Virus record (IMG/VR): IMGVR_UViG_3300027736_001324
Location: 199,710 to 263,709 of that record
Direction: 5' to 3' (one strand)
Length of the DNA stretch: 64,000 nt
In this document: piece after piece, positions 1 through 64,000 of the stretch
Position numbering within the stretch: the first letter of the stretch is position 1
Layout of the letters: every line of letters starts with the position of its first letter
Notes under the pieces: generated by a model
What the model saw: the letters and a program-made list of their open reading frames with translations, nothing else
What the model was told of the DNA's origin: nothing
Database searches by the model: none
Position numbers and translations under genes: made by a program

Positions 1-1
1 A

Positions 2-3000
2 GATGTTAAAGATATAACAATATCTGGCAGTAACGCAGCGTTTAGTTACACTAAGCATAGTGATTTGGATTTACATATATTAGTAGACATGGGTAACTTA
101 CCTGTAGATGAAGTATATAGAGAATTATTTACAGCAAAGAAAACAATATATAATGACACACATGACATAAGAATTCATACTATTCCAGTAGAATTATATG
201 TACAGGATAGTAGACAACCTGTAGTAAGTTTAGGTGAATATAGTGTAATGAACGACCAGTGGATAAGAATACCCACTAAGCGTAGAAGTGATTTTGACCA
301 AACCGCCACCAAAAGCAAATATGAAAAGTTATTAAGTTTAATAGAGATCGCCCTCAAGTCAAAGAAGTATAGCAAAGTAAAACATATAATAGACACAATC
401 AAAAGATATAGACAAGCAGGTTTAGATAAAGGTGGTGAGTTTGGTCCTGAGAATTTAGCATATAAGATGTTGCGTAGTCAGGGATATATTACGAAGTTAT
501 ATGATTTAAGAGACAAGTTACATAGTGAGAAGTTATCGTTTGAGACTATGTATCAGAATATAGATGAGAATGAAGAAACAAATCATTGGTACGATGCTGG
601 CGTGAAGGATGCTACTCGTGGTGCTAGACCTAATCCACGCACATATTTGCCAACACTTAAAGACAAGCAAGCAAAGCATCCAGAAGAAGTATATTTTTAT
701 ATGAATGGGTATAAAAGTGTTAAGCAAGGTGTGGCGGAAGGCTCCGAGAACAATAACCCAATAGCAAATAAAATATTCTTTGCTCGTAGTAATAAAACAC
801 CCAAAGGATGGAGTTATGACCATGTGGGGTTTATAACTCAAGATGGAAAACAAATTCAAATGAGTGGGCATAAAGGCAATGATGTATATGTCACTAACGA
901 TGTGACTGATGATCCGGAGTTTCCCAAACAAAATATCAAAATTGTATCATTATCAAAACCAGTATCGGTTCCTACAACTAACTCAGTAGAAGCAGAAAAT
1001 TGCGGAACATTTGTGGCAAATGTATTACGAGCCAATGGTATAAAAGATTTTGATACACAAAAACTATATAGTGTGTTCAAAAAGCCTCAAGAGCAAGGTG
1101 TGGCGGAAGATAAAGAAAATAACAATTCAAGATTAGATGAAATTTTATATAAGTTATGTAATATTGTTAAAAAAGAAATAAAAGAAAAGACAGGGGAACA
1201 CGCTGTTGCTGCTTGTATTATTGATCCTGATAACAGAATAGTAGCAAAAACAAGTAAAGACAAACACAGTAGATGGATTCATGCTGAACACAATGCCATT
1301 GATACATATGAAAAAAAGTATGGTGAAGTACCAGAAGGCAGTATTATAGTAACTACATTAAGCCCCTGCAATGAATATGATGATAGAACCTCCGATGAAA
1401 GATTTGGTGAAAGTTGTACAGATTACATAAACAGCAAAGGCATTAAAAAAGTCTATTGTGGATATATGGATCCTACACAAGATAATTATAACAGAGAATT
1501 TAATGTCATAGAAACTAGTGACACCGACCTTCGTAGGCAATGTAAACAGTTTGCTGATACTTTTTTGAAGAAAAATATAGATGAAGCGTTTGATACTCCA
1601 CTTCCAATAACATGGGAGAAAGGTATGCATGGTGATATTGATGCACTTGCTAAATTACCCGATGGATCAAATTTAAGCATTATGTTTAATAAACAAGATA
1701 ATATTAAACCTGATGACAAGACATGGATGGTTGAATTTTATAGAAACAACAGTCAAGAAGTAACAGGTGAGGGTGACGCACAAAAAGTATTTTCTACTGT
1801 GCTAGTTGCTATTCAACAATTCATTAAAAAATACAAACCACTAAAAATCTATTTCTCAGCAAGCAAAGAGATGGATCCGACTATAAATTACGGCCCAGAT
1901 GATGTTGTGCCTAATCCTGAAAGCCGTGCTAAGTTATATGATAGAATGGTACTGCGTTATGCTAAATCTTGGGGATATAAGTTTTTCCGTGCTGATAACG
2001 GTTCTTCTGTTATATATCAATTGTCAAGAATACCAAAACAAACGGCTGTGGGTGAAGATTACACCATGCAATTTGCTGCTGAAAAAACTCCACCAGTAAG
2101 TCCCTATGCCGGCGTTAAAGATAATCAATATCGTGGTGGAATAAGTGAAGCCTCTGGTAAAAAAATCAGTTTCAAAGTACAAAAAGGCAATGGAAAATTC
2201 TCTACCACTTTAACTGTTAACAATACACCAGCTGGAATATATCAATATGACAGTAACACTGGGCGTAGCATTGCTGAAGTTTATCCAGAATTCAAAGGAA
2301 AAGGACTAGGTAAATTATTAGTTTTACATGCTATCTACACCGCAGCAAAATTAGGATTAGATTTCCAAGAAGATGAATCAAGAACCAGTGCTTATGATAA
2401 TGTGTTAGATAGTTTAAGCAGCAACGGTTATATTGTAGATGATGATGGATATTGGTATGTTACAGGTGACGGGGAGCAATATCTAAAACAAGCATTGAAC
2501 GAAGCAAGTGGGTATATCCCAAGCGAAAAAACTCCTGCAATAAATCCATACGGCGGTCTTAAAGATAACCAATTTCGTGGTGGGATAAGTGAAGCAGTTT
2601 CTCCTAAATATGTAACTAGAGTTGATATGACACCCATTAAAGATTTTGAATCTGGTATGAAAACATATTATGGAACAGATGATTGGCATGAAAGCGGGTT
2701 AGAAAAGAAAGATAACTTCACACAAGAAATGAAGGGTTTATATGCAGGTGAACCACATCGTACAGCATTATATGCTAGTGGCAATGCAAGTAAAACTAGA
2801 TTCTTAGAATTGAATGATCCTAAAACAGGTCAACCTGTCGTATATTTTGATAAGAAAGATATCCCTAGAATTCGCAACACAAAGACATATGTTAGTGTGT
2901 TTGATGCTAGTAGATTTAAAAAGTTACCAACAGGGGAATACTTTAGTGAGAACCCTGGTAAACCATTGAAACAAGAAGAAATAACCGATCCTTTCAAGTA

Positions 3001-3292
3001 TATGACGAACAATGGTTGGGTAGTAAGAGTAACTGATGATATTCAAAAAGAATTCAAAAAGGCACAACAACTACATAAAGCAGGCAAGATAGACCATTAT
3101 GGTGGTGAAAACTTGACGGAAGCAAGTGGGTATATCCCAAGCGAAAAACAAAAGAATGATCCTAGATATAGCACCGCACTAACAATAGATGTACACCCAG
3201 ATTCTATAAAAAAGAACGCAAAAGCCTTCTATTGGAACACCAGTAGAGCAGGAATCCCCCCAACTGCTAAAGCAAACGGCAAAATCTATTAA
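2..3292 (+). CDS. 5'-truncated modular polyprotein: Pol-beta-type nucleotidyltransferase, permuted papain/NlpC-P60-like module, CDA-fold Zn deaminase, unknown phage domain, GNAT acetyltransferase, unknown module
   Basis: Frame is open from nt 2 (DVKDITISGSNAAFSYTKHSDLDLH = GS..DxD NTase motif). DHVGF...NCGTFVANVL (740-1093); HAEH...LSPC...SC (1109-1585); VYPEFKGKGLGKLL GNAT motif A (2150-2503). Modules are bounded by QGVAE/IDE/VGE/ISE/LNE/LTE. Confidence 0.85.
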   Translation, partial: DVKDITISGSNAAFSYTKHSDLDLHILVDMGNLPVDEVYRELFTAKKTIYNDTHDIRIHTIPVELYVQDSRQPVVSLGEYSVMNDQWIRIPTKRRSDFDQTATKSKYEKLLSLIEIALKSKKYSKVKHIIDTIKRYRQAGLDKGGEFGPENLAYKMLRSQGYITKLYDLRDKLHSEKLSFETMYQNIDENEETNHWYDAGVKDATRGARPNPRTYLPTLKDKQAKHPEEVYFYMNGYKSVKQGVAEGSENNNPIANKIFFARSNKTPKGWSYDHVGFITQDGKQIQMSGHKGNDVYVTNDVTDDPEFPKQNIKIVSLSKPVSVPTTNSVEAENCGTFVANVLRANGIKDFDTQKLYSVFKKPQEQGVAEDKENNNSRLDEILYKLCNIVKKEIKEKTGEHAVAACIIDPDNRIVAKTSKDKHSRWIHAEHNAIDTYEKKYGEVPEGSIIVTTLSPCNEYDDRTSDERFGESCTDYINSKGIKKVYCGYMDPTQDNYNREFNVIETSDTDLRRQCKQFADTFLKKNIDEAFDTPLPITWEKGMHGDIDALAKLPDGSNLSIMFNKQDNIKPDDKTWMVEFYRNNSQEVTGEGDAQKVFSTVLVAIQQFIKKYKPLKIYFSASKEMDPTINYGPDDVVPNPESRAKLYDRMVLRYAKSWGYKFFRADNGSSVIYQLSRIPKQTAVGEDYTMQFAAEKTPPVSPYAGVKDNQYRGGISEASGKKISFKVQKGNGKFSTTLTVNNTPAGIYQYDSNTGRSIAEVYPEFKGKGLGKLLVLHAIYTAAKLGLDFQEDESRTSAYDNVLDSLSSNGYIVDDDGYWYVTGDGEQYLKQALNEASGYIPSEKTPAINPYGGLKDNQFRGGISEAVSPKYVTRVDMTPIKDFESGMKTYYGTDDWHESGLEKKDNFTQEMKGLYAGEPHRTALYASGNASKTRFLELNDPKTGQPVVYFDKKDIPRIRNTKTYVSVFDASRFKKLPTGEYFSENPGKPLKQEEITDPFKYMTNNGWVVRVTDDIQKEFKKAQQLHKAGKIDHYGGENLTEASGYIPSEKQKNDPRYSTALTIDVHPDSIKKNAKAFYWNTSRAGIPPTAKANGKIY
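2081..3148 (+). repeat. Intragenic direct repeats flanking inserted modules
   Basis: Exact 30-bp repeat gaagcaagtgggtatatcccaagcgaaaaa at 2501-2530 and 3119-3148; diverged ~70-bp repeat (EKTP..PY.G.KDNQ.RGGISEA) at 2081-2151 and 2525-2596. Confidence 0.9.
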
Positions 3293-3344
3293 GTTTCCAT
3301 ATTGTGGTATTTTGATAAATACTCTATAACTTTGGGAAACCGTC

Positions 3345-4907
3345 ATGAGATTTAAGCAAATAGTAGAAAATTCAACAACAGCAGGATCAGTCGCAACCGT
3401 AGCACAGCCTATGATGACTCAAACCCGTGAAAGTGTAGATGTCAAGGGACTAAAGCCCGTAAAACAATTAATGAAGGGCACTAAAAAGAAAGGTCCCTAC
3501 GCTAATAGTATTGTTGAAGGAAAAGTTAAAGAACTTATCAGCGATTTAAAAAACTTAACTTCTTATGATTTTGAAAAGAAACACAAACAATCTAAGGCTG
3601 ACGTTAGAGCCGACATGAAGAAAGTCACCGAAGATGATCTTTCAGAACAAGACTTAATCGTTATCCCAGGACAAGGTAGACTAAGAGGTACTGGATTTAC
3701 AAAGCATGACCCTGATCGTGCTGAACATGAAGGTCAAACACTAAAGAATAGTTTACACACTATCATTCGTTTAGCAACTCATTTAGACAAAGAATTAACA
3801 GTAAGAGATAACTTCCCAGAATGGGTGTCAGAGAAAGTCGGTTCAATCAAGGGTGACATGCTTTCTGTAATGAACTATATAATCAGCAGCCAAGAAATGC
3901 GACATGATCCAGATACTATAAATGAACTCAGTTCTGCTCTGTTACAAACAGCCGCACAAGCTGCTACAGACAAACGTAATCAAGCAATGGATCCCGAGTT
4001 ACATAATGCATTAGGTGGCGGCTATATGAATCCATTAGCAAAACATTATGATAATGTATCACAAAAAATGGACAATAGGGCAGCACAAGTAAAAAGAAAA
4101 GAAACGATACAAAATATCGCTTCTAAAATCGCTTCTCCGGCGGTGATGCGTAAGATGGGTATGAATGAAGGCTCACAACGAGTTGATTCAATTGTTACTG
4201 ACGCATTACGAGTAATGAAGGGTCCAGAAGTAAGTGATGCTGTACTAGCATTAAAGAGAGTATTAGGCGACAGAGCATATAATGAGCGCCGCGGCTTTTA
4301 TAGTTTCTATGTTGATCAAATACATGATATGTACGGTCAGCAAGGCGTGGCGGAAGGCGAGTTAGAAGAAGATTTAAGCCGTAGAGGATTTTTAAGAGGC
4401 TTGGGCGCGGCAACGTTAGGTGCTACAGCATTAGGTGCTGCAAGTAAAGCACAGGCAAGTCAAGATTTAGGAAACGGATTTGTTTTAACCACTGTTGACG
4501 TTTTTGGTGGAAAATTTAAAGCAGTATTAGATACACAATCTGATATACATTATTTGCCAAATCGTCACGAAGGCGGTGGCGCTATTGTTAGAAGCATGGC
4601 TCCTTTTATTATGATAAAGAACGGTCAGACAAACACTGCTATGAATGTTGGGCCAGCTGTTCAGGCTGCATTAAAGAAAGCTGGACTATTGAAAGGTGTA
4701 GAAGAAGGTGTTAAAGAAGGCAAAATTGACTTTGCTAAGAAATTACAAAAGAATGTAGATAATCATAACAAAGCTGTAGTACAAACTAAAAAAGCTGTAG
4801 GTAGCAGAATTTCTGACATTGGCGCCGGCGGCAAAGAATACAATGTAAAGACTGATGCTGCATGGGATGCTGCTAAGAAAAAAGTTAGTGAAGGTTTAAG
4901 GAAATAA
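3345..4907 (+). CDS. Probable virion-internal polyprotein with an internal twin-arginine signal-like segment
   Basis: 520 aa. N-terminus MRFKQIVE; GATAAATA late-type promoter at 3314-3321; QGVAEG linker followed by LEE-DLSRRGFLRG...KAQA. Confidence 0.75.
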   Translation: MRFKQIVENSTTAGSVATVAQPMMTQTRESVDVKGLKPVKQLMKGTKKKGPYANSIVEGKVKELISDLKNLTSYDFEKKHKQSKADVRADMKKVTEDDLSEQDLIVIPGQGRLRGTGFTKHDPDRAEHEGQTLKNSLHTIIRLATHLDKELTVRDNFPEWVSEKVGSIKGDMLSVMNYIISSQEMRHDPDTINELSSALLQTAAQAATDKRNQAMDPELHNALGGGYMNPLAKHYDNVSQKMDNRAAQVKRKETIQNIASKIASPAVMRKMGMNEGSQRVDSIVTDALRVMKGPEVSDAVLALKRVLGDRAYNERRGFYSFYVDQIHDMYGQQGVAEGELEEDLSRRGFLRGLGAATLGATALGAASKAQASQDLGNGFVLTTVDVFGGKFKAVLDTQSDIHYLPNRHEGGGAIVRSMAPFIMIKNGQTNTAMNVGPAVQAALKKAGLLKGVEEGVKEGKIDFAKKLQKNVDNHNKAVVQTKKAVGSRISDIGAGGKEYNVKTDAAWDAAKKKVSEGLRK

Positions 4908-4908
4908 T

Positions 4909-7584
4909 ATGAAAACAAATGAATTTTTAACAGAATTATCTAACGACAAGTTAGGAAAGTACAAAACCGCTGCAGGAAAAGATGCTACTGCTGCTGATAA
5001 AGCTGGTAATTTTAAGCGCGGCAATAAGCGTATGAGTGGCATTACCAATGCAACTAAAAAAGAATTTGCAAATGATGCTAAAAAGGTATCAGAAAGTAAG
5101 CAATTTGTTTTAAATGAATCTTTATTAATGGAAGATCCCATTTATCGTCAATTTAAAAGTGTAAGTAAGTATATTGCTGAACGTAGACTTAGCAAACAAG
5201 AAATCTATCAAATATTTGCTGATGCTGAAACCGGCATGACAAGTAAAGATACTGGTGCTAATCGTACAATGCTTGGCCGTGGTAAAGATGTAACAGGTAA
5301 AGCAGTTACCAGTGTTAAAGATGCTGTATCAGGTGTTTTAAACTCTATACAATCTTCTGCTCCAGTAGCAGCCGTTGATGTTGCATATGATCAAGCTACA
5401 GCTGCCTTAGGAAAATTAACCGGCGGAGATAAAAGCAAGATAATGAAATCTATCATTGGATATCGTAATCTTGCTAAACAATATCCTAAAACAGCAGGAT
5501 TTGCTAAAGCAGCATTGGTTGCTGCTGTAGGACTTGCTACCGGTGGAGCAGGACTACCTGCTATTGCAGGTTTAACTTATGCACTTGATTCTGCAATTAG
5601 AGGCGATAAGTTATCAAGTGTAATTGGTAAGGGTGCCGGCGCTGCTGCGTTAGCATACGGTGGACAAGCTGCGGCACAATATGCTCAAGGTGGCGCTGAT
5701 ATTCCAGGAGCAAATCCACATCAACTTGATCCGTCACAAATGCAACAAGGCCCAGGTGGTGGAGGAGGTGGCGGTGCAGGTGGTGCTGATATTCCTGGAG
5801 CAAATCCACATCAATTAGATCCATCACAAATGCAATCAGGATCCGGTGGTGCTGATATTCCTGGAGCGAACCCGCATCAATTAGATCCGTCACAAATGCA
5901 ACAAGCAGCAGGCGGTTATAAGGAAGTAATAAAGACAGTAGCAAAAGGAGATACATTAAGTAATATTGCTCAACAATACGAAACTAGTGTTGAAGCATTA
6001 ATGAGAGCAAATCCTCAAATAACAAATCCCGATGCTTTAGCAATAGGAACTAAACTTAATATACCTCCAGTAAATGCTGATACTTATCTGCAAGGTGTAG
6101 GTACTGCTGCTGATACTGCTGCCAAAACTGCGTCTGGCGCATATGATAGTGTACCGGCTGCATTAGGTAAACAAGCAGCAGCCAATCGTGCCGGTGTTAC
6201 TGAAAGTATTTGGAAAAATCATTCTCCTAAACTAGATAAAAACATTATAGAATCTATTAATTTTAAAAAGTTATCAGCATATGATTTAATAGACAAGAAA
6301 ACTACTGCGTTCAACTGGGCATTAAATGAAAGTATTGGTAATAAAAATAGAAATATAAATTTAACTACAGTAGGGGTATATACTATATTTGAAAATGTTG
6401 ACCGTTACCGTCTTGCTGTAATGGAAGTAGCAGGAGTTCCGGGCAGCACTCGTCCAGAGCAGTATCGTCCAGATGAGCCGGAAGGTAAAGGTAAGGAAAG
6501 CAAACCAGGTTTAATTGGTAGAGGACTTAATTGGTTAGACAAAACTGCCGGCAAAGTAGGCGGCGCATTAAGTAATTTTGGACATCAGTTCACTACAAAC
6601 GTTACAAAAGAAAAACTAAAAATGAATTGGACTCAAAAAGGTGAGCCAAGTGATTCAGATGAAGTAGCGGCTTTTATGAAAAGTCAAGGTGTACCAGAAG
6701 ATGTAATTTCAACAGTATACACAAAGATGGGTCTACCTTTTACTATGACTCCCGCTGCAGCCGCAACTGCCCCGGCGGCAAACACAGGATCAACAAGTGC
6801 TAATACTAGTGGTGCTGGTGCAGGCGCATTTAGTTCAATGGCAAATCAATTACCTAAATCAACTAATACATCATCTACTGGCGGCACAACTACAAATACA
6901 TCAACTGGATTAACACATACAAGCAAAGCAGTTGCACCAACATCAGGTGGTGCAGGTGGGACAAGTAGTGTAGGCGGTATGTCACAACCATCACAGCCTA
7001 ATAGTCCTAGTCAACAACAAGCAGTGGCTCGCACAGTAAGACAACAGATTGATGACATTATGCATACCATAATGACTCAACATAATGACGACCAACCATC
7101 ATTAGTAAAATATTTGCGCCAACGTCTTGATAGTAGTTTTCCCGGTGATGCTACAAACGCAGCAGCACCAAAAAGAGCAGCACCTAAAAAAGCAGCACCT
7201 AAAAAAGCAGCGCCCAAAACAGCAGCACCTAAAGGCAAAAAACCTGACAACACAGTAGCGATGCCAAAACGTGAAAAATTCCGTATAGGCAAAGACGAAA
7301 TCAAACCCGATAATCCCATGTATGATAAAATTAAGGCCGCTAGCGGGACAAATGAATCATTAGGATTAAACTATCCAGAAACATATGAACAAACTAATGA
7401 TAAATTTAAAAGCAAAGGTCAACGTAGAGTTGCTGCACTAACCAATGAAGAAGAAAAACAACGTTTAGATCCTAAATGCTGGACTGGTTATAAAAAGCAA
7501 GGCACTAAGATGAAGGGTGGTACTAGAGTTAATAACTGTGTCCCAATAAAAGAATCAGCAATATTACAAGGCTTAAGAGGATAA
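4909..7584 (+). CDS. LysM-domain, low-complexity virion-associated protein
   Basis: 891 aa. N-terminus MKTNEFLTE; LysM (VAKGDTLSNIAQQYETSVEALMRANPQITNPDALAIGTKLNIP); Gly/Ala hydrophobic stretch; C-terminal CWTGY...NCVP motif. Confidence 0.8.
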   Translation: MKTNEFLTELSNDKLGKYKTAAGKDATAADKAGNFKRGNKRMSGITNATKKEFANDAKKVSESKQFVLNESLLMEDPIYRQFKSVSKYIAERRLSKQEIYQIFADAETGMTSKDTGANRTMLGRGKDVTGKAVTSVKDAVSGVLNSIQSSAPVAAVDVAYDQATAALGKLTGGDKSKIMKSIIGYRNLAKQYPKTAGFAKAALVAAVGLATGGAGLPAIAGLTYALDSAIRGDKLSSVIGKGAGAAALAYGGQAAAQYAQGGADIPGANPHQLDPSQMQQGPGGGGGGGAGGADIPGANPHQLDPSQMQSGSGGADIPGANPHQLDPSQMQQAAGGYKEVIKTVAKGDTLSNIAQQYETSVEALMRANPQITNPDALAIGTKLNIPPVNADTYLQGVGTAADTAAKTASGAYDSVPAALGKQAAANRAGVTESIWKNHSPKLDKNIIESINFKKLSAYDLIDKKTTAFNWALNESIGNKNRNINLTTVGVYTIFENVDRYRLAVMEVAGVPGSTRPEQYRPDEPEGKGKESKPGLIGRGLNWLDKTAGKVGGALSNFGHQFTTNVTKEKLKMNWTQKGEPSDSDEVAAFMKSQGVPEDVISTVYTKMGLPFTMTPAAAATAPAANTGSTSANTSGAGAGAFSSMANQLPKSTNTSSTGGTTTNTSTGLTHTSKAVAPTSGGAGGTSSVGGMSQPSQPNSPSQQQAVARTVRQQIDDIMHTIMTQHNDDQPSLVKYLRQRLDSSFPGDATNAAAPKRAAPKKAAPKKAAPKTAAPKGKKPDNTVAMPKREKFRIGKDEIKPDNPMYDKIKAASGTNESLGLNYPETYEQTNDKFKSKGQRRVAALTNEEEKQRLDPKCWTGYKKQGTKMKGGTRVNNCVPIKESAILQGLRG
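5689..5901 (+). repeat. Three 57-bp intragenic repeats encoding GGADIPGANPHQLDPSQMQ
   Basis: Copies start at 5689, 5779 and 5845, with synonymous third-position differences and Gly-rich spacers. Confidence 0.95.
7162..7233 (+). repeat. 15-bp tandem repeat encoding AAPKK/AAPKR/AAPKT
   Basis: gcagcacc(a/t)aaaa.. units repeated about 5 times; histone-H1-like basic tract. Confidence 0.9.
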
Positions 7585-7586
7585 TT

Positions 7587-8027
7587 ATGTTAACAGAAGA
7601 TTTAAAAGTGTTATTGGCAAGTGTTAACTCATTATCCATCAAAGCACAAAACTTTCATTGGAATGTAGAGGGAGATAACTTCCCTCAATATCACGAATTC
7701 TTTGGCAACTTCTATGAAGAAATATACAGTTCAGTAGATAAAATTGCTGAATACATTCGTACATTAGACAGTTATAGTCCTGGCAGCTTAACACGCTATG
7801 CTGAATTAACTATCATTCAAGATCAACTTAAGATTCCACGTGCTGAATTAATGTTTGCTGAATTGTATGAAGATAATGCTAGAATGATTGATTTGCTTAA
7901 TCATTGCTTTGCTTCTGCTACACAAGAAAATAAACAAGGTATCGCTAACTTTATTGCTGAAAGGTTAGATGCTCACGAAAAACATCAATGGATGGTTCGT
8001 AGTGTTCTAAAGAAAGCCCGTGCATAA
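7587..8027 (+). CDS. dps: Dps/ferritin-like DNA protection protein
   Basis: NFHWNVEG.NF..YHEFF...YEE....D.IAE ferroxidase signature; 146 aa. Confidence 0.93.
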   Translation: MLTEDLKVLLASVNSLSIKAQNFHWNVEGDNFPQYHEFFGNFYEEIYSSVDKIAEYIRTLDSYSPGSLTRYAELTIIQDQLKIPRAELMFAELYEDNARMIDLLNHCFASATQENKQGIANFIAERLDAHEKHQWMVRSVLKKARA

Positions 8028-8581
8028 TGAGAGCAAGAGAGTTTTTATCTGAGTCCTATCGCTCGGGTATAAATGAAGAACTCAGGGTCGATGTGCCTAA
8101 CGAAGAATGGTTACAAGACGCAATTGACTATGCTAAAAGTAAAAGTCCCGATCGCAATGGTCTACCTTACATGGGAAAGACCACTGCTACAGTTAGGAAC
8201 GTTGTGGTTCCGGTCAGCATATTAAGACGGATACCAGGCATGCGTCAAGAGCAATCAAAGGTAAGACACCACGATCTTGCTGCTATTAGAAAAATTATGC
8301 ACACTACAGGTAAACTGCCATTACACGGACATACTGGACAAGAATATAAACCTTTTATTAATGTAGCATATGATGGTAGTGCTTGGGTCAATGAAGGTAA
8401 TCATAGGATCATGGCTGCGGCCGAACTTGGTTGGGAGTCATTGCCAGTGGAAATTTCATACTTTGACGGCGGTGAAAGAATCAAGTCAGGTCCAATGTAT
8501 CCGGGTAAGATTGGGCTTGCAGAAGCAATGGATCAAGGAACTAGATGGACCGGTGATGAACCATATAGACAAACGGATTAA
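8027..8581 (+). CDS. ParB/Sulfiredoxin-like domain protein with capsid-targeting-like N-terminus
   Basis: MRAREFLSE start; VNEGNHRIMAAAELGWESLPVEI motif. Confidence 0.75.
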   Translation: MRAREFLSESYRSGINEELRVDVPNEEWLQDAIDYAKSKSPDRNGLPYMGKTTATVRNVVVPVSILRRIPGMRQEQSKVRHHDLAAIRKIMHTTGKLPLHGHTGQEYKPFINVAYDGSAWVNEGNHRIMAAAELGWESLPVEISYFDGGERIKSGPMYPGKIGLAEAMDQGTRWTGDEPYRQTD

Positions 8582-8587
8582 ACCTAC

Positions 8588-9403
8588 ATGAAAAAATTAT
8601 TAGCATTAACATTACTCGCAGTATCATTTACCGCATCAGCTTGGACACAACGAGCACCAAATCCACCTCAACAATGTCAAGTACACGCCCCATATGGATT
8701 CCCTCAAACGGCATTAGCGGTACAGCCCATTTGTCGTCAAGCATATCTAGTTGGTTATGATCCTGTCGCAAAATTACCAAAGTATGTAACATATGAACTT
8801 CTTCCGCAAAACGCACTAGGATGCGTGGGTAGAACAAATGCTTTTGCTGCTGATCAATCTATACCAAACGGACCTAAACCAGATGACTATGCGGGAACAG
8901 GCTACGATAAAGGACATATGAGCCCAGACGGTGATCTATCTTGGGATGTTCAAGTTGAGTTTGAAAGTTTCTTAATGACTAATATGGCTCCGCAAGCTGG
9001 TTCATTGAATCGTGGCATATGGAAATTGTTAGAAACAAGTGTGCGTGGTTGGGCAGTTCAACGCAATCAAAGTTACACAGTTTATGTTGGTGGAGTATAT
9101 AATGCACAAGATAAGAAAATCGGCAACGGTGTTGTTGTTCCGCATGGTTATTATAAAATTGTTATCAATAATCAAACTAAAGAAATAGCAGGATGGGCAT
9201 TCCCCCATGTTGCTCCTTATCCTAACTTAGGCAATGATTTATCTAAGTTTAGATTATCCGTAGTGCAGATTCAACAAGTAGCAGGTGTACATTTTGGATT
9301 CCCTCAGGGTGCTAAAGAATTGTCTCCGGGCCAAGAATGGCCAGTTGACTTTGGTGCTCTTACAAAAGCTAAGAGAGCCAAGTGTGGTAAGGATGATGAT
9401 TAA
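8588..9403 (+). CDS. Secreted DNA/RNA non-specific endonuclease (NucA/EndA-type His-Me finger)
   Basis: Signal peptide MKKLLALTLLAVSFTASA; YDKGHM, NMAPQ..LNRGIWK.LE motifs. Confidence 0.92.
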   Translation: MKKLLALTLLAVSFTASAWTQRAPNPPQQCQVHAPYGFPQTALAVQPICRQAYLVGYDPVAKLPKYVTYELLPQNALGCVGRTNAFAADQSIPNGPKPDDYAGTGYDKGHMSPDGDLSWDVQVEFESFLMTNMAPQAGSLNRGIWKLLETSVRGWAVQRNQSYTVYVGGVYNAQDKKIGNGVVVPHGYYKIVINNQTKEIAGWAFPHVAPYPNLGNDLSKFRLSVVQIQQVAGVHFGFPQGAKELSPGQEWPVDFGALTKAKRAKCGKDDD

Positions 9404-9436
9404 TATTAACACCAATATATCATACTAAATATCAGT

Positions 9437-9889
9437 ATGAACATCACAAAATTAGGCAAACTCGTGGGCGATTGGAGTAATATCAATGATACTTTACTTC
9501 AACAAATAAGCAATCTATTCAAACTTAGAGATTGTAATATTAATTTGGATATACAAAAACCAAATAAAGTAACCCCTTTCATTAAAGACAACTTAGAACA
9601 TTATAATTTGGATAATCCCTTTACTATTAAAAGAATCTGTATTCATTTAACAGATTGGGAACCGGGGCATTTCTATTGCTTTGACAAAGACATTCATACT
9701 GGATGGAGCGCAGGGGATGTGTATAGTGTTGATTGGCACAAAACTTCTTATGCTAGTGCAAATGCAGGAGCTTCTGATAGAATCATACTACAACTAACTG
9801 GAATAGTATCAGAAGAATCCAATGAATTCTTAGCACGATTAAAAAGATTTGATACATACACCATGGAACTTAAAGAAAGTTCTTGGTAA
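9437..9889 (+). CDS. Cupin/2OG-Fe(II) hydroxylase-like protein, possibly degenerate
   Basis: RICIHLTDWEPGH...WSAGDVY..DW....ASANAG..DRIILQLTG resembles the C-half of Asp/Asn beta-hydroxylase-like phage proteins; the expected distal His appears as Tyr. Confidence 0.45.
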   Translation: MNITKLGKLVGDWSNINDTLLQQISNLFKLRDCNINLDIQKPNKVTPFIKDNLEHYNLDNPFTIKRICIHLTDWEPGHFYCFDKDIHTGWSAGDVYSVDWHKTSYASANAGASDRIILQLTGIVSEESNEFLARLKRFDTYTMELKESSW

Positions 9890-9967
9890 GAACACACCTT
9901 AGGGCCGTGTGGCCGGCTGCTGGCCAACGAATAGGAATCGCTACCCATTTAGTTCGTTAAAGTGAGC
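9890..9967 (+). ncRNA. Candidate structured intergenic RNA or element, unassigned
   Basis: GC-rich island with stems cacac/gtgtg, tggccgg/ctggcca, aacgaa/ttcgtt and possible tcgct/agtga pairing. Confidence 0.3.
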
Positions 9968-9985
9968 ATATTTGATAAATACATA

Positions 9986-10570
9986 ATGCTTACCGAACAC
10001 ATCATTATTGAATCCGCAGCAATTGAATTAGCGAAAAGATTGCCGTCATTAGAAAAACATGACTACAATACCATTGACAAATTGATGCAGGATATCGCTA
10101 GTAAACACCGTATTACTGGTAAAGCATTACATGACTTGTTTGTACATAAATTTAGAAAATCACCTGATGATTGGGTTAAAAGTAAATTAGATGAACAAGA
10201 TAGTGAAACAGACTTCTTAGCAGATAACCCAATAATGCAAAAATTCATTAAATGGGCAAGTCAAAAACTTAATCTTCAATCTACACCCAAATTTGAATTC
10301 AGTTACAATACTGAAGAAGCACAGGCAGGTCATCATACTGGTCGTCATTCCGAAAACGACAATAGCGTTTGGGTATACGTTGCTAATCGTAATATGGTTG
10401 ATATTATGCGTACCGTTTTTCATGAATTGGTTCATGTCCGTCAAGGAGAATTGGGTATGATTAAACCAGGTGACAGTTATCCTGGTAGCCCAATTGAAAT
10501 GCTAGCAGATATGGGTGCGGGCAAATACATGAAAGTATTTGGCAAAGATCATCCAGAAATCTTTCAATAA
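9986..10570 (+). CDS. Zincin-like (HExxH) metallopeptidase domain protein, probable virion cargo
   Basis: RTVFHELVHVRQ with downstream E (PIEMLA); GATAAATA at 9974-9981; N-terminus MLTEHIIIES. Confidence 0.7.
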   Translation: MLTEHIIIESAAIELAKRLPSLEKHDYNTIDKLMQDIASKHRITGKALHDLFVHKFRKSPDDWVKSKLDEQDSETDFLADNPIMQKFIKWASQKLNLQSTPKFEFSYNTEEAQAGHHTGRHSENDNSVWVYVANRNMVDIMRTVFHELVHVRQGELGMIKPGDSYPGSPIEMLADMGAGKYMKVFGKDHPEIFQ

Positions 10571-10596
10571 AATACATTCTATGCTATAATGCATAG

Positions 10597-11205
10597 ATGC
10601 TTAAACTACTCTTTCCATTACCAAAAGATATTGTTGTCGCACTTAGCGGAGGCGTTGACTCTGTTGCTATTACAGATTTCCTTTCTCAAAAACACAATGT
10701 AACTTGTGCTTTCTTCCATCATGGAACAGAGAATAGCGAACGTGCATTAGAATTCGTTGCACACTTCTGTACCGAACGCAATCTTCCACTTATGATTGGG
10801 ATGATTAAAAATAGTAAACCCAAAGAACTCAGCACAGAAGAACATTGGCGTAATGAACGCTATGACTTCTTAGATAGTTTTGGTAATTCATTAGGACCAA
10901 TCATTACTGGTCATCATTTAGATGACTGTGTAGAAACATATGTCTGGTCATCACTTCACGGACAACCAAAAGTTATCCCATCAAAACGAAACAATGTTGT
11001 ACGTCCGTTTCTAACAACAAATAAAAGTGAATTCACTAATTGGTGCAAACGTAAATCTATTGATTGGTGTCACGACAATAGTAACGATGGCACAAAATAT
11101 ATGCGTAACTATGTAAGAACACATCTAATGCCACACGCATTACATATTAACCCAGGCCTGCACACTGTGGTTAAAAAGATTGTAGAAAATAAGCAAAATG
11201 TTTGA
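10597..11205 (+). CDS. tilS: tRNA(Ile)-lysidine synthetase-like PP-loop ATPase (N-terminal domain only)
   Basis: ALSGGVDS PP-loop, RNERY, TGHHLDD.VET, VRPFL, D.SN...Y.RNYVR. Confidence 0.88.
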   Translation: MLKLLFPLPKDIVVALSGGVDSVAITDFLSQKHNVTCAFFHHGTENSERALEFVAHFCTERNLPLMIGMIKNSKPKELSTEEHWRNERYDFLDSFGNSLGPIITGHHLDDCVETYVWSSLHGQPKVIPSKRNNVVRPFLTTNKSEFTNWCKRKSIDWCHDNSNDGTKYMRNYVRTHLMPHALHINPGLHTVVKKIVENKQNV

Positions 11206-11230
11206 CTTTTCTACACAAGGCATGTATACT
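11202..11230 (+). promoter_or_regulatory. Sigma70-type promoter of the replication operon
   Basis: TTGACT-17 bp-TATACT upstream of an AAGGAG RBS and the ATG at 11254. Confidence 0.75.
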
Positions 11231-11253
11231 AATTACTTTAACAAGGAGAAACT

Positions 11254-11511
11254 ATGAGTAAAATGTTTACTGGAGAGCAAAAGATTAAGTTGACTCAACT
11301 TATCAACGAGGGCATGGTAGTCCTACATGAAATCGATACCCTACGTGAGGGGCTAAGTGATACTGTGAAGGCTATCGCAGAAGAACTGGATGTAAAGCCG
11401 GGGATTCTTAAGAAGGCAATATCTGTTGCACACAAAGCAAGTCTTGGTCAAACAAATGCTGACCACGAGGAATTAAATACTATCCTTGAGACAGTGGGTA
11501 AAACAATTTGA
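11254..11511 (+). CDS. T4 DsbA/GapR-like dsDNA-binding protein
   Basis: 85 aa helical protein, pattern similar to T4 DsbA (A.EEL.V....KK.I..AHK); directly upstream of the polymerase. Confidence 0.65.
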   Translation: MSKMFTGEQKIKLTQLINEGMVVLHEIDTLREGLSDTVKAIAEELDVKPGILKKAISVAHKASLGQTNADHEELNTILETVGKTI

Positions 11512-14213
11512 GTTACGTGGATGCGGTTCATTCTAGGGATGACGATAGAATTTTTGTAGTTGAACGAGACCAGAACGGAAAGCGTCAATACAAAGAATAT
11601 CCCACAAACTATGTACTCTACTATCCCGATCATAAGGGAAAGTATCGCAGTATATACGGTGACCCTGTAAATCGTTTCAGTACACGCAAACGACAAGAGT
11701 TTGAAAAAGAACGCAGAATTCATTCAGGTAAGAAATTATTTGAAAGCGATGTGCCAGTAGTGTTTCGCTGCCTTAGTGAAAACTATCTTAAGGCAGACGT
11801 TCCTAAACTACATACATGCTTCTTTGACATTGAGGTAGACTTTGATCCTGAGAAGGGTTTCAGTCCTACAACTGATCCATTCAATCCAGTTACTGCTATC
11901 TCATTGTATTTAGATTGGCAAGATACATTGGTTACATTGGTCATTGCTCCCAAGCATATGTCACCAGAGACAGCACAGGAAATATGTAATGAGTTTAATA
12001 ATTGTATGCTTTTCACTAATGAAAAGGATATGTTTGATGTTTTCTTTCAACTCATTGAAGATGCTGATGTAATGACTGGCTGGAATTCTGAAGGATACGA
12101 CATACCTTACATGGTTAATCGTGTCACAAGAGTAATGAGTAAGGATGACACACGCAAGTTTTGCTTGATGGGTCAACTTCCTAAGCCAAGAGAGTACGAA
12201 AGATTTGGCAAAAGTGAAACTACATACGACTTAGTAGGTCGTATTCACATGGACTATTTGCAACTCTACAAGAAATACAACTATGAATCACGACATTCAT
12301 ATAAGTTAGATGCTATTGGTGAGATGGAAGTAGGTGAGAACAAAACTCAATATGAAGGTACACTTGATCAGTTGTATAACAAAGACTTTAAAAAGTTTAT
12401 TGAATACAATAGACAAGATACCGTGCTGTTAGTGAAGATCCACAACAAACTCAAATTCTTAGAACTTGCTAATCAATTGGCGCATGAGAACACAGTACTG
12501 CTTCCAACAGTAATGGGTTCTGTAGCAATGATTGAAATGGCAATTTTTAATGAAGCCCACGAACGTGGATTAGTAGTGCCAGACAAAAAAAGAAGGAATG
12601 AAAATGCAGAAGAAACAACGCCAGCAGCAGGTGCCTTCGTTGCTACGCCGAAAAGAGGTATGCACGAATACGTCGGAGCAGTTGACATTAACTCGCTCTA
12701 TCCCTCGGTTATTCGTAGCCTCAACATGGCAGGAGAAACCATTATTGGTCAAGTCCGTCAGACATTAACTGACAAATATATGCTTGACAAAGGCAAGCAA
12801 CTTGCTAGCCTTAAGAAGCGTTTCAAAGAAGGCGACGATGACGTTACTGGTGCTATTCTATGGGAAAACTTGTTTGGTGTATTAGAATACACATCAATTA
12901 TGAATCAAGAACGTGGCACAATTCTTACTATAGATTACGAAGATGGTCGTAGTGAGGAATATAGTGCCGCTGAAATATGGAAGATGATCTTTGATAGCAA
13001 TCGCCCATGGATGCTCTCTGCTAATGGTACTATCTTTACTTACGAAAAAGAGGGCGTAGTTCCAGGACTATTGTCTCGCTGGTACTCAGATCGTAAAGTA
13101 ATGCAGAAGAAACTTAAAGAATCTACTACTGATGAAGATAGAGACTACTGGGATAAGCGTCAACTTGTTCGTAAGATTTTGTTGAACTCGGCGTATGGCG
13201 CACTATTGAACGAACATTGTAGATTCTATGACAAACGTATCGGTCAAAGTGTTACACTAAGTGGTCGTCAGATTGTTAAACATATGATGAGTACCATCAA
13301 TGAAACAGTTACTGGTGATTATAACCATGAAGGCCCTGCAATTGTGTATGGTGATACTGACTCCTGTTACTTTACCGCGTATCCCATTCTCAATTCGCAA
13401 ATAGCAAACGGTGATATTAAATGGGATAAAGAAAACTGTATCACATTGTATGATGGTATTGCTGACCAAGCAAACGAATCATTCCCTGCATTCATGGAAA
13501 AAGCATTTCATGCTCCAAGAAAGAATGGCGCAATCATTAAAGCTGGTCGTGAATTGATCGGTGATCGTGCTATCTTTATCACAAAGAAACGCTATGCTAT
13601 CAATATCTTTGATAAAGAGGGTAAGCGTAAAGATACAAACGGTAAAAACGGTGATATCAAAGCAATGGGTCTTGACTTGAAACGTGCTGATACTCCTAAA
13701 TACATTCAAGAATTCTTAATGGATGTACTTACTAAGGTCCTCGCTGGTGAGCAACGTGATAAAGTTATTGAAATGGTTAAAGAATTCAAAACTAAACTAT
13801 CTGAACAAGATAGTTGGACAAAGGGTAGCCCAAAGAGTGTTAATAACTTAACTAAGCACACTATTGAATTTGAAAAGACTGGTAAGTGTGGTGTGGGTCA
13901 TGCAAGAGCAGCAATTAACTGGAACTATCTACGCAGAGTATACGGTGACAACTATAGCCAAAAGATTATAGATGGCATGAAGATTGTGGTGTGTAAACTC
14001 AAAGATAACGCATTGGGTTTCACTAGTATTGCATATCCAGTAGATGAATTGAGATTGCCAACATGGTTCAAAGAATTACCATTTGATGATTTACTAATGG
14101 AATCAACATTGGTGGATGAAAAGATTGACAACTTACTTGGTGTATTAGATTGGGATATCAGAAGCAATACAGATGTTAACTCAATGTTTGATGAACTATT
14201 CACATTCGGTTAA
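11508..14213 (+). CDS. Family B DNA polymerase (T4 gp43-like)
   Basis: Exo FFDIEVD; DINSLYPS; KILLNSAYG; YGDTDS; KKRY; C-terminal SMFDELFTFG clamp motif. TTG start; no intein apparent. Confidence 0.97.
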   Translation: MSYVDAVHSRDDDRIFVVERDQNGKRQYKEYPTNYVLYYPDHKGKYRSIYGDPVNRFSTRKRQEFEKERRIHSGKKLFESDVPVVFRCLSENYLKADVPKLHTCFFDIEVDFDPEKGFSPTTDPFNPVTAISLYLDWQDTLVTLVIAPKHMSPETAQEICNEFNNCMLFTNEKDMFDVFFQLIEDADVMTGWNSEGYDIPYMVNRVTRVMSKDDTRKFCLMGQLPKPREYERFGKSETTYDLVGRIHMDYLQLYKKYNYESRHSYKLDAIGEMEVGENKTQYEGTLDQLYNKDFKKFIEYNRQDTVLLVKIHNKLKFLELANQLAHENTVLLPTVMGSVAMIEMAIFNEAHERGLVVPDKKRRNENAEETTPAAGAFVATPKRGMHEYVGAVDINSLYPSVIRSLNMAGETIIGQVRQTLTDKYMLDKGKQLASLKKRFKEGDDDVTGAILWENLFGVLEYTSIMNQERGTILTIDYEDGRSEEYSAAEIWKMIFDSNRPWMLSANGTIFTYEKEGVVPGLLSRWYSDRKVMQKKLKESTTDEDRDYWDKRQLVRKILLNSAYGALLNEHCRFYDKRIGQSVTLSGRQIVKHMMSTINETVTGDYNHEGPAIVYGDTDSCYFTAYPILNSQIANGDIKWDKENCITLYDGIADQANESFPAFMEKAFHAPRKNGAIIKAGRELIGDRAIFITKKRYAINIFDKEGKRKDTNGKNGDIKAMGLDLKRADTPKYIQEFLMDVLTKVLAGEQRDKVIEMVKEFKTKLSEQDSWTKGSPKSVNNLTKHTIEFEKTGKCGVGHARAAINWNYLRRVYGDNYSQKIIDGMKIVVCKLKDNALGFTSIAYPVDELRLPTWFKELPFDDLLMESTLVDEKIDNLLGVLDWDIRSNTDVNSMFDELFTFG

Positions 14214-14220
14214 ACTGGTG

Positions 14221-14249
14221 TTGACTATCGCAATATATTCCATTATAAT
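14221..14249 (+). promoter_or_regulatory. Sigma70-type promoter
   Basis: TTGACT-17 bp-TATAAT upstream of the AAGGAA RBS of 14292. Confidence 0.75.
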
Positions 14250-14291
14250 ACGTGATAGGAACTCCTAAATATTTTAAACAAAGGAAACAAA

Positions 14292-15023
14292 ATGAAAGAT
14301 TATTTAAAAGACTTAATTGACCATACTCTTGGTCTTGGCACTATTGAACTTATTAAGGTCACTGGTACAGATACTGTAACTGCAATCAATGCAGTAGCAG
14401 AAAACAAAAGTGTTATCATTAGTGGTACATTCAAAGACCCGATCGCCGACTTCATTGGTGTATTCGGTATGCCTAACTTGAACAAACTCAAAACAATTAT
14501 TGGGTTTGATGAATATGATGAAACATCTAAAATCAATGTTGTTCGTACTCAACGTGATGGTGTAGATGTGCCGTCTACTATTCACTTTGAAACAAAGACT
14601 GGAGACTTTATTAACGATTATCGTCTTATGCTTAAAAGCGTAGTTGATGAAAAAGTTAAGAGTGTATCATTCAAGGGTGCTAAGTGGAATGTTGAATTTG
14701 AGCCTACAGTTGCTGGTATTCAACGGCTTAAGAAGCAAGCACAAGCAAACAGTGAAGAAGAACATTTTGTGTTCAAAACTGATGGTAGTGATTTGAAAGT
14801 ATTCTTTGGTGATGCGTCAACACACAGTGGTAACTTTGTATTCAACACTCCAGTAACTGGCACACTAGCTGGTACACACAAGTGGCCTGTTAAAGAATTC
14901 TTGAGTATCATGGATCTAGTTGGTGACAAGACAGTAAAGATTAGTGAACAAGGTGCGACTGAAATCACAGTTAATAGTGGTATCGCAACTTATGTTTACT
15001 TATTGCCAGCTAATAAGAAATGA
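14292..15023 (+). CDS. Probable DNA polymerase sliding clamp (gp45/PCNA-like)
   Basis: 243 aa two-domain beta-rich pattern (FGMPNLNKLKTII...), immediately after the polymerase. Confidence 0.7.
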   Translation: MKDYLKDLIDHTLGLGTIELIKVTGTDTVTAINAVAENKSVIISGTFKDPIADFIGVFGMPNLNKLKTIIGFDEYDETSKINVVRTQRDGVDVPSTIHFETKTGDFINDYRLMLKSVVDEKVKSVSFKGAKWNVEFEPTVAGIQRLKKQAQANSEEEHFVFKTDGSDLKVFFGDASTHSGNFVFNTPVTGTLAGTHKWPVKEFLSIMDLVGDKTVKISEQGATEITVNSGIATYVYLLPANKK

Positions 15024-15397
15024 TCAAGAACATTTCTAGTTCCGGTAAGTACATAAATGTAATTGGTGAATCTGTTGCCAATTACATTAATAATTATTCA
15101 GGGGCGCAAGGTGTCGGCAATATAAGATTCAATACAGTTAATCAAAGTATGGAAGTGTATGACGGTAATGGTTGGATACTACTTCAGATGGGACACGTTA
15201 ATGTAGGGCTAAATGCTGAAGCAGAATCAATACTTGATTGGGCTAAAAAGAAGCGTGATGAAGAAATAGAAATTGATTTATTAGCTGCGGCCAATCCCAC
15301 TGTCAAAAATTTACTTGAGCAAATAAAAGAAAAAGAAGACCAAATACAAATGGTCATGACCTTGATTAAGAAAGAAGTTTCAATTGAAACAAGATAA
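15020..15397 (+). CDS. Hypothetical protein
   Basis: 125 aa ORF overlapping both neighbours; coiled-coil C-terminus. Confidence 0.7.
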   Translation: MIKNISSSGKYINVIGESVANYINNYSGAQGVGNIRFNTVNQSMEVYDGNGWILLQMGHVNVGLNAEAESILDWAKKKRDEEIEIDLLAAANPTVKNLLEQIKEKEDQIQMVMTLIKKEVSIETR

Positions 15398-16925
15398 TCT
15401 ATCACAAAAACATAACCCAGACTGGGCATTATTTTTACCCGCAGTAAGTAGTTTTTATATTGCTGGCTTGGGTAAACAACGCAAGGGTGAACAGTACTTT
15501 GATGCTGCACGTATCCCTGTAAGTTTCAATGGTGATGTTGAGAAACTAAACTTTCTTAATAGCAAAGAAGGTCTTTACTATTACAAGTGGGGATTGTACA
15601 GTGCTGGTCATGCTAACTTAGATACTACAGTTGATGATCCAAGTGAATCTATCATACGTGAACGTGAAGAAGGTACATTCATGTTGGGTGATAGTGGTGG
15701 ATTTCAGATTTTAAAAGGTCAATGGCCCGCAGACTGGAAAGATCCTAACTGTCCACGTGCCATGGTAAAGCGTAAAGCAGTATTGAAGTGGATGGACACA
15801 TACATGGACTATGGTATGTGCTTAGATATTCCTTCTCAATCATTAACTACGTTTGGCATGAAAGATAAGAATGGTAATAGCCTGCATGGTATCAGTACTA
15901 TTGAAGAAGCAATATCTGCCACACATATTAATAACGAATACTTTATAAATAATCGCTCAGGGAAATGTAAGTTTTTAAATGTGTTGCAAGGTCGCAATCA
16001 TACTCAAAGTGATGATTGGTATGAGGAGATGAAGAAGTACTGTGATCCAAACATCTATCCAGACAATCATTTTAATGGTTGGGCATTTGGTGGTCAGAAC
16101 AAGATTGACATTCATTTGACCTTGCGTAGATTGGTTGGTATTATCCATGATGGATTACTACAAGAAGGCAAGCACGACTTGATTCATTGTTTGGGTACAA
16201 GTATATTGGAGTATGCTGTATTGTTTACTGATATTCAAAAAGCTATACGTAAGTATCACAATCCAAATCTACAAATTACATTTGATTGTGCTAGTCCATT
16301 CTTTAGTGCTGCTAAGGGTCTTGCTTATTTCAATACAACTATTGAGCATAACAAGAAATGGTCTTATCAAATGGAAAAGACTGCTGAAAAGAAAAGTTAT
16401 GCTAATGATATGCGTAAATATCGTGATGCTGTATTGGCTGATGGTGTACATAAATCATTTACTGATAGTCCGGTAACTGATGCATTAGTAATGAAAGATA
16501 TGTGTTATCGTGGTGTGGGCTTCTTAGGACAGCACGGTAAAGAAACTAAAACAAGCTGGGATACACTAAGCTACACATTGATTCAAAGTCATAATGTTTG
16601 GATGCACATGAATGCGGTACAAGAGGCTAATCGTCAATATGAAACAGGTGTAGTTCCAAAGATGTTGGTGCATAAGTTTGAAGGTGATAACTTCTTTGGC
16701 AATATTATTGATGAAATCTTTTCTAAAAAAACAAAGCAAGAGTCATTAGAGTTGATTGATTATCATAGTAGTTATTGGAAACAATTCCAATCAGGTAGTC
16801 AGGGTATTAGCGGTAAGAAAACGGTTAATGCTATGAGTATGTTTGAAGAATTGTTTACAGTAGATGAAGAACCAATTGAGGAAATAGAAGATAGCGATGA
16901 AGCTATGTCATTAGTTTTGGAGTAA
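15384..16925 (+). CDS. dpdA: DpdA-like 7-deazaguanine DNA transglycosylase (TGT fold)
   Basis: LGDSGGFQ TGT motif, CLDIP, GWAFGG, IHCLG; co-located with folE/queD/queE; no CxCxxC Zn site seen. Confidence 0.85.
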   Translation: MKQDNLSQKHNPDWALFLPAVSSFYIAGLGKQRKGEQYFDAARIPVSFNGDVEKLNFLNSKEGLYYYKWGLYSAGHANLDTTVDDPSESIIREREEGTFMLGDSGGFQILKGQWPADWKDPNCPRAMVKRKAVLKWMDTYMDYGMCLDIPSQSLTTFGMKDKNGNSLHGISTIEEAISATHINNEYFINNRSGKCKFLNVLQGRNHTQSDDWYEEMKKYCDPNIYPDNHFNGWAFGGQNKIDIHLTLRRLVGIIHDGLLQEGKHDLIHCLGTSILEYAVLFTDIQKAIRKYHNPNLQITFDCASPFFSAAKGLAYFNTTIEHNKKWSYQMEKTAEKKSYANDMRKYRDAVLADGVHKSFTDSPVTDALVMKDMCYRGVGFLGQHGKETKTSWDTLSYTLIQSHNVWMHMNAVQEANRQYETGVVPKMLVHKFEGDNFFGNIIDEIFSKKTKQESLELIDYHSSYWKQFQSGSQGISGKKTVNAMSMFEELFTVDEEPIEEIEDSDEAMSLVLE

Positions 16926-16929
16926 TAAT

Positions 16930-17139
16930 ATGTATAAACAACGAATTGCTAAACTACAACAGAGGGCCATAGACCTTGATAAAGAAATCTTGAAGGCAGA
17001 AAAGGATACTAACTTTAACAAAGACGCCCTTAAAGCTATGCTGATAGACAGAAATGATGTATACTCTGAGATAAGAAGATATACAAAACTTCAATGGGAT
17101 GAAGACCACGAAAGTGTTAATTTTGAGGATGATAGATAA
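16930..17139 (+). CDS. Hypothetical coiled-coil protein
   Basis: 69 aa ORF in operon. Confidence 0.7.
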   Translation: MYKQRIAKLQQRAIDLDKEILKAEKDTNFNKDALKAMLIDRNDVYSEIRRYTKLQWDEDHESVNFEDDR

Positions 17140-17591
17140 TGGAACAACAAGAACAAGCTGATATGGAAAAGCGTCAACGCATTAAAGATAAAGCATTTCG
17201 TACAATCTTTGTACGATTTCAAAAAGAAGGTATTCATAAATACCCCGCAGCAGCAACAGACCCGTCACTTGCTACAGGTGATGAGTATGATGTTAGCTTT
17301 TTAGCAACTCCACATCGTCACATATTTCATTTTGAAGTGACAATTGAAGTATTTCACAACGACCGTGATATTGAGTTTATTCAATTCAAACGATGGTTAG
17401 AGAATCAATATTCTCAAGGAATCTTAGCATTGGATTACAAAAGTTGTGAAATGATTAGCGATGACCTTTATGAAGTTATTGCAACTCGGTATCCAAATCG
17501 TAATATCAAAATCAAAGTCTCTGAAGATGATGAGAATGGTGCTACGATTTCTTATAACAGAACTCAACCTTATCGTAACCTCGCTATTTAA
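17139..17591 (+). CDS. dpdL: DpdL-like QueD paralogue (T-fold; proposed CDG decarboxylase family)
   Basis: LATPHRHIF matches the LxxxHRHxF signature as I recall it; EGIH, SCEMI, VSEDDENG. Confidence 0.78.
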   Translation: MEQQEQADMEKRQRIKDKAFRTIFVRFQKEGIHKYPAAATDPSLATGDEYDVSFLATPHRHIFHFEVTIEVFHNDRDIEFIQFKRWLENQYSQGILALDYKSCEMISDDLYEVIATRYPNRNIKIKVSEDDENGATISYNRTQPYRNLAI

Positions 17592-17603
17592 AGGAAATAT
17601 AAA

Positions 17604-17810
17604 ATGGCAAAACAAACTTTTCAATCAAACCCACGTGTTACTCAAATCTTTGAGGACCTAGAAAAATATCTAGAATTCTGCGTGGATTACGGTTATAAAT
17701 ACAATGAAGCAGAACTCTATGATCAACGGAGTTATGTATATCGTCAGTATAGTAAATTTGCTACAGGCAAATTTGCTAAAGATCAATGGCAGGAAAACGC
17801 TCGTCCATAA
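17604..17810 (+). CDS. Hypothetical protein
   Basis: 68 aa ORF with AAGGA RBS. Confidence 0.7.
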   Translation: MAKQTFQSNPRVTQIFEDLEKYLEFCVDYGYKYNEAELYDQRSYVYRQYSKFATGKFAKDQWQENARP

Positions 17811-17814
17811 TGTT

Positions 17815-18393
17815 ATGATTAACCACCCCGTTAATAATTCTGACTTATCAGTTTATGAATATGATTTGCTACCGGAGTTTGACTTCACTAAGTTGGCTAG
17901 TTATATAAACGAATACAAAGAACAATATCCTAAAAATTATTATACTGATGGATATTGGGACGGGGGTAATTGGTGGCATTCAGACTATATTGTACATTAT
18001 CAAACTGATAAATTTAACGACTTAATAGCAAATATAGAAGAAAAGGCAACATCTATAATGCCCTCACAGAATATAAATGTTAGTTTGGAAGTGAAAGAGT
18101 CATGGATAATTGATTATAAAAGATTAAGTTTTCACAAAGAACATGATCACAGTCCAATTGGATTTAGTGCAGTATGTTATATAGATACAGTTTATGCATC
18201 TGATATTTGGTTTAACAAAACTAAAATAACACCTGAAACCGGGAAGTTAATAATATTTCCCGGCTCACTAAAACACAAAGTTAGCCCAATGACAAATTCA
18301 AATGGACATAGATTGATAATGGCTTTTAATTTATTTCCGAAAATAAACTATGACAAGCTAAACAAATATATAGATGATATAAAAAATGCGTAA
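17815..18393 (+). CDS. 2OG-Fe(II) oxygenase family protein
   Basis: HKEHDH, FSAVCYI, PETGKLIIFPGSLKHKV, RLIMAFN; start placed at ATG 17815 after the upstream stop. Confidence 0.8.
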   Translation: MINHPVNNSDLSVYEYDLLPEFDFTKLASYINEYKEQYPKNYYTDGYWDGGNWWHSDYIVHYQTDKFNDLIANIEEKATSIMPSQNINVSLEVKESWIIDYKRLSFHKEHDHSPIGFSAVCYIDTVYASDIWFNKTKITPETGKLIIFPGSLKHKVSPMTNSNGHRLIMAFNLFPKINYDKLNKYIDDIKNA

Positions 18394-19573
18394 ACTATTT
18401 TACATGGGTCTTGAACCCTACAAAGCAAGGTATACTCTACAGTTACAAGACTGGAATACTACTGTGTTTGATAAAAGAGGCATCAACTATGTTGTAGTCT
18501 CTGGTGAAACACTAAGTAATGATCAAGCAATTGTGACAGGTCAAGTATTAGATGCACATGGTCGTACATATTTTGGTATGTCACAATTGATGAATCTAAT
18601 CAAAATGATGAAACAAGGAGAATTAAATAATGAAGATGTTATCTACTTTGAGGACATGTTTCAACCCGGTATTGAAAGCCTTCCTTATATCCTCAATCAA
18701 ATCGATGCTAGTCACCGGCCTCGTATTTTTGTTCGCTGTCTTGCCCAGTCTATTGATCCTGACGATTTTGTTCATGTGTGGAATATGCAAGAGTTTATGG
18801 GTCATTATGAAAAGATGGTGGACTCATTTGTGGATGGAGTACTCGCAACTAATGAAGAAATGGTAATGCATATGAAGATTGCAGGTTGGAAGGCACCAAT
18901 CTACAATATCAGTGGGTTAGCATTTGGCAAGAGTGAAGTGCAAGGTCGTGTCGCAAGTATCAAACCATTCAATGAACGCAAGAACCGTGTAGTATTTTCT
19001 GCACGATGGGATCAGGAGAAACAACCTGATTTCTATATGGATTTAATTGAGCAATGGTACAGCAAAGAAAATCCAAATCATCCTATAAGTAGTATTGAAT
19101 TCTGTGTATGTAGTGGTGGCAAATTAAAATCCAATAGCGACAGTTATATGCAACGAACTCGTGACATGCAATCACGCGGGTTATTGAAAGTTTATGAGGA
19201 TCTAGAAAAGAATGACTACTACAACATTGTTAATGATAGTCGGGTTGTATTTAACTGTGCGTTACAGGACTGGGTTTCAAACACAGTCAGTGAGGCTGAT
19301 GCTCTCGGATGTAATGTTCTCTATCCTGCTTATCGCAGTTTCCCTGAAACTTTCGCTAACGATCCTGAACGTTTGTATATTCCTTGGTCTATTGATAATG
19401 CTATTGGTAAGTTGCGTCGGCTATTACAAGAGCCTCATAAGAATATGGGAAAGATAAGTGACCGAAACGATAGCACAGTAGATAGAATCTGTGATATACT
19501 TGAAGGCAAGGGCGAGTCTATGCTACGAATGGGTGTAGACTATCGTAAATATACTAGAGAAAGCAAATACTGA
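18386..19573 (+). CDS. GT-B fold glycosyltransferase
   Basis: VFSARWDQEKQP, QDWVSNTVSEADALGCNVLYP..RSFPE (GT4-like donor-binding region). Confidence 0.82.
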   Translation: MRKLFYMGLEPYKARYTLQLQDWNTTVFDKRGINYVVVSGETLSNDQAIVTGQVLDAHGRTYFGMSQLMNLIKMMKQGELNNEDVIYFEDMFQPGIESLPYILNQIDASHRPRIFVRCLAQSIDPDDFVHVWNMQEFMGHYEKMVDSFVDGVLATNEEMVMHMKIAGWKAPIYNISGLAFGKSEVQGRVASIKPFNERKNRVVFSARWDQEKQPDFYMDLIEQWYSKENPNHPISSIEFCVCSGGKLKSNSDSYMQRTRDMQSRGLLKVYEDLEKNDYYNIVNDSRVVFNCALQDWVSNTVSEADALGCNVLYPAYRSFPETFANDPERLYIPWSIDNAIGKLRRLLQEPHKNMGKISDRNDSTVDRICDILEGKGESMLRMGVDYRKYTRESKY

Positions 19574-19574
19574 T

Positions 19575-19862
19575 ATGTCAAGAATTCCAACAGACCTAAC
19601 AGATGAAGAAATTGAAGAATGCATTGATGGCAGCAGCGATGTTGATATGATACGTGAAATCATGACCATGGAAGATGTGTGGGATAAAGATAGTACTCAT
19701 ATAAATGAAGAAAACTTTGCTACACGTTTTGCTTATGCGATTGAAGGCTTCATTGATGCTGATGATCATACCCCTGAATATGATGAAGCATGGGATAACA
19801 ACTATGAGTGGGCAATGAGTATTGCCGAGAACATTAACGATTTATTAACTGAGGAAGAATAA
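19575..19862 (+). CDS. Acidic hypothetical protein
   Basis: 95 aa ORF in operon. Confidence 0.65.
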   Translation: MSRIPTDLTDEEIEECIDGSSDVDMIREIMTMEDVWDKDSTHINEENFATRFAYAIEGFIDADDHTPEYDEAWDNNYEWAMSIAENINDLLTEEE

Positions 19863-19863
19863 A

Positions 19864-20280
19864 ATGACAACATGGACATTAAAAACTCAACATAAAAAGA
19901 GTGCAATTGAAAAACAACACTGGTACAAAGACGGTAAAGAAATTATCCGTACTGAGGGTTATCGTTGGGGGATATTCTATTGCGAAAGTGATACACAACC
20001 TAAAATTGATTTAGTCAATGAGGATGGTTATCAGATTGGTAGCGATGATTATGAATGGGAACTTGAACATCTAGATGATGGTTGTTATGCTGATTGGGAA
20101 TTCCCTGAGGATATGAGTGAAGAAGAACAAGAAAAAATAACAGAGGCATGGGAAGAAGAATTCTATGATGGGCTAGAAGAATTGGGTTGGAGTTGTGATG
20201 ATACAGATTACATACTTGAAGGTCCTCTAGAGTTGTTAGATGAAGATGATAATATTGTGGGTCAAGGCGATCCAAGCTAA
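19864..20280 (+). CDS. Acidic hypothetical protein
   Basis: 138 aa ORF with GAGGA RBS. Confidence 0.7.
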   Translation: MTTWTLKTQHKKSAIEKQHWYKDGKEIIRTEGYRWGIFYCESDTQPKIDLVNEDGYQIGSDDYEWELEHLDDGCYADWEFPEDMSEEEQEKITEAWEEEFYDGLEELGWSCDDTDYILEGPLELLDEDDNIVGQGDPS

Positions 20281-20302
20281 ATAAATTTTTAAAGGAAATA
20301 AA

Positions 20303-20491
20303 ATGAACGCACATAATGATATTAAAACACAATTGGCAGCATACGAAGCCGAACATGAAAAGTTTGAAAAGGGTAATGCAGCAGCAGGAACTCGTGCCCG
20401 TAAAGCGTTGGGTGAACTAGCTAAAGCAGTTAAGGCTCGCCGTAACGAAATCACCGCTGAGAAAGCAGCACGTAAAGAAGCTAAGGCTTAA
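20303..20491 (+). CDS. Histone H1-like Hc1-family small DNA-binding protein
   Basis: KFEKGNAAAGTRARKALGELAKAVKARRNEI pattern. Confidence 0.75.
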   Translation: MNAHNDIKTQLAAYEAEHEKFEKGNAAAGTRARKALGELAKAVKARRNEITAEKAARKEAKA

Positions 20492-20493
20492 TC

Positions 20494-20700
20494 ATGGCAA
20501 CCCGCAAAAAGAAAACAGAAACTATTGATGCTACTGGACAAGATGTAGTAAAGATAGTTAAAGGTACACACTTGACAGTTACAACATTTCCAAATGGCAA
20601 AACTGAATTAGTTTGGGACGATGAAGCCCTATTGCGGGAAGTTACTGAAGCTATTGCTAGCGTTAAGCCAGCAAAAAAATCAAAAGCAAAATCAAAGTGA
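20494..20700 (+). CDS. Hypothetical basic protein
   Basis: 68 aa ORF. Confidence 0.65.
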   Translation: MATRKKKTETIDATGQDVVKIVKGTHLTVTTFPNGKTELVWDDEALLREVTEAIASVKPAKKSKAKSK

Positions 20701-20709
20701 TAAATAAAT

Positions 20710-20737
20710 ATGTAAGCAGCACAACGGTTGCTTACAT
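20710..20737 (+). promoter_or_regulatory. Stem-loop in the folE leader
   Basis: atgtaagcagc-acaacg-gttgcttacat, 11-bp stem (one G-U), just after TAAATAAATA. Confidence 0.6.
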
Positions 20738-20772
20738 TTCAAAACACAAACCATCACAAAGGAAGGTTATCT

Positions 20773-21453
20773 ATGAGTTATAATAAAACAAAAACAGATC
20801 CAGAGTTGGGTCAAAAAGTACACGAACATTTGATTAAGATGGGAGTTGAAACTCCAATCAAAGACGGAGGTCAAATTGTTGATCGTAAAGGCAAAGTACA
20901 AGTTATTGAAACTTTATTTGCTGACATTATGGTAGCGTTGGGTCTTGACTTAACTGATGACAGTCTTATGGACACCCCAAAGCGTGTAGCAAAGATGTAT
21001 GTCAACGAAATCTTTTGGGGTCTTGATTATGAAGCATTCCCTAAATGTACCGCAGTTGATAACAAAATGAAGTACAACGAAATGGTATGCGAACGCAATA
21101 TCAATGTACAAAGTAACTGTGAACATCACTTTGTCGTCATTGACGGTCTTGCTACTGTAGCATATGTTCCCAATCAAAAGGTGCTTGGATTGAGTAAAAT
21201 CAATCGTATCGTAGAATATTTTAGCAAGCGTCCACAAATTCAAGAACGATTGACTGAACAAATCTTTCACGCATTGCAATATATTCTGGAAACAGAAGAT
21301 GTTGCGGTTATGATTGACGCTAAACATTACTGTGTAGCCGCACGTGGCGTAGAAGATACTGGTAGTAGTACTGTCACTAGTAAGTTGGGCGGAGGATTTA
21401 AATCTGACCCGGCAGCAAGAGCAGAATTCTATCAACTGGCTAGGAAACAATAA
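20773..21453 (+). CDS. folE: GTP cyclohydrolase I
   Basis: DTPKRVAKMY, SNCEHH, GLSKINRIV..FSKRPQIQERLT, HYCVAARGV; start set at ATG 20773 behind GGAAGG. Confidence 0.96.
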   Translation: MSYNKTKTDPELGQKVHEHLIKMGVETPIKDGGQIVDRKGKVQVIETLFADIMVALGLDLTDDSLMDTPKRVAKMYVNEIFWGLDYEAFPKCTAVDNKMKYNEMVCERNINVQSNCEHHFVVIDGLATVAYVPNQKVLGLSKINRIVEYFSKRPQIQERLTEQIFHALQYILETEDVAVMIDAKHYCVAARGVEDTGSSTVTSKLGGGFKSDPAARAEFYQLARKQ

Positions 21454-21620
21454 TGGAAGTACAACCTAAAGATACAAGCAAGGGACATTTTTATGTTAGC
21501 CTTGTAAAGAGTGCCATCCGTATCGTAGCAGGTGCTTGCTTAATTGGAGGAAACTTGTTAATGGCAGGATATTGTCTAATCATAGCAGAAATGCTTGGTA
21601 TTGTTGAGGAGTTAGTATAA
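21453..21620 (+). CDS. Small membrane protein (55 aa, not in ORF track)
   Basis: MEVQPKDTSKGHFYVSLVKSAIRIVAGACLIGGNLLMAGYCLIIAEMLGIVEELV; start and stop overlap both neighbours. Confidence 0.7.
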   Translation: MEVQPKDTSKGHFYVSLVKSAIRIVAGACLIGGNLLMAGYCLIIAEMLGIVEELV

Positions 21621-21856
21621 TGGGATTTCATAAACCAATGGACTATAACAGTGTACATCATCAAATTTATATGGCCGGAGTAGAATTACATTCTAGTCAT
21701 AATGACGGATTCACTACTTGGGAAATCAAAAAAGATTTACATCGTATCAAGTGGTTGTTAGATGAAATCATGGCTGATGCTCCGACCTTTGCAGGAGAAG
21801 AAGAATTCTTAGATGAACATTCTAAAGTAAAGATGTGGAGAACATTGAAAAAATGA
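21620..21856 (+). CDS. Hypothetical protein
   Basis: 78 aa translationally coupled ORF. Confidence 0.7.
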   Translation: MGFHKPMDYNSVHHQIYMAGVELHSSHNDGFTTWEIKKDLHRIKWLLDEIMADAPTFAGEEEFLDEHSKVKMWRTLKK

Positions 21857-22317
21857 TATTCAATAGAATTAAAGAATTAAAACTACAAGGCTTAAAGATA
21901 GGTATTGTATTCTCACAATTTGATATTCTACACGCAGGACATATCGCAATGCTTAGTGAAGCCAAGAATCATTGTGATTACCTAATTGCTGGATTACAAA
22001 ACAATGCACAATGGGATAGACCAGATAAGAATGCACCCATTCAAAGTATTGTTGAAAGACAAATCAGTTTAAGTGCTGTCCGTTTCGTAGATGAAATTGT
22101 TGTTTACAATACTGAAAAAGATTTGGAAGACATACTGTTGACATTGCCTGTAGATGTGCGTATACTAGGGGTTGAGTACATGGAGAAAGACTTTACCGGA
22201 CGAGCAATCTGTGAGAAGCGTAAGATTGAATTAGTATTCAATAGTCGTGACCATAGTTTCAGCAGTAGCAGTTTGCGTAAGAGAGTAGCAGAAGCGGAAC
22301 AAAATAAGGTGAAATAA
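21853..22317 (+). CDS. Cytidylyltransferase-like (TagD/glycerol-3-phosphate CTase family)
   Basis: FDILHAGH (HxGH), VDEIVVY, SSSSLRKR. Confidence 0.88.
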   Translation: MIFNRIKELKLQGLKIGIVFSQFDILHAGHIAMLSEAKNHCDYLIAGLQNNAQWDRPDKNAPIQSIVERQISLSAVRFVDEIVVYNTEKDLEDILLTLPVDVRILGVEYMEKDFTGRAICEKRKIELVFNSRDHSFSSSSLRKRVAEAEQNKVK

Positions 22318-22628
22318 TGGACAGAGAAGAAGATCAGTTTACTAGAAATTTTGATGTTAAAAGAATTTCAAGAAGTTATTCTAATGCCCGTTCTCATTAC
22401 GACTCATTTAATACTTATGGTCACAAATCTTATACTTATTATAGCCATGATGATGAAATGCTAGATGTTGAAATGTCTAGACGAGGCTGGGATGAACTTA
22501 TGCGCTATTATAGAATGAATGAAAAATGTTCAGCACTAGAAACTTACGAACACGTTATGCGAGAAAAACATCCTGCTATTAAAGATGCATATGAAAAATA
22601 TCAAATGTTAATGGAGTTATACAGATGA
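22317..22628 (+). CDS. Hypothetical protein
   Basis: 103 aa coupled ORF. Confidence 0.65.
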   Translation: MDREEDQFTRNFDVKRISRSYSNARSHYDSFNTYGHKSYTYYSHDDEMLDVEMSRRGWDELMRYYRMNEKCSALETYEHVMREKHPAIKDAYEKYQMLMELYR

Positions 22629-23482
22629 CAAAGAAAATACTTATTATGGGCTTGCCTGGCGCAGGCAAAACATTCTTAGCTACGGCATTGAAGAAATACA
22701 TTGAAGAAAATTCAGGTATTCATCATTTTCCAATGGATCGTGCTGTTAATATGGAATATGTTCCACATAACTATAAATGTAGTGTAGATTGGTTCAATGC
22801 CGACGAAATTCGTAAACGATTTAATGATTGGGACTTTAGCCGTGAAGGTCGTATTCGTCAATCATTGCGTATGGCTGAGTTTGCATTAAAATGTACTAGT
22901 GACTTTGTTATATGTGACTTTGTTGCACCATTAGTTGAGATGCGTAATAACTTCAAAGCTGATTGGACTATCTGGGTCGATACTATTGACCAAGGTCGCT
23001 TTGATGACACAAACAAAGCATTTATTCCACCAGATGTATATGATTTCCGTGTGACTGAACAAAATGCTGACAAGTGGGCAGAGTTTATTGGTCAACATAT
23101 ACTAGACAATCGGCGTAGACCAGTCTTTGATTGGAAGAAAGAAACGGTACAGATGTTAGGTCGTTGGCAACCATGGCATGCTGGTCATCGTGCATTGTTT
23201 GAAAGATTGATAGCAAAAACTGGGCAAGTTGTTATTCAAGTACGTGATGTACAAGGATGGCAAGGAAGTAATCCTTTTGCGATTGAACAAGTTAAGGGGT
23301 TTATTCGTAAAGATTTGGATCCAATCTATCAAGGCCAATATGAGATACAAGTTGTACCCAATATTGTCCATATCGGATGGGGTCGTGGAGTAGGTTATAC
23401 ATCGGGTGAAGAAACATTTGATGAAAGTATTACTCAAATTAGTGCTACTAATATCCGAAAAGAAATGAATTTAGGTAAATAG
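22625..23482 (+). CDS. Fusion of APS-kinase-like P-loop domain and HIGH-family nucleotidyltransferase
   Basis: GLPGAGKT; NADEIR..DWDFSREGR.RQ; C-terminal GRWQPWHAGH and ISATNIR. Confidence 0.8.
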   Translation: MTKKILIMGLPGAGKTFLATALKKYIEENSGIHHFPMDRAVNMEYVPHNYKCSVDWFNADEIRKRFNDWDFSREGRIRQSLRMAEFALKCTSDFVICDFVAPLVEMRNNFKADWTIWVDTIDQGRFDDTNKAFIPPDVYDFRVTEQNADKWAEFIGQHILDNRRRPVFDWKKETVQMLGRWQPWHAGHRALFERLIAKTGQVVIQVRDVQGWQGSNPFAIEQVKGFIRKDLDPIYQGQYEIQVVPNIVHIGWGRGVGYTSGEETFDESITQISATNIRKEMNLGK

Positions 23483-23483
23483 A

Positions 23484-23558
23484 TATAACCGGTCTCTTAT
23501 GGGCTCATCCCGGTATACAAATTCTGCGTCCTATGCTATAATAACATAGGAGAACATC
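23484..23558 (+). promoter_or_regulatory. Structured queD leader with RBS-sequestering hairpin
   Basis: Stem accgg(23488-92)/ccggt(23510-14); stem cctatg(23530-35)/catagg(23545-50) covers the AGGAGA RBS; loop contains TATAAT. Confidence 0.55.
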
Positions 23559-24032
23559 ATGGCAAAATATATTTCAACAAAGACTTACAAGCAGATAGGT
23601 CCAGTAGCTTATCGTCAATGGCGTGCAGATAGTCATTGCAATCTAATACATGGCTACGCACTTTCATTTCATTTTGAATTTGAAGCTGATACATTAGATG
23701 CCCGTAATTGGGTAACAGACTTTGGTGGACTAAAGCCTCTAAAATCTGTATTAGAAGATTGGTTTGATCATACATTACTAGTCGCACAAGATGACCCAAT
23801 GCGTGAACATTTACTTGAGTTGGGTAGACTTAAGCTAGCAAAGATTACAGAAGTTGAAAAGACTGGCTGTGAGGGTATTGCTGATTTCTTATACGAATAC
23901 ATTAACACTATTCTATTGCCTAGCTTTGGTGCTAGTGAAGCAGAACGTGTTTGGTGTAGCAAAGTAGAAGTAAGAGAAACAGATGCTAACATGGCAATGC
24001 GTGTTGGGCATAGAGAAGATAGGGAGTTTTAA
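23559..24032 (+). CDS. queD: 6-carboxy-tetrahydropterin synthase (QueD/PTPS)
   Basis: RQW..DSHCNLIHGY, DFGGLK, FDHTLL, GCEG, VEVRET. Confidence 0.88.
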   Translation: MAKYISTKTYKQIGPVAYRQWRADSHCNLIHGYALSFHFEFEADTLDARNWVTDFGGLKPLKSVLEDWFDHTLLVAQDDPMREHLLELGRLKLAKITEVEKTGCEGIADFLYEYINTILLPSFGASEAERVWCSKVEVRETDANMAMRVGHREDREF

Positions 24033-24036
24033 TAAT

Positions 24037-24810
24037 ATGTCTATTAATAACATGAAATCGCCAATTAATTATTTCCCACTTAAAGTGGGAAACACTGAAT
24101 TAAAAAAAATTAGAAATACGTTTAGTCTACATGATATTAATCAAAAATGGATGGGATATAATCTAGAAAATAAAGAAAATAAAGAAAATGATTGGCAGGC
24201 ACATTGGCAGGCACGTGAATTTTTTATAGAATTAGAATTGGCGTACGGCAAATGTGTTACTAGTGGACTGGGATTAGGAGTAATACAAACTTTATTAGCG
24301 GAGAAAGATAACGTTACTGAAGTAATTGTATATGAAAAAAATCCAGATGTTATTGAAATGTTTAAAATTTTAGCCGAGAAATCAAATATTGATACTTCTA
24401 AAATCGTAATAATAAATGAAGATGCGAATAATATAAAAAATATTACATGTGATTGTTTATTTTTGGATCATTTTGAATATGAACCCTTTAGTGAAATAGA
24501 AGAAACAGTTAAAAGAATAGCTTCTCAAAATACAATCAATATAGTATGGTTTTGGCCTGCATGGCGTGTGTTTTCACTATATTGTATAGATACGAATAAA
24601 GAGATAAATGAAAATTCTTTTTTAGAATGGACATCAACTTTAAACATATCTAAATTTCCAAACCAGATACCATCTCACTTGTTTGATAATTTAATTGAAT
24701 TTATTAATCCTATTTGGGATAACTTAAACGCACCAAACAAACATAAAATTGAAGCAAATAAACAGAAGAATGAGTTAATTAATTTTTTTAAAAAACGCAA
24801 TACAAATTAA
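24037..24810 (+). CDS. Class I SAM-dependent methyltransferase-like (spermidine-synthase-like motif)
   Basis: TSGLGLGVI motif I, VYEKN.DVI, INEDA, LFLDHF; very AT-rich. Confidence 0.65.
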   Translation: MSINNMKSPINYFPLKVGNTELKKIRNTFSLHDINQKWMGYNLENKENKENDWQAHWQAREFFIELELAYGKCVTSGLGLGVIQTLLAEKDNVTEVIVYEKNPDVIEMFKILAEKSNIDTSKIVIINEDANNIKNITCDCLFLDHFEYEPFSEIEETVKRIASQNTINIVWFWPAWRVFSLYCIDTNKEINENSFLEWTSTLNISKFPNQIPSHLFDNLIEFINPIWDNLNAPNKHKIEANKQKNELINFFKKRNTN

Positions 24811-24825
24811 TTAAGGAACATATTA

Positions 24826-25674
24826 ATGGCAAAATTAAAAGTCGCAGAATTATTCTATAGCATTCAAGGTGAAGGTCGCTATATGGGCGTCCCTTCTGTC
24901 TTTCTACGCACATTTGGATGTAACTTCAAATGTGCAGGGTTTGGTATGCCTAAGGGCGAACTAAGCAAAGAAGTAGAAGATATCGCTAGTCGCATACATT
25001 ACTATACTGATTATAAACAACTACCATTGGTCAGTACAGGCTGTGATAGTTATGCTAGTTGGGACCCAAGATTCAAAGACTTAAGTCCGATGCTTGAAAC
25101 AGATAGTATTGTTGATAGCATTATGGATATGCTACCACACAATCGTTGGTTGAGTGAACATCTTGTTATCACAGGCGGCGAACCATTATTAGGTTGGCAA
25201 CGTAGTTATGTTGATTTGCTTTCACATGAAAACATGCGCGGATTACAAGAATTAACTTTTGAAACTAACGGAACACAAGAATTGCAACAAGACTTAAAAA
25301 TCTTTTTACATAAATGGTGTATCAGTCGTAGCATGGGTGCAATAACATTTAGCGTCAGTCCTAAACTAAGTATCAGCGGAGAGAAGTGGGAAGAAGCAAT
25401 AAGACCTGAAGTTGTATATGAATATACTCAAGTGGGTCATGTATATCTTAAATTTGTTGTAGCAAACAAACAAGACGTAGAAGAAGCACAAGAAGCGGTT
25501 AATGAATACAGTAAGCGTGGCTTTAGAGGTCATGTATATTTGATGCCTTGCGGCGGTGTTGAAAGTTTATATAATATGAATGCTAGAACAGTTGCTAATG
25601 AAGCAATGCGTTTAGGCTGGCGTTATAGTGATAGACTTCAGGTACCTCTTTTCAAGAACGCATGGAATACTTGA
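24826..25674 (+). CDS. queE: 7-carboxy-7-deazaguanine synthase (radical SAM)
   Basis: ELFYSIQGEG, VFLRTFGCNFKC..GCDS, ITGGEPLL, FETNGT, SVSPKL. Confidence 0.93.
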   Translation: MAKLKVAELFYSIQGEGRYMGVPSVFLRTFGCNFKCAGFGMPKGELSKEVEDIASRIHYYTDYKQLPLVSTGCDSYASWDPRFKDLSPMLETDSIVDSIMDMLPHNRWLSEHLVITGGEPLLGWQRSYVDLLSHENMRGLQELTFETNGTQELQQDLKIFLHKWCISRSMGAITFSVSPKLSISGEKWEEAIRPEVVYEYTQVGHVYLKFVVANKQDVEEAQEAVNEYSKRGFRGHVYLMPCGGVESLYNMNARTVANEAMRLGWRYSDRLQVPLFKNAWNT

Positions 25675-25768
25675 TGAATTTCTTTTGGGGATTCTTACTT
25701 GGATATATAGTAGGTGTATTATACATGTGCTATCGTTCCAATATAGATGCTAGAGTGGATAGAGAATA

Positions 25769-26026
25769 ATGCCCTCAAGTGATTGGACTACACAATCAGC
25801 CGATGCTTATCATTTTAAAAGATGTGTTATGGGTAGAAAATTAAAGTTTACCCTATTGCCTAGACGATGCTATGTAACAAAGCGTATAATGTGGTTAGAG
25901 AGTGCATATTGTATTACCGCAGGATACAGAGCACGAGCACATTTTGGTGATAGCATTTATGTTTATGAACATCGTTGGTATGATAAAGATGAATATTTAA
26001 TAGCAAGATTAAGGGATTTAGTATGA
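25769..26026 (+). CDS. Hypothetical protein
   Basis: 85 aa coupled ORF; a 31-aa hydrophobic ORF lies at 25674-25769. Confidence 0.6.
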   Translation: MPSSDWTTQSADAYHFKRCVMGRKLKFTLLPRRCYVTKRIMWLESAYCITAGYRARAHFGDSIYVYEHRWYDKDEYLIARLRDLV

Positions 26027-26217
26027 GATTTGAAATGCGTTGGCTTATTACAGCAGGATGGGATGGGCCTGAGAAGATATTACAATATCGTTATCAAACA
26101 GAAATAACAGACTATGCTTCACAGAATCCTAGAACAGGTGGATTTCTTAAACGGGCAGGATTTACCGAATGGGTTACTGTTCCTTCAGTAGATGAGGTAT
26201 GGAATGCGGACATATAA
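26023..26217 (+). CDS. Hypothetical protein
   Basis: 64 aa coupled ORF. Confidence 0.6.
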   Translation: MRFEMRWLITAGWDGPEKILQYRYQTEITDYASQNPRTGGFLKRAGFTEWVTVPSVDEVWNADI

Positions 26218-27562
26218 CAAAAGAATAGGCTTTCTAATTGCCGATCAGCACTTTATCCCGCATGGTGGCATAGGTCAATTCGCTAAAGGCTTTACTGAAA
26301 TGTGTCAACGTATCAACTGGAAAGTTGATATTATACTAGACAAACAACCAACAAATGAATTTAGCGACTATGTAAAATCGTTAGGTGCTAACATTGTCTA
26401 TCCATCTAATCCATTACGCTATTCATCACATACAGCTACATTCGCATTTAGTGATAGCATTAACTTTGAGAAGATGGTTAACTTTAGAGAAAGTATACTA
26501 CAGGCTTTTCAAACAAATATCTATGATATGTTAGTATGTAATACACAGGAAGCAATGAGTGCTGCTTATGCCATGGGTATAGGCAAGTATATCCCAGTAG
26601 TATTCTATACACATTCATACAGCATGGTCTTCCGTGATGAACAAGATTTTAGTGACGTATGTATAGATGAGTATCATAACTTTTTTAATAAGCATATGGA
26701 ACTATCACATAGTTTTGTAGGAACTCAAAGTCAAAAGAACGTTGATGAGATGACCAAGTATGGAGCAAAGAATGTTTCATTGTTGCGTATGCCATTAAGT
26801 GAACGTGGATTACTGGACCCTAGTATTGGTCCTCGCAAGGGTGTATTGTTTATTGGACGATGGGAAGAACGCAAGAACCCGTCTGCCTATATCAAAATAA
26901 TGAAAGAAACACAACTACCCTGTAAAGTAATGACTAATAGTAATGGTGCTAAGAAGTTTGAGAAAGCATTTAGTGAAGCTGGTATTACTGATTACGAAAT
27001 TAAAATTGCTATCGTTGGACAAGAGAAAGTAGATTTCATTAAGAGTTGTAAAGTATTCTTTATGCCAGCATTGGGTGAGAACTATCCATTTGCTTTTAGT
27101 GAATGTTTGGGGCATATGCCATGTGTTGTTTTAGATAATCAAGAATGGTCTGATAACTTTGATAGTAAGTATTTCTATAAAGAGAAACTAGCCAATGCTG
27201 GAAATCTAATTAAATTATTATACAATGTTGACAACTACTATGATACCGGCGCATTAGATTATATCAAGCAATTAGATAATGATACTGCACAAGGTTGGAT
27301 ACAATTCTTAGATAACTTTGTAGCAAAGCGTAGCAATACTAATGCCGCAAAGATTAACAACTATGATACAGTATGCTATAGAGATTATATTAAAGAATTA
27401 GATCGTGGGCATTTGGCTCGGGAAGATTTTGAAAGTGTATTGGCTAATCGTCATAAGTTTATCATTAATACATACACAGATGATAATAGCTATTTAAGTA
27501 AAGACCCGGTTTATAAACCAATTGAAGAGGAAACAGGCGAGAGTCTGTTTGAATTTGTATGA
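26204..27562 (+). CDS. GT4-like (GT-B) glycosyltransferase with C-terminal SLFEF motif
   Basis: PHGGIG, LFIGRWEERKNP, ENYPFAFSECLG. Confidence 0.85.
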   Translation: MRTYNKRIGFLIADQHFIPHGGIGQFAKGFTEMCQRINWKVDIILDKQPTNEFSDYVKSLGANIVYPSNPLRYSSHTATFAFSDSINFEKMVNFRESILQAFQTNIYDMLVCNTQEAMSAAYAMGIGKYIPVVFYTHSYSMVFRDEQDFSDVCIDEYHNFFNKHMELSHSFVGTQSQKNVDEMTKYGAKNVSLLRMPLSERGLLDPSIGPRKGVLFIGRWEERKNPSAYIKIMKETQLPCKVMTNSNGAKKFEKAFSEAGITDYEIKIAIVGQEKVDFIKSCKVFFMPALGENYPFAFSECLGHMPCVVLDNQEWSDNFDSKYFYKEKLANAGNLIKLLYNVDNYYDTGALDYIKQLDNDTAQGWIQFLDNFVAKRSNTNAAKINNYDTVCYRDYIKELDRGHLAREDFESVLANRHKFIINTYTDDNSYLSKDPVYKPIEEETGESLFEFV

Positions 27563-28380
27563 AAAAAGTATTAATAACAGGTAACAGTGGTTACATCGGT
27601 AGTCATCTTAGTAAGATGCTACGCACAGATTATCAAATATATGGATTGGATATTAATCCATCACAATACTCCGTTACCGATCATTATCAACTCAATATCA
27701 ATAAGGTGTTTAATATTGATATGGAATTTGACGCAGTAATTCATTTAGCAGCATTAGTTAATGTTAGTGAAAGTGAAAGAATGCCCATTCAATATTACAT
27801 CACTAACTTAAATGGTACAATGAATGTTATCAATAAAGTAAAGACAAAGAACTTTATCTTTGCTAGCACTGGTGCTGCACAAGATTGTGAAAGTGCATAT
27901 GGTATCAGTAAACGTGCTGCTGAGGATGTGGTGCGTGAGTATTGTACAGTACACAATCCCAAAGATTACACTATCTTTAGATTCTATAACGTAATCGGTA
28001 GTGATGGGTTTGCGCCAACTAATCCAGACGGATTGATGTATAACCTGATGAAGGCTAAAGAGAGAGGCGAGTTTACTATCTACGGTACTGACTATGGTTC
28101 AAGTGACGGTACTTGTGTGCGTGATTACGTTCATGTTAATGAGATATGTGACGCATTATCTAGTGCTATTGAAAAGCCAAGCAATCAGATAGAATGCTTG
28201 GGGCATGGAGTTGGACATTCAGTTAGAGATATTGTTAATCTATATAAAAAGGTTAACAACGTTGAATTTCTAGTAAAGCACGGACCAAGAAGAAAGGGTG
28301 ACTTAGCAGTATCTGTATTAGATAATGTGTCACCCTATATGAAAGAGTTATACTCTTTGGAAGAACTACTTAAGGTCTAA
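27559..28380 (+). CDS. NAD-dependent epimerase/dehydratase (GalE-like)
   Basis: ITGNSGYIG, HLAA, FAST, YGISK, FRFYNV, RDYVHV, RRKGD. Confidence 0.93.
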   Translation: MKKVLITGNSGYIGSHLSKMLRTDYQIYGLDINPSQYSVTDHYQLNINKVFNIDMEFDAVIHLAALVNVSESERMPIQYYITNLNGTMNVINKVKTKNFIFASTGAAQDCESAYGISKRAAEDVVREYCTVHNPKDYTIFRFYNVIGSDGFAPTNPDGLMYNLMKAKERGEFTIYGTDYGSSDGTCVRDYVHVNEICDALSSAIEKPSNQIECLGHGVGHSVRDIVNLYKKVNNVEFLVKHGPRRKGDLAVSVLDNVSPYMKELYSLEELLKV

Positions 28381-28752
28381 AAACTTTATTTGGTTTGTTG
28401 AAAACACAACATACCAAACATCATCTCCCTCATCGTGTTCAGCAATGATACTATCATATCCGTCTGCTATTAATTCTTCACGTAGTTCTAAATAATCTTC
28501 TTTCTCTAGTCCTACTAACTCATCCATTGTTGCTTCATATGTCTTGTTCATGGTCAATGACGCAGATATGATATATTTTCCGTATAGTTTTGCTTCACGA
28601 ATAGAAGTAGTAAAAAAATGTCCTAGTACAGCATTTGGATCTCCTGTACTAGTTCCTAGCGTAGCATTATCAAATGACGAGAATTTATTGTTAGTACCGT
28701 GATAGGCAACAACACCCGAACTACTTTCAGCAATAAATTCTCTTGCTCTCAT
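28366..28752 (-). CDS. ADP-ribosyltransferase-like domain (ART-PolyVal type) with capsid-targeting-like N-terminus
   Basis: MRAREFIAE; AYHGT..F..F; GHFFT...A..YG; GYDSII. Confidence 0.72.
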   Translation of the reverse strand: MRAREFIAESSSGVVAYHGTNNKFSSFDNATLGTSTGDPNAVLGHFFTTSIREAKLYGKYIISASLTMNKTYEATMDELVGLEKEDYLELREELIADGYDSIIAEHDEGDDVWYVVFSTNQIKFLDLK

Positions 28753-28753
28753 T

Positions 28754-30262
28754 TTAGTGTCTTAACAATAGTGTACTTAATACACCAGGATCGTTAGCAC
28801 TAACATCACCTTCGCCCGGAGCAACAATAACATTGTACTTCATTCCAGTTGGGATTGAATTTCTCTTAGCCATATATTCAGTATAACTTAAAATACTTGA
28901 AGCACTGATTCCATATTCTGTAGCAATACGTTGTTTCATTTCTTTAAGTGCGGCTTCATCAGCAGGTTGCCATGCTCCGTCATCAGTTTTCTTCAAGTTA
29001 CCCTTCTCATCCTTAGCTAACAAGTCATAGAATAGTTTCTCTGGAACAATACGACTATTCTTTGTTGTATCTAATTTAGGGTCTTGCGCCTTTATTTTCT
29101 TCTCTTGCTCAGTGTTAGCACCTTCGCTCCAATTGATAATAAAGTTGTCTGGTTTCTTAGCTAATGCTGCTCCAGCCATCTTAGTGTAAGCATAGAACTT
29201 AACATCAGGGTGTTTAGCAGCCATCTTTAATGCCATGTCTAAATATTCTGGACTAAAGAAGTCACCGGCATCATGCCAACGAACTGTTGTTTGCCAACCA
29301 TCAGGGAATTTCTTATCACCCTTTGCTCCTGCACTTGCTTCTTTTGATATCTCACTACTTAATTGATTAAAGAATCCATCAGGATCATTCAACAGATATG
29401 TTAATATACGACCATCACTTTGCCATGCTGCTTTAAACTGAATCTTACCGCCCTTCATAGCAAAGCATTCTACTTTACATGAACCTGCACCCGGGCAAGT
29501 ATTAACAATGATTAATTTATTGGTTTGTTCATCAAGTGCAATTCCTACTAATGCCGCAAATCCAACATTGAAGAATTGTTCAAACTCTCCGTTACTATGC
29601 TTCATCTTTTCATTTTGCTTTAATAATGATTTAGGACGAATTGCTAATGTTTGTTTAACTGCATCTTCATCATATGTTTTACCATCCGGACTCATGTAAG
29701 TAACTACGCTACTACGATGGATGTAGGGCATTTTGTATTTGTCACCTTTGGTCTTGCCAGTAGTATACTTTTCGTTACCTTTTTTATCTATTTTAACATT
29801 ACCGCTTTTATCTAAATCAGGAGTACCAACGATACGCTTCATGTAATCTTGAAATTCTTGGCTATCCAAATCACGGGTTTGTGCTGGTAGTTTAGTTGCT
29901 TCATCTAGCCCAGATAGACTACGAATTCTATCTAAGTGTTCCGAGCCTTCCGCCACACCTTTGCGATAATCTGGAAATCCAAACTTGCGATAGTATGCTA
30001 ATGCGTGACCAAACATCTTTTTGTATTCTTCAGTACCCTTTTTGTAACCTTTTGTAGCCAACTCATTTTCAATATGACGAACCATTGGCATCTCTGCTTT
30101 TAGTAATTCTGGAGCACCTTCCGCCACACCTTGTTCTGATTCTTCATCAGGTTTTGAATCACCTGCACTAGCAACAAATTGCTGAGGTGTCATAATCTTT
30201 ATGCCACTAGGGGCTCCTGGCATCTTTGGCTCTGCGCCCTCTAATAGTTCTTTAAAGTTCAT
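28754..30262 (-). CDS. Polyprotein with Gp88-like (radical-SAM-like Cys cluster) domain
   Basis: MNFKELLEG; two GVAEG linkers; TCPGAGSCKVEC; VRWHDAGDFF; FYAYTK. Confidence 0.7.
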   Translation of the reverse strand: MNFKELLEGAEPKMPGAPSGIKIMTPQQFVASAGDSKPDEESEQGVAEGAPELLKAEMPMVRHIENELATKGYKKGTEEYKKMFGHALAYYRKFGFPDYRKGVAEGSEHLDRIRSLSGLDEATKLPAQTRDLDSQEFQDYMKRIVGTPDLDKSGNVKIDKKGNEKYTTGKTKGDKYKMPYIHRSSVVTYMSPDGKTYDEDAVKQTLAIRPKSLLKQNEKMKHSNGEFEQFFNVGFAALVGIALDEQTNKLIIVNTCPGAGSCKVECFAMKGGKIQFKAAWQSDGRILTYLLNDPDGFFNQLSSEISKEASAGAKGDKKFPDGWQTTVRWHDAGDFFSPEYLDMALKMAAKHPDVKFYAYTKMAGAALAKKPDNFIINWSEGANTEQEKKIKAQDPKLDTTKNSRIVPEKLFYDLLAKDEKGNLKKTDDGAWQPADEAALKEMKQRIATEYGISASSILSYTEYMAKRNSIPTGMKYNVIVAPGEGDVSANDPGVLSTLLLRH

Positions 30263-32739
30263 TTCTTATTGTTCCTAATGTATTGTTCAGCAAGCATTAC
30301 TAATTCATGTAGTTCTTCAATGCTTTCGCAATGCCATCTACGCAAACTTTTATTTATATTGCTATTTGGATCGTGTGCTGTTTTTGCACCAGTACGATGT
30401 TTCTTCATTCCACGCATTCTAGCACAGAATGATTTACGACGGGCAGCGGCTTTGCTACCTTTTTTAAGTTTGCTTGGTTTAGTTGTTACTGCTGTTTGAA
30501 TCTTGCTGCCTGGATGACTACGGCGATAACTGGCTACACTCTTTTTACTCATCCCACCTGCACGTTTATTATTGTGCTTTGACCAATTCTCGCCCTCATC
30601 AACTTCTTTCTTTGCCATGCCGATACCATCACAAGCACCGCATTTATACTTTTTAGCGCCCGGTACGTCATTAGCAGGAAGAATTTTTCCGTCAGGTGCT
30701 TTCCATAAAGTACCACGACCGTTACATCTTTTACAACTAGTATTAGGGTTCTTTACAGTGGCACCTGGCATGTAGTCACTCTTGCTGAAACCGCCTGGCA
30801 AGCCTTCCGCCACACCTTGCTGACCCGGCACTGTATCAACAATGTTTATCATTTTATCAGGAACTATTTGTACAGGAACATTGCCGTTGTATCCGGCGGC
30901 TTGGTATGCGATAAATCTATGATTCCCATCTATTACAAAAAGTTTACCCTTGTTATTCCAAACAACTAACGGACCTAATTTCCCATTTTGTTTTAGTTGT
31001 GGTAAAAGATGGTTATTGACCCATTGAGCAACCTTTGGATCCTTCATTGACTTACCATTTTCCCACATTTGTAATTTATTAAAAGGTGCCTCAGTTACTG
31101 GCAAACTTTTCTTTATCCTGTCATCAACAGTAGCACCTTTATAAGCAGGATTTGTATAGATAGTTACTAGTTGCTGTTCCAAGCCTTCCGCTACACCTTG
31201 CTGTTGTTCTGCCTTTACAAATTGATTGGGTCTTGGCATATCTAACCTGCGTGGATCATTCATTATGGCAGGATCTTGCATTAATTTGCTTTTAGGATTA
31301 ATCCAGAATCCAACCATTGTTCCTTTTAAGGGTAATGAACCTTTTGGAACAACTACTGCTTCTTCAAATTCACCACCTGCTTTGGCAGTAGGTTCAGCAT
31401 ATTTTGCTTTGCCTTTTGCGTTAGTTCTTGCCATTGGGTCTGTGTTCTGTGACCGTGCTTCACCGTCTTTTTTTAGATACGGGTTAAATGCTAGACCTTT
31501 GATATTTGTACTTTGACTTGTACCTAGTGTTTTGAAATTGCTTTCGACTGCATTACGATCTAAAACTAGTATTGCATCTCTACCAATGCCAGCCATTTGA
31601 TTGCTTGCATTTGATCCACTGGCATAGCCCCAATCTCTGGTCACGCTTACTGTAGGCAGTTTAGTCTGAGCCGAGGTTGCTGCCTGCGGACTAGTTGCTG
31701 ATCGGATACTACCGGACGATAGCATTCCTTTAAGACCGTTTGCATCCGTAGCATGATAAAGATAGTTTCCGCCTATACCTTCATTTAGCCCTTCCGCTAC
31801 ACCTTGCTTGTCAATACTTCCCCGTATACCGCATTTAGCACAATGATATTGTGTTAGCGTTGGGTGTTCTTTTTTCTTTACAGGACCATGGCAATGTGGG
31901 CAGGTACCTGTGGCCATTGCCTTGACTTCTTTACTCATATCTTCTTTGGAGCCTTCCGCCACACCTTTTGATGAAGCAGTTGGAGATTGCAGTGCCCTAG
32001 TTTTAACTCCAGGCATGCCACCTAATGTCGCTAATTTTTTAACCCAGCCTTCAGCGTCAGTATCATTAAGAGATGTAACTACAGTGCCATCGGGGTCAAT
32101 AGAATCTATACCAGTAAGTTTATCGCTAGCATATCCTGTATTATCAAAATAATGTCCAGGTACTGTACCAACTTTATTAGAACGATCTAAGCGAGTTTTA
32201 TACTCAGCATCCCCTTTTTGTTTGTGTACCTCTAAACCTTTAGAAATTGCTGCACGAACTTGTTGTTGTTGTGTGGTTTCAGTAGAGCCTTCCGCCACAC
32301 CTTGTTCTTCAATATTAGGGTTATTGATTTGTTCTGCTACACTATTCAATTTGTCATTGCTAACTGTAACAAAACTATACATCCAACCATCTAAACTAAC
32401 ACCCTTATCTAATTGATTCTTAATATGTATAGCATTTTTAATAATTTCACGAATCTCGCCTTGAGCCATTCCATCAATTTGCTCATCTTCCATAGCATAA
32501 CCTTCGGTTTTGGGCTTCTTCCCAGCCTTTTTCATGGCAATGGCAATTGCGGCCTGTCGTTTTGGGTTAGCCGCTTCATCTGTTGCTGACTTTTTTAATG
32601 CATCCGCTGTTGGAGCACCTTTACTTCCGGGCTTACGCATATGTTCACCGGAACCATTCTTGATTCGGTCACGCTTGGCATGTATGTTTGCCCATAACCC
32701 AGGCTTTTTGTTTTCGGATATAATTTCACTAAATCTCAT
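30259..32739 (-). CDS. Modular polyprotein: Zn ribbon, ART-like, ParB/Srx-like and DnaJ-type Zn finger modules plus conserved basic termini
   Basis: MRFSEIISE; five GVAEG linkers; CPHC..CAKC; YLYHAT..VSVTRD..EFEE; VIDGNHRF; CKRCNGRG..CGACDGIG; RRKSFCARM. Confidence 0.8.
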   Translation of the reverse strand: MRFSEIISENKKPGLWANIHAKRDRIKNGSGEHMRKPGSKGAPTADALKKSATDEAANPKRQAAIAIAMKKAGKKPKTEGYAMEDEQIDGMAQGEIREIIKNAIHIKNQLDKGVSLDGWMYSFVTVSNDKLNSVAEQINNPNIEEQGVAEGSTETTQQQQVRAAISKGLEVHKQKGDAEYKTRLDRSNKVGTVPGHYFDNTGYASDKLTGIDSIDPDGTVVTSLNDTDAEGWVKKLATLGGMPGVKTRALQSPTASSKGVAEGSKEDMSKEVKAMATGTCPHCHGPVKKKEHPTLTQYHCAKCGIRGSIDKQGVAEGLNEGIGGNYLYHATDANGLKGMLSSGSIRSATSPQAATSAQTKLPTVSVTRDWGYASGSNASNQMAGIGRDAILVLDRNAVESNFKTLGTSQSTNIKGLAFNPYLKKDGEARSQNTDPMARTNAKGKAKYAEPTAKAGGEFEEAVVVPKGSLPLKGTMVGFWINPKSKLMQDPAIMNDPRRLDMPRPNQFVKAEQQQGVAEGLEQQLVTIYTNPAYKGATVDDRIKKSLPVTEAPFNKLQMWENGKSMKDPKVAQWVNNHLLPQLKQNGKLGPLVVWNNKGKLFVIDGNHRFIAYQAAGYNGNVPVQIVPDKMINIVDTVPGQQGVAEGLPGGFSKSDYMPGATVKNPNTSCKRCNGRGTLWKAPDGKILPANDVPGAKKYKCGACDGIGMAKKEVDEGENWSKHNNKRAGGMSKKSVASYRRSHPGSKIQTAVTTKPSKLKKGSKAAARRKSFCARMRGMKKHRTGAKTAHDPNSNINKSLRRWHCESIEELHELVMLAEQYIRNNKK

Positions 32740-32757
32740 GTTTTTGTCCGTAAATAG

Positions 32758-32803
32758 TTGACTTTATTGCGTAATTCTGTTACACTATATGTATTATTTA
32801 TCA
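32758..32803. promoter_or_regulatory. Divergent promoter region: sigma70 promoter (+) for uvsE and late-type TAAATA (-) for the cargo operon
   Basis: TTGACT(32758)-17 bp-TACACT(32781); minus-strand GATAAATA at 32795-32802. Confidence 0.65.
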
Positions 32804-33844
32804 CTTTGGACTTTTATCTTGACAAATCAATCTATCAAACGTATCGGTTTCGCTTGTAAGTTTAGTGAACTAAACAGTAAGGGTGAAATCTGTTCTATCA
32901 AAGAACTAAACACAGGCGGCACAACTCGTGCCTGGGTCAATAGACAAACTCAAAGTGTAGCGGAAGAAAAGGTGCTAGATGTATCAAAACAAAACATTCT
33001 ACATACTCACAATCTAGTTAAAAAAGTGTCATCACTGGAACCCGCATTGCGTATGGTTCGTCTTACATCGGATATGTTGCCTTTCTATACAATGGATGGC
33101 TGGCAAGAGTTTTGGCAAGATAAATCAATGCAGGATAATCTAGCACGATGGTTTGCACCCATCGGTGAAACTGCACGGGCTAATGATGTTCGTCTTAGCT
33201 TTCACCCTGACCAATTTGTAGTTTTAGCGAGTGACCGTGAAGAAGTAGTAAATAAGAGTATAGAAGAATTTGAATATCATTGTGACATGGTTCGTTGGAT
33301 GGGCTATGGCAAGACATTTCAAGACTTCAAAGTTAATGTACACATCAGTGGTCGTAAAGGTCCACAGGGCATTCGTGATGTATACAATCGTTTGTCACCC
33401 GAAGCCCGCAACACACTTACACTAGAGAATGAGGAATACACACATGGACTTACAGACTGCTTATCATTATCTGACCTCGTACCTACGGTCCTGGACATAC
33501 ATCACCACTGGATTAGGGAAGGTGAATATATTCAACCTACTGATGACAGGGTTAAGAGGGTTATTGATAGTTGGCGTGGCGTGCGCCCTACTATGCATTA
33601 CAGTGTTAGCCGCGAAGATGTACTCACAGGTCATTCCACTACACAATTACCCGATCATGGTGCGTTGATTGCAGAAGGACACAGTAAACAGAAACTCAGG
33701 GCACATAGCGACCAATATTGGAACGATGCTGTGAACGATTGGGCATTGACATTTGTTGATAACTTTGATACCATGTGTGAATCAAAATGGAAAAATCTTG
33801 CCAGCTTTAAATTATTTGAAAGATACAAAAATGGGATTATTTGA
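32789..33844 (+). CDS. uvsE: UV damage endonuclease (UvsE/UVDE)
   Basis: IGFACK, VRLTSD..P, LSFHPDQF, LTLENEE, DIHHH, HYS, AHSD, CESK.KNLA; true start uncertain. Confidence 0.92.
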   Translation: MYYLSLWTFILTNQSIKRIGFACKFSELNSKGEICSIKELNTGGTTRAWVNRQTQSVAEEKVLDVSKQNILHTHNLVKKVSSLEPALRMVRLTSDMLPFYTMDGWQEFWQDKSMQDNLARWFAPIGETARANDVRLSFHPDQFVVLASDREEVVNKSIEEFEYHCDMVRWMGYGKTFQDFKVNVHISGRKGPQGIRDVYNRLSPEARNTLTLENEEYTHGLTDCLSLSDLVPTVLDIHHHWIREGEYIQPTDDRVKRVIDSWRGVRPTMHYSVSREDVLTGHSTTQLPDHGALIAEGHSKQKLRAHSDQYWNDAVNDWALTFVDNFDTMCESKWKNLASFKLFERYKNGII

Positions 33845-34274
33845 TAAACTATTTGGCAAAAAGCCAGAACCAGTGGTAGAGGCACCAAAGCCTGTAACGG
33901 AAAAGAAACCTCGCAAACCTAAGATAAAGAAGGAAGCACCTACTTCATCTGATAAGGAAAAGGCCAATGCAGAGGGACTACCCTATGTTAACATTCTCAA
34001 AATGGAAATCGATCCATACGATATTAACAGTGGTGCGTTTGAACTTGACTTTAACGACAAATTCGTATTGAATCTGATTCGTGCAGGGTATAAAATTCGT
34101 GATGACGATACTGATACTATCATTGTGGATCGCTGGTTCCAAACAGTTTGTCGCAATGTAGCACTTGAACTGTATGAACAGCAACAAGCGGATCCGGAAA
34201 ACCGAGCAATGGCCTCAGATATGAGAGTGGTCCGTGCTAAGGATTTGGGTGATGGACGTACAGAGGTAAGTTGA
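33831..34274 (+). CDS. Conserved-looking phage hypothetical protein
   Basis: MGLFDKLFGK start; ELDFND.FV..L..AGY. Confidence 0.7.
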   Translation: MGLFDKLFGKKPEPVVEAPKPVTEKKPRKPKIKKEAPTSSDKEKANAEGLPYVNILKMEIDPYDINSGAFELDFNDKFVLNLIRAGYKIRDDDTDTIIVDRWFQTVCRNVALELYEQQQADPENRAMASDMRVVRAKDLGDGRTEVS

Positions 34275-34714
34275 TGAGAAGATCAGTTTTTAATACTTTT
34301 ATAGAGAGTAGCGTATATAATATATTGAATCGGAATAAGGAACATGTTAATTGTCCCTTGATAATTAAAACATCATACAAGACTCTGTATCGCCGAGCAT
34401 TGTATTGTGCAGAGCATGATTTTTTTCTTACTTGGGTTAATGAAAATCATTATGATGAGTATAAAGAATTAGGAATCAATCATGTAGAATACCCCGATGA
34501 TAATTATTATTTCTCATTGTTACACCAGACCAACTCTAAAAATAATAACTGGGCAGTAAAAAACTTGTTAACAATGGGTGATCCTGAAATAACAACAAAA
34601 GTAAAAAACTATAGAAATGGCAAAAAAGTTGATTTATGGGTAGCTTTCAAGGGAGACCCATGTCGTGATCCTTCAATGCCTGAATATTGGAAATTTATTG
34701 AGAAATTTGTATAA
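34271..34714 (+). CDS. Hypothetical protein
   Basis: 147 aa coupled ORF. Confidence 0.6.
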   Translation: MMRRSVFNTFIESSVYNILNRNKEHVNCPLIIKTSYKTLYRRALYCAEHDFFLTWVNENHYDEYKELGINHVEYPDDNYYFSLLHQTNSKNNNWAVKNLLTMGDPEITTKVKNYRNGKKVDLWVAFKGDPCRDPSMPEYWKFIEKFV

Positions 34715-34744
34715 TTTTGTTGTAAAAATGCAACAAACTAATAG

Positions 34745-34773
34745 TTGACATTAATATCAAACTACTGTATACT
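34745..34773 (+). promoter_or_regulatory. Sigma70-type promoter
   Basis: TTGACA-17 bp-TATACT. Confidence 0.75.
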
Positions 34774-34800
34774 TAAGGCTTATTAACTCAAATATACAAT

Positions 34801-35412
34801 ATGTCTAATAATTATGAAATTGACCCTAAGATAATTTCAAAATTGAAATCATTTGATTGGGATTTTATTATTGATTTTGGATTCAATAAAGTAAATCATA
34901 TCAAGGGAAATCAATATAATTTTTGGAGAGGTACACTAATGGAACAAATAGTTGCCCTGCAAGATACAAAATTGAAGTTTGTGGGTGGTGATACTCATCA
35001 TAAAGATTTTGACTGGGAACGGTTTGGAGTAACTTTAGAACTTAAATCTTTACTTACTAAAGAGATGTACACTAGACGCGGTGCTCTTAAAACAAATTTT
35101 AAATTAAATCTTACCAACTTACGAAGTACACGAGAATTAAAGGAATCAGAAATTTGTGATATAATTTTAGTTATTATGAAAGATGGTACTTTCATAATTC
35201 CTAAACAAATAGCTTTCCAAAATCGTATACAAAACGGCAAAAAAGTTGATATAATTGTGCCATCTAAGTATATTATTGAAATTTCAGGTAGAAAAAGTTT
35301 AAGTCTTGTAAATCAAAAGGTAGATATCAACGAAATGATACGAGATTTTAGTAAACATACTATTGAACTAGCAAAAGAAGATTTTATTTCTCGGCAAAAA
35401 CTAAAGGTGTAA
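34801..35412 (+). CDS. Putative PD-(D/E)xK restriction-endonuclease-like protein
   Basis: GTLME...KDFD...LELKS spacing (E..D..ExK). Confidence 0.5.
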   Translation: MSNNYEIDPKIISKLKSFDWDFIIDFGFNKVNHIKGNQYNFWRGTLMEQIVALQDTKLKFVGGDTHHKDFDWERFGVTLELKSLLTKEMYTRRGALKTNFKLNLTNLRSTRELKESEICDIILVIMKDGTFIIPKQIAFQNRIQNGKKVDIIVPSKYIIEISGRKSLSLVNQKVDINEMIRDFSKHTIELAKEDFISRQKLKV

Positions 35413-35415
35413 ATT

Positions 35416-36693
35416 ATGGCTACAGCAATTTTTAACAAGCCTCAGGGCAAAATTGATATTTCAAAAATTGATAATGTTCTTATTAAGCCCAAAGGAACAT
35501 TTAAAAAATATACAGTACAAGATTGGGGCGATATGCTTATGTTAGATAAGGAAATTAAAAATATCCTTAATACTGATAAGGCAAATGATGTTGCAAATAC
35601 AGATTCTAGATTTGACCCCGCAGTAATGGGTGTTACTGGATACACCTTGCTTAAGGAATTCTTTTATGATGAGGAATATCAACGATTAATGGAAATGAGC
35701 AATTCAAAAAGATTGCTTAGAACTTTTGATTTACGATTCTTTACGTGTGTATTTTGTGTTAAGGTAATAAACAAAAAGAATAAACCTTTTACTATCATAG
35801 ACGGCGCAGGCAATGCAATGGTTCTTTATATGAACACGGTTGACGGATGGCACCATTTAGTTGACTTGTACCTTGAACTACGTGCAGGAAATATCAAAGG
35901 ATGGGATCCTGAAGATTGGGGAGACTTTCCTGTGCCCACACAAACATGGACAACCGATGATCCTACTTTACCGGGTCTTATTGCACTTATGTTAAACGGT
36001 GAAGGACAGTCTAAATGGGGTGAATTTGAATATTTGAGAATTCATAGCAATAATTATAGATTGTATCCCAAACAAGCAACTGAGCAGGATAAATTAGCAT
36101 ACGACCAAGTAATGACTTGTCTCCAGGCAGGTAATACTGCACTACTACCTAACAATCATACTGATGCTAAAGAAGCCGGGGTGTTTTCACACATTGGGGC
36201 AGTAACGCAAAGTGCTAATGCAGAAATACCCCGTCTGGAGTTTATCATGTCTCAAAATGAAAAATGGTGGCCTTTAGAGGAAAGAAGTAGTGCAATGTTT
36301 GGGTTTTATGGTAACATATACGATGAGTTTGTTCGCAATCACAAACCACTTGGTGGCACCGCATTTGACGATCAAATGCTAAATTATCATTATATCCTAC
36401 AACAAGTATTTGGTAATTTAAGCAAGGCAATGAAAGCTATTAAGGGTAAACACGGGGCATTGAAAAAATTAGAGACATTATCTAATCAAGGTTGGAAAGC
36501 ACCAAGTGGTGACACTGAAGTATTGGCAGTAGTAGAAATCATTTATAAGGATTATTTAAAGGGTACTCATAAAATTTCTGCGATACGTGGAAGTTATGTT
36601 TGGACTAATACAAAAAAGCAACAACAAACAGTTGTGGATGCTTTAATGAAACTTCCAAATACTACTTATGCTCAAATAATTAGTTCCTTATAA
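35416..36693 (+). CDS. ParB/DGQHR-like domain protein
   Basis: YQR and IIDG...VDGWHH motifs in a 425-aa ORF. Confidence 0.45.
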   Translation: MATAIFNKPQGKIDISKIDNVLIKPKGTFKKYTVQDWGDMLMLDKEIKNILNTDKANDVANTDSRFDPAVMGVTGYTLLKEFFYDEEYQRLMEMSNSKRLLRTFDLRFFTCVFCVKVINKKNKPFTIIDGAGNAMVLYMNTVDGWHHLVDLYLELRAGNIKGWDPEDWGDFPVPTQTWTTDDPTLPGLIALMLNGEGQSKWGEFEYLRIHSNNYRLYPKQATEQDKLAYDQVMTCLQAGNTALLPNNHTDAKEAGVFSHIGAVTQSANAEIPRLEFIMSQNEKWWPLEERSSAMFGFYGNIYDEFVRNHKPLGGTAFDDQMLNYHYILQQVFGNLSKAMKAIKGKHGALKKLETLSNQGWKAPSGDTEVLAVVEIIYKDYLKGTHKISAIRGSYVWTNTKKQQQTVVDALMKLPNTTYAQIISSL

Positions 36694-36694
36694 G

Positions 36695-36723
36695 TTGACT
36701 TTATTCAAATACCAGTATATAAT
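36695..36723 (+). promoter_or_regulatory. Sigma70-type promoter
   Basis: TTGACT-17 bp-TATAAT. Confidence 0.75.
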
Positions 36724-36729
36724 ACACGT

Positions 36730-37725
36730 ATGAAATACGCATTAATTGATACCGCAAATACTTTTTTTCGGGCCCGTCACATTGCATCACGCAGTAGTAC
36801 GGTTGACGAGAAGATAGGGATGGCAATTCATCTTACACTAGCAAGTACTAATCAAATCGTTAAACGTTTTGGAATTGATCATGTTGTGTTTTGTCTCGAA
36901 GGTAGGTCGTGGAGAAAGGACTTCTATGCTCCATATAAGAAGAACCGTGTAGTAGATACGCTATCGCAAACAGAAGCGGAAGTGGAAGAAAACACCATGT
37001 TTTGGCAAACGTATGAGGCCTTCACAAATTACCTTAAAGACCGCACAAACTGTAGTGTATTGCGTGATCCTAAGGCTGAAGCTGATGATCTCATAGCCCG
37101 CTGGATTCACTTGCATCCAGCAGATGAACATTTTATAATTTCAACCGACAGCGATTTTTACCAATTAATTTCTCCTACAGTAAAACAATATTCGGGTGTC
37201 ACTGGTGAACTAATTACGCTAGAGGGATTTTTCAAAGAAAATGGTAAGCCCGTATTGGATAAGTTAAAGAATCCGAAACTATTAGAGGATCCACAATATA
37301 TATTATTTCGCAAAATAATGCGCGGTGACGCAACCGACAACGTATTCAGTGCTTTTCCCGGGGTACGTGAAAAAGGTTCAGCAAAGAAAGCTGGATTGAT
37401 TGAAGCATATGCTGATCGCCATAAGCAAGGCTATGCGTGGAACAATATGCAACTTTCCCGCTGGTCCGACCATGAAGGAAATGAGGTCCGTGTCAAGGAC
37501 GCATATGAGAGAAATCGTACCCTAATTGACTTGACAGCACAGCCCGATGATGTTAAACTGTCAGTAGATACAAACATCCGTGAAGGTGTTCGTACAACTA
37601 CTATTCCTCAAGTGGGCCTACACTTACTAAAATTTTGCGGGAAGTATGAACTGCAAAAAATTGCAGATAACGCGGAGACATACGCAAAATGGTTGAACAG
37701 CCCTTATGTAGGAGTATTGAAATGA
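36730..37725 (+). CDS. 5'-3' exonuclease / T4 RNase H-like flap endonuclease
   Basis: LIDTAN, WRKDFYAPYK.NR, EADDLIA, ISTDSDF.QL, GDATDNV..PGV. Confidence 0.92.
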   Translation: MKYALIDTANTFFRARHIASRSSTVDEKIGMAIHLTLASTNQIVKRFGIDHVVFCLEGRSWRKDFYAPYKKNRVVDTLSQTEAEVEENTMFWQTYEAFTNYLKDRTNCSVLRDPKAEADDLIARWIHLHPADEHFIISTDSDFYQLISPTVKQYSGVTGELITLEGFFKENGKPVLDKLKNPKLLEDPQYILFRKIMRGDATDNVFSAFPGVREKGSAKKAGLIEAYADRHKQGYAWNNMQLSRWSDHEGNEVRVKDAYERNRTLIDLTAQPDDVKLSVDTNIREGVRTTTIPQVGLHLLKFCGKYELQKIADNAETYAKWLNSPYVGVLK

Positions 37726-37925
37726 ATAACAGAGTAAGAGAATTAATTAAAGAACACGGTAGTGATTCTAGTGGCAAGTGGGTAGCAATTGATAAGGTAG
37801 AATTGATTGCCGAGTTGATTGCTTACGAATGTATGGACCTTGCTCTGGGGTCTAGTCATAGAGAAGATGATATGGGTGCTATTATTGCTAATAAGATTAA
37901 GAAACATTTTGGAGTAGAAGAATGA
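37722..37925 (+). CDS. Small early protein, MNERI/HFGVEE paralogue family
   Basis: MNNRVRELI...AELIAYEC...IKKHFGVEE. Confidence 0.7.
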   Translation: MNNRVRELIKEHGSDSSGKWVAIDKVELIAELIAYECMDLALGSSHREDDMGAIIANKIKKHFGVEE

Positions 37926-38359
37926 GAAAAATTATTGAAGATACAATTACTAGAAACAAAGACTTTCAAGAAGAAAGACGGCTGAGAGTAAAAAGATTTA
38001 AAGAACTAAAGGCTCCCGATATCATAATTGAAACTGAAGAAATGATTTCAAAGATGACTTTAGCAGAATATAACATCTACTGCCAGCAACTTGAAGAAGA
38101 AGATAAAAAAGTTAAATTGGAATATGCTAAAAATAATCCTATTCAACAATCTATAGTTGATGAGATTTATAATAGAGAAAGTAAATTAGAATATGATTAT
38201 TTCATTTATTCATCTAATGTTCATCTGGCAATGGCTATTGATCCTTTGAGTTTTATGAGCAACGAAGATTATGAAAATGATTTGTATAGAACCTTTTTAG
38301 AACACGCCAAAGAACTTTATAGAAATAGATTCAAAGAACAGTTTGGAGTAGAAGAATGA
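37922..38359 (+). CDS. Hypothetical protein ending FGVEE
   Basis: Lies between two exact 18-bp repeats tttggagtagaagaatga (37908-37925, 38342-38359). Confidence 0.7.
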   Translation: MRKIIEDTITRNKDFQEERRLRVKRFKELKAPDIIIETEEMISKMTLAEYNIYCQQLEEEDKKVKLEYAKNNPIQQSIVDEIYNRESKLEYDYFIYSSNVHLAMAIDPLSFMSNEDYENDLYRTFLEHAKELYRNRFKEQFGVEE

Positions 38360-38640
38360 AATTTAAAATTTGCGGAATAGATTACGAAGTAAAATATAAA
38401 ACATCGGAAGAAATGCAAGGCACTATTGGCTTAGCACGATTCAATGACCAAGAGATTTGGATTGGTGATCAATTTACTGAACAAACTAAAAAGATTGCAT
38501 TGTGGCATGAAGTATTACATATACTAGACCATGCATACAATCTAAAGATGACAGAAGAACAGGTGAAGTTTCAAACACATGCATTAATTGCACTAGTAGA
38601 AGATAACCCGGAAGTATTTAAAAATGGCACAACACAGTAA
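38356..38640 (+). CDS. Small HExxH metallopeptidase-like protein
   Basis: ALWHEVLH..DH; G......QEI.I pattern. Confidence 0.65.
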   Translation: MKFKICGIDYEVKYKTSEEMQGTIGLARFNDQEIWIGDQFTEQTKKIALWHEVLHILDHAYNLKMTEEQVKFQTHALIALVEDNPEVFKNGTTQ

Positions 38641-39469
38641 TTACTGGTCATGCACACCCTTTGCTGATTGGGTGCGCGGTATGCCAAAAGGCGGAGCCAA
38701 GACTAGTGAAGGTTGGGATGAATGGAATAGTGAAGCTAAACAATACCATCCTGTTCGTTATTGGTTAGCAGAAGAAGGTCTTGATAAACTTCAAGATTTT
38801 GTAACATATCCTGTCAGAAAAATATATGATGTCAAATATTACATTAATAACAGGTACGTTACTCGTACTCATGCTCTCACCGCTCATAGCCGTGATATTA
38901 AGCCTGGTTCTTGGTCTGATGTTGGGAGTCGCTTCCTTCCATGCTTATTTAATGAGTTGGTTGATTTTGTCGAGGTCGAGCAAGCCTGGAGCCACATCGC
39001 ATGGGGAAGTAAAGAAGATAGAAAGAAGTATGATGCTCCTTTTTATGCTACTGGGTGGTGGCGTTGGCGCACTTGGCGTTGCCCTCAAGCAGGTATCGAT
39101 CATCTTGACTGGGCAATGACACTTACTCTTGATAAAGATATGGGTGTAGATCCAGATAACCCAGAATATGGCAAGCCTACTGGTCAAGCATTACGTGCTA
39201 AAGAAATTAAAGAACTGTATACATGGTGGACAGTAACATATCGTAATCGTCCGGACCCTCACGATGCAAGTGGTTGGAGTGAATACTGTGAAAGTTTACG
39301 AATCAAGTTTGGTACAAACTGGATTGGTAGATCCGATAAAGATACTGCAAGTAAAAAAGCAGGTGATAAGGCTCTTAAACTTACTACTAAGATTGAAGCA
39401 GCCTACGACAAAGAAGATGAACAAATGATGATCCGTTTAATTAAAATTCGTGATAGTTTGTGGACATGA
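38624..39469 (+). CDS. Trp-rich conserved hypothetical protein
   Basis: 281 aa ORF; LVDFVEVE, ELYTWWT. Confidence 0.75.
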   Translation: MAQHSNYWSCTPFADWVRGMPKGGAKTSEGWDEWNSEAKQYHPVRYWLAEEGLDKLQDFVTYPVRKIYDVKYYINNRYVTRTHALTAHSRDIKPGSWSDVGSRFLPCLFNELVDFVEVEQAWSHIAWGSKEDRKKYDAPFYATGWWRWRTWRCPQAGIDHLDWAMTLTLDKDMGVDPDNPEYGKPTGQALRAKEIKELYTWWTVTYRNRPDPHDASGWSEYCESLRIKFGTNWIGRSDKDTASKKAGDKALKLTTKIEAAYDKEDEQMMIRLIKIRDSLWT

Positions 39470-39470
39470 T

Positions 39471-39920
39471 ATGAAAAAGATTTACTACGAAAAAGTAGGA
39501 CGTAAGTATGTACCTGTTGCAGAATACGATAGCGACTGGATGGACAGTTTTCATAAAGGTACACACCTTTTGATGGTATATCCGGGTGGGCAGAGTCGTA
39601 GGTTTAATATTGATCCCAACTATGCAGCTATGATTGCAGCCAGCCGAGTAGCCGAAGAAGCTATAATTCAGGCTATGCACAAAGCTAGTGAATTAAAGCC
39701 TACCCAAACTCCGATAACAGAAGGTCAACGCAAGGCATGGAAGAAACTAGCAAAAGAGTTTGGTAATGAACTTTGTACCTTGAACGGAGCCAGTTCACAC
39801 GATATTGCCGAAGCAGGTGTGAAAGCTATGATGGCAGAAGCTGATCAGTTAATGACTAACCCTGCTGTAAAGAAAGCCTACGAACATTTTTTATTGGTTG
39901 CTGAATTGACAAAGGATTAA
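39471..39920 (+). CDS. Hypothetical protein
   Basis: MKKIYYEKVGRKY start. Confidence 0.7.
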   Translation: MKKIYYEKVGRKYVPVAEYDSDWMDSFHKGTHLLMVYPGGQSRRFNIDPNYAAMIAASRVAEEAIIQAMHKASELKPTQTPITEGQRKAWKKLAKEFGNELCTLNGASSHDIAEAGVKAMMAEADQLMTNPAVKKAYEHFLLVAELTKD

Positions 39921-39922
39921 GT

Positions 39923-41208
39923 ATGACAGTAGATGAATACGTTAAAGAATTAGAAGTACAACTTGAGGCAGATGTAATTGAAAAGTTTAAAGACTGGCCA
40001 GTTGATACTAAGTTGTATATGTACTTACATCATATTCAACTACAATTCATGGCAGATTACATGGACGCCCTTAATGTTGCTATGCAAATTTATAGGTCAA
40101 AAAAGAATGCGTAAATATATAACCAACAAATTCAATAGTGTATTTCTTCCTTACGAAGAAGGCATGATTGAATGGCTTAATGAAAACTACCCGCACAGTA
40201 AATATGTTGTTGTTGAGGTTGTATGAACGAACGAATTAAACTACTAAAAGAACAGTCTATGGAATGGGTGCCTAATATGGCTGACCCAGATACCAAGATT
40301 CGGCTGCTCAATGCTGAAAAGTTTGCCGAGTTGATTATAAAAGAATGTGCTACTGCGGTAGCCAAAGCCAACAATCCTCTTGGACGCAATATTGATAAAC
40401 TATTTGAAATGCACTTTGAAAAATGATTGAAATTTTTATACCTGTATTATTCATGTGTCTAAATGACAATTGTAATTTCATGCAATCACAGAATGTTTAT
40501 AAGTCGGAAGCACAATGCAGATTATCAATCGATAATCAAAAAAAACACATGCTTGAAGTTGCCAATCAAGCTGGTCAGCCAAAGATAACTATACTTGAAG
40601 GTACTTGTATTAATACGAAAATTGAAAATACAGGAAAGAAAATATGATATACGTTAAACTACGTTTAACTAATCCATGGAGTCCAACTTGGGAAGTATTA
40701 AAAACTATTAGTGGACAATTTACTAAAAATAAAGCATGGGAATTTAATATATATCACAGTAATGAATTATTAGGTATAGAATTTGAATATACACTACGAA
40801 CCGATCATGCAGGGCTTGGGTTAACATTGTCATTTTTTAATTATACCTTTGAGTATAAAATTTACGATATAAGACATTGGGATTATACAGAAGATAAATG
40901 GAGTACTACCACGTATGCGTAATCAAGCAGATTATTTTAAAGAAAATCGTCACGTAGCCAAATATGAATTTGGTCAACGTATCTTTGGATACTGGAATAG
41001 TATTCCATTCGTGGGTACGGTTGGCAATGATACTGTAATCAACGACACAATTGGACCACAATACAGTATCCATTTAGATTTACCAATACGCTTTGAGAAT
41101 ACTACCTATAATGTTATAGTAGACAAACAAAGTAATTTTAAAAAGATTACAAAATTAATAGAAATGGAAGAAGATGTCAAAACCACTAATCGCAAAACCC
41201 GTCGTTAA
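39923..41208 (+). other. Run of six coupled small hypothetical ORFs (39923-40114, 40107-40226, 40223-40426, 40423-40647, 40644-40922, 40915-41208)
   Basis: Overlapping ATGA-type junctions; 40223 ORF is an MNERI-family paralogue. Confidence 0.65.
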
Positions 41209-42680
41209 AAATCAATTTTGGATTGTTACTGATGGCAAAGAAAAAGTAGGAAATGTAATTGCTGATGGGTCTGGCTTTGAAGTAAAACTCAACGGCAGTA
41301 AAACTCATTTCAAAAATACTAATGCAATTAAAAAACAAACTAGTATACAGTTTGAAACAACCAAGGTAGATAAGAATAAAAAAGAAATACCTTTCAACGA
41401 ATACCCGACTACAAAGAAGGTATTTAACTCTATACTTGATATCAAGCGCAAGATTCATCTATTCACAAAGACCCAGAAAAGCAAGTGTTTTCACGCCGCA
41501 GGGTGGTATGTTTTGTATCAAGGTGATGAACCAGTTGTAACATTTTGCCCTAAATACATCTTTATTCAGCGTTATGAGTATCTAGGTCCGTTCAAAACAG
41601 AGGATGAGGCAAAAAAACTGATAAATATCTAATGATTCATATCAAACGATTTATTGATAGAGTAGCAAGTATTGAGAGTAGACAGGGTAAAGATGTGGTT
41701 ATTCCATTATCTGATGCTCGTGGACTACGTGACGAATTAGCTAAACTACTAGTAGATCACTATGAGGTTACTGAAGGAAAGAAGAACACTTCCGAAGTTA
41801 TTCAAGTTGAACTAGTCGGAGGTAAATTTTAATGAGTAGAACACAACCAAAAGTATTATTGGAACTTGTAGATAAAAATACATACAAGTGCGATCAAATT
41901 GTAGAAGCCAGTGGCATATGGGCTGTATTCTATGATGGCCAACCTATTAACTTAAAGTCACAACACTATCAAGATCCAGACGCTACTCCTAAATATAAGA
42001 AAACAAGTTTTAGTAATCCGGGTCATGCACGTAATCTTTGTCGCAAACTAAACACACAATTTAAAACAGATAAATTCACGGTTGTGTTTATGAATAATGG
42101 TACTACTGTGTACCCAGATGAGTGATAGAAAAAAACTAAAATACACTATCACTAGAGCAGTTATGGATCAACTGCCTAGCAATAACATCCCAATTGAAAC
42201 AATCATAAGTGATTGGTGGTTCACCAAATCAGGTGATAGCCTGCGCCTGACGCCACAGGGCGATATAAAATTCAAAGAAGCACAGATAGAATATTTTGAC
42301 CTACCTGTCAAAGTTAAGAAAACTAATTGGTATAAGTTTCTAACTGAATGTAATAGAAAAATTAAATGTCCATATTACTTTAGTGTAAATAAAAATGTAG
42401 AGTCAAAAGAACCTTTCATAAGACTATACGATAGTAAGATAGCAATGATGCTAGCACTATACGGTGATATAGAAAGTTATTTAGAATCAGTGAGGATACG
42501 ACAATGACAGAAGAAAAGAAAAGCAAGAACCCATTCATTGCAATGGCACAAGAAGCTAAAAAGAAAAACGCACTAGCAAATCCTGGATTAGGTAAGGCCC
42601 CTAAAAGTCAAGGACCTAAAGCAAACACTAAGGGATTTGGTGGGGCAAATGTTACACGTAGAGCAGGTCGCGGTGGTTAA
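41174..42680 (+). other. Five coupled conserved-looking hypothetical ORFs (41174-41632, 41632-41832, 41832-42125, 42118-42507, 42504-42680)
   Basis: Tight stop/start coupling; 42504-42680 is a 58-aa basic ORF absent from the track. Confidence 0.7.
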
Positions 42681-43171
42681 TACCACTCACCTTCATTACG
42701 CATACGTTTAATAAAAGACAAGTAATTACTACATACACCAAAACAACGTAGGTGTACTGTAGAATACATTCCTCTATCCTGTATCTCGGGTAGAAATATA
42801 ACACTAGAATTATCTATCGCAACAGTTCCGGGAGTGATAATTTTTCCATTGCTTGCTGTTACGGGAGTACTTTCTGTGTCAGTGGGGAACCAAAAGTAAT
42901 TTGGATATAATTTACTTGGTTGAGTTACTATCCAAGTTTGCATCTCATCATTCATAGCATTAAGCCAAAAACGAGGACCTTGAAGATATTTTTCGGTTAC
43001 TTGAGTTATGGGTTGATCTACGCCCAAATATAGAATTCCACTATCACGCCAAACATTGACCATAGTGCTGAACCCAGCATTCATTGATTTGGTTATTTGT
43101 TTTGGGGTAGCAGCATCCTCAAAATTGGTGCCGTCGTAGATTCCCTGATAAGAGATATATTGTAAACGCAT
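42677..43171 (-). CDS. Degenerate glycerophosphodiester-phosphodiesterase-like protein
   Basis: ISYQG/MVNVW/LYLGVD align to IAHRG/VEIDVW/LYLGHD with the catalytic residues replaced; minus-strand CTAAATA at 43176-43182. Confidence 0.5.
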   Translation of the reverse strand: MRLQYISYQGIYDGTNFEDAATPKQITKSMNAGFSTMVNVWRDSGILYLGVDQPITQVTEKYLQGPRFWLNAMNDEMQTWIVTQPSKLYPNYFWFPTDTESTPVTASNGKIITPGTVAIDNSSVIFLPEIQDRGMYSTVHLRCFGVCSNYLSFIKRMRNEGEWY

Positions 43172-43411
43172 TTAGTATTTAGTCTTGTCAACGGAAGTAC
43201 GGTCTGCCGCGTTATATATATATGCAAGACAAAAATCAACTTGATGATTACGAAACGAAAAAGGATAAAACCGAACCGTTTATGGAACAGTATTTGCCCA
43301 CTAGTTACGATTGGAGATTATCCAATTGTGATGAAAGGCGTAGTGGTCCATGTAAGATCAAAGATGAATATGTTAAGCATAAATTTCATTAACACTAAAA
43401 GGAAACTTCAA

Positions 43412-43705
43412 ATGAAAACAATCGCTACTCTTATCGCTACTTTGGTAACTACTGCTGCTTTTGCAACTGAGCCTGCTAAGACCCCCGCAGCACCGGCTGC
43501 TCCCGCTGTAACTGCTTCCGCTGTAACTGTTTCCGCCCCTGCTGCTCCAGCTAAGGAAGAAATGAAGTTAGCCAAGAAGAAGGAGGACAAGAAAGCTGAT
43601 GCCACCAAAAGTGCTAAGCCAGCTAAACCTACCCAAGACAAAACGGCTACAGCTAAAACTGAGTCTGCAACACCAGCAGCGCCAGCAGTACCCGCTACTA
43701 AGTAA
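43412..43705 (+). CDS. Exported Ala/Pro/Lys-rich small protein
   Basis: AAGGAA RBS; signal peptide MKTIATLIATLVTTAAFA; APAA/PAK tracts. Confidence 0.8.
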   Translation: MKTIATLIATLVTTAAFATEPAKTPAAPAAPAVTASAVTVSAPAAPAKEEMKLAKKKEDKKADATKSAKPAKPTQDKTATAKTESATPAAPAVPATK

Positions 43706-43964
43706 TACAATAATAGAGGAAGATGATGACGATGATGGTCCAGAAGAATTGGATTATCATCGTGCATATGGTCGTCCTAAGGTTTACTATGTAGATGAAA
43801 AAGTTATAGATTTAGGTGATGAACCATTATCTGATTATGTAACTGTTAGGTTAGCCCTTTCCAGAGCAAAAGCCTTGCTAAAATATAGAGAAACCTATAC
43901 AATTGTATAAATACAGTTAAGAGTTCTGTACAAAAACTCTTTAACACACTTACACGGAGAATAT

Positions 43965-44867
43965 ATGTTAAACCAACTAGCGGGCTATTTTTGTAGCCTA
44001 CTCAATAACTTCAGCAGACCACAGACTTATGGTACTGCATTAGAAGAATACATTGTTAGACATGCACCCCAAAATGCATGTGATGTAGACCGTCTCACCC
44101 GTCAATTTGAAATACAACAATCTGGTAGAGGATGGTAATCATGCAAGTATTAAAAGCAATATACAATTTTTTTGGTGCAATGAGACAGGCCCGAGCAGCC
44201 TCAACATTAGCACACAATGGAGATCATAAAGGCGCACGTAAACTTATTATGTCTGACTTTAAGGGCTGGATCTAATAACTAAATAACATACTAACAAAGG
44301 ATCCATTATGTTTACACCTGATTTTTATATAGAAATGTTCCAGACCTCAAAAAGGATGGCAACTAATCAAATTTTCAAAGACGAGAGATTAAATAAGGTT
44401 GCCAACGACTTTATAGATGCCCAAACAGTCTTTGCAAAGATGATGGCAAAGAATACAATAGAGATGTTAACTTATGCTGCTGACAGCATGAGTAAAACAA
44501 TTTATCCTCAAGGTGAGGATGAAACAGTCAAGGCAAAGACTGCGAAAAAATAAGCTATTTTTACACACACCGACATTAACACAAGGAGATTAATATGTCA
44601 ACATTTGATACACCAAAATTACCCGAAGTAAAATTAAACAAAAACGGTTACGAAATCCGTGCCGACATTCTAGACATGGCCAAAGGCTTAGTTAGTGAAG
44701 ATTATCACTCTAAATTCCGCGGTTGGGAAATGACTGTCGCTAAGGATGAAAAGACTGGACAAATCGTTACCAAAGTTGGTATGCCCGAATTCCCAGGTCT
44801 AGACAAGATTTTGGAAACTGCTGAAAAGATGTATGGTTTTGTAAACCAAAATACAACTAAGAAGTAA
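43965..44867 (+). other. Cluster of four small host-like ORFs (43965-44138, 44141-44275, 44308-44553 phasin-like, 44595-44867)
   Basis: TATAAATA at 43906-43913 and CTAAATA at 44279; three of the four ORFs have a GGAG/AAGGA RBS; phasin call is weak (amphipathic helical pattern only). Confidence 0.6.
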
Positions 44868-44877
44868 TTCTACCCCA

Positions 44878-44901
44878 AAATGCCCCAAAATCGGGGCATT
44901 T
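44878..44901. terminator. Intrinsic terminator-like hairpin
   Basis: aaatgcccc-aaaatc-ggggcattt. Confidence 0.75.
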
Positions 44902-44979
44902 CCACGGGTAAAAAAGGTTGACATTAAATGGATTTGGGTATATAATAGAGGCTTAGACAGTCAACAAACGGAGTATTTT

Positions 44980-45812
44980 ATGATGATTGAAAAAGAAACT
45001 AAACACAAGTCTGCTGGCAATTTTGCTTGGTTCGCTGAACGTGATGCAAGATTGCGTAGTGCAGTTAATAGTTCTTTGTTTACTGAAATACAGAAAATTC
45101 GTGCTGAACAAGTCAAATTGGGCCTGGAAATGGTCTATAGTGCTGATAGAGTTTATGTTGAATTTCGCAAAACATTTATCAGCGTCAAAGTAGAAAAGCC
45201 CAATGTGCGTGATCGTAAGGGCCTAGCAATGCTAGAAACTTGCTATGCAAACGAAGATTTTGAAAAGTGCAAGACTGCACAGGGTGTTACTTATCGTCTG
45301 TTTCGCAAATAAACTTGACAATAAATGGATTTGGGTATATAATAGAATCTTAGACAGTAACAAAACGGAGTTAATTATGAATCTCAATATCAATGATGCA
45401 ATTTCTTGGACTAGTGCTGCTGGCAACCTGTCAGGCTATATCACTAATATTTGCTTGAATCTCAATGCTGCTAATCAAATTGTAGCTTGGATTGATGTTA
45501 CATATATGCACGAAAACGGCCGTGAATGTAGTGTCCGTCTTTGCGCTACTGAATCAAATCTCAAGGCAATGCGTGTTGCTAAACTTAACGCTGAATCTGT
45601 TTAAGGAGTAAATTATGGCAATCGTATACAATGTTCAAATGCACCCTGTATATGAAGGGCATATCAATGACCATAAGGTCCTGACTGAGCGTGAGTTTAC
45701 TACCTGTCAGGATGCTATTGACTATGTGGAGTTCTTTAACTCAATGGGAGCCCATGGAGTCATTGCTGTCTATACTGGTGCCATTGATACAGTCTCTGGT
45801 GAAAATCTATAA
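44980..45812 (+). other. Three early-promoter-driven small hypothetical ORFs (44980-45312, 45377-45604, 45615-45812)
   Basis: Each has a GGAG RBS; two sit directly behind repeat promoters. Confidence 0.7.
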
Positions 45813-45827
45813 ACTAAAGGAATTGTA

Positions 45828-46469
45828 ATGTCTCGCTTTCAAAAACCTGCTCCCCTCAATCTTAATGCCGATGATGTTTGGGCGGCTGCTTGCATGGCAC
45901 AACGGTTAAATCAAGGCTACATAAAGGTTAGTGAAGATGCCCCAATGGGGCAAACAAACCGTAATCTAGTAACGCAATATATTGCCGACACTAGTAAGAT
46001 CACCAACGAGGATCGTGAAGAAGGTAAATTGGTTCGCAAATTCTATCAAGCATATACATTCAAAATACTTAAAGGTATCAGGTTGTCTGAATTTGACAAC
46101 ACCGCAATGTTACTTGCTAATCGTGAAACTATTGATACCGGGTTTGATATAGCAGTAATTACTAGTTTGCCCTCAGGCTATGTTCGTGGCATGAAACGTC
46201 AAACAGTGGACCAGCGTATCAATTTTGCTAACGGCGGACTAATCGGTAGTGTAGGTGACAAGGTGTCTCCTTCTATTGAGGTACTCAAATCCGTATTCTC
46301 GCAAACTTGGAATACACATTACATCACCGGTATTACTAGTGATGACCAAGTGTTGTTCTTTGCGTACAAACAACAACTAGAAGTGGGCAAGCAGTTTGAT
46401 ATTTATGGAACTGTCAAAGCACACCGTGATAATACTACTCAACTTAACCGTGTAAAGGTAATCGTATGA
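45828..46469 (+). CDS. Hypothetical protein with probable C-terminal OB fold
   Basis: IGSVGDKV...GTVKAH...TQLNRVK pattern. Confidence 0.6.
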   Translation: MSRFQKPAPLNLNADDVWAAACMAQRLNQGYIKVSEDAPMGQTNRNLVTQYIADTSKITNEDREEGKLVRKFYQAYTFKILKGIRLSEFDNTAMLLANRETIDTGFDIAVITSLPSGYVRGMKRQTVDQRINFANGGLIGSVGDKVSPSIEVLKSVFSQTWNTHYITGITSDDQVLFFAYKQQLEVGKQFDIYGTVKAHRDNTTQLNRVKVIV

Positions 46470-46609
46470 AAACAAAATTGGTATCGGCAATGTTGCTATT
46501 GACTTTTATTGCAGGATGCAGTACAATAGCGGGGACAGTAAAGGGAGTCGGTGAAGATGTTAAATCGGGAACTGATTCGTTATCTAAAATAATCAAACCT
46601 AATCAATAA
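46466..46609 (+). CDS. Entericidin EcnA/B-like lipoprotein (47 aa, not in ORF track)
   Basis: MKTKLVSAMLLLTFIAG-CSTIAGTVKGVGEDVKS: lipobox plus CxT..G.G.D motif. Confidence 0.7.
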   Translation: MKTKLVSAMLLLTFIAGCSTIAGTVKGVGEDVKSGTDSLSKIIKPNQ

Positions 46610-46611
46610 TT

Positions 46612-46832
46612 ATGAGAAACTTTTTTCTAGGAACAATATTTGGTATCGTTATCGCTACTGTGGGTTTTAGCGGAATTGCTAAACTACTTGACGGTGGTGT
46701 TAACAAAGTTAAATCAATCACGCAAGAACAGGTGAAAGAATGATAGCTTGGATAGCAGTCATTTTGATGATTATATATGGTCATGTTTGGCTTGCTCTCC
46801 TGTTAGCATTACTCATTATATTTTCTGATTAA
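46612..46832 (+). other. Two tiny membrane-protein ORFs (46612-46743, 43 aa; 46740-46832, 30 aa)
   Basis: Hydrophobic translations, ATGA coupling. Confidence 0.55.
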
Positions 46833-46834
46833 CT

Positions 46835-47779
46835 ATGCACGAAAAATTATCATTGTTTCCGGGACTAGATGAGAAGGGTCGCAGATTAGGTGAGATTCGT
46901 GTCCCTACACATACCATGGAAGCATTGGATAATTACTTCCTCAGGGGTTATGAACCGGGCGATTTCCTTACAGGTATACTTACTAACAATTTGTATCGTG
47001 CGGTGGCTAGTGCAGATTTGGCTAATCGTCATGCTATCTGGGAAATAGTTAAATGGTTGACTACTAACCCGATAGTACCGGAACATAGCTGGGGAACTCA
47101 GCATTGGGTTAATTGGTGGTTAAATGATACTGAACAAGTTAGAACCAAGTTTGTAGAGAAGATTGAAAAAGAATATATTTGGAAAACACTGAAAGGTTAA
47201 TATGAGTGGCTGGAATACAATTCGTCAAATTCATATCTTAGAAGAACGAGCAGATAAACTTGGGCTAAAGTTTGCCGCATACAAACATGATGATAGCTTT
47301 GGTGCCAATGTAGCATTAGTTCCCAAAGATAGTGATGTATTGCCCATCTATAGCCGTGATGCGGTAATGTATGTTGGCACATTAGAAGGTGCTGATAGTT
47401 GGATGCGAGGTGTATTGTGGGCACGAGAATATGATCGTATGACCATTGATCGTAAGCTGGATGAAAAGCGTGAACGCAAAGAACAAGACGAACGCAACAA
47501 GCAAATGGTTAAAATCTTGAAAGAAGAAAAACTAAGTTTAGTGCAGACATAAATAATGTTATGATTAAAAATGTAATTATTGCAGGGTTATCATTGATTG
47601 TTGTAATGTGCTGGATTAAAGTTGATCCGGAATGTGTTAATAACGGTGAGGATCCAAATGCAGTAACTATAGAATATCAATGCTCTGATTTAGAAGATTA
47701 CGAAAATGTCCCGCCCGAGGTCATGGAAGAATGCATTAAACGGGCAAATGAATTCACAAATCGAAAAACTAAACCTTGA
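46835..47779 (+). other. Three hypothetical ORFs (46835-47200, 47202-47552, 47561-47779)
   Basis: Consecutive ORFs with short gaps. Confidence 0.7.
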
Positions 47780-47804
47780 CAACATTGCTAATATATAGTA
47801 TAAT
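47776..47804 (+). promoter_or_regulatory. Sigma70-type promoter of ligase
   Basis: TTGACA-17 bp-TATAAT, AGGAG RBS downstream. Confidence 0.75.
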
Positions 47805-47827
47805 ATTAGCATATATAGGAGTTATAA

Positions 47828-49162
47828 ATGTCAGCAAGTTGGATTAAAAAATTAAACGAGAGTGATAGTCGCCTACACAAAGAAGATGTATTAAGACAAG
47901 CATTAGAAGCAAGTGTCCTAGGCAGCACAAACGCAATCAATTTTTTAAAATTTACTAAACTTTGTTACAATCCCTATGTTACATTTGGGGTGCGTCAAGT
48001 CCCTGATTCAAAAAATGTTTTTAATAAAACTAATCCATGGGATCAGTTTGAGGAATTGTTAACAAAACTTAGCAATAGAGAATTGACAGGTAATGCGGCA
48101 CTAGATGCTATCACATCCCTTGCATGGAATTTTGATAGTGAAGAATGGATGAACTTTGTTTTGCCTGTAATTACCAGAGACCTTCGTGCTGGCATCAGTG
48201 ATAAAACCATTAACAAGGTATGCAAAGGCACTGAATTTGAAATTCCAGTCTTTGGTTGTCAACTAGCAACAACCTGTGAAGATCGTCCAGAGATGAAGGG
48301 CACTAAACGTTTAGAACCTAAATTAGATGGTGTTCGTGTATTGATGGTATTCACTCCTAATCTTAAAGGCGAGGCATCTGTTATTAGTTTCAGTCGCAAT
48401 GGCAAAGAGTTTGACAACTTTACTACAATTGAAAACCAAATCTCTAGTCGATTCAAAGAAATTATCGGCACAAATGCACGTACATTAAAGAATGGATTTG
48501 TATTTGATGGTGAGGTTGTTGGTAATTCTTTTCAAGAATTAATGAAACAAGCACGTAGAAAGAAAGATGCAAAGGCAGATGATAGTGTTTTTCATATCTT
48601 TGATATTATTCCAATTGATGAATTCTACAAAGGTATATACGAGGAACCATTAAGCAAACGTCTAAAGATATTAGACAAAATGAATGGTATCATTGAAGAA
48701 TTGCCAAACGTAGAGTTTCTAACTAGTATCAAAGTTAATTTAGATACTGCGGCAGGTAAGAATCAATTAGACAGATATGCCAAAAACAAAGTTGCAGAAG
48801 GCTTTGAAGGCATTATGATTAAGGACCTCGATGCATATTACGAATGTAAACGTAATACATCTTGGATGAAATGGAAGCCTACACTTACTGTAGATTTGGA
48901 GGTCATTGATGTTCAAGAAGGCACTGGAAAAAATAAAGGACGACTTGGAGCTCTTGTTTGCGCCGGCCACGACCAAGGGGTCGATATTTCAGTCAATGTT
49001 GGTAGTGGGTTTAGTGATGACAATAGACATGATTATTGGGATAACAGTGATAGTGTTATTGGTCGAACTGTTGAAATCTTATGTGATGCCGTAACACAAA
49101 ACAAAGACGGAACATATAGTTTGCGCTTTCCCAGATTCGTTCGTTTTCGTGACGATAAGTGA
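47828..49162 (+). CDS. ATP-dependent DNA ligase
   Basis: EPKLDGVR (motif I), FDGEV, FDII, EGIMIK, KWKP, SLRFPRF. Confidence 0.95.
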   Translation: MSASWIKKLNESDSRLHKEDVLRQALEASVLGSTNAINFLKFTKLCYNPYVTFGVRQVPDSKNVFNKTNPWDQFEELLTKLSNRELTGNAALDAITSLAWNFDSEEWMNFVLPVITRDLRAGISDKTINKVCKGTEFEIPVFGCQLATTCEDRPEMKGTKRLEPKLDGVRVLMVFTPNLKGEASVISFSRNGKEFDNFTTIENQISSRFKEIIGTNARTLKNGFVFDGEVVGNSFQELMKQARRKKDAKADDSVFHIFDIIPIDEFYKGIYEEPLSKRLKILDKMNGIIEELPNVEFLTSIKVNLDTAAGKNQLDRYAKNKVAEGFEGIMIKDLDAYYECKRNTSWMKWKPTLTVDLEVIDVQEGTGKNKGRLGALVCAGHDQGVDISVNVGSGFSDDNRHDYWDNSDSVIGRTVEILCDAVTQNKDGTYSLRFPRFVRFRDDK

Positions 49163-49170
49163 TATAATAC

Positions 49171-49389
49171 ATGAAAGCAAATATCAAAGAATTAGCCGCC
49201 AAAGCAGGATTGGCTAAGGTTATAATCCATCCTACTTCGGACAGTGGAGTTTTTATTTCACTTGATCCTGAGTCGGAAAATAAATTAAAAGAATTTGCTA
49301 AATTGGTTGCGGTAGAATGTTCTACAATTGCTGATAAAGCAGAACCATATAAAGCATCTGATTTAATAAAAAAACATTTTGGAGTATGA
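49171..49389 (+). CDS. MNERI/HFGV paralogue family small protein
   Basis: KEFAKLVAVEC...IKKHFGV. Confidence 0.7.
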   Translation: MKANIKELAAKAGLAKVIIHPTSDSGVFISLDPESENKLKEFAKLVAVECSTIADKAEPYKASDLIKKHFGV

Positions 49390-49577
49390 CAATGGCATTA
49401 TTCGCAGTAGGTGATAAAGTAGAAAAAGTCAGTGGTTACAAATGGCCCGGTATAGTTGTGTCAGTATTTGATACGCTTGACGGTCAACGCAGAGTTGTTG
49501 TAGAATGTACTACTCCAGAAGTAGCAGGTGCTTTGCACATCTATAACGAAGGTCAATTAAGAATTTCTTTGGAGTAA
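49386..49577 (+). CDS. DfrB/R67-dihydrofolate-reductase-like SH3-fold protein
   Basis: F.VGDKVEKVSG..W.G.VV....T.....VE....GALHIY aligns to R67 FGMGDRVRKKSGAAWQG...GSVQIY. Confidence 0.55.
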   Translation: MTMALFAVGDKVEKVSGYKWPGIVVSVFDTLDGQRRVVVECTTPEVAGALHIYNEGQLRISLE

Positions 49578-49580
49578 ATC

Positions 49581-50876
49581 ATGGTATCAGTTGTTAAAAG
49601 TGAATGGCATCAAGTAGAGAAACGATATGGCATTGAAATTGATGCCGATCTATTAAGTGAAATTTATCCTGAATTGGATGAAGATGAAATTGAAGCAAAA
49701 CTTGCCGCACTAGAATCAGGTGAGGAAGATGCTGAAGAAGTTATCAATGAAGCATGGAACAATGATGTAGATATTGATTGGGATTATCTCAATGAAGATG
49801 ATTGGTGGACCGATCGTAAAGGTGGATATGAAGTTACTTACAAAGTAGAAGAATGGAAAGTACATGAAGATTATGTATCTCCCGTTACTCACAAATGTAC
49901 AAAGTGCAAGTGGACTGGAACACAGTATGATGCTGCATGGTCTTGGCAAGATAGTGACGGTAATGAGATAGATGATCCAATCAAGATTTGCCCCATGTGT
50001 GATAGTGCTACTGAATTAACAGAAGTAGGTGTTGAAGAAGCCGCAAAGGATGCTGCTAATAAAGCTAAATGGGCTAAGATTGAAGAAGATGAAGTGGAAG
50101 AAGATGATGAAAACGTCGGTACTCCGCCGAGTGATGAAGAAATGAAGGAGCAAATAGAAGCACTTGACGCACTTGTTAATGAGAAGGTTGCTAGATGGCC
50201 CTTTGATAAAGAAGCGGTAACTGAAGCAGCAGATTTACTTCCAAACTATCCAGCTGGTGAATATACTATTCGTATCTGGGGTCGTACCCGTGAAATTGGG
50301 GTAGGCAAGATTACTAAACAACAATACGACCACTGGAGTCACGAAGATCATAATGATGACCTTTCTGATGCAATGAATGAATCATATGATTATGACGAGA
50401 ACGATACACCAGAGAAAGCACGATTTGATAGTGCTTACTATGAGTACCAAGATGTTCATTCATTCTGGGGCTTTGATGAAGATGATACTCATATGACTAT
50501 TACTGATGAAAGTGGTGAAGAAATTTATGACGGCACCTTAGATGGATTCATTAGTGAAGCACACGGAGATAATGATAGTCGTTGGGATGCTACAGAAGAA
50601 GTTGAAGAATTATATCCTCACTACTTAGGTAAAGGTTACTTTGTGGTATGGACACAAGGTGGTAAGGGTAGTTGTATTCAAACTACTATTGATACTAATG
50701 GTGAAGAGTTTGATCCTCGCAAATTGAAGTATACCACGTGGGATATTGAAGGTAGTTCATGTGTCAATCGTTTGAAATATGATGATGTTGAACTTGATGA
50801 CTATGGTATGGATAGCGAACATGATAACTGGCGCGGGCAATGGTCACAGTTTGATGTTTATCACAACAAAAAATAA
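49581..50876 (+). CDS. Highly acidic multidomain hypothetical protein with Zn ribbon
   Basis: CTKC...CPMC; strongly Asp/Glu-rich. Confidence 0.75.
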   Translation: MVSVVKSEWHQVEKRYGIEIDADLLSEIYPELDEDEIEAKLAALESGEEDAEEVINEAWNNDVDIDWDYLNEDDWWTDRKGGYEVTYKVEEWKVHEDYVSPVTHKCTKCKWTGTQYDAAWSWQDSDGNEIDDPIKICPMCDSATELTEVGVEEAAKDAANKAKWAKIEEDEVEEDDENVGTPPSDEEMKEQIEALDALVNEKVARWPFDKEAVTEAADLLPNYPAGEYTIRIWGRTREIGVGKITKQQYDHWSHEDHNDDLSDAMNESYDYDENDTPEKARFDSAYYEYQDVHSFWGFDEDDTHMTITDESGEEIYDGTLDGFISEAHGDNDSRWDATEEVEELYPHYLGKGYFVVWTQGGKGSCIQTTIDTNGEEFDPRKLKYTTWDIEGSSCVNRLKYDDVELDDYGMDSEHDNWRGQWSQFDVYHNKK

Positions 50877-50881
50877 ATGAC

Positions 50882-51622
50882 ATGAATCCTGTATTATTCA
50901 CCACTCCTAGAACTGGGTCTACACTTATTTGTAGTTTATTAGCAGATATTTTTGATAAAAAAAATTTGAATGAGTTTTTTCGGGACTACCCTATAAATTA
51001 TCAAAAAACTAATGGTATAGTAGTAGGAGAATCCTTTAAGGAAATCCTACACAGTGGCCCACCGTGGCTGGGGAATTTTAAAGATGAACAGTTAAGAAGG
51101 TTAGATTTAATTAAGGGAAATTATAGTTATATTTTTAAGTTATTTGGAGATCCACTAGAACCTGAAATATTAACAGAAATAAAAAATAATTACGATATTA
51201 TTTTCTTGGAAAGAAAAAATAAGATAAGACAAATTTTAAGTTTTTCTCTGCTTGTAAAAAATAATACTACACATTACACCAAACATGATAAAAAAATAAA
51301 TTCAATAATATATAAACCTTGGGTAGCAAAATACATAATAGATAATTATACTTTATATAAAAAATTTAAAAGTGAATTATCTAGTAATTTCACTACAATA
51401 TATTATGAAGATTTCATTGAGCAAGGTGCTAATCATTCGGCATTACTATCTTTATTAAAATTACCAATAGAATATAAGTCAAATATCAGAATTAATGATA
51501 ACTGGATACATAAAGATAGTGCGCCAACTCCATATTCGTCTGACAATCTCGAAGATTTGATTGTAAATAAAAAAACTTGGTTAAGAGATAAAGAAAATAT
51601 TTTAGAAAAACTAAAGGACTAA
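50882..51622 (+). CDS. Sulfotransferase-family protein (Stf0-like)
   Basis: TTPRTGSTL 5'-PSB loop, NEFF, LERKN...QILS 3'-PB, IYYEDF. Confidence 0.7.
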   Translation: MNPVLFTTPRTGSTLICSLLADIFDKKNLNEFFRDYPINYQKTNGIVVGESFKEILHSGPPWLGNFKDEQLRRLDLIKGNYSYIFKLFGDPLEPEILTEIKNNYDIIFLERKNKIRQILSFSLLVKNNTTHYTKHDKKINSIIYKPWVAKYIIDNYTLYKKFKSELSSNFTTIYYEDFIEQGANHSALLSLLKLPIEYKSNIRINDNWIHKDSAPTPYSSDNLEDLIVNKKTWLRDKENILEKLKD

Positions 51623-51624
51623 TA

Positions 51625-52052
51625 ATGTACAAAACAGTTTACACCGAAGTAGAAGTAGATGTTGATTTGAGTGACTTTGAAACCGATGACCTAATTGAAG
51701 AATTAGAAGAACGCGGAGAATTACCTTCACGCACTGGACCTGGACCATATGATAGTAACGAACTAGTAGAACAGATTTGGATGCGTAGACGTAACGGACA
51801 AGACTATCAAAACCTCTTGGATAATTTAATTTATCAAGTTACTGGTCATATAGTATGACACATCCTTTAGTAGGTAAATCATATACCTTTGAAGATGGCA
51901 ATAGGATGGAGATAATCCAAGTAAGAGAAGTAGATGAACTACGTGGTGGTTCTAGTGTTACTTACTTGGCTTATCAAGGTCCTGGCATACCACAAAAATT
52001 AATACTAAATTTAGAACAATTCATAGATATCTACGGTCAGCTATTTGAATGA
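51625..52052 (+). other. Two small hypothetical ORFs (51625-51858, 51855-52052)
   Basis: Coupled ORFs. Confidence 0.65.
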
Positions 52053-52086
52053 CTATTTAGGTAGTCTACTGTAGACTAAATACAAA

Positions 52087-53766
52087 ATGCTTAAAAGAAT
52101 ATTCAGTTTTTCCAACCTCACATTATTAGTAGCATTAATCCTTAGCACTATCGCCGCATGGTATAGTATTATTGGTTTGACTACTATCTTTGCTGGAGCA
52201 GTAGTTCCAGTTATCATCATGGGTTCAGCACTTGAACTTGCTAAGATTACTGCAACAGTATGGTTGCGTAAGTATTGGCATCGTGCTGGATTACTACTGA
52301 AACTATACTTAGTGCCTGCTGTAATGGCTATTGCATTGATTACGAGCATGGGTATCTTTGGATTTTTAAGTAAAGCACACATGGATCAAGGAGTTACATC
52401 AGGTGATGTACAAGCTAAGATAGCAATATATGATGAAAAAATTAAAACCGAAAAAGAGAATATTGAAGCAAACCGCAAGGCACTTAAACAAATGGATGAG
52501 GGAGTGGACCAAGTACTGGGCCGCTCAACAACAGAAACGGGTGCCGAAAAAGCTGTGGCTATGCGAAAGTCCCAGCAGAAAGAACGTACTCGCCTTCAAA
52601 ATGAAATACTACAGTCGCAGAAGTCTATCGCGGGACTTAACAATGAACGTGCGCCTATTGCCGCCGAGGTCCGAAAAGTGGAAGCAGAGGTTGGACCAAT
52701 AAAATATATCGCAGCATTACTATATGGTGATAATCCTGATGCTAATATCTTAGAACGTGCTGTGCGTTGGGTTATTATTTTACTTGTTATTGTTTTTGAT
52801 CCACTTGCATTGATGTTAGTATTGGCTGCTAATCAAAGTAAAGACTGGGATGATGAAGAACCTGTTGAAGAAAAAGTAGAAGAAGATATTTCAGAAGATG
52901 GGTATAAGACTACATGGCCTACTAGACCTCATATACCCGGATACGATGATGAATATGTTAAATATCCAGGCGGCGTTGGGATTACTGAACCCGTAGCAGA
53001 AAAAGAATTTGACATTAAAGATCATCCATACTTGTTCACACCTGCAGGTAGTGATACCCCTCCCGGAATTAAACCAGTTGGTCCACAGGTATATAAACCA
53101 GAAAAAAGTGACACCACACTAGATCCTTGCTATAAGTGTGGTACACCATTAATGATTGCCCCGGGCATCGGTCCGTTCTGTCCAAATAAAGATTGTGATG
53201 TATCAGACAATACTAGCGGAGCAGAACCAATAGAAATTACTTATATTCCACCTGCTCCAATCGTTGATGATGCTCCAAATTTTGAAGCAATTAAAGTTGA
53301 CGGAGAATGGATACAGACCGGGCCTGATTTTAAAGAAACCACTACCGTTAATTTACCGGACACTATAGAATCCAAAACTATTCCTTATCAGGAATTGGAT
53401 GGTGGATATGTAATGTTTGACGGTAAACATATGCACAAAGATGTATTATTGGGTATGCGCCCAGATATGTTAAAATTAGTTGCAGATTCGGGCAGAGCAA
53501 CTAAGACTAGTTTTGGAACATCATTCCCGGGTTTAGCAGCAAAGGGAGATACATTTGTTCGTGTTGATACCTTACCAAATAAGGTTTACAAATTTGACGG
53601 AATCAGATGGATTGTCGTTAACAAGACCCAATCAACTAGCTACCTTTATGACCTGGAATATATTAAATATTTGGTCAAGAAGATAGAATCAGGCGAGTAC
53701 GATATCGAATTATTATCAGATATTGAAAAGCAACAAATTGAAGAATACTTGACCAAAAAAGATTGA
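52087..53766 (+). CDS. Membrane protein with coiled coil, Zn ribbon and acidic/Pro-rich tail
   Basis: N-terminal hydrophobic helices, heptad region, CYKC...CPNKDC; CTAAATA at 52076. Confidence 0.75.
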   Translation: MLKRIFSFSNLTLLVALILSTIAAWYSIIGLTTIFAGAVVPVIIMGSALELAKITATVWLRKYWHRAGLLLKLYLVPAVMAIALITSMGIFGFLSKAHMDQGVTSGDVQAKIAIYDEKIKTEKENIEANRKALKQMDEGVDQVLGRSTTETGAEKAVAMRKSQQKERTRLQNEILQSQKSIAGLNNERAPIAAEVRKVEAEVGPIKYIAALLYGDNPDANILERAVRWVIILLVIVFDPLALMLVLAANQSKDWDDEEPVEEKVEEDISEDGYKTTWPTRPHIPGYDDEYVKYPGGVGITEPVAEKEFDIKDHPYLFTPAGSDTPPGIKPVGPQVYKPEKSDTTLDPCYKCGTPLMIAPGIGPFCPNKDCDVSDNTSGAEPIEITYIPPAPIVDDAPNFEAIKVDGEWIQTGPDFKETTTVNLPDTIESKTIPYQELDGGYVMFDGKHMHKDVLLGMRPDMLKLVADSGRATKTSFGTSFPGLAAKGDTFVRVDTLPNKVYKFDGIRWIVVNKTQSTSYLYDLEYIKYLVKKIESGEYDIELLSDIEKQQIEEYLTKKD

Positions 53767-53821
53767 TTCTTTATCCCAACTAGTGTATAATACTAGTATC
53801 ATTAACTAACTGGAGTTATCC

Positions 53822-54451
53822 ATGAAACTTAAACTTGCCGCTATTGCGATTGCTATCGCATTTACAGGCTGTGCCTCAACTAAAAATGAAGGCGATGGCC
53901 CCGTAAAAACACAGAAACTTTCTACATCATTTGCTGGTGAGAAAATTAAAATTGAAACCAACTGCACTTGGTACAAGTTTTGGAAAACTGAATGTGAGGT
54001 AATTGCTATTGAATCTACTGCGACTGCTACATCATTCGGTAATACTTCAAACAACCGTAAAACTGCATTGACAGTTGCTGAACTGCGGGCTAACTCTCAT
54101 GTAGCAGAATTTATGTCTAAAGATATTTCTACTACCCGTGTTACATCTACTATTGCCAAGAATCTAGAAAAAGCAAATGATAAAGTCAAATCTGGAAACC
54201 CAGATGGGGCTACTGTAGAAATGACAGACAAGGAAGCTGCGTCTATTAGTTTGCGTGAAAACAACAACGAAACAATACATACTCTTACTGAAACAATTCG
54301 TACTAATTCACAAGCAATCCTTAAAGGATTTATCAAAATCAATGAAGAAGTAGTTGGCAATCAGGAAGTATTAGTTACTATTCGTTGGGATAAAGATACT
54401 GAACGTGCTGCCGAAACGTTGCGTAGGAAATTCAGCCCTAACCAGAACTAA
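53822..54451 (+). CDS. Lipoprotein (LPP20-like)
   Basis: Lipobox FTG-C; TTGATT-17 bp-TATAAT promoter at 53763-53791. Confidence 0.75.
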   Translation: MKLKLAAIAIAIAFTGCASTKNEGDGPVKTQKLSTSFAGEKIKIETNCTWYKFWKTECEVIAIESTATATSFGNTSNNRKTALTVAELRANSHVAEFMSKDISTTRVTSTIAKNLEKANDKVKSGNPDGATVEMTDKEAASISLRENNNETIHTLTETIRTNSQAILKGFIKINEEVVGNQEVLVTIRWDKDTERAAETLRRKFSPNQN

Positions 54452-54454
54452 AAC

Positions 54455-55420
54455 ATGTTAAAGCTACTTTGTTTAGTAGCATGTTTCTTAGTTAACAATG
54501 TAGTCGCAGCCGAAAAATACATTCGTGTTACCGGCGAGGCTACTACTATTGAACAAGCAAAAGAAAATGCTTTCCGTACTGCTGTTCAACAACAGGCAGG
54601 AGCAATTGTACTAAGTGAGCGTCAAGCTACATCTGGTACATTATCTAAAGATAACATATCATTGTTTAGCGCAGGATATGTTGATGACTTCAAAATTATT
54701 GACGTAAACCAAAATGGTTCTACTATTATAATCACTATGGATGTATTAGTTTCTGATAGTAAATTACTTAACCAAGTACTTACTACAGGGAGAACTGAAC
54801 AGGGTATAGATGGCAATCGTGCCGGTACCGCGGTAAGTACTTACTTGGATCAAAAACAAAAAGGTGATCAAATGTTAGACATGGTGTTAAACACCTATCC
54901 ACAGAATGCCTTTACTATTCAACAAAAGCCTTTTATTATTGCTATGGATAGTTATCGTAATACTTTATTACAAATACCATATACAATTAAATGGAATAAG
55001 GATTATATCTATTCATTGAATGAGGCATTAACATTACTGGAAGACAAGGTTGGATTCTTTCAAGAGGCACCTGCTAAAATTATCATAGGTGATAAGGATC
55101 CAATCGGTGCATATGCGGGGAAATGGCAACATAAATTTAATGATTTAATAACATACAACAAAATTGTAAATTCAATGAAGGATGATCGTGCTGCACGATT
55201 TTTATTAGAGATATATGACAACGGCGGAGAATTGTTATATCATACATGTTATACAATGCCAATGTTCTATTCTGTTCAATTTAAACAATTAATGTTTACA
55301 ACTTCTAGAATTGAAACATCATACTTACAAGCAACAATTGACCACGAGCATAGATATGTTATAGATCGGGCAAGCAGAATTGAAGTATCATCTGTTCCAG
55401 ATAGTAAATGTCACTGGTAA
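54455..55420 (+). CDS. Exported protein with LPP20/FlgT-like N-terminal domain
   Basis: Signal peptide; G.A.TIEQAKENA...AVQQ pattern. Confidence 0.6.
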   Translation: MLKLLCLVACFLVNNVVAAEKYIRVTGEATTIEQAKENAFRTAVQQQAGAIVLSERQATSGTLSKDNISLFSAGYVDDFKIIDVNQNGSTIIITMDVLVSDSKLLNQVLTTGRTEQGIDGNRAGTAVSTYLDQKQKGDQMLDMVLNTYPQNAFTIQQKPFIIAMDSYRNTLLQIPYTIKWNKDYIYSLNEALTLLEDKVGFFQEAPAKIIIGDKDPIGAYAGKWQHKFNDLITYNKIVNSMKDDRAARFLLEIYDNGGELLYHTCYTMPMFYSVQFKQLMFTTSRIETSYLQATIDHEHRYVIDRASRIEVSSVPDSKCHW

Positions 55421-55457
55421 AAAATAACCAACAAATAATAAAAAGATAAATTAATAT

Positions 55458-56660
55458 ATGACCAACGAATCTAAAATAAACCATTGTTCTTTTTGTGAGT
55501 TACACAAAGATAAAGTTAAGAAATTAATAGTAAGTGAAGGAGTTGCTATATGTAGCGACTGCATCGAATTATGCACCAACCTTATTGAAGATGATAGTTT
55601 AATTGTTGAAGATAAACCTAAAGAAGAAATAAAATATGATCCATCTAGTATTAAAGAATACTTAGATATTCATGTTGTTGGACAGGATAATGCTAAAACA
55701 GTATTAAGTGTAGCTATTGCTAATCACTATAAGCGTATCACTTATCCACCAAAAGATTTAGAGATTGCTAAGGGCAATGTGTTATTAATTGGACCAACTG
55801 GATCAGGTAAAACATTGCTTGCTAAGACTGTAGCAAAATATCTTAAAGTGCCCTTCGTGGTTGCGGATGCTACAAGTTTAACAGAAGCCGGCTATGTTGG
55901 CGATGATGTTGAATCAATGATTAGTATGCTATTAAATGCTGCTGGGGGAGACCCTAGATTAGCAGAGCGTGGCATTGTGTTTGTTGATGAGATTGACAAG
56001 ATTGCCCGTCGTAGTGAATCAACAAGCATTACCCGTGATGTATCGGGCGAGGGTGTTCAGCAAGCATTACTTAAATTAGTTGAGGGCACAGTATGTCGTA
56101 TCCCGGCTGGTGGCGGACGTAAACATCCTGGTGGCGACATGATGGAAATTGATACGAAAAACATCCTATTCATATCAGGCGGAGCCTTTGTTGGTTTGAA
56201 AGATTTGATCGGTAATCGTAAGAATGGCTCTACTATTGGATTTGGTGCTGATATCAAAGACAAAAAAGTAGAGGGTGATTTGACTGAGGTTACCCCAGAT
56301 GACTTAACCAAATATGGAATGATTCCTGAATTTATTGGACGTTTTACTACTACAGTTAGTATAGGGGAATTGAACAAAGAAGAACTATTGCGTGTATTGA
56401 CTGAAGTTAAAAACAACTATATTGCCCAATATACATATCTATTGAGTATTGACAATATTAACCTAGAATTCACCAATGGAGCATTAGAACAGATTGTTGA
56501 AAATTGCTTGAAATTGAAGACCGGAGCACGTGGATTACATACTGAAATTGAGCGTTGCCTAATGCCCCATATGTTTAACACAAAAAAATACAGAGAAAAT
56601 AACATAACTGAGATAAATATAACAAGGGAGCAAGTTTTAGAACCAAAATCAATTATATGA
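55458..56660 (+). CDS. clpX: ATP-dependent Clp protease ATPase subunit ClpX
   Basis: C4 Zn finger CSFC..CSDC; GPTGSGKT; DATSLTEAGYVGDDVE; DEIDK; RDVSGEGVQQALLK; IGF loop. Confidence 0.97.
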   Translation: MTNESKINHCSFCELHKDKVKKLIVSEGVAICSDCIELCTNLIEDDSLIVEDKPKEEIKYDPSSIKEYLDIHVVGQDNAKTVLSVAIANHYKRITYPPKDLEIAKGNVLLIGPTGSGKTLLAKTVAKYLKVPFVVADATSLTEAGYVGDDVESMISMLLNAAGGDPRLAERGIVFVDEIDKIARRSESTSITRDVSGEGVQQALLKLVEGTVCRIPAGGGRKHPGGDMMEIDTKNILFISGGAFVGLKDLIGNRKNGSTIGFGADIKDKKVEGDLTEVTPDDLTKYGMIPEFIGRFTTTVSIGELNKEELLRVLTEVKNNYIAQYTYLLSIDNINLEFTNGALEQIVENCLKLKTGARGLHTEIERCLMPHMFNTKKYRENNITEINITREQVLEPKSII

Positions 56661-56878
56661 GTATAAAAGGAAGACGAGTTATTGTTACTGACGGGAACGT
56701 TGATAAAGCATTACGTAAATTCAAAAAGAAGATAACAGACCAAAATCTGTTACAGGAATTGCGTGATCGGGAACAATATGTCAAACCTTCTATACAGCGT
56801 AAAGTGAATCATGGTTTAGCCAAACGCAGATGGCAAAAATACTTGCGTGACCAGAGTCTTCCCAAAAAACTATTTTGA
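56657..56878 (+). CDS. rpsU: Ribosomal protein bS21
   Basis: V.V.DGNVDKALRKFKKK....L.ELRDRE.YVKPS..RK. Confidence 0.9.
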   Translation: MSIKGRRVIVTDGNVDKALRKFKKKITDQNLLQELRDREQYVKPSIQRKVNHGLAKRRWQKYLRDQSLPKKLF

Positions 56879-56923
56879 CCTAAATAGTAGAATTTTTTAC
56901 ACATTTCTGATAGAATAAATACT

Positions 56924-56983
56924 TATTGTAGATGCCGATGGTCGGGTCTACAATATAGTCATCTTGCTTAATAGGAGAAAAAT
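56924..56983 (+). promoter_or_regulatory. ROSE-like RNA thermometer leader of hsp20
   Basis: 5' hairpin tattgtaga/tctacaata; TCTTGCT-TAAT-AGGAGA hairpin with bulged G pairing the SD. Confidence 0.6.
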
Positions 56984-57436
56984 ATGACAAAAACTTTACA
57001 CCTTCGTTCCCTTGACATTCCGTCAATTCACAAATTTGCAGTAGGTTTTGATAATATGTTTGATGAAATCTTACGTGTTAATGCTCAACAATCTAATTCA
57101 AACTATCCCCCGTATAATGTCGTTCAAATCAATGAGGATGAGTTTATGATTAGTATTGCAGTGGCTGGATTTGGTCTTGATAATCTTTCAGTAACAAAAG
57201 ATAAAAACTTTTTGATTATTGAAGGCAAGAACACAATCAAAGAAGAAGATTTACCTGACATTAACTATCTACACAAGGGCATCAGCGCAAGAGATTTCCG
57301 TCGTGAATTCAAACTTGCTGACTTTGTAGAGATTGAAAATGCTCATTTAGAATTGGGTATTCTTAATGTTCACTTGAAACGTGAAGTTCCCGAAGAACAA
57401 AAGCCCAGAGCAATTGCTATTACTGCTACTAAATAG
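56984..57436 (+). CDS. Small heat shock protein Hsp20 (IbpA-like)
   Basis: GFDNMFD, NYPPYNV, AVAGF, YLHKGIS.RDF.R.F.LA, G.L.V.L.R.VPEE.KPR.I. Confidence 0.95.
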   Translation: MTKTLHLRSLDIPSIHKFAVGFDNMFDEILRVNAQQSNSNYPPYNVVQINEDEFMISIAVAGFGLDNLSVTKDKNFLIIEGKNTIKEEDLPDINYLHKGISARDFRREFKLADFVEIENAHLELGILNVHLKREVPEEQKPRAIAITATK

Positions 57437-57445
57437 TATAATAGC

Positions 57446-57476
57446 AAGTGTGTAGTCACAGTGGCTACACACTTTT
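57446..57476 (+). terminator. Intrinsic terminator-like hairpin after hsp20
   Basis: aagtgtgtagtcac-a-gtggctacacactt followed by T. Confidence 0.75.
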
Positions 57477-57498
57477 ATAACTAACAATATAAACTACT

Positions 57499-57804
57499 AT
57501 GTCTAAAACAGAAACAAAAATTAAGATCAAGCCTAACCTTGCATTATCCGAGCCTCCGTTGTTCAAAATCATTTATATCAATGATAATGTAACAAGTATG
57601 GAATTTGTCGTAGGTAGTTTAATTGATTACTTTAATTATAACCAAGACACTGCACAAACGATTACACATAATATCCACGAAGAGGGTAGTGCAATTGTTG
57701 CTGTTTTACCTTATGAGATTGCAGAACAAAAAGGTATTGAGGTTACACTTGACGCACGTAGTCAAGGATTCCCATTACAAGTGAAAGTTGAAGCTGAAGC
57801 CTAA
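57499..57804 (+). CDS. clpS: ClpS N-degron adaptor
   Basis: P..FKII..ND.VTSMEFV, IHEEG, AEQK, A....FPL. Confidence 0.9.
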   Translation: MSKTETKIKIKPNLALSEPPLFKIIYINDNVTSMEFVVGSLIDYFNYNQDTAQTITHNIHEEGSAIVAVLPYEIAEQKGIEVTLDARSQGFPLQVKVEAEA

Positions 57805-58499
57805 ACTGTAACCGCAATCCTCTTAGCCCAATAGGGGTTTCTTTTGAAACTACTATTATTAATGTAGTTGATATCATTTATACTGGTATCAACTACTTTT
57901 TTATATGTGCCGTACAACCAATGTGATACTTTAGTTTCAGTGTCGGCTAATAGGGCAATACTTAAATTAAGTTGCGTATCTATTGTTGAGGGATGTTCTC
58001 CAAAGTATAAATCTATACTAGGAACTGAGTTAGAGACTACTACAATACGTTTAACATCTAAATGTTTTTGTAGTCGTTCAATTGTATTTTTGAGATATAA
58101 TATATCCTCATTGCGATGAACCTCTATGATGCTAGCGGTTTCATCTTCATATACAGTATTACCATACCAGCCATTAGCGCCAATAACCGCTATACCATCA
58201 ATAACAACCACATGATGGTGCATCAATGCTAGGTTACGAATATTGCGACATGCTTTATGGATTTCTTCAGTTCTTTTTGCAACATCACCTGTATTGTGAT
58301 ATTCTAGTGAACCTAGAGTATAGAATATGCCCTGATAGAATTTTGACAAATGCGATAAAGTTTGCTTAATCGTGCGTAAATCTTCACTAATATTTCCTGC
58401 TATTATACAGTATAAACTAGTTGCTTTTCCTTCCCAATCAAAACTATCATCGGGAGATAGATTTAGGTCACTAATTAAGTCAAACCCTATCGTAGTCAT
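57801..58499 (-). CDS. Degenerate calcineurin-like metallophosphoesterase
   Basis: SDLN/AGNI/LGSLEY/SNSVP/YGTY occupy the positions of DLH/GD/GNHE/HH/GHxH. Confidence 0.6.
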   Translation of the reverse strand: MTTIGFDLISDLNLSPDDSFDWEGKATSLYCIIAGNISEDLRTIKQTLSHLSKFYQGIFYTLGSLEYHNTGDVAKRTEEIHKACRNIRNLALMHHHVVVIDGIAVIGANGWYGNTVYEDETASIIEVHRNEDILYLKNTIERLQKHLDVKRIVVVSNSVPSIDLYFGEHPSTIDTQLNLSIALLADTETKVSHWLYGTYKKVVDTSINDINYINNSSFKRNPYWAKRIAVTV

Positions 58500-58838
58500 T
58501 TATTTTGCAATGCTAATTTTAGGCTTTTTTGCAGCAGCAGGTGCTTTCGCTTTTGCTGGCGCTTTTTCTGCTTTTGGCTTAGCAGGTGCTTTAGCAGCGG
58601 CAGGCTTTGCGGCCTTTGGTGCTTTAGGCTTTGCTACTGCGTTTGGCTCAGGTATAGTTTCTTCAACAATATAAGAACCTCCCATATCATGTGCTATTTT
58701 AGTCTCGGGAACCATTGGAATTGGTGTTGCCGCTGGCTCCGGAACCTTATAAGGTGCACCACCCGGTGCAACCACATCGGCCGGGCGACTCTCGCTATAT
58801 GGTCCTATACCAAACAGATTTTTTAGAAATTTTAACAT
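58500..58838 (-). CDS. Histone-H1-like Ala/Lys/Pro-rich protein
   Basis: KAPKAAKPAAAKAPAKPKAEKAPAKAKAPAAAKKPK; minus-strand GTAAATA at 58856-58862. Confidence 0.7.
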   Translation of the reverse strand: MLKFLKNLFGIGPYSESRPADVVAPGGAPYKVPEPAATPIPMVPETKIAHDMGGSYIVEETIPEPNAVAKPKAPKAAKPAAAKAPAKPKAEKAPAKAKAPAAAKKPKISIAK

Positions 58839-58909
58839 AATTTTCTCCTTCATTGTATTTACTATCGGGTAACAATTTTATATTTTTTTCTTCAGATAAA
58901 TACTAAACT

Positions 58910-60442
58910 ATGCGTGAACTTATTAATATTATTGAACAACTGAATGAAAGCACTGGACTAGCTGGACGTAAACCCGGTGACGTTTTTAAAAACGAAAACG
59001 GTGAGGAGGCAATATTTAATGATATTAAATTCTTCCCCGAAGGTGGAGGAAAATACTCACCCGAAGAACTAGATCAGGCTCTGGGTGAAATTGAACAACA
59101 AGTTCCAGGAATTGTTTGGCAAAACAGTCGTTCTGGACGTACAGGTGGATTTGCAATAATCTCATTCGGTAACTTTGTTATTGGCCAATATCTACAGGAA
59201 GTTAAACCTTCTATTACTGATAACAAAGTATCAAATACATTTACAGTAGATGGTGCAACTTATAAGTTCGGTGGCAAGGCTGCTGCCAAAGCTGATGCAG
59301 GATTAAGTCCACAAGATTTGTTAACGGATAAACTTGATTTAACTATTCCAAAGATAATGAATCAACTTGCTAGCAGTCTAGGAACTGATAACCCACTATA
59401 CTCTTTAGCACATAATATCGCAATGGGACAACCATTGCCCATAACATTTGATGCTCCAGAGGGAGTTAGTTTTACTGCGTTCCGTGATTATTTCTGTGAA
59501 ATATTACAACCAATAGCATTGCAAAAAGGTCAATACACGGGTAACGCAGGTGAGGCTGCAAATAAGTTTTTAGGTGGATCATTCCAAAAAACATTAATCA
59601 GTTTTGATGATAGCAAAACCGCAGGACTAAGCGATAGTGTTATGTCTACTAGAGATGGTCGTAGCGTACTGGTAAGTACTAAAGGTGGCAAAGGTGCTAC
59701 CGCTAGCGCATCAAACTTAATTGACCAAATTGATAAGATTGCAGAAACGCCAGATGGTGGAAAATTCTTAAACAAACACAAACAAATAGTTGACTTACTA
59801 CGTGAGATACAAGATGCAGGGCAAGCAGGTGCTCCATTAATGTTGGGTGTAAGATATGGTATCATCAGTCCTGATGATGCTGAAATGATTAGAGCATTTA
59901 AAAAGTTAAGTCCAGTTAGCTTAGACAATCTTGGTCAACTTGGTCTTAGTGAGAACTTAACAAAATTGGCACAATCACGTAACACAGATGATCCAGATAA
60001 TGTAAACTTATATTATCACTTGATGGCAGCAGTGGCACATAAAGCTGCTGAGAAAGTTAATGACAAAACTAAATTCAGTTCTGCTGCTGCTGATATATTA
60101 AACAACGGTGCATTAGTGCAAATGTATACCAAAGCAAATGAGGGCAAAGGTAAATGGACTTTGCAAGAATTCAATACAGTTTATCCAGGTAAAAGCATCA
60201 AGGGTGTTTATCTCTCAGCAGGTAAAACATATTACTCTACTGGTATAAAGGGTAACTATACATTCAAAATTGATAAAGGTTCAGGTAAACCCAAAGATGA
60301 TGAAGAAACAACTACCACACCTGCTGCAAGAGTAAAACGTGAAAAGAATGCAGGCAAAGATGAGTTAGCAACATCAGCAAGAGATATCATTAATCCTGTT
60401 AATAAGCCAAGAGAAACTGGCACTAGGACTAAACGTAAATAA
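58910..60442 (+). CDS. Probable virion cargo protein with possible PD-(D/E)xK-like domain
   Basis: GATAAATA at 58895; MRELINIIEQLNE start; EIL...LSDS...VSTK. Confidence 0.6.
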   Translation: MRELINIIEQLNESTGLAGRKPGDVFKNENGEEAIFNDIKFFPEGGGKYSPEELDQALGEIEQQVPGIVWQNSRSGRTGGFAIISFGNFVIGQYLQEVKPSITDNKVSNTFTVDGATYKFGGKAAAKADAGLSPQDLLTDKLDLTIPKIMNQLASSLGTDNPLYSLAHNIAMGQPLPITFDAPEGVSFTAFRDYFCEILQPIALQKGQYTGNAGEAANKFLGGSFQKTLISFDDSKTAGLSDSVMSTRDGRSVLVSTKGGKGATASASNLIDQIDKIAETPDGGKFLNKHKQIVDLLREIQDAGQAGAPLMLGVRYGIISPDDAEMIRAFKKLSPVSLDNLGQLGLSENLTKLAQSRNTDDPDNVNLYYHLMAAVAHKAAEKVNDKTKFSSAAADILNNGALVQMYTKANEGKGKWTLQEFNTVYPGKSIKGVYLSAGKTYYSTGIKGNYTFKIDKGSGKPKDDEETTTTPAARVKREKNAGKDELATSARDIINPVNKPRETGTRTKRK

Positions 60443-60455
60443 GTAGGAGGTTATC

Positions 60456-61184
60456 GTGGCAGCTTGTAAATTTGACTGGTCATCAATAAATCGCTACGAA
60501 TTAAACGATTACATTTGGTCGATGCATCCTAAAGTAATTAACAAAGAAATGACTATTGCAAATTTTCATAGACTAGTAGGAAATCACATAAAGAAACATA
60601 TCCCTATTAAATTAAAAAAATGGAGAGATAGTGATGTTGAAAACAATTGCACTTGGGTCGGTGGTGCTTACTACAGTGATTTAGATAAACAAAAACAAAA
60701 ATCAATTGAATTAGTACTTGTTTATAAGAGTAGAGAAAATTCAATTAAGATAACTCCACTTAATTTTCAAAGGTCATGTCGTACTATTACTCATACAATA
60801 ATGCATGAAATAATTCATATGCGACAATATCGCCGTAGAAAATTTAAAGAGTTACCCGATTATAATAGCACCGCTAAAAAAACAGAGCAACGAGAAGAAC
60901 AATCTTATCTTGGATGTAGTGATGAGATTGATGCGTATGGATTCAATATAGCCTGTGAATTGTTATGGAAATTCAATAATGACACGGATAAAGTAATTTC
61001 ATACCTCAATGAGGACCAAAGAGGTAAACGCAGAAAACATAACAGTTGGAGATTGTATTTAAAAGCATTCAATCACGACCACGAGCATCCAATCATAAAA
61101 CGGGTAAAACAAAAGGTTGTACGATACTTACCAAATGCAATGTATGGTAAACCCTATCGCAATAAAGATTGGATAAATCATTAA
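60456..61184 (+). CDS. HExxH zincin-like protein
   Basis: TIMHEIIHMRQY...YLG..DEIDAY. Confidence 0.7.
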   Translation: MAACKFDWSSINRYELNDYIWSMHPKVINKEMTIANFHRLVGNHIKKHIPIKLKKWRDSDVENNCTWVGGAYYSDLDKQKQKSIELVLVYKSRENSIKITPLNFQRSCRTITHTIMHEIIHMRQYRRRKFKELPDYNSTAKKTEQREEQSYLGCSDEIDAYGFNIACELLWKFNNDTDKVISYLNEDQRGKRRKHNSWRLYLKAFNHDHEHPIIKRVKQKVVRYLPNAMYGKPYRNKDWINH

Positions 61185-61241
61185 CCATAATAGTTGCAAC
61201 TAGCTAAATTTTCTGTTATACTTACAATTTTAAGGAAGTAT

Positions 61242-61829
61242 ATGAGTTTAGTACCAATGGTTTTAGAACAAACAAGCAAAGGTGAGCGTAGTTATGATAT
61301 CTACAGCCGCATGTTGCGTGACCGTGTAATTTTGCTTGAGGGAGAAGTACATGATCAAATGGCAAATCTTGTTGTTGCACAATTGCTTTACTTGGAAAGC
61401 GAAGGTGAGAAAGATATTAGTGTTTACATTAATAGCCCTGGTGGTAGTGTAACTGCTGGTATGGCAATCTATGATTGTATGCAATTCATTAAACCCGAAG
61501 TTATGACTATCGTTATGGGTCAGGCTTGTTCAATGGGTAGTTTACTTGCACAAGCAGGTGCTAAGGGAAAGCGTTATATGTTGCCTAATTCTCGGCACAT
61601 GATTCATCAACCCTCAGGTGGCGCACGTGGTCAAGCTACTGATATGGAAATTCAAGTTAAAGAAATTCTAGCTATGAAAAAGAGTCTTACTCAAATCTAT
61701 GTTGACCACAATAGTGTTGGTAAGACATACGAGGAACTAGCTAAAGATATGGAACGTGACTTCTTTATGAGTGCTACTGAAGCAGTACAATATGGATTAG
61801 CTGATTCTGTATTGAAAAAGCGCCCGTAA
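61242..61829 (+). CDS. clpP: Clp protease proteolytic subunit ClpP
   Basis: [32 protein letters not shown] (catalytic Ser), MIHQP (catalytic His), ERD.FMSA.EA..YG. Confidence 0.97.
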
Positions 61830-61833
61830 TAGT

Positions 61834-62956
61834 ATGGACTATTTAATTAAGGTATACTGGCATGACGGTACCTCTACAACGCAAATTGTAAGAGGTAAAT
61901 CAGAAAGTCATGCACTTAAGGACCTTCAATATGAATATAGTTTGTGTAAACAGATTAAGGATCTTGATGGGCCAGTTTCGTTTGAGAGTTTAGGATTGCT
62001 TGATTCTATTACTCAAAAGAATTACTGGCAACCCACTAAGTCTAGTAGAAAACGATATTGGCACCCGTCAACTAGTAGTTTAACTTCACTAATGAAGGGT
62101 GTTCAACCTCTATATAAAATAGAAAATGAATTAAACAATCCCAGAGGTTGACATTAAATGGGTTTGGGTATATAATACGTGTATGCTTAAAAATGATACA
62201 CTACAATGGGGCGGGGTTTTCTTTGTTATCGCAGGGCATTTGCTCAATGCGATGGGAAATATGGACCCTTACAATATAATTGCTTTTGCTTTCGGGACGA
62301 TTTTCTTCCTAATTTGGGCGTTGCGTGTCCGCAACAACCCCCAAATTCTGGTGAATATTGTCTCAATCGTCATTTGTGCTAGTGGCCTATTCAGGGCCGC
62401 GACTTGACATTAAATGGTTTTGGGTATATAATATAGACTTAGACAGTTAAGAACAGGACTAGAAAATGCGTACAAAAACAGTGATTGAAGGCTTCAAAAA
62501 TTCACAAAAATTCCGTGTGATTTTCAAGGGCGATGGCTCTGAAAACGACATTGGAATGTATATGACGGTCAAGCAAATGACCGAACAATTTGCTACAGTT
62601 AACGCCCGTGCTACTTGCTGGGACGCACTTTTGCAGTTGGCAAATATGCGTTATTTTGCTAAGGTTGACGGGAAACCAGTCCCCACCGGACTCGGAACTA
62701 CGATTCGCGGCAAGCAAATTCAAGTGGACCTAGTATAATGTACAATTTACTTTACATGGTTGTGGTAGCACAATCTCAAATGACATTTTTCCTAGGAAAC
62801 TATAATGATTTACCTAGTTGTCAGAATGCTATCCACGAAATCTACGCAACCAGACTAAATCTACCCAATCAACGCAACCCTGATTTGGAGAAAATTATCC
62901 AAAAACAGATGGAATTAAACCGGGAATTCGTCTGTATTCCGGTGAAAAAGGGTTGA
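61834..62956 (+). other. Four small hypothetical ORFs (61834-62151, 62183-62407 membrane, 62466-62738, 62738-62956)
   Basis: Two of the four lie directly behind repeat promoters. Confidence 0.65.
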
Positions 62957-63014
62957 CAGTAAATGGTTTTGGGTATATAATAGAGTCTTAATCAGTTAAT
63001 TAAAGGACAAGAAA

Positions 63015-63332
63015 ATGACAGATACAGAATTCGACACTAAATTTGACTACTACGAAACCGTTCGTGAGGAGTTGGGATTGAGTGCTATTTGGTCAATCTT
63101 TGAGATTGAAAATCTCAGCGAACCCCATCCGTTCAAGGATGCAAAAATTGTTTCTTACAAGGTCTATCATGGTAAGGAATATCAGATTGAAATCAATGGT
63201 TCTACATGGGCCGCATTGTTTGTTGCGGCTAATGCTGTTATTCGTGATAGCCGCGACTATCATATTTTTATTGAAGCCTTCACCCCGAATAGCAAAAACC
63301 CTGAAATCCTAGAATTGCACACTGGTTCTTAA
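63015..63332 (+). CDS. Early hypothetical protein
   Basis: Behind the promoter at 62953, AAGGA RBS. Confidence 0.7.
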   Translation: MTDTEFDTKFDYYETVREELGLSAIWSIFEIENLSEPHPFKDAKIVSYKVYHGKEYQIEINGSTWAALFVAANAVIRDSRDYHIFIEAFTPNSKNPEILELHTGS

Positions 63333-63392
63333 TAGTTGACAACAAATGGTTTTGGTTATATAATAGAGTCTTAATCAGTTAATTACAGGAGT

Positions 63393-63881
63393 TTGAAAAT
63401 GGGTACACGTTCACGAATTGGTGTTATGCATGGTGACAAGCTGAAAAGCGTTTACTGTCATTGGGATGGTTATCTATCAAACAACGGCAAGATCCTGCAA
63501 GCACACTATGATAGTGCTAAGGCAAATCATCTGGTATCGCTTGGTTTTATCTCTAGCCTAAAAGAGAACATTGGCGAAAAGCACCCGTTCAGCCCGTTTG
63601 ATTTGCCTACTGAATTGCGTAACATGACACAAGGCGAGTTTGAGGCCGCATATGGCAACATGACTACATTTTACGGCCGTGATCGTGGTGAGTCTGGTGT
63701 TGACTTTACTGTGGACCAATCGTATGATGAATTTCTGAGCAAGGATTATGATTACGAATACTACTACATTATGAACGATGGTGTGTGGTATGTTGGTGTT
63801 GCGTATGATGTTGACGGCATGGTCCCTGGACAATTGTATGTCTTGGCTGAGCAATTGGCTAAGTTAACAGAGGAAGCATAA
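63393..63881 (+). CDS. Early conserved-looking phage protein
   Basis: MGTRSRIG...YCHWDGY motif; behind the promoter at 63336; may start at 63399. Confidence 0.75.
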   Translation: MKMGTRSRIGVMHGDKLKSVYCHWDGYLSNNGKILQAHYDSAKANHLVSLGFISSLKENIGEKHPFSPFDLPTELRNMTQGEFEAAYGNMTTFYGRDRGESGVDFTVDQSYDEFLSKDYDYEYYYIMNDGVWYVGVAYDVDGMVPGQLYVLAEQLAKLTEEA

Positions 63882-64000
63882 TGAACGAACGAATTAAAGC
63901 ACTTGTTGAACAGGCACGAAAATACGCAGACGAAAATCGTCCAGGATCCTTTGTAAAATATGATCCTGAATGGTTTGTTTTGTATAACGAAAAGTTCGCA
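63881..64000 (+). CDS. MNERI-family small protein, 3'-truncated
   Basis: MNERIKALVEQA...EKFA; runs off the window. Confidence 0.7.
   Translation, partial: MNERIKALVEQARKYADENRPGSFVKYDPEWFVLYNEKFA

Follow-up and report, generated by a model that had tools for sequence, protein, structure and literature searches.

Polyvalent proteins, which are encoded by phages and conjugative elements, carry 2 to 15 effector-type domains per polypeptide, drawn from a repertoire that includes Pol-beta NTases, GNATs, deaminase-like domains, and nuclease domains (Iyer, Burroughs, Anand, de Souza, and Aravind 2017; PMC5512222). According to prediction, they enter the virion, are processed into units, and reach the host at infection; recombinational variability has been suspected. 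An in-built zincin-like MPTase, frequent but not universal, has been proposed as the processing enzyme (PMC5512222). In phage T4, the internal proteins are encoded by separate small genes and receive a single cut after a CTS, which has the sequence MKTYQEFIAE (PMC8442874). The motif for gp21 cleavage is L/I-x-E, with the cut C-terminal to Glu (PMC9026906). Modular shuffling has been described for PeSLs in T4-type genomes (Arbiol 2010, PMC2839356; Comeau 2014, PMC4122927) and at glycine-rich motifs inside gp38 adhesins (Trojet 2011, PMC3157838).

Phage proteins that are injected with the DNA form a front line against bacterial defences, and how their repertoire diversifies is poorly documented beyond T4's small internal-protein genes. 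Polymorphic toxin loci draw on silent cassettes, accompanied by immunity genes, to exchange one tip at a time. The locus described here shares features with each of these systems.

We analyzed a stretch of 64,000 nucleotides (the window; positions 199,710 to 263,709 of IMG/VR record IMGVR_UViG_3300027736_001324). The 263.7-kb contig encodes a gp23 MCP (329 bits), a Peptidase_S77 protein, and a T4-like PolB, and it belongs to a T4-like jumbo phage, uncultured and of freshwater origin. A megablast search of the first 6 kb of the window against GenBank phages gave no match. The window opens inside ORF1, whose product has 1,151 aa and whose true start lies at G000:199546, 164 nt 5' of the window. 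The modules of ORF1 are arranged in the order A1, GNAT-like, B1, A2, DUF6886, B2, and tail, where A and B denote two repeats that each occur twice. The features relevant to this study are as follows, with a slash marking a boundary or joint.

1 to 3292, plus strand: ORF1, a modular polyprotein (NTase-like N-domain, then optional cassettes, then conserved tail)
725 to 739, plus strand: first QGVAE/G linker, where architecture breakpoints versus relatives fall
1094 to 1108, plus strand: second QGVAE/G linker, likewise at architecture breakpoints
1574 to 1588, plus strand: NIDE/A boundary, likewise at architecture breakpoints
2081 to 2152, plus strand: A1, the first copy of linker A (EKTPPVSPYAGVKDNQYRGGISE/A), of the 'VSPYAG' allele type
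2153 to 2506, plus strand: GNAT-like cassette, 118 aa, ending LNE/A
2501 to 2530, plus strand: B1, the first copy of repeat B (EASGYIPSEK), equal to the first codons of the tail module and stopping after EK
2525 to 2530, plus strand: GAAAAA microhomology at the novel joint SGYIPSEK/TP
2525 to 2596, plus strand: A2, the second copy of linker A (EKTPAINPYGGLKDNQFRGGISE/A), of the 'AINPYGG' allele type
2559 to 3129, plus strand: tract that matches relative L005 at all but 2 of 571 nt (99.6%), its breakpoints falling within A2 and where B2 begins
2597 to 3124, plus strand: DUF6886 cassette ('Mod6'), 176 aa, ending LTE/A
3119 to 3148, plus strand: B2, the second copy of repeat B, which runs on into the tail
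3125 to 3292, plus strand: conserved 55-aa tail (SGYIPSEK..DPR..TSRAGIPPTA..NGK) and stop, from the alignment of relatives
3345 to 4907, plus strand: downstream ORF with a CTS-like MRFKQIVE/N, an internal QGVAE/G, and a Tat-like signal, as context of a head-internal-protein locus
G000 25576 to 26211, minus strand: Peptidase_S77 gene (PF03420, 99 bits), adjoining scaffold-like and MCP genes

The NTase-like N-domain and the 55-aa C-terminal tail are kept in every relative, and the cassettes between them vary. Orthologues accordingly span 302 to 1,745 aa, and the smallest genes (302 to 310 aa, in L098 and L102) consist of the N-domain and tail only. The tail module has 316 relatives in IMG/VR, and our comparison set was made up of 62 plus 80 related loci, the 80 being those taken in from the 316 tail-bearing loci. 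ORF1 gave domain matches to PHROG 36119, NTP_transf_2 (weak), dCMP_cyt_deam (8e-12), DUF6934, and DUF6886. We labeled the N-domain NTase-like because of its GS...DxD motif, its weak Pfam matches, and its ESM-Atlas neighbours, 19 to 29% of which carry NTP_transf_2; an N-domain profile search of PDB sequences gave no match at E <= 1. Relatives carry further modules, including a second NTase, GIY-YIG, amidoligase, and GNATs. By eye, HExxH-containing modules can be seen in L006, L008, and L037-L040, for which Pfam gave no confirmation.

Like polyvalent proteins, ORF1 is encoded by a phage and joins at least two unrelated effector-type domains (NTase-like, dCMP_cyt_deam, DUF6934, GNAT-like, and DUF6886). 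Domain searches of ORF1 found no peptidase family and thus no zincin-like MPTase. Instead, all of its module boundaries carry an L/I/V-x-E motif of the T4 gp21 type. Furthermore, the cassette polymorphism is recorded here per allele in a natural population, with mapped breakpoints, whereas for polyvalent proteins (PMC5512222) such variability was suspected. We infer that ORF1 is a polyvalent (multi-effector) polyprotein that would be packaged and delivered in the manner of T4's internal proteins and of Alt.

Several features of the linkers and of the genome suggest how such a polyprotein might be processed. Six of the seven [LIV]-x-E-[AGS] motifs in ORF1 lie at module boundaries, and the last residues of every cassette are [I/V/L/M]-x-E, after which comes A, G, S, D, or N. 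Among 46 distinct contexts that precede the tail, P3 is I, V, L, or M in 44 (background 21%), and E at P1 and A at P1' each occur in 45, while P2 takes 12 different residues; this signature matches the gp21 motif. Part of the reason for E-A conservation at this position could be that the tail module itself includes these residues. T4-CTS-like N-termini (MRAREFIAE, MKTNEFLTE, and others) are found on seven of the genome's ORFs, two of them the neighbours of ORF1 and one a polyprotein with five GVAE motifs; among these ORFs are those at window positions 3345, 4909, 8027, 28752 (minus strand), and 32739 (minus strand). The sequence-only reading had placed the cassettes at protease sites. Accretion at linkers was borne out, and the protease-site part is suggested by the S77 gene, the CTS-like N-termini, and the [IVLM]-x-E-A signature. 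The linkers may therefore be where the gp21-type prohead protease of the phage cleaves, and if so, the polyprotein would be cut in the head into separate effectors that would be ejected with the DNA. In the MCP, LLAE/S is a candidate maturation site, which does not fall cleanly on LTE/A of T4 gp23 (30-residue gap).

The resemblance to T4 IPI-III and Alt (PMC9026906, PMC8442874) comprises a T4-type MCP and S77 prohead protease, the CTS-like N-termini of neighbours, motifs ending in E, a cargo of small enzymes, and a hypervariable locus. However, ORF1 concatenates many cargos with internal sites where T4 has separate genes, and it carries no clear CTS. Its N-terminus, MNLKELNSFKLSD, is loosely CTS-like without an E-terminated motif (no stretch of about 10 aa ending in L/I-x-E) and is part of the conserved NTase-like domain. 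The T4 late promoter TATAAATA was sought upstream of ORF1 and was not found there, and the motif is under-represented overall. An octamer, ACTAAATA, upstream of ORF1 is also present in the upstream region of the portal-like gene, a sharing too weak for a claim of late expression from it.

As with PeSL and gp38 shuffling, short conserved sequences flank variable segments and act as crossover points, and whole modules are inserted, deleted, or replaced from one relative to the next. PeSLs, however, are intergenic promoter/stem-loop cassettes that move whole genes, whereas the joints of ORF1 are coding linkers within one ORF, and promoter- or terminator-like sites in 1900 to 3400 were not above shuffled expectation. 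Shuffling in gp38 adhesins serves host recognition; in ORF1 it would serve effector cargo. The constant N-terminal part and the exchangeable downstream modules, recombined through conserved pre-module motifs, also recall polymorphic toxin loci. Unlike at those loci, the modules of ORF1 accumulate serially between two constant ends, and neither immunity genes nor a silent array was seen at the ORF1 locus. In the literature searched, we found no prior description of the linker motif or of polyproteins cut by prohead proteases in jumbo phages.

The comparison with relatives reveals what occupies the site between linker A and the tail. Because L004-L010 and others share the gene downstream of ORF1, comparisons between the window and these relatives are allelic. 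The site is empty in L004, L011, L014, L019, L027, L084, and L090; it holds only the GNAT-like module in L006, L007, L008, L010, and L013, and only the DUF6886 module in L005 and L009. Three other modules occupy it in L023/L029, in L020/21/25, and in L016. Thus, the A-to-tail junction is a polymorphic cassette site that in related phages is empty or filled with one of at least five unrelated modules. The sequence-only reading had predicted zero, one, or different inserts at ISEA, and all of these occur between ISEA and SGYIPS in relatives; an identical architecture in all relatives, which would have spoken against it, is not what we observed. The continuous sequence that it expected once the modules are removed, RGGISEA-SGYIPSEK-QKNDPRY, is present literally in L004. 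One fragment, L147, carries the reverse order DUF6886-GNAT-tail without a linker duplication, with segment identities of 97, 87, and 79%.

Both repeats that had been reported from the sequence alone are real. All 30 nt of B1 recur unchanged in B2, and the match lengthens to 36 nt at 94% (2495-2530 and 3113-3148). The diverged repeat of about 70 bp matches at 59 of 71 nt (83%; 2081-2151 versus 2525-2595), with six codons that differ non-synonymously and seven synonymously. In a 3.4-kb ORF, chance would be expected to produce an exact 30-mer pair 1.6e-10 times and the 71-nt pair 4e-15 times, and both copies of each pair are in frame within the single ORF. The last six bases of B1, GAAAAA, are also the first six of A2. 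A degenerate pattern of the SGYIPSEK/TP joint was found in IMG/VR only in the contig of L003, and the duplicated linker is confined to the window's lineage.

The two copies of linker A have different affinities. A1 shows 96 to 97% identity with the lone A copy of L006, L008, and L014, whereas A2 shows 96% identity with the lone A copy of L010 but 83% with A1 of its own ORF; the 3' half of A2 is identical to the A of L005. The L005-like tract is bounded by flanks with 5 to 12 differences per 50 nt (Fisher p = 3.5e-16, tract versus flanks), with 11 mismatches in 23 nt to its left and dense mismatches from 3149 to its right. Homologous recombination therefore swaps cassettes between lineages, and its crossovers fall within the conserved linkers on either side, as the tract shared by the window and L005 demonstrates. 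This tract could post-date the duplication.

We consider it probable that ORF1 is a polyvalent protein, and its linkers may be gp21-type cleavage sites. Its two repeats exist because the lineage combined a GNAT-type and a DUF6886-type allele of one site. The SGYIPSEK/TP joint lies on the GAAAAA microhomology and therefore points to unequal joining of two single-cassette alleles rather than a clean insertion at E-A. The second module arrived with its own copy of linker A, joined after the first eight codons of the tail, such that the eighth codon (SGYIPSEK) ran across GAAAAA into the start of a foreign linker A allele (TPAINPYGG...). Joining at this position duplicated both flanks, A and B. The event was presumably an unequal, illegitimate crossover between co-infecting relatives. 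The identity of B2 with B1 downstream of 3129 may reflect a right-hand crossover within B or a later conversion. Entry by recombination with relatives, as first proposed from the sequence, agrees with the A2/L010 identity and the L005 tract, whereas the insertion at the E-A site that was part of the same proposal is contradicted by the GAAAAA joint. Recombination itself stands, and it may have run in one step or in several.

An in situ tandem duplication of A-module-B by GAAAAA slippage, followed by divergence of A and replacement of one module, is an unlikely alternative origin. The in-frame spacing of 618 nt with GAAAAA at its ends would fit such an event, as would the identity of B1 and B2, which a young duplication would give. 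However, the two modules have unrelated folds, A2 resembles the single A of another phage, and to replace the module, a left crossover would have had to occur within only some 11 nt of homology. Because A2 and A1 are 83% identical but B1 and B2 are 100% identical, a single duplication cannot explain both ages.

It is quite unlikely that the cassettes are moved by a dedicated system that recognises linker DNA, be it site-specific recombination or gene conversion stimulated by a nuclease, in place of general homologous or illegitimate recombination plus selection. The linker DNA at the A and B sites diverges as much as its surroundings (79 to 97%), the breakpoints fall at differing positions within 70 to 170 nt of ordinary homology, and the boundaries have no inverted repeats, promoter/terminator cassettes, or recombinase. 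Such a system would fit the identical 15-mer CAAGGTGTGGCGGAA in 54 of 79 QGVAE linkers (29 loci), which is kept despite rare GTG and GCG codons, as well as the occurrence of the same modules in different genes and of GIY-YIG modules in relatives. A transposable element with target-site duplication was rejected, as the repeats are staggered (A-M1-B-A-M2-B) and do not form a target-site pair; inverted repeats were looked for at module ends and transposase domains in ORF1, and none were found.

That the repeats are functional linker or cleavage motifs kept alike by protein-level selection, with no history in them, is very unlikely even though linker motifs recur throughout these polyproteins, because B1 and B2 agree at all synonymous sites while the orthologous B of relatives differ at 1 to 8 of 30 nt, and because B1 is a cut-off tail start fused to A that is found at no other locus. 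Finally, it is hardly credible that the assembly joined co-occurring GNAT-allele and DUF6886-allele strains through the shared repeat: both single-cassette alleles and the empty allele do co-occur in lake samples, X4 shows a joint from 2145 to 2500 and a loose end at 2559, and X2 unitigs break at the 30-mer, but a mis-join through B cannot make the B1/A2 junction, where only 6 nt are shared, this junction lies inside contigs of three runs, and the same arrangement occurs in L003, an independent IMG/VR contig from another sample whose N-domain is only 92% identical. The check for an artefact at the repeats, which had been suggested at the outset, thus came out in favor of a genuine arrangement, with X3 record 22 (a Logan contig) covering 2395-3427 unbroken. 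In addition, X1 Logan records 5 and 6 cover 2428-2599 and 2570-3267 with zero mismatches, and X1 may be the source sample.

The combination of two alleles at one site remains our preferred reading, and a broader role for the linkers is conceivable, although we regard it as doubtful. They might double as effector-release sites and as near-invariant universal recombination joints, integron-like or exon-shuffling-like, for counter-defence cargo. Any effector cassette would then be movable in frame between genes and genomes, and the duplicated A and B linkers would be an intermediate caught in the act.

The locus provides a per-allele record from natural lake populations that holds an empty site, at least five alternative cassettes, both two-cassette orders, crossover points that could be mapped, and a single junction that arose through microhomology; the two repeat pairs are a modest but clean part of this picture of cassette exchange. 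If the linkers are gp21-type sites, the phage could gain or exchange effectors that are ready for release and would need neither new promoters nor new targeting signals, and the locus would offer a motif-delimited catalogue of dozens of small candidate modules for host takeover or anti-defence.

Of the two cassettes in the window, one was labeled GNAT-like because three Pfam families of GNATs match it below threshold and because of weak fold similarity: the top PDB matches of its AF2 model (pLDDT 89) in Foldseek are all acetyltransferases, with weak scores (E 2e-3, TM 0.45-0.54). This module occurs at 35 loci in many contexts (70 to 97% aa identity). The DUF6886 cassette narrowly exceeds the Pfam threshold for that family (27.6 bits, cut-off 27). 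Its AF2 model (pLDDT 88) gave nothing significant against PDB in Foldseek, and in a wide VIA-align search (Z <= 4.7) ADP-ribosyltransferase-fold proteins recur as weak look-alikes, so that an ADP-ribosyltransferase-like fold is a weak lead only. Homologues of this cassette (52 to 60% identity) appear elsewhere as single ORFs behind CTS-like N-termini.

The window (G000:199710-263709) makes up the final 64 kb of G000, an IMG/VR viral contig of 263.7 kb with a CheckV completeness of 69%. The genome is T4-like: its products include a major capsid protein of gp23 type (329 bits), a gp21-type prohead protease (Peptidase_S77, 99 bits), and a family-B DNA polymerase like that of T4. A single long frame (ORF1), open from the first bases of the window through position 3292, holds both repeats considered here. 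Its ATG lies 164 nt upstream of the window, and the 1,151-aa protein carries the following modules.

Modules of the ORF1 protein (bare coordinates are window positions)
N-terminal domain: GS...DxD signature of Pol-beta nucleotidyltransferases; PHROG 36119; weak NTP_transf_2
118 aa: no assigned domain
Cytidine/dCMP deaminase domain: 8e-12
DUF6934-like module
2153-2506, GNAT-like module, 118 aa: three GNAT families at E about 0.008; AF2 pLDDT 89
2597-3124, DUF6886 module, 176 aa: 27.6 bits; AF2 pLDDT 88
Tail, 55 aa

Atlas neighbors of the N-terminal domain are viral proteins of 235-240 aa, with NTP_transf_2 in 19-29%. The top Foldseek matches of the GNAT-like module are weak (E 2e-3, TM about 0.5) and are acetyltransferases throughout. 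Neighbors of the DUF6886 AF2 model are likewise weak (Z at most 4.7), and proteins with the ADP-ribosyltransferase (ART) fold come up repeatedly (TreX, Z 4.5; pertussis S1, Z 4.3; PltA, Scabin, DarT, and Tpt1). This offers a lead, though not a result: like T4 Alt, DUF6886 may be an ART-like enzyme.

The repeats reported by an earlier sequence-only reading were recovered by a repeat search, and both far exceed chance expectation. One pair spans 71 nt (2081-2151 and 2525-2595, linker copies A1 and A2) at 83% identity (4e-15 expected). The other spans 36 nt (2495-2530 and 3113-3148) at 94%, with an exact 30-nt core (copies B1, 2501-2530, and B2, 3119-3148; 1.6e-10 expected). The order is A1, GNAT-like module, B1, A2, DUF6886 module, B2, and tail, and B1 overlaps A2 by six bases, GAAAAA (codons E-K).

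An assembly artefact was rejected. An identical arrangement is present in L003, a 43-kb contig from another IMG sample, and this must be another genome because its N-terminal domain DNA is just 92% identical. The joints are also contained in Logan contigs of three sequencing runs from different studies: one 1,030-nt contig of run X3 spans 2395-3427, and two contigs of run X1, which may be the source sample, cover 2428-2599 and 2570-3267 with zero mismatches. In run X2 the unitigs end right at the 30-mer, which is what a repeat of 30 nt should give at k = 31. Moreover, the B1/A2 junction could not result from a mis-join through a repeat because its partners have only 6 nt in common there.

IMG/VR was scanned twice, with whole ORF1 (62 loci) and with an alignment of the tail (80 loci), and holds 316 tail-bearing stretches in total. 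The N-terminal domain, the tail, and the downstream gene are kept across orthologues, which range from 302 to 1,745 aa; L098 and L102 consist of the N-terminal domain and tail with nothing else. As the earlier reading had anticipated, relatives carry zero, one, or different inserts at ISEA, and the uninterrupted joint that it had predicted occurs literally at empty sites.

Occupancy of the junction between linker A and the tail (ISEA to SGYIPS) in related loci
Empty, RGGISEA-SGYIPSEK: L004, L011, L014 (and duplicates), L019, L027, L084, L090
GNAT-like module alone: L006, L007, L008, L010, L013
DUF6886 module alone: L005, L009
114-aa module: L023, L029
147-aa module: L020, L021, L025
DUF6934-like module: L016

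A JGI fragment (P0002/L147) has the reverse order, DUF6886 directly followed by GNAT and the tail without a duplicated linker; these segments are 97%, 87%, and 79% identical to the window DNA, respectively. Run X4, from another lake, yields an empty-site contig (joint 2145 to 2500) as well as the DUF6886 module attached to an A of L005 type (window 2559). Both alleles are arranged differently from that of the window, and thus the cassettes are polymorphic inside one community. Among the loci compared, A and B are both duplicated in the window and L003 only, and a degenerate pattern for the SGYIPSEK-TP joint found no match in IMG/VR beyond the L003 contig.

Local duplication of A followed by divergence was rejected because each copy best matches the single A of other phages. 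A1 is 96-97% identical to that of L006, L008, and L014, and A2 is 96% identical to that of L010, its 3' half being identical to that of L005, whereas A2 and A1 are only 83% identical. The two copies are therefore alleles of a single linker that existed beforehand. Over 2559-3129, the DUF6886 cassette and L005 have 2 mismatches in 571 nt, flanked by 11 mismatches in the 23 nt leftward and dense mismatches from 3149 on (p = 3.5e-16). Judged by this distribution, the tract is a recent exchange with an L005-type allele, one crossover lying within A2 and the other where B2 starts. Downstream of 3129, the two B copies are the same throughout, while 1-8 of 30 nt differ in orthologous B sequences, and hence both B copies are the recipient lineage's version.

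The sole non-homologous joint is SGYIPSEK/TP (slashes mark joints or boundaries). Read most simply, two co-infecting relatives with one cassette each underwent an unequal crossover mediated by microhomology. A GNAT-type allele would have broken after the E-K of its tail and been joined, across GAAAAA, to a DUF6886-type allele just past the E-K preceding its linker A, for an in-frame gain of 618 nt. The earlier proposal of recombination with relatives holding different inserts at the same site is thus supported once its mechanism is corrected. What is duplicated are the flanks of one polymorphic site rather than the target of an insertion, and the E-A bond itself was not where the second module came in. 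Small as the footprint of the repeats is, it leads to a natural record in which the exchange of effector cassettes is unusually well resolved.

Cassettes also move between genes and not just between alleles, as near-identical modules occur in different ORFs. The second ORF1 module (725-1110) shares 95% DNA identity with L007:10785-11170, inside a different ORF, and the DUF6934 module (1570-2050) is 95-96% identical within otherwise unrelated 864-900-aa ORFs (L033 and L034). The DNA of QGVAE linkers is exactly CAAGGTGTGGCGGAA in 54 of 79 distinct sites from 29 loci, although two of its codons, GTG (17%) and GCG (7%), are rare; elsewhere in this genome, GVAE peptides of the ordinary kind are encoded by other codons. 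This nucleotide-level conservation points to copying of, or selection on, the linker DNA itself, which perhaps serves as a recombination joint.

QGVAE linker sites
Window 725-739, 1094-1108, 4341-4355, and about 29959-32315 (-)
G000:122617
Loci L003-L064

T4 gp21 cleaves after Glu in L/I-x-E (PMC9026906). The ORF1 boundaries are NIDE/N, QGVAE/G, QGVAE/D, NIDE/A, ISE/A, LNE/A, ISE/A, and LTE/A, and six of the seven [LIV]-x-E-[AGS] motifs in ORF1 lie at module boundaries. In 46 sequence-distinct pre-tail contexts, P3 is I/V/L/M in 44 (background 21%), E occupies P1 and A occupies P1' in 45 each, while P2 varies among 12 residues. We infer that the linkers are protease sites. Cleavage and packaging of ORF1 are plausible: a T4-type protease is encoded by the genome, but a clear capsid targeting sequence (CTS; MKTYQEFIAE in T4, PMC8442874) is absent from ORF1's own N terminus. 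CTS-like starts (MRAKEFITE, MRANEFIVE, MRFKQIVE, MKTNEFLTE, MRAREFLSE, MRAREFIAE, and MRFSEIISE) occur in seven ORFs of the genome.

ORFs with CTS-like starts
G000:117507 (+) and 117878 (+)
Window 3345 (+), 4909 (+), 8027 (+), 28752 (-), and 32739 (-)

Among them are both genes directly 3' of ORF1 and one of 826 aa that has five GVAE linkers, so ORF1 belongs to a cluster whose proteins are predicted to be head-internal or ejected. Elsewhere, DUF6886 homologues are found as single ORFs that follow CTS-like N termini.

A late promoter consensus was not found for ORF1, and the canonical TATAAATA late promoter is under-represented in the genome. Upstream of ORF1, a GC-rich terminator hairpin is followed by the octamer ACTAAATA (L001:1225-1275; G000 about 199434-199484), which recurs 17 nt upstream of a portal-like gene start (G000:29187, -) and is possibly a late-promoter variant.

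ORF1 matches the polyvalent proteins in both makeup and context; these phage polypeptides have many effector domains, including NTases and GNATs, and self-processing by an MPTase was proposed for them (Iyer et al. 2017, PMC5512222). In contrast, ORF1 lacks that MPTase and has gp21-type motifs at its boundaries, and can be likened to a concatenated version of the internal proteins and Alt of T4. The way ORF1 diversifies is similar to PeSL-mediated shuffling (PMC2839356, PMC4122927) and to motif-mediated shuffling within gp38 adhesins (PMC3157838), except that its joints are coding linkers within one ORF. Neither promoter/terminator signals nor inverted repeats were found to mark ORF1 module boundaries.

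In the neighboring ORF at 3345-4907, a QGVAE/G linker immediately precedes a twin-arginine-type signal (SRRGFLRGLGAATL...AQA/S; about 4341-4450). If this linker were cut, the freed C-terminal fragment would begin with the Tat signal, a hint that it may be exported to the host periplasm. The 891-aa ORF at 4909-7584 has a CTS-like N terminus, a LysM domain (1e-13), and PHROG matches of transglycosylase/endolysin type, and is a candidate ejected cell-wall-degrading protein. Two further linker-separated polyproteins lie at 30259-32739 (-), with five GVAE sites, ParB-like and DUF6321 matches, and a CTS-like N terminus, and at 28754-30262 (-), with a GP88 family match.

Follow-up and report, generated by a model that had tools for sequence, protein, structure and literature searches.

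Several genes in the window (the whole 64,000-nt stretch of DNA analysed here) encode proteins that begin with a short peptide of the T4 capsid-targeting type, and some of them consist of different modules joined by a recurring linker. This raised the question of whether such proteins are packaged into the phage head, cut there into single enzymes and injected, as the first-pass annotation of this DNA had proposed. Its core logic, which combines T4-type leaders with cuts behind Glu in hydrophobic-x-Glu, enzyme cargo and late expression, agreed with every comparative test that we ran, and we regard it as partly supported. With a little better than even confidence, we read these genes as coding for proteins that a RaK2-like jumbo phage (T4 superfamily) carries in its virion; their modules would be targeted by leaders, cut apart by the prohead protease, injected, and shuffled at the DNA words of the linkers.

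Candidate cargo genes of the window

The first gene, ORF A (1..3292, plus strand), starts 163 nt ahead of the window and encodes 1151 aa in full. Its N-terminus, MNLKELNSFKLSD, is no clean leader and belongs to a nucleotidyltransferase-like region, which is followed by a weakly CHAP-like piece, dCMP-deaminase-like, DUF6934, weakly GNAT-like and DUF6886 modules and a C-terminal ASGYIPSEK module; its junctions are two QGVAE linkers and the sites ISE↓A, LNE↓A and LTE↓A (↓, predicted cut). ORF B (3345..4907, plus; 520 aa) has the leader MRFKQIVE, a 329-aa module, QGVAE, a twin-arginine module and a short basic tail. ORF C (4909..7584, plus; 891 aa) carries the leader MKTNEFLTE, a LysM domain, three tandem copies of GGADIPGANPHQLDPSQMQ, an AAPKK-rich tract and, at the C-terminus, a CWTGYKK module, and in ORF D (8027..8581, plus; 184 aa) the leader MRAREFLSE is followed by a single ParB-like (GNHR) module. 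ORF I (9986..10570, plus; 194 aa) has the loose leader MLTEHIIIE and a zincin-like HELVH motif; this separate small protein holds the only HExxH of the group, and a PHROG polyprotein family with DUF6321 at its end (phrog_10346) has the same N-terminal module.

Three further genes form an operon on the minus strand. In ORF G (30259..32739; 826 aa), the leader MRFSEIISE is followed by seven modules, with five (Q/K)GVAEG linkers and a single EVDE↓G junction between them; the modules include ParB-like, Zn-ribbon and DUF6321 domains, and a NYLYHAT module with weak matches to an ADP-ribosyltransferase-like fold. ORF F (28754..30262; 502 aa) has the leader MNFKELLE, two small modules split by QGVAE and KGVAE, and a GP88-family module. 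In ORF E (28366..28752; 128 aa), the leader MRAREFIAE precedes an ART-PolyVal ADP-ribosyltransferase domain (PF18760, E = 4.7e-14). The ParB-like matches are weak (phrog_1033, E = 2.9e-5; Pfam, E = 0.022). Within this set, single polypeptides can combine two or more effector-type domains, in shuffled architectures. ORF H (58910..60442, plus; 510 aa), which the first-pass annotation had placed among the polyproteins, is instead a conserved, non-mosaic single protein with no GVAE linker. It has a variable 13-aa leader ending in L(T/N)E, followed by an invariant STGLAGRK, and this leader looks like a propeptide.

N-terminal leaders and late-type boxes

The eight N-termini that had been flagged as leaders were all found, letter for letter, in the 64,000-nt sequence at 3345, 4909, 8027, 9986 and 58910 (MRELINIIEQLNE) on the plus strand and at 28752, 30262 and 32739 on the minus strand. 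Six of the genes (3345, 4909, 8027, 28752, 30262 and 32739) match the strict pattern ^M[RKN]xx[EQ][FIL][FILV]x?E. This pattern was derived from the flagged N-termini themselves; among the 101 ATG-started genes of the window it matched these six and no gene outside the flagged set. The N-termini at 9986 and 58910 fit just the loose pattern ^M.{3,8}[LIV].E, as do 11 of 93 other genes. The leaders end in IVE, LTE, LSE, IAE, LLE, ISE, IIE or LNE, which is the (L/I)-x-Glu form of gp21-type sites. In T4, the experimentally defined capsid-targeting sequence is MKTYQEFIAE, to which MRAREFIAE of the window bears a close likeness, and Alt is cut at ITE-6 and LTE-619. More than 100 relatives gave the leader consensus M-(R/K)-(F/I/A)-x-(E/D)-(I/F)-(I/L)-(S/T)-E. 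ORF A, which ends at 3292, has linkers and does not match the leader pattern, and about one quarter of the relatives likewise have linkers without a recognisable leader, for example with starts of the type M..VIMPGGFHPFHA. Such proteins may use another targeting route, or some linkers may never be met by the protease.

Four GATAAATA boxes, which had been described as late-type elements, lie where they were placed before. On the plus strand they are found at 3314..3321, 24 nt upstream of the ATG at 3345, at 9974..9981, 4 nt upstream of the ATG at 9986, and at 58895..58902, 7 nt upstream of the ATG at 58910; the fourth, at 32795..32802 on the minus strand, is about 55 nt upstream of the three-gene operon G-F-E. 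The number of GATAAATA copies in the window is not above chance (7 found, 5.6 expected). Their placement is non-random, as a box precedes all four leader-bearing transcription units and, of the 93 other genes, only three (Fisher p = 1e-5). The TGATAAATA box of the 3314 site also occurs upstream of the RaK2 major capsid gene, NTAAATA is found upstream of RaK2 head genes, and we saw no outstanding sigma-70-type promoter upstream of the four leader-bearing units. These units are candidates for late expression.

The linker and other junctions

The peptide (Q/K)GVAE(G/D) occurs in ten in-frame copies, all inside the four multi-module ORFs (ending at 3292, 3345-4907, 28754-30262 on the minus strand and 30259-32739 on the minus strand). 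The copies share an 18-nt DNA word, CAAGGTGTGGCGGAAGGC, which with up to two mismatches was found ten times in the window, with 0.00 expected. On the plus strand, the word itself lies at 725..742 (QGVAEG), and copies with two mismatches and one mismatch lie at 1094..1111 (QGVAED) and 4341..4358 (QGVAEG), respectively. On the minus strand, the copies at 30802..30819 and 32287..32304 are exact, those at 29945..29962 (KGVAEG), 30116..30133 (QGVAEG), 31183..31200 and 31951..31968 (KGVAEG) have one mismatch, and that at 31789..31806 has two.

ORF G (826 aa) has more than 1200 metagenomic relatives, which are mosaics. In 120 listed relatives, hydrophobic-x-E was present within the first 12 residues in 85 and GVAE linkers in 95, and QGVAE is the most frequent 5-mer. 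Homology blocks, in protein and DNA alike, have both ends at linkers; in one relative (L099), the module that follows the leader in ORF G lies inside an ORF F-like protein, with linkers on its flanks. Linkers and leaders interchange as the element ahead of identical modules, and in some relatives a leader is joined directly to a linker (MRATEFIVEGVAEGKL). The linker (Q/K)GVAE↓G fits the cut rule of the head protease, that is, Glu after hydrophobic-x. For the capsid protein of relatives, the predicted maturation site reads YLKE↓N or ALFE↓S and differs from GVAE; it fits the same class of site as the linker rather than the exact linker.

The first-pass annotation had also listed other junctions, and these fared unequally. 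LNE, ISE and LTE all recur ahead of a common ASGYIPSEK..DPR(F/Y) module, and VDE, at residue 715 of ORF G, coincides with a cluster of homology breakpoints; IDE, VGE and LEE are plausible and without such support.

Twin-arginine signals behind the linker

Directly behind QGVAE, ORF B encodes a Tat-type signal, GELEEDLSRRGFLRGLGAATLGATALGAASKAQA (4356..4457, plus), composed of SRRGFLRG, LGAATLGATALGAAS and KAQA; its Pfam TAT_signal match is weak and under the cut-off (E = 0.092). We found the motif [SDT]RRGFL[KR]G in 13 distinct contexts, of which 12 are 2-9 residues behind a GVAE-type site or an N-terminal leader and the 13th is at the head of a stand-alone ORF. A twin-arginine export signal functions solely at a free N-terminus. 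With its linker uncut, the signal of ORF B stays internal, and the Tat signals behind linkers are, in our opinion, the best indirect argument for linker cleavage.

These signals bear on the alternative that comes closest to the packaged-and-cut reading, namely that the proteins are packaged by their leaders and lose the leader alone, to remain long multidomain "polyvalent" chains in which QGVAEG is a flexible joint conserved for recombination and no protease site. Classical polyvalent proteins presumably function as large multidomain chains or are delivered in that form, the N4 virion RNA polymerase is packaged unprocessed, recombination alone would account for both the nucleotide conservation and the breakpoints at linkers, and the leader is absent from some linker-bearing proteins. 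However, Tat signals located behind internal linkers just as behind leaders or true N-termini would be useless if never freed. A mere flexible joint would also not need the features that the linker variants (GVTE, DVAE, GITE and GMAE) retain, namely Glu at P1 and a hydrophobic residue (V/I/M/L) at P3, and the linker obeys the cut rule that the same protease family follows elsewhere. We consider chains that stay uncut at their linkers unlikely.

Relatives and genomic setting

In the window, the neighbours of the cargo genes are genes for DNA polymerase, replication and nucleotide metabolism, and neither the window nor the adjoining 16.6 kb read on its upstream side (contig 183,137-199,709) contains a protease, capsid or scaffold gene. 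The co-occurrence with gp21 is deduced from relatives and family membership. The DNA polymerase puts the phage in the RaK2/Atu_ph07 group, and RaK2 encodes gp21. Two relatives (L023 and L010) have genes for a portal, a gp67-like core protein (MNKFEQLIE..), the gp21 protease, a scaffold and the major capsid protein, and then a linker-bearing polyprotein; identity to RaK2 is 46% for the gp21 protease and 59% for the major capsid protein. In four others (L070, L049, L118 and L067), linker modules are fused to a homologue of annotated virion structural proteins of RaK2, PA5oct and CBB, adjoining the terminase, and in a further one (L115) a related gene lies in a late/virion-gene neighbourhood. Related genes are present in cyanophages P-TIM68 and S-SKS1 at g16/g17, behind CTATAAATA.

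The setting within the window could instead suggest non-virion polyproteins that are produced in the cytoplasm of the infected cell and either stay whole or are cut by a different protease, such as the HExxH protein of 9986-10570, encoded close by, or a host enzyme; the N-terminal peptide would then have another purpose, for example in the context of translation start or as a signal for degradation or localisation. The adjoining DNA polymerase and nucleotide-metabolism genes, in place of head genes, favour this, and the late timing of the cargo genes is unproven. However, the RaK2 capsid and DNA polymerase genes are just about 5 kb apart, so the neighbourhood argument against a virion role is weak. 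Moreover, the leader is much like the capsid-targeting sequence of T4 and, in relatives, the N-termini of gp67-type core proteins. The genes of relatives adjoin those for capsid, protease and terminase, or a virion structural protein is their fusion partner, and the set of domains matches injected polyvalent proteins. We regard a cytoplasmic role as improbable.

The linker as a DNA word

The first-pass annotation had been silent on conservation of the linker at the nucleotide level and on module shuffling there. Rare codons build the linker: GCG is used in 10/10 and GTG in 8/10 copies of the window, versus 7% and 11% in normal usage, and in 168 linkers that were not used to select loci GTG and GCG account for 81% and 77%. 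More than 120 IMG/VR contigs contain the 18-nt word, and their terminase genes are saturated at synonymous sites; across these lineages, the codons for conserved G/V/A residues of the terminase are shared in just 19-45%. Translational pausing could be an alternative reason for rare codons at domain borders.

That the 18-nt word is itself the functional unit (a site for a recombinase or homing enzyme, or an RNA-level signal), with the GVAE peptide incidental and tolerated, would suit linker synonymous sites far more conserved than the genomic background and the GIY-YIG endonuclease gene between the capsid and polyprotein genes of L023 and L010, but seems very improbable, as 264 of 266 copies of the 12-nt linker core are in one frame within long ORFs and none is intergenic or in another frame, the peptide class is retained where the DNA differs (GVTE, GITE, DVAE), and the flanks are also biased, to Q/K/E at P5 and G/A/D/S at P1'.

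Comparison with known systems

As in T4 IPI-III and Alt, a short N-terminal leader ending in hydrophobic-x-Glu (T4 MKTYQEFIAE; here MRAREFIAE and MKTNEFLTE) stands ahead of sequence-unrelated cargo with a hypervariable repertoire, with a late-type TAAATA box upstream, and, as with Alt, the cargo includes an ADP-ribosyltransferase (here a predicted domain). Whereas T4 has one cargo per gene, the chains described here have up to 7-10 modules, between which a dedicated site recurs; conservation of the linker extends to its DNA, export signals are present on some cargo, and thousands of mosaic variants exist in uncultured RaK2-like phages.

The virion-cargo reading also draws on the domains, since ART-PolyVal, ParB-like, GP88 and DUF6321 are found in injected polyvalent proteins. 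The two groups have in common many effector-type domains per polypeptide (ART-PolyVal, ParB-like nuclease, zincin-like HExxH, lysozyme/LysM-type), heavy domain shuffling, predicted delivery with DNA, and late-gene neighbourhoods, here in relatives (Iyer, Burroughs, Anand, de Souza, Aravind 2017, PMC5512222). For polyvalent proteins, MuF or portal fusions were proposed to serve packaging and an in-built metallopeptidase to serve processing; that paper describes no common linker (the word "linker" is absent from its text) and no T4-type leader (PMC5512222). This arrangement was rejected here, as Pfam and PHROG profile searches detected no MuF or portal domain in the nine cargo proteins and the only HExxH is in a separate ORF. 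Unlike in polyvalent proteins, the targeting and processing signals are short standardised peptides, whose predicted readers are the head-assembly machinery.

In the giant phages phiKZ and SPN3US, the prohead proteases gp175 and gp245 process ejection/inner-body proteins by cutting after Glu in a three-residue motif (S/A/G-x-E, A-x-E), with several cuts possible per substrate. The present phage would likewise be a giant phage with many packed proteins cut after Glu, but it is of another lineage with another P3 preference; the proteases of phiKZ and SPN3US remove propeptides rather than separate strings of unrelated enzymes, and a repeated linker is absent there. RNA-virus 3C/3CL polyproteins resemble the present ones in that one product has a repeated short cut site (here predicted), and Gln-Gly occurs within the linker. 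However, a 3C-like Gln↓Gly site, which needs an invariant Gln at P1, was rejected: Gln was found at P5 of the linker in 203/322 sites, where E, K, N, R and S also occur, and the constant residue is Glu. We saw no 3C-like protease, and the products would be accessory cargo, not replication machinery.

The PeSL cassettes of T4-type phages (Arbiol et al. 2010, PMC2839356; Comeau et al. 2014, PMC4122927) also have short conserved DNA at module borders, which apparently guides recombination and allows viable accessory shuffling. In contrast to PeSL, an intergenic early promoter/stem-loop of about 100 bp that flanks whole genes, the linker has a length of 18 nt, lies within ORFs and in their frame throughout, and is a putative peptide signal as well; a true PeSL was thus rejected, and the linker is PeSL-like in its apparent working only.

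Proposed mechanism and implications

According to the packaged-and-cut reading, a leader of about nine residues would bring each separately translated chain to the prohead scaffolding core, where a gp21-type prohead protease, cutting after Glu in hydrophobic-x-Glu, would strip the leader. The same protease would cut every (Q/K)GVAE↓G, to give several small proteins per chain: ADP-ribosyltransferases, ParB-like nucleases, a nucleotidyltransferase, a deaminase, GNAT-like enzymes, Zn-ribbon and DUF6321 modules and a LysM protein. These pieces would remain in the head and reach the next host together with the DNA, where the twin-arginine modules may enter the periplasm via the host Tat system. Recombination between the 18-nt words may shift modules in frame among genes and phage lineages; this pattern is observed, and the mechanism is our proposal. 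An in-frame swap at the linker words would therefore give a new cargo set, which should stay cleavable.

More tentatively, at somewhat less than even confidence, we suggest that QGVAEG is a dual-code element, a prohead-protease site as a peptide and an in-frame recombination joint as 18-nt DNA, by which phages may trade injected effector domains as cassettes, some with a Tat signal masked until cleavage. Such a system can be likened to an integron at the level of protein domains, in which each exchange would yield cleavable, packageable cargo, and the injected proteins could then be exported by the new host to its own periplasm.

T4 internal proteins and polyvalent proteins represent the two known routes by which phages bring proteins along with their DNA that disarm the host as they enter it. 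If our interpretation holds, the family described here unites both by a simple grammar of one leader, one linker and any module. If confirmed, this grammar would provide a sequence rule to find injected anti-defence and host-takeover proteins in uncultured phages with no need of the fold, a natural, standardised way to load several proteins into a capsid from a single gene, useful for T4-type delivery platforms, and a clear example of selection that acts on one short coding sequence at the peptide and the DNA level, with relevance to the evolution of modular proteins by recombination. The modules with Tat signals would be the first hint of injected phage proteins re-routed to the periplasm.

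Source phage and its nearest kin

The window (positions 199,710-263,709) forms the final 64 kb of the 263,709-bp metagenomic contig JGI 3300027736 Ga0209190_1000002. Because its DNA polymerase (11508-14213) shares 43-48% identity with the enzymes of Sinorhizobium phage Phosso, Agrobacterium phage Atu_ph07, Klebsiella phage RaK2 and phages related to them, the source phage, which is uncultured, belongs among the jumbo phages of the T4 superfamily. When both polyprotein regions were compared with 50,697 phage records, a near-identity DNA search returned no match; on this comparison the phage has no close cultured relative and no annotation could be borrowed. The contig stretch read upstream of the window (183,137-199,709) carries ClpB, DnaJ, a clamp-loader-like gene and fibre-like genes; capsid and protease genes were not found in it. 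In the same direction, 6.9 kb upstream of the window, lies a 55-aa ORF starting MAQIVEDVIV (L123:3080-3247) with a TGATAAATAC box ahead, possibly another small protein that is expressed late or packaged. We also noticed a PP-loop ATP_bind_3 protein (10597-11205), a QueD-like PTPS (23559-24032) and a radical-SAM QueE-like protein (24826-25674), a set that looks like a preQ0/7-deazaguanine pathway and possibly serves DNA base modification.

Leader-bearing genes and late-type boxes

All eight N-termini that the first-pass annotation had read as capsid-targeting leaders were found in place. A strict pattern built from these same N-termini, M[RKN]xx[EQ][FIL][FILV]x?E, matched 6 of the 101 window genes, exactly those starting at 3345, 4909, 8027, 28752 (-), 30262 (-) and 32739 (-). 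The leaders at 9986 and 58910 match no more than a loose hydrophobic-x-Glu pattern, one that is shared by 11 of the 93 other genes. The T4 capsid-targeting sequence, MKTYQEFIAE, is like MRAREFIAE of the window. Among the 120 listed relatives of the 826-aa ORF G (30259-32739, -), 85 had hydrophobic-x-Glu in the first 12 residues. The leader consensus across the family is M-(R/K)-(F/I/A)-(T/S/N)-(E/D)-(I/F)-(I/L)-(S/T)-E.

The ORF at 58910-60442 had been included among the polyproteins, which was not borne out: its full-length relatives number more than 685 and do not vary in size. The leader varies (MREFINIIEQLTE or MRDILDKLETLTE), and the STGLAGRK behind it is invariant. Its structural model had a mean pLDDT of 78; the fold search gave no meaningful match in the PDB and only uncharacterised phage proteins in BFVD. 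It looks like a conserved single protein with a propeptide and a fold without known match.

The late-type boxes were confirmed as well, with GATAAATA at 3314, 9974, 58895 and 32795-32802 (-). The total of seven such sites in the window is at chance level, but each of the four transcription units with a leader has the box ahead of it, as against only 3 of 93 other genes (p = 1e-5). The strong early promoters of the source genome look different (TTGAC-N17-TATAAT) and none was found upstream of leader-bearing units. Scans for sigma-70 promoters and terminators gave chance-level results, so that the timing signal is limited to this absence. At six places TAAATAC lies only 2-10 nt ahead of a start codon (9975 for 9986, 17695 for 17704, 52076 for 52087, 58896 for 58910 and, on the minus strand, 58862 for 58853 and 43182 for 43171). 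This leaves no space for a Shine-Dalgarno sequence, and such boxes may give rise to leaderless or very-short-leader late mRNAs.

Linkers delimit exchangeable modules

The peptide (Q/K)GVAE(G/D) occurs ten times in the window, confined to four ORFs. ORF G has more than 1200 metagenomic relatives, typically 80-96% identical across only 10-30% of the length; GVAE sites were present in 95 of the 120 listed, up to 11 per protein, and QGVAE was the commonest 5-mer. In protein and in DNA alike, the edges of homology blocks coincide with the linkers. In one retrieved locus (L099) the module behind the leader of ORF G recurs as an internal module of a protein like ORF F (28754-30262, -), and in some relatives the leader passes straight into a linker, e.g. 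MRATEFIVEGVAEGKL. By these arrangements, leader-Glu and linker-Glu are interchangeable left borders of the same modules. We rejected assembly chimeras as the source of the breakpoints on the reasoning that the 18-nt repeat encoding the linker falls short of the k-mer lengths usual in assembly, and that many samples independent of one another show the same joints.

Pfam and PHROG matches outlined the putative cargo. ART-PolyVal was matched in 28366-28752 (-; E = 4.7e-14) and GP88 in 28754-30262 (-; E = 6.4e-25); ORF G has DUF6321 (Pfam E = 2.9e-9) and a weak ParB-like match (phrog_1033, E = 2.9e-5; Pfam, E = 0.022). ORF A, which ends at 3292 (+), carries a dCMP-deaminase-like domain (E = 8.2e-12), a weak GNAT (E = 0.007-0.009) and a very weak CHAP match (E = 0.019). 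In its whole-ORF scan DUF6934 and DUF6886 were both under the Pfam cut-off of 27 bits; when cut pieces were scanned, they scored just under (25.4 bits) and just over it (27.6 bits), respectively. LysM was found in 4909-7584 (E = 1.1e-13), and the gene at 9986-10570 has an HELVH motif. The LysM protein also contains three tandem GGADIPGANPHQLDPSQMQ copies and an AAPKK-rich, histone-H1-like tract. A Dps/ferritin-like gene (7587-8027) and a signal-peptide-bearing Endonuclease_NS gene (8588-9403), both leaderless, share a late-type operon with three leader-bearing genes.

The commonest module, NYLYHAT (model mean pLDDT 73), had fold matches exclusively to ADP-ribosyltransferases (DarT, PARP, SopF, TreTu). 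Since the best E value was 0.27 and profile comparison with the ART-PolyVal ORF aligned just 8 residues, the module is only weakly ART-like. The domain repertoire is shared with the polyvalent proteins (PMC5512222), for which MuF or portal fusions and in-built peptidases were proposed; that text names no linker and no T4-type leader.

Predicted processing at leaders and linkers

The most likely reading, which we hold with slightly better than even confidence, is that the leader would direct the protein into the capsid, the prohead protease would cut at leader and linkers, and the freed pieces would be co-injected with the DNA. The best argument for linker cutting, albeit indirect, is the placement of twin-arginine (Tat) signals. 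In ORF B (3345-4907, +) QGVAE is followed by GELEEDLSRRGFLRGLGAATLGATALGAASKAQA, a twin-arginine-type signal, in the module GELEEDLSRRGFLRG... Across the family and the retrieved loci the motif occurred in 13 distinct contexts: ten lie 2-9 residues past an internal GVAE-type site (GVAE, GVTE, DVAE, EVEE), two directly behind an N-terminal leader (MRATEFVTE before MDRRGFL.., MRASEIIAE before DLTRRGFL..), and one opens a stand-alone ORF at its true N-terminus. Twin-arginine signals are known to function only at a free N-terminus, and their placement behind leaders and linkers would be explained if cutting at either kind of site produced such an end. Variant linkers keep Glu at P1 and V/I/M/L at P3, while the Gln before Gly is replaceable; the variation fits the T4-family rule, by which T4 Alt is cut at ITE-6 and LTE-619, rather than a 3C-like Gln-Gly site. 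Packaging of these proteins without internal cutting, which would leave the signals masked, is in our judgement unlikely.

The main internal difficulty of the packaging and cutting model lies in proteins that lack a leader. About a quarter of relatives do, and the 1151-aa ORF A starts MNLKELNSFKLSD, inside a nucleotidyltransferase domain, with no clean leader and with a terminator and a CTAAATAT box upstream. A role of the leader and linker proteins outside the virion is less probable still, and the gene neighbourhoods of relatives bear on it.

Head-gene context in relatives

Of all retrieved loci, only L010, L023 and L115 matched T4 or RaK2 head proteins; the retrieved stretches of long jumbo contigs had no match. 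L023 and L010 encode portal, a gp67-like acidic protein starting MNKFEQLIE, gp21 protease, scaffold and capsid protein (protease 46%, capsid protein 59% identical to RaK2), with a GIY-YIG gene downstream and, after a CTAAATAA box, a polyprotein that contains linkers. The GIY-YIG endonuclease gene, between the major capsid and linker polyprotein genes (L023:7870-8592, L010:3241-3987), might bear on cassette movement. The capsid cut sites predicted by alignment with T4, between YLKE and NASAGS in L023 and between ALFE and SATAG in RaK2, are of the hydrophobic-x-Glu class, yet not GVAE. In RaK2 itself, NTAAATA boxes lie ahead of ORF090, ORF091, the scaffold, capsid (TGATAAATAA) and terminase genes, and ORF112.

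In L070, L049, L118 and L067 the post-terminase gene consists of a ~330-residue domain followed by linker-joined modules. The homologues of this domain are RaK2 ORF112 and the corresponding proteins of PA5oct and CBB, annotated as virion structural. The homologue in L047 (5647-6636) stops at ..NQVVEGT and the remainder is a separate gene; the natural end of these homologues, ..NQV(A/V)EG, is linker-like and is the exact point of module fusion in the other four. In L047 and L070 the genes next to the terminase could at first be taken for the portal, scaffold and capsid genes of a podovirus-like phage that lacks a protease, a reading that would have counted against a protease site. PHROG matches ruled it out, as they were to a virion structural protein, gp32 and UvsX of RaK2-like phages. 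Related genes belong to the late cluster of cultured cyanophages: immediately upstream of terminase, P-TIM68 encodes, behind CTATAAATA, a multi-module DUF6321 protein of 427 aa, and S-SKS1 has MKNFKQFLSE.. between g16 and g17.

The linker as a DNA word

The linker is also conserved as DNA. The repeat CAAGGTGTGGCGGAAGGC has ten copies in the window at up to 2 mismatches, with none expected, and the window linkers use GCG in 10/10 and GTG in 8/10 cases (p = 3e-12 and 1e-6), codons that make up 7% of Ala and 11% of Val genome-wide. The exact 18-mer was found in more than 120 IMG/VR contigs of 34-52% G+C. In 168 further linkers, from the same loci but other than those on which locus selection rested, GGT (93%), GTG (81%), GCG (77%) and GAA (88%) prevailed. 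The terminases of six 18-mer-bearing lineages are 34-75% identical as proteins and share a codon at only 19-45% of conserved Gly/Val/Ala residues, so the linker DNA identity is far above background. A purely nucleic-acid function of the word is nevertheless very improbable, as 264 of 266 copies of its 12-nt core are in frame within long ORFs (the remaining two are at locus ends), which ties it to translation.

Nucleotide-level conservation together with the breakpoints at linkers suggests that the second function of the linker would be that of an in-frame recombination joint. Such a joint is analogous to, but distinct from, the PeSL promoter/stem-loop cassettes of gene shuffling in T4-type phages, which are intergenic. 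Early-type promoters with the -10 box within a short palindrome, e.g. TCTATGCTATAATGCATAGA, resemble PeSL cassettes; they lie at 10578-10597 and ahead of both 23559 and the DnaJ gene at L129:9198.

T4 leaders, Glu-specific prohead proteases, polyvalent proteins and motif-guided shuffling are already known. In full text, QGVAEG/GVAEG was met only in papers on alpha-synuclein and other unrelated subjects, and searches of the literature on polyvalent and ejection proteins, prohead protease and polyproteins turned up no account of the linker and leader combination; nor did the literature searched describe these parts combined in a standard leader-linker grammar, dual peptide/DNA conservation of the linker or the masked Tat signals.

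Follow-up and report, generated by a model that had tools for sequence, protein, structure and literature searches.

Does a peptide shared with the polymerase bring the DNA-modifying enzymes of a phage to its sliding clamp? The question is raised by a 64-kb stretch of DNA (the window) belonging to a freshwater jumbo phage of 264 kb (IMG/VR UViG 3300027736_001324), in which a replication module (family-B DNA polymerase and PCNA-type clamp) is located directly upstream of a 7-deazaguanine DNA-modification module containing a TGT/DpdA-like base-exchange enzyme, FolE, QueD, QueE, two glycosyltransferases (GT1 and GT2) and sugar-nucleotide enzymes. A preliminary description, made from the sequence alone, reported closely similar peptides in the polymerase, the DpdA-like protein and GT2, and inferred that modification is tethered to the clamp. 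The coordinates of all three motifs held when every position was checked by translation.

The replication and modification modules

The genes are found in the order polymerase, clamp, a 125-aa ORF and the DpdA-like gene (15384–16925, 513 aa), and the features of the locus are as follows:

11508..14213, + strand: family-B DNA polymerase, 901 aa (Pfam DNA_pol_B, 2e-40; DNA_pol_B_exo1, 1e-23)
14181..14210, + strand: polymerase C-terminal tail SMFDELFTFG, stop codon directly after (translation)
14292..15023, + strand: PCNA-type sliding clamp by predicted fold, 243 aa (AlphaFold2 pLDDT 83.8, pTM 0.83)
15020..15397, + strand: ORF of unknown function, 125 aa, between the clamp and DpdA-like genes (PHROG matches weak)
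15384..16799, + strand: TGT/DpdA-like transglycosylase catalytic core, residues 1–472 (AlphaFold2 pLDDT 90.6)
16800..16925, + strand: disordered C-terminal tail, residues 473–513 and stop (pLDDT <50 at 473–513)
16836..16859, + strand: SMFEELFT, polymerase-like putative docking motif in the DpdA tail, residues 485–492, 21 residues upstream of the stop
16884..16922, + strand: second conserved tail element IEDSDEAMSLVLE, acidic and amphipathic, kept in close relatives
17139..17591, + strand: protein of unknown function in the conserved module, 150 aa (phrog_17812, 1.6e-32)
17704..18393, + strand: 2OG-Fe(II) oxygenase-like protein (Pfam 2OG-FeII_Oxy_5, 8e-10; phrog_81)
18386..19573, + strand: GT1, glycosyltransferase-like, without the tail motif (Pfam Glyco_trans_1_2, weak)
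20728..21453, + strand: GTP cyclohydrolase I, FolE (Pfam, 7.7e-62)
21835..22317, + strand: cytidylyl/adenylyl-transferase-like protein (Pfam CTP_transf_like, 6e-10; NCBIfam rfaE_dom_II, 3e-17, under cut-off)
22625..23482, + strand: kinase and nucleotidyltransferase-like protein (phrog_10255 'kinase', 1.8e-40; NMN-adenylyltransferase matches weak)
23559..24032, + strand: QueD/6-pyruvoyl-tetrahydropterin synthase family (Pfam PTPS, 2.8e-15)
24826..25674, + strand: QueE-like radical-SAM enzyme (47% identity to the annotated QueE of BUCT-ZZ01; Pfam Radical_SAM match weak)
26192..27562, + strand: GT2, GT4-type GT-B glycosyltransferase, 456 aa (Pfam Glycos_transf_1 under cut-off, E-value 0.003)
27542..27559, + strand: SLFEFV, polymerase-like putative docking motif, the last six residues of GT2 (tail ESLFEFV-stop)
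27559..28380, + strand: UDP-glucose 4-epimerase-like protein, GalE family (Pfam Epimerase, 4e-28; NCBIfam galE, 1e-47, under equivalog cut-off)

A Pfam search with the product of 14292–15023 gave no match. Its predicted structure has a PCNA-type fold: the top Foldseek matches in the PDB are yeast, human and archaeal PCNA (E-value, 3e-11; TM-score, 0.64–0.72), and its ESM Atlas neighbors are gp45/PCNA clusters. The lack of a clamp fold had been named in the preliminary description as a refuting outcome, and the model shows such a fold. Clamp homologues adjoin the polymerase in PA5oct, Vibrio phage 2.275.O, L093, L094, L096 and L098, and in at least six lineages the clamp gene adjoins the DpdA-like gene; the latter adjacency is not universal, since about 7 kb separate the two genes in the L083–L091 clade. 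An ORF of 80–89 aa occupies the place equivalent to that of the 125-aa ORF in L093, L096 and PA5oct, with homology between them not established.

None of the Pfam, NCBIfam and PHROG models searched detects the DpdA-like protein, and tblastn found none of the named DpdA1–4 phages, the search giving a weak match to a Vibrio phage GR7B protein with the annotation 'TGT domain'. Its core has only four significant PDB matches, to bacterial TGT and archaeosine TGT (E-values from 1e-6 to 1e-5), while D103, S104 and G106 (of DSGGFQ), D148, H268, G271 and D301 are invariant across 55 diverse relatives. The family constitutes a large separate branch of 844 clusters at 50% identity. The earlier identification as DpdA therefore held in the sense of a remote enzyme of TGT fold (as predicted by the model) with DSGGFQ, the gene of which lies among FolE, QueD and QueE.

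The 150-aa protein and GT1 are 38% and 62.5% identical, respectively, to gene products of the 7-deazaguanine cluster of Synechococcus phage BUCT-ZZ01, and weaker GT1 relatives are located directly 3' of the DpdA-like gene in PA5oct, L085, L086, L090 and L091. The cytidylyl/adenylyl-transferase-like protein probably has a role in sugar activation. GT2 has GT4 enzymes as structural neighbors in the ESM Atlas over residues ~5–375, followed by a C-terminal extension of ~80 aa, and PF00534/PF13692 are present in many of its homologues.

Conservation of the tails and their match to the polymerase

It could be argued that the peptides share no function, as acidic Phe/Leu C-termini arise easily and may drift with genome composition. 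Within the window, SMF[DE]ELFT occurs exactly twice in six frames, at the polymerase and DpdA sites, and the shorter F[DE]ELF has no further occurrence. The codons used at the two sites differ (Ser TCA/AGT, Leu CTA/TTG, Phe TTC/TTT), so that the identity exists at the protein level; recent DNA duplication or conversion is ruled out by the same differences. Chance as the source of this pair is excluded, and the shared peptide noted in the preliminary description is real. Among the 103 ORFs of the window, such a tail is found in the polymerase, the DpdA-like protein and GT2 only, besides one spurious ORF of 41 aa.

The position of the DpdA motif, described earlier as near the C-terminus, needs correction, since a 21-residue acidic tail comes after it. 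In the AlphaFold2 model, the disordered tail has short helices at residues 487–490 and 504–512, and the motif is predicted as a one-turn helix resembling PIP-type peptides. The second tail element (IEDSD...VLxE) was absent from the preliminary description; distant relatives have D[DE]xLxxLE-like segments at its position (e.g., P0121, P0126, P0128, P0141, P0143 and P0262).

The motif persists in about 200 close relatives, and F487, L490 and F491 show almost no variation among 121 close DpdA-like proteins. The polymerase tail is kept as S[TM]F[DN][DE]LF[TSV]FG-stop in 81 relatives. Among distant relatives (113 full-length representatives of 50%-identity clusters, 30–50% identical), the strict motif is present within the last 60 residues in 33, compared to 3.9 ± 1.9 for shuffled tails and 0–4 for internal windows. 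Two family members without the motif have no clamp homologue in their context, and one of them adjoins an integrase.

By itself, the LFxF tail of GT2 is not significant within the window, a point in favor of chance: the 20,240 residues contain 14 matches to LFx[hydrophobic], with an expectation of about 0.6 terminal matches per 100 proteins. The tail becomes significant because it is conserved. All 120 of 120 GT2 relatives (70–96% identity) end in xLF[EDSQ][GFW]x-stop, preceded by an acidic linker that varies, as do the linkers of DpdA-like proteins around their conserved F/L/F. In BUCT-ZZ01, the terminal LF switches to the cyanophage form: the GT2 homologue (43% identical) ends SLEDFFND-stop and the polymerase of the same phage STLDDFFS-stop.

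The form of the DpdA tail likewise changes along with that of the polymerase from the same genome. The tails of nine lineages, which include a second, DpdA2-type subfamily from T4-like phages, are as follows (polymerase / DpdA):

Window: SMFDELFTFG-stop / SMFEELFTV
PA5oct: HFDSLFGW-stop / SFNSLFDV
Vibrio phage 2.275.O: NNTDLFDW-stop / NNNDLFGW-stop
L083: TFDTLFSFE-stop / TFDSLFNFE
L093: LSTFFEF-stop / LSLFEF-stop
L094: AMKLFNY-stop / AKSLFEF-stop
L096: KFESLFD-stop / TFDGLFDIE
BUCT-ZZ01: STLDDFFS-stop / ASLDSFFD-stop
Stenotrophomonas phage Ps15: SSLEDLFGW-stop / NSLDDLFG-stop

The polymerases of related loci are 41–57% identical to that of the window. Pairing within genomes scored 224, permuted pairings 142.6 ± 18.2, and only 1.4e-5 of permutations reached 224; the lineages are not strictly independent. 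The DpdA motif thus behaves like a short linear motif, being conserved, enriched in tails and matched to its own polymerase. These data speak against the second refuting outcome foreseen, a motif not conserved in relatives.

In the 69 kb of BUCT-ZZ01 that were examined, all five occurrences of L[DE]xFF fall among the 40 C-terminal residues of a protein. These proteins are gp43, gp55, the enzyme of DpdA2 type, the homologue of GT2 and a baseplate protein. The last instance, which might be cited in support of the absence of shared function, is probably due to chance. Given the two occurrences of the 8-mer with different codons, the enrichment in tails, the constancy of LF in GT2 and the matching within genomes, the reading without shared function is all but excluded.

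Putative recruitment by the sliding clamp

T4 gp43 and gp55 are established clamp binders, and their sequences were verified to end KASLDFLFG-stop and SLDFLYEAND-stop, respectively. By analogy with T4/RB69, and in the absence of experiments in this lineage, SMFDELFTFG is likely a clamp-docking peptide. Our main reading (probability about 0.7, without binding data) is that the phage clamp recruits the DpdA-like enzyme and GT2 on replicating DNA. Each of their flexible, acidic C-terminal tails bears the polymerase-like peptide, x-F-x-x-L-F or L-F-x-F, and in this scheme the peptide would occupy the hydrophobic pocket of the clamp, as inferred from homology with T4/RB69 gp43. Docking sites may be offered by clamps that sit on replicating phage DNA, either when remaining behind the fork or through unoccupied subunits of the trimer. 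Newly synthesized phage DNA would then undergo guanine exchange, followed by sugar transfer, with local concentration and density both high, and host DNA, which bears no phage clamp, would be spared. As this pairing is found again in many unrelated phages, a link between DNA modification and the replication fork is probable. The tethering proposed in the preliminary description is therefore supported overall, with clamp binding and processivity still inferred; its claim that GT2 acts on DNA was not shown. Also inferred only are a gain in density by tethering and the identity of the inserted base, and targeting to newly replicated phage DNA without processivity is not distinguished from processive tethering.

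An alternative is that the peptide docks a partner shared by the three proteins but distinct from the phage clamp, such as the host beta clamp (DnaN), phage single-strand-binding protein, helicase or a replication-compartment scaffold; polymerase, DpdA and GT2 would still be co-localized. In favor of this, the motif resembles the bacterial beta-clamp consensus QL[SD]LF (e.g., L093, NLSLFEF-stop; P0182, SGLFKF-stop; Phosso, IVEGLF-stop), so the host clamp remains a possible partner; the neighbors of Phosso include a DnaE-like fragment, the second acidic element of the DpdA tail suggests an additional partner, and binding data are absent. Against it, each examined lineage that has the motif encodes a PCNA-type clamp of its own, mostly adjoining the polymerase, and the homologous T4 tails bind gp45. 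In addition, the late sigma factor gp55 shares the motif type of gp43 in ZZ01 and KVP40, which ties the motif class to clamp clients. Another partner is therefore considered unlikely.

Alternatively, the tails may bind the clamp for a regulatory or competitive role, i.e., polymerase displacement, timing of the switch from replication to the late phase, or keeping the enzymes inactive until DNA synthesis starts. The T4 clamp is a mobile enhancer of late transcription via gp55 and gp33, and the acidic segment following the DpdA motif might, speculatively, act as an auto-inhibitory DNA mimic. In T4, the alpha-glucosylation share is set by promoter strength and the interaction of alpha-glucosyltransferase with gp45 is not its main determinant (PMC13216743), so clamp binding need not have a large effect. 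On the other hand, DNA-modifying enzymes specifically bear the motif (two unrelated DpdA subfamilies), as does a glycosyltransferase. Clamp-type tails are present on the DpdA2-type proteins of ZZ01, Ps15 and BUDD, and only the KVP40-type DpdA2 tails mismatch the polymerase: those of KVP40, VH7D and nt-1 (TAE[FY]P[AD]FK...) are unlike KVP40 gp43 (TLESFFG-stop) and gp55 (LNLQKFYD-stop), and phages with DpdA2 of VH7D and nt-1 type have <0.1% of G modified (PMC10516641). Although the link between the missing motif and trace modification rests on two measured phages only (VH7D and nt-1), recruitment to substrate fits better than regulation of the replisome, which is regarded as unlikely.

Comparison with known systems

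In eukaryotes, DNA behind the fork is modified or repaired by PCNA clients such as DNMT1 and UNG2. Similarly to the arrangement proposed here, these enzymes are linked to the clamp, and so to newly replicated DNA, through a PIP-type peptide located in a disordered segment, but the clamp lineage, consensus (Qxx[LIM]xx[FY][FY]) and chemistry differ, making this an analogy without evolutionary link.

With bDpdA and DpdA1–4 (Hutinet 2019; Cui 2023, PMC10516641), the window protein shares the TGT-superfamily fold, a DSGGFQ-type catalytic motif, a gene position among FolE/QueD/QueE and a presumed post-replicative exchange of guanine for 7-deazaguanine, whereas Pfam TGT and DpdA models miss it. PA5oct is described as having a deazaguanine 'synthesis/incorporation system' (Iyer et al. 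2021, PMC7824862), and its DNA resists enzymes whose sites contain G (PMC12191111). A clamp-binding tail is not mentioned in Hutinet 2019, PMC10516641 or PMC7824862, and the characterized DpdA2 of VH7D and nt-1 lack one, unlike the DpdA2-type proteins named above. No paper linking DpdA to a clamp was found in the literature searched, consistent with the statement of the preliminary description that this had not been described.

The tails of T4/RB69 gp43, gp55 and gp33 are likewise short hydrophobic peptides located at the C-terminus or close to it, within a flexible segment often with acidic flanks, and common to several different proteins of one phage. Those clients serve replication and late transcription, whereas the putative additional clients here are DNA-modification enzymes, and the form is F-x-x-L-F/L-F-x-F instead of L-D-F-L-F.

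The direct precedent, missed in the preliminary description, is T4 alpha-glucosyltransferase, which was reportedly found to bind gp45 by Sommer et al. 2004 and co-purifies with this clamp (PMC13216743, 2026). The principle of clamp-tethered DNA modification is thus already known, while its application to DpdA appears new. In both cases a phage glycosyltransferase that acts on DNA (for GT2, by inference only) is associated, here putatively, with the phage's own clamp and proposed to act during replication; the T4 substrate, 5-hydroxymethylcytosine, is made before replication. To our knowledge, no clamp motif has been mapped in the T4 enzyme, and its tail (…KEQFDIITK-stop) has no obvious gp43-like peptide. 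In contrast, the putative clients in the window include a base-exchange enzyme, and the peptide presumed to dock them plainly copies the polymerase tail.

Docking-type peptides in the polymerase, the DpdA-like protein and GT2

Among the 103 ORFs of the window, a docking-type tail, i.e., a hydrophobic C-terminal peptide resembling that of the polymerase, was found only in the polymerase itself, the DpdA-like protein and the second glycosyltransferase (GT2), apart from a spurious 41-aa ORF. The genes concerned are listed below; all of the genes used in the analysis are intact ORFs.

11508–14213, family-B DNA polymerase, 901 aa
14292–15023, PCNA-type clamp subunit, assigned by fold and context, 243 aa
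15384–16925, DpdA-like protein with a TGT fold, 513 aa
17139–17591, 150-aa protein (p150)
18386–19573, first glycosyltransferase (GT1)
26192–27562, second glycosyltransferase (GT2), 456 aa

The preliminary description had placed clamp-binding peptides in the polymerase, the DpdA-like protein and GT2, and all three positions held on translation. The polymerase ends in SMFDELFTFG and GT2 in ESLFEFV, while the DpdA-like protein carries SMFEELFT at residues 485–492, with 21 residues remaining before the stop codon. In a six-frame translation of the whole window, SMF[DE]ELFT was found at two sites only, the polymerase and DpdA-like tails, and the same two sites were the only ones for the 5-mer F[DE]ELF. 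The GT2 tail by itself would lack significance within the window. The Ser, Leu and Phe codons differ between the polymerase and DpdA-like copies; therefore, the likeness is kept at the protein level and does not reflect a recent DNA duplication. Recent gene conversion between the two tails was rejected on the same grounds.

In the AlphaFold2 model of the DpdA-like protein, the fold stops at residue 472 and residues 473–513 have pLDDT values below 50; the helices modelled in this tail are one turn inside the motif (487–490) and a second one at 504–512. The F, L and F of the motif are nearly invariant in about 200 close relatives (80 IMG/VR loci and 120 protein clusters), with variable flanks. 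In the 30–50%-identical representatives of 50% clusters, the tails differ in length and sequence, yet x-F-[ND]-x-L-F or [SGD]-L-F-[DE]-[FW] is very frequent, either at the extreme C-terminus or ahead of an acidic extension. The strict pattern occurs in 33 of the 113 full-length representatives, compared with 3.9 ± 1.9 in shuffled tails and 0–4 in internal 60-residue windows. The peptide thus behaves as a short linear motif on a segment without stable fold; its binding to the clamp is inferred.

A second conserved element (window 16884–16922) lies C-terminal to the docking motif. Close relatives have it as IEDSD[DE]A..[VL]L.E, whereas in distant ones (P0121, P0126, P0128, P0141, P0143 and P0262) it takes the acidic amphipathic form D[DE]xLxxLE. 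This element, with a helix predicted at 504–512, might bind a second partner or mimic DNA.

Other tails were also observed in the family. The protein relatives P0173, P0181, P0187, P0231 and P0236, together with that of genomic locus L097, form a subgroup without F-x-x-L-F and share the signature W.T.DLE[EP]F instead, which might be a different docking motif; P0181 could derive from a bacterial island. The 538-aa TGT-domain protein of Vibrio phage GR7B (vB_VcorM_GR7B, MT366760.1, 6617–8233) has a long lysine-rich tail (…KRKKPKKVKAKAKDTKK…) without clamp motif, conceivably an alternative means of keeping the enzyme on DNA. The DpdA-like protein of Sinorhizobium phage Phosso (PV764938.1, 469 kb; 5968–7617) ends in IVEGLF, and its gene adjoins those for a primase, a DnaB-like helicase and a DnaE-like fragment; the window clamp has no homologue beside it. 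Since IVEGLF resembles a beta-clamp motif, the tethering logic may apply there with a different clamp.

GT2 appears to consist of a GT-B core of the GT4 type, ~375 residues long, plus an extension of ~80 residues. Its score against Glycos_transf_1 (PF00534) is 17.5 bits, below the 26.4 cut-off; many 70–75%-identical homologues carry precomputed PF00534/PF13692 assignments, and its ESM Atlas neighbours are GT4 enzymes. The motif makes up the final six residues and is preceded by an acidic linker of variable sequence; all relatives (120/120, 70–96% identical) end in xLF[EDSQ][GFW]x after such a linker. In the homologue from Synechococcus phage BUCT-ZZ01 (43% identical), the end has instead become SLEDFFND, as in the polymerase of that phage. 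A clamp tail is most simply explained if GT2 acts on DNA; both this activity and the clamp binding are inferred.

The clamp subunit and the TGT-type enzyme

The AlphaFold2 model of the 14292–15023 product (pLDDT 83.8) has the two-domain subunit topology of PCNA and gp45, with two similar beta-alpha-beta-beta-beta domains. The top 50 Foldseek matches are all PCNAs, including those of yeast, human, archaea and ASFV (E-values down to 3 × 10−11; TM 0.64–0.72), in agreement with the ESM Atlas structural neighbours (PCNA, gp45 and beta clamps). No match was found to the Pfam families DNA_PPF, gp45-slide_C or PCNA_N, a sequence comparison with the PDB gave nothing useful, and the only PHROG match is phrog_12062 of unknown function. 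Because no curated family matches by sequence, the assignment depends on the fold and the genomic context. The gene begins 79 bases past the stop codon of the polymerase, whose tail is a hydrophobic docking-type peptide, and the polymerase-then-clamp arrangement recurs in phage PA5oct, Vibrio phage 2.275.O and the loci L093, L094 and L096. On this basis the protein is a PCNA-type clamp subunit, while a closed trimeric ring and its loading on DNA by an AAA+ clamp loader are inferred. The window proteins scanned included no recognisable clamp loader, the scan not extending to the remainder of the 264-kb genome.

The PA5oct homologue of the clamp (MK797984.1, 4918–5664) is annotated as a structural protein, a label resting on mass spectrometry (ESI-MS/MS). 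A virion-protein reading was thus considered for the 243-aa protein and rejected because of its PCNA fold and its position beside the polymerase. The polymerase gene of PA5oct (1–4837) is interrupted by a Hef-like homing endonuclease, and that of L094 (4955–9154) is likewise in pieces, with an intein-splicing domain.

The AlphaFold2 model of the DpdA-like protein (pLDDT 90.6) contains DSGGFQ and has a TGT-type (beta/alpha)8 barrel. Its only PDB matches at E-values below 1 × 10−3 are bacterial and archaeosine TGTs (1 × 10−6 to 1 × 10−5), with TM values of only 0.35–0.53. D103, S104 and G106 of DSGGFQ, as well as D148, H268, G271 and D301, do not vary among 55 relatives (26–51% identity); D103 and D301 are the putative equivalents of the catalytic aspartates Asp102 and Asp280 of TGT, the second of which serves as nucleophile. 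A tblastn search gave a weak match to the annotated TGT-domain protein of GR7B. Neither PF01702 (TGT) nor PF23859 (DpdA) matched the protein or 27 diverse relatives at E-values up to 0.01, no NCBIfam or PHROG model detects it, and PDB searches by sequence, with the single sequence or a 55-sequence profile, gave nothing useful. Fold, residues and context show that it is a TGT-type enzyme of a separate branch unmodelled in curated libraries; DNA base exchange is inferred. The family is large: clustering at 90% identity gives more than 6,670 clusters, and clustering at 50% gives 844. For one member, P0148, no relative was found in IMG/VR.

The window is part of a 263.7-kb IMG/VR contig (UViG_3300027736_001324), and blastn of the region against GenBank phages returned a 72-base polymerase match only, with no close phage relative. 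PA5oct encodes a 34%-identical homologue of the DpdA-like protein in the same gene order, and has been noted as having a deazaguanine synthesis/incorporation system (Iyer et al., PMC7824862). PA5oct DNA is resistant to restriction enzymes whose sites contain G (PMC12191111), which is only indirect evidence for the inferred exchange of guanine for 7-deazaguanine.

Co-variation with the polymerase tail and the putative clamp partner

In every genome where both genes are readable, the polymerase tail is matched more closely by the DpdA motif of its own genome than by the tails of other genomes.

Table. Polymerase and DpdA-type tails of the same genomes. All polymerase peptides, and the enzyme peptides marked (stop), end at the stop codon; L-handles are genomic loci of relatives.
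Genome; polymerase tail; DpdA tail
Window; SMFDELFTFG; SMFEELFTV
PA5oct; HFDSLFGW; SFNSLFDV
Vibrio phage 2.275.O; NNTDLFDW; NNNDLFGW (stop)
L083; TFDTLFSFE; TFDSLFNFE
L093; LSTFFEF; LSLFEF (stop)
L094; AMKLFNY; AKSLFEF (stop)
L096; KFESLFD; TFDGLFDIE
BUCT-ZZ01 (T4-like); STLDDFFS (gp43); ASLDSFFD (stop; DpdA2-type enzyme)
Stenotrophomonas phage Ps15; SSLEDLFGW; NSLDDLFG (stop)

The enzyme of Xanthomonas phage BUDD ends in QSLEELFG. In BUCT-ZZ01, the 416-aa product of the gene adjoining the GT2 homologue contains HADSGGLQ, can be aligned with the family profile by hhalign (probability, 91%; E-value, 1 × 10−6), and is homologous to the experimentally characterised DpdA2 of phages VH7D and nt-1, which belongs to a different DpdA subfamily from that of the window. 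For the nine lineages, the own-genome pairing score is 224 compared with 142.6 ± 18.2 after permutation, and a score of 224 is reached by a fraction of only 1.4 × 10−5 of all 362,880 permutations. As the lineages are not fully independent, this figure is a guide and not a probability. That the likeness of the peptides is mere coincidence is all but ruled out. CP220 and phiST, whose enzymes are of the DpdA3 family, show 100% replacement; the A3 profile had no match in the first 50 kb of CP220, and a scan of the first 50 kb of PA5oct for motif-bearing proteins returned no F[DN]xLF tails.

Across the same 80 IMG/VR contigs (L003–L082), identity to the window is 58–100% for the clamp and 82–100% for the DpdA-like enzyme, i.e., the clamp diverges faster. 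Fast clamp evolution could conceivably drive the co-variation of the docking peptides.

In T4, the clamp gp45 is bound by the homologous tails of gp43 and gp55; their sequences, KASLDFLFG and SPSLDFLYEAND, respectively, both at the C-terminus, were verified. In BUCT-ZZ01, gp55 has LEKFFDD followed by an acidic tail, and L[DE]xFF occurs five times in the 69 kb examined, always within the last 40 residues of a protein. Four of these proteins are gp43, gp55, the GT2 homologue and the DpdA2-type enzyme; the fifth is a baseplate protein, in which the match is probably fortuitous. Each motif-bearing lineage has its own clamp gene, in most cases directly beside the polymerase. Two family members without the motif, P0181 and P0235, come from short contigs with no clamp homologue; P0181 lies beside an integrase, with no polymerase nearby. 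The DpdA2 tails of KVP40, VH7D and nt-1 (TAEFPAFKEQE and TAEYPDFKS, at the stop codon) are unlike those of KVP40 gp43 (TLESFFG) or gp55 (LNLQKFYD), and in VH7D and nt-1, which have KVP40-type DpdA2, under 0.1% of G is modified (PMC10516641). Mismatched tails together with trace modification fit the clamp hypothesis, but the cases are few.

A different shared partner, including the host clamp DnaN, would also account for a common peptide, and the DnaN motif QL[SD]LF does resemble it. We regard this as unlikely. The DpdA-like tail carries its short hydrophobic peptide near the C-terminus on a disordered segment, and the peptide of the genome's own polymerase is matched by DpdA in nine lineages and by GT2 in the window and BUCT-ZZ01. 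It is likely that the phage clamp is the partner of both tails; this is inferred, without binding data or complex prediction.

Proposed clamp-recruited modification and the 7-deazaguanine module

The genes for FolE, QueD and QueE are found within 9 kb of the DpdA-like gene, which is also surrounded by the two glycosyltransferase genes and by genes for a 2OG-Fe oxygenase, a GalE-like epimerase and proteins resembling nucleotidyltransferases and kinases. QueE is located near the DpdA-like gene in PA5oct, and QueF, a queuosine-synthesis gene and FolE in 2.275.O. No QueC was found in the window; therefore, CDG may be the end product of the pathway, or amidation may proceed by a non-canonical step. 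The PP-loop ATPase (10597–11205) was rejected as QueC, being TilS-N-like (lysidine synthetase domain; NCBIfam, 2 × 10−36). Comparison of window 17139–27562 with the BUCT-ZZ01 cluster (ON615601.1, 59572–78843) revealed shared FolE, QueD, QueE, GT1 (62.5% identity), GT2 (43%) and p150. As it is common to a T4-like cyanophage and a jumbo phage, the module is portable. The BUCT-ZZ01 cluster has a phosphoribosyltransferase-domain gene, as in Ps15, and GT1-like genes directly follow the DpdA-like gene in several lineages. Based on the sharing of GT1 and GT2 with BUCT-ZZ01 and on these GT1-like genes, both glycosyltransferases belong to the 7-deazaguanine module, and the two enzymes together with sugar-nucleotide genes suggest a glycosylated 7-deazaguanine.

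In the mechanism proposed here, clamps on replicating phage DNA would recruit the base-exchange enzyme and GT2, both docking in the clamp pocket that holds the polymerase. Modification would stay close behind the fork, at high density, and would be limited to DNA bearing the phage clamp. As a whole, clamp-recruited modification is the likely best explanation (probability about 0.7); clamp binding, the effect on density and DNA as the GT2 substrate are inferred. The alternative that the tails are clamp-bound in a regulatory role is considered very unlikely. The preliminary description had held that riding the clamp makes both reactions processive; this claim remains undecided between true processivity and plain targeting, tethering itself being inferred. 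In T4, the alpha-glucosyltransferase binds gp45, yet promoter strength outweighed binding for its share of glucosylation (PMC13216743), and the size of a tethering effect is therefore uncertain.

The principle is already known from this T4 enzyme, a clamp client that modifies DNA behind the fork, and by analogy the arrangement mirrors PCNA-DNMT1/UNG2 of eukaryotes. No paper linking DpdA or 7-deazaguanine systems to a clamp was found in the literature searched. The clamp-tail link appears to be new for the DpdA class, while the T4 principle and the presence of the branch in PA5oct are in print. DpdA is presumed to install the 7-deazaguanine modifications of phages post-replication. The density measured varies between phages, from under 0.1% to 100% of G, and the determinant is not known (PMC10516641). 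A clamp-docking tail is a concrete, testable candidate for it and, if real, would also explain how the enzyme distinguishes phage from host DNA, extending the single T4 alpha-glucosyltransferase/gp45 case to a whole enzyme class. As the tail is readable from sequence alone, it could predict heavily modified phage genomes, which would be useful for sequencing, restriction/defence studies and phage choice. Cultured carriers are PA5oct, 2.275.O, Ps15 and BUCT-ZZ01.

A bolder reading, which we judge more likely to fail than to hold when taken jointly, is that clamp tethering is a general unrecognised principle of phage 7-deazaguanine systems. In this reading, the polymerase docking peptide would be copied by DpdAs from two or more subfamilies, as well as by the glycosyltransferases that partner them; the tail would let a post-replicative exchange enzyme reach high or complete guanine replacement on phage DNA only, and tail-less DpdA enzymes would leave trace modification only. 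Since jumbo phage and T4-like cyanophage alike carry the FolE/QueD/QueE/GT1/GT2/p150 module, a 7-deazaguanine decorated with sugar may be the final product; such a base, to our knowledge, has not been described in DNA.

Elsewhere in the window are found a 1075-aa protein that includes a dCMP/cytidine deaminase domain (65–3292), a UvdE UV-endonuclease (32789–33844), a ClpX-like ATPase (55458–56660) and a protein similar to a BUCT-ZZ01 gene product (61194–61829), tentatively taken to be ClpP-like. Three small proteins of unknown function (37689–37925, 37922–38359 and 49171–49389) have almost identical ends, KKHFGVEE, KEQFGVEE and KKHFGV, respectively. These could represent a further common C-terminal motif, or they could merely result from conserved translational-coupling sequence at gene junctions.
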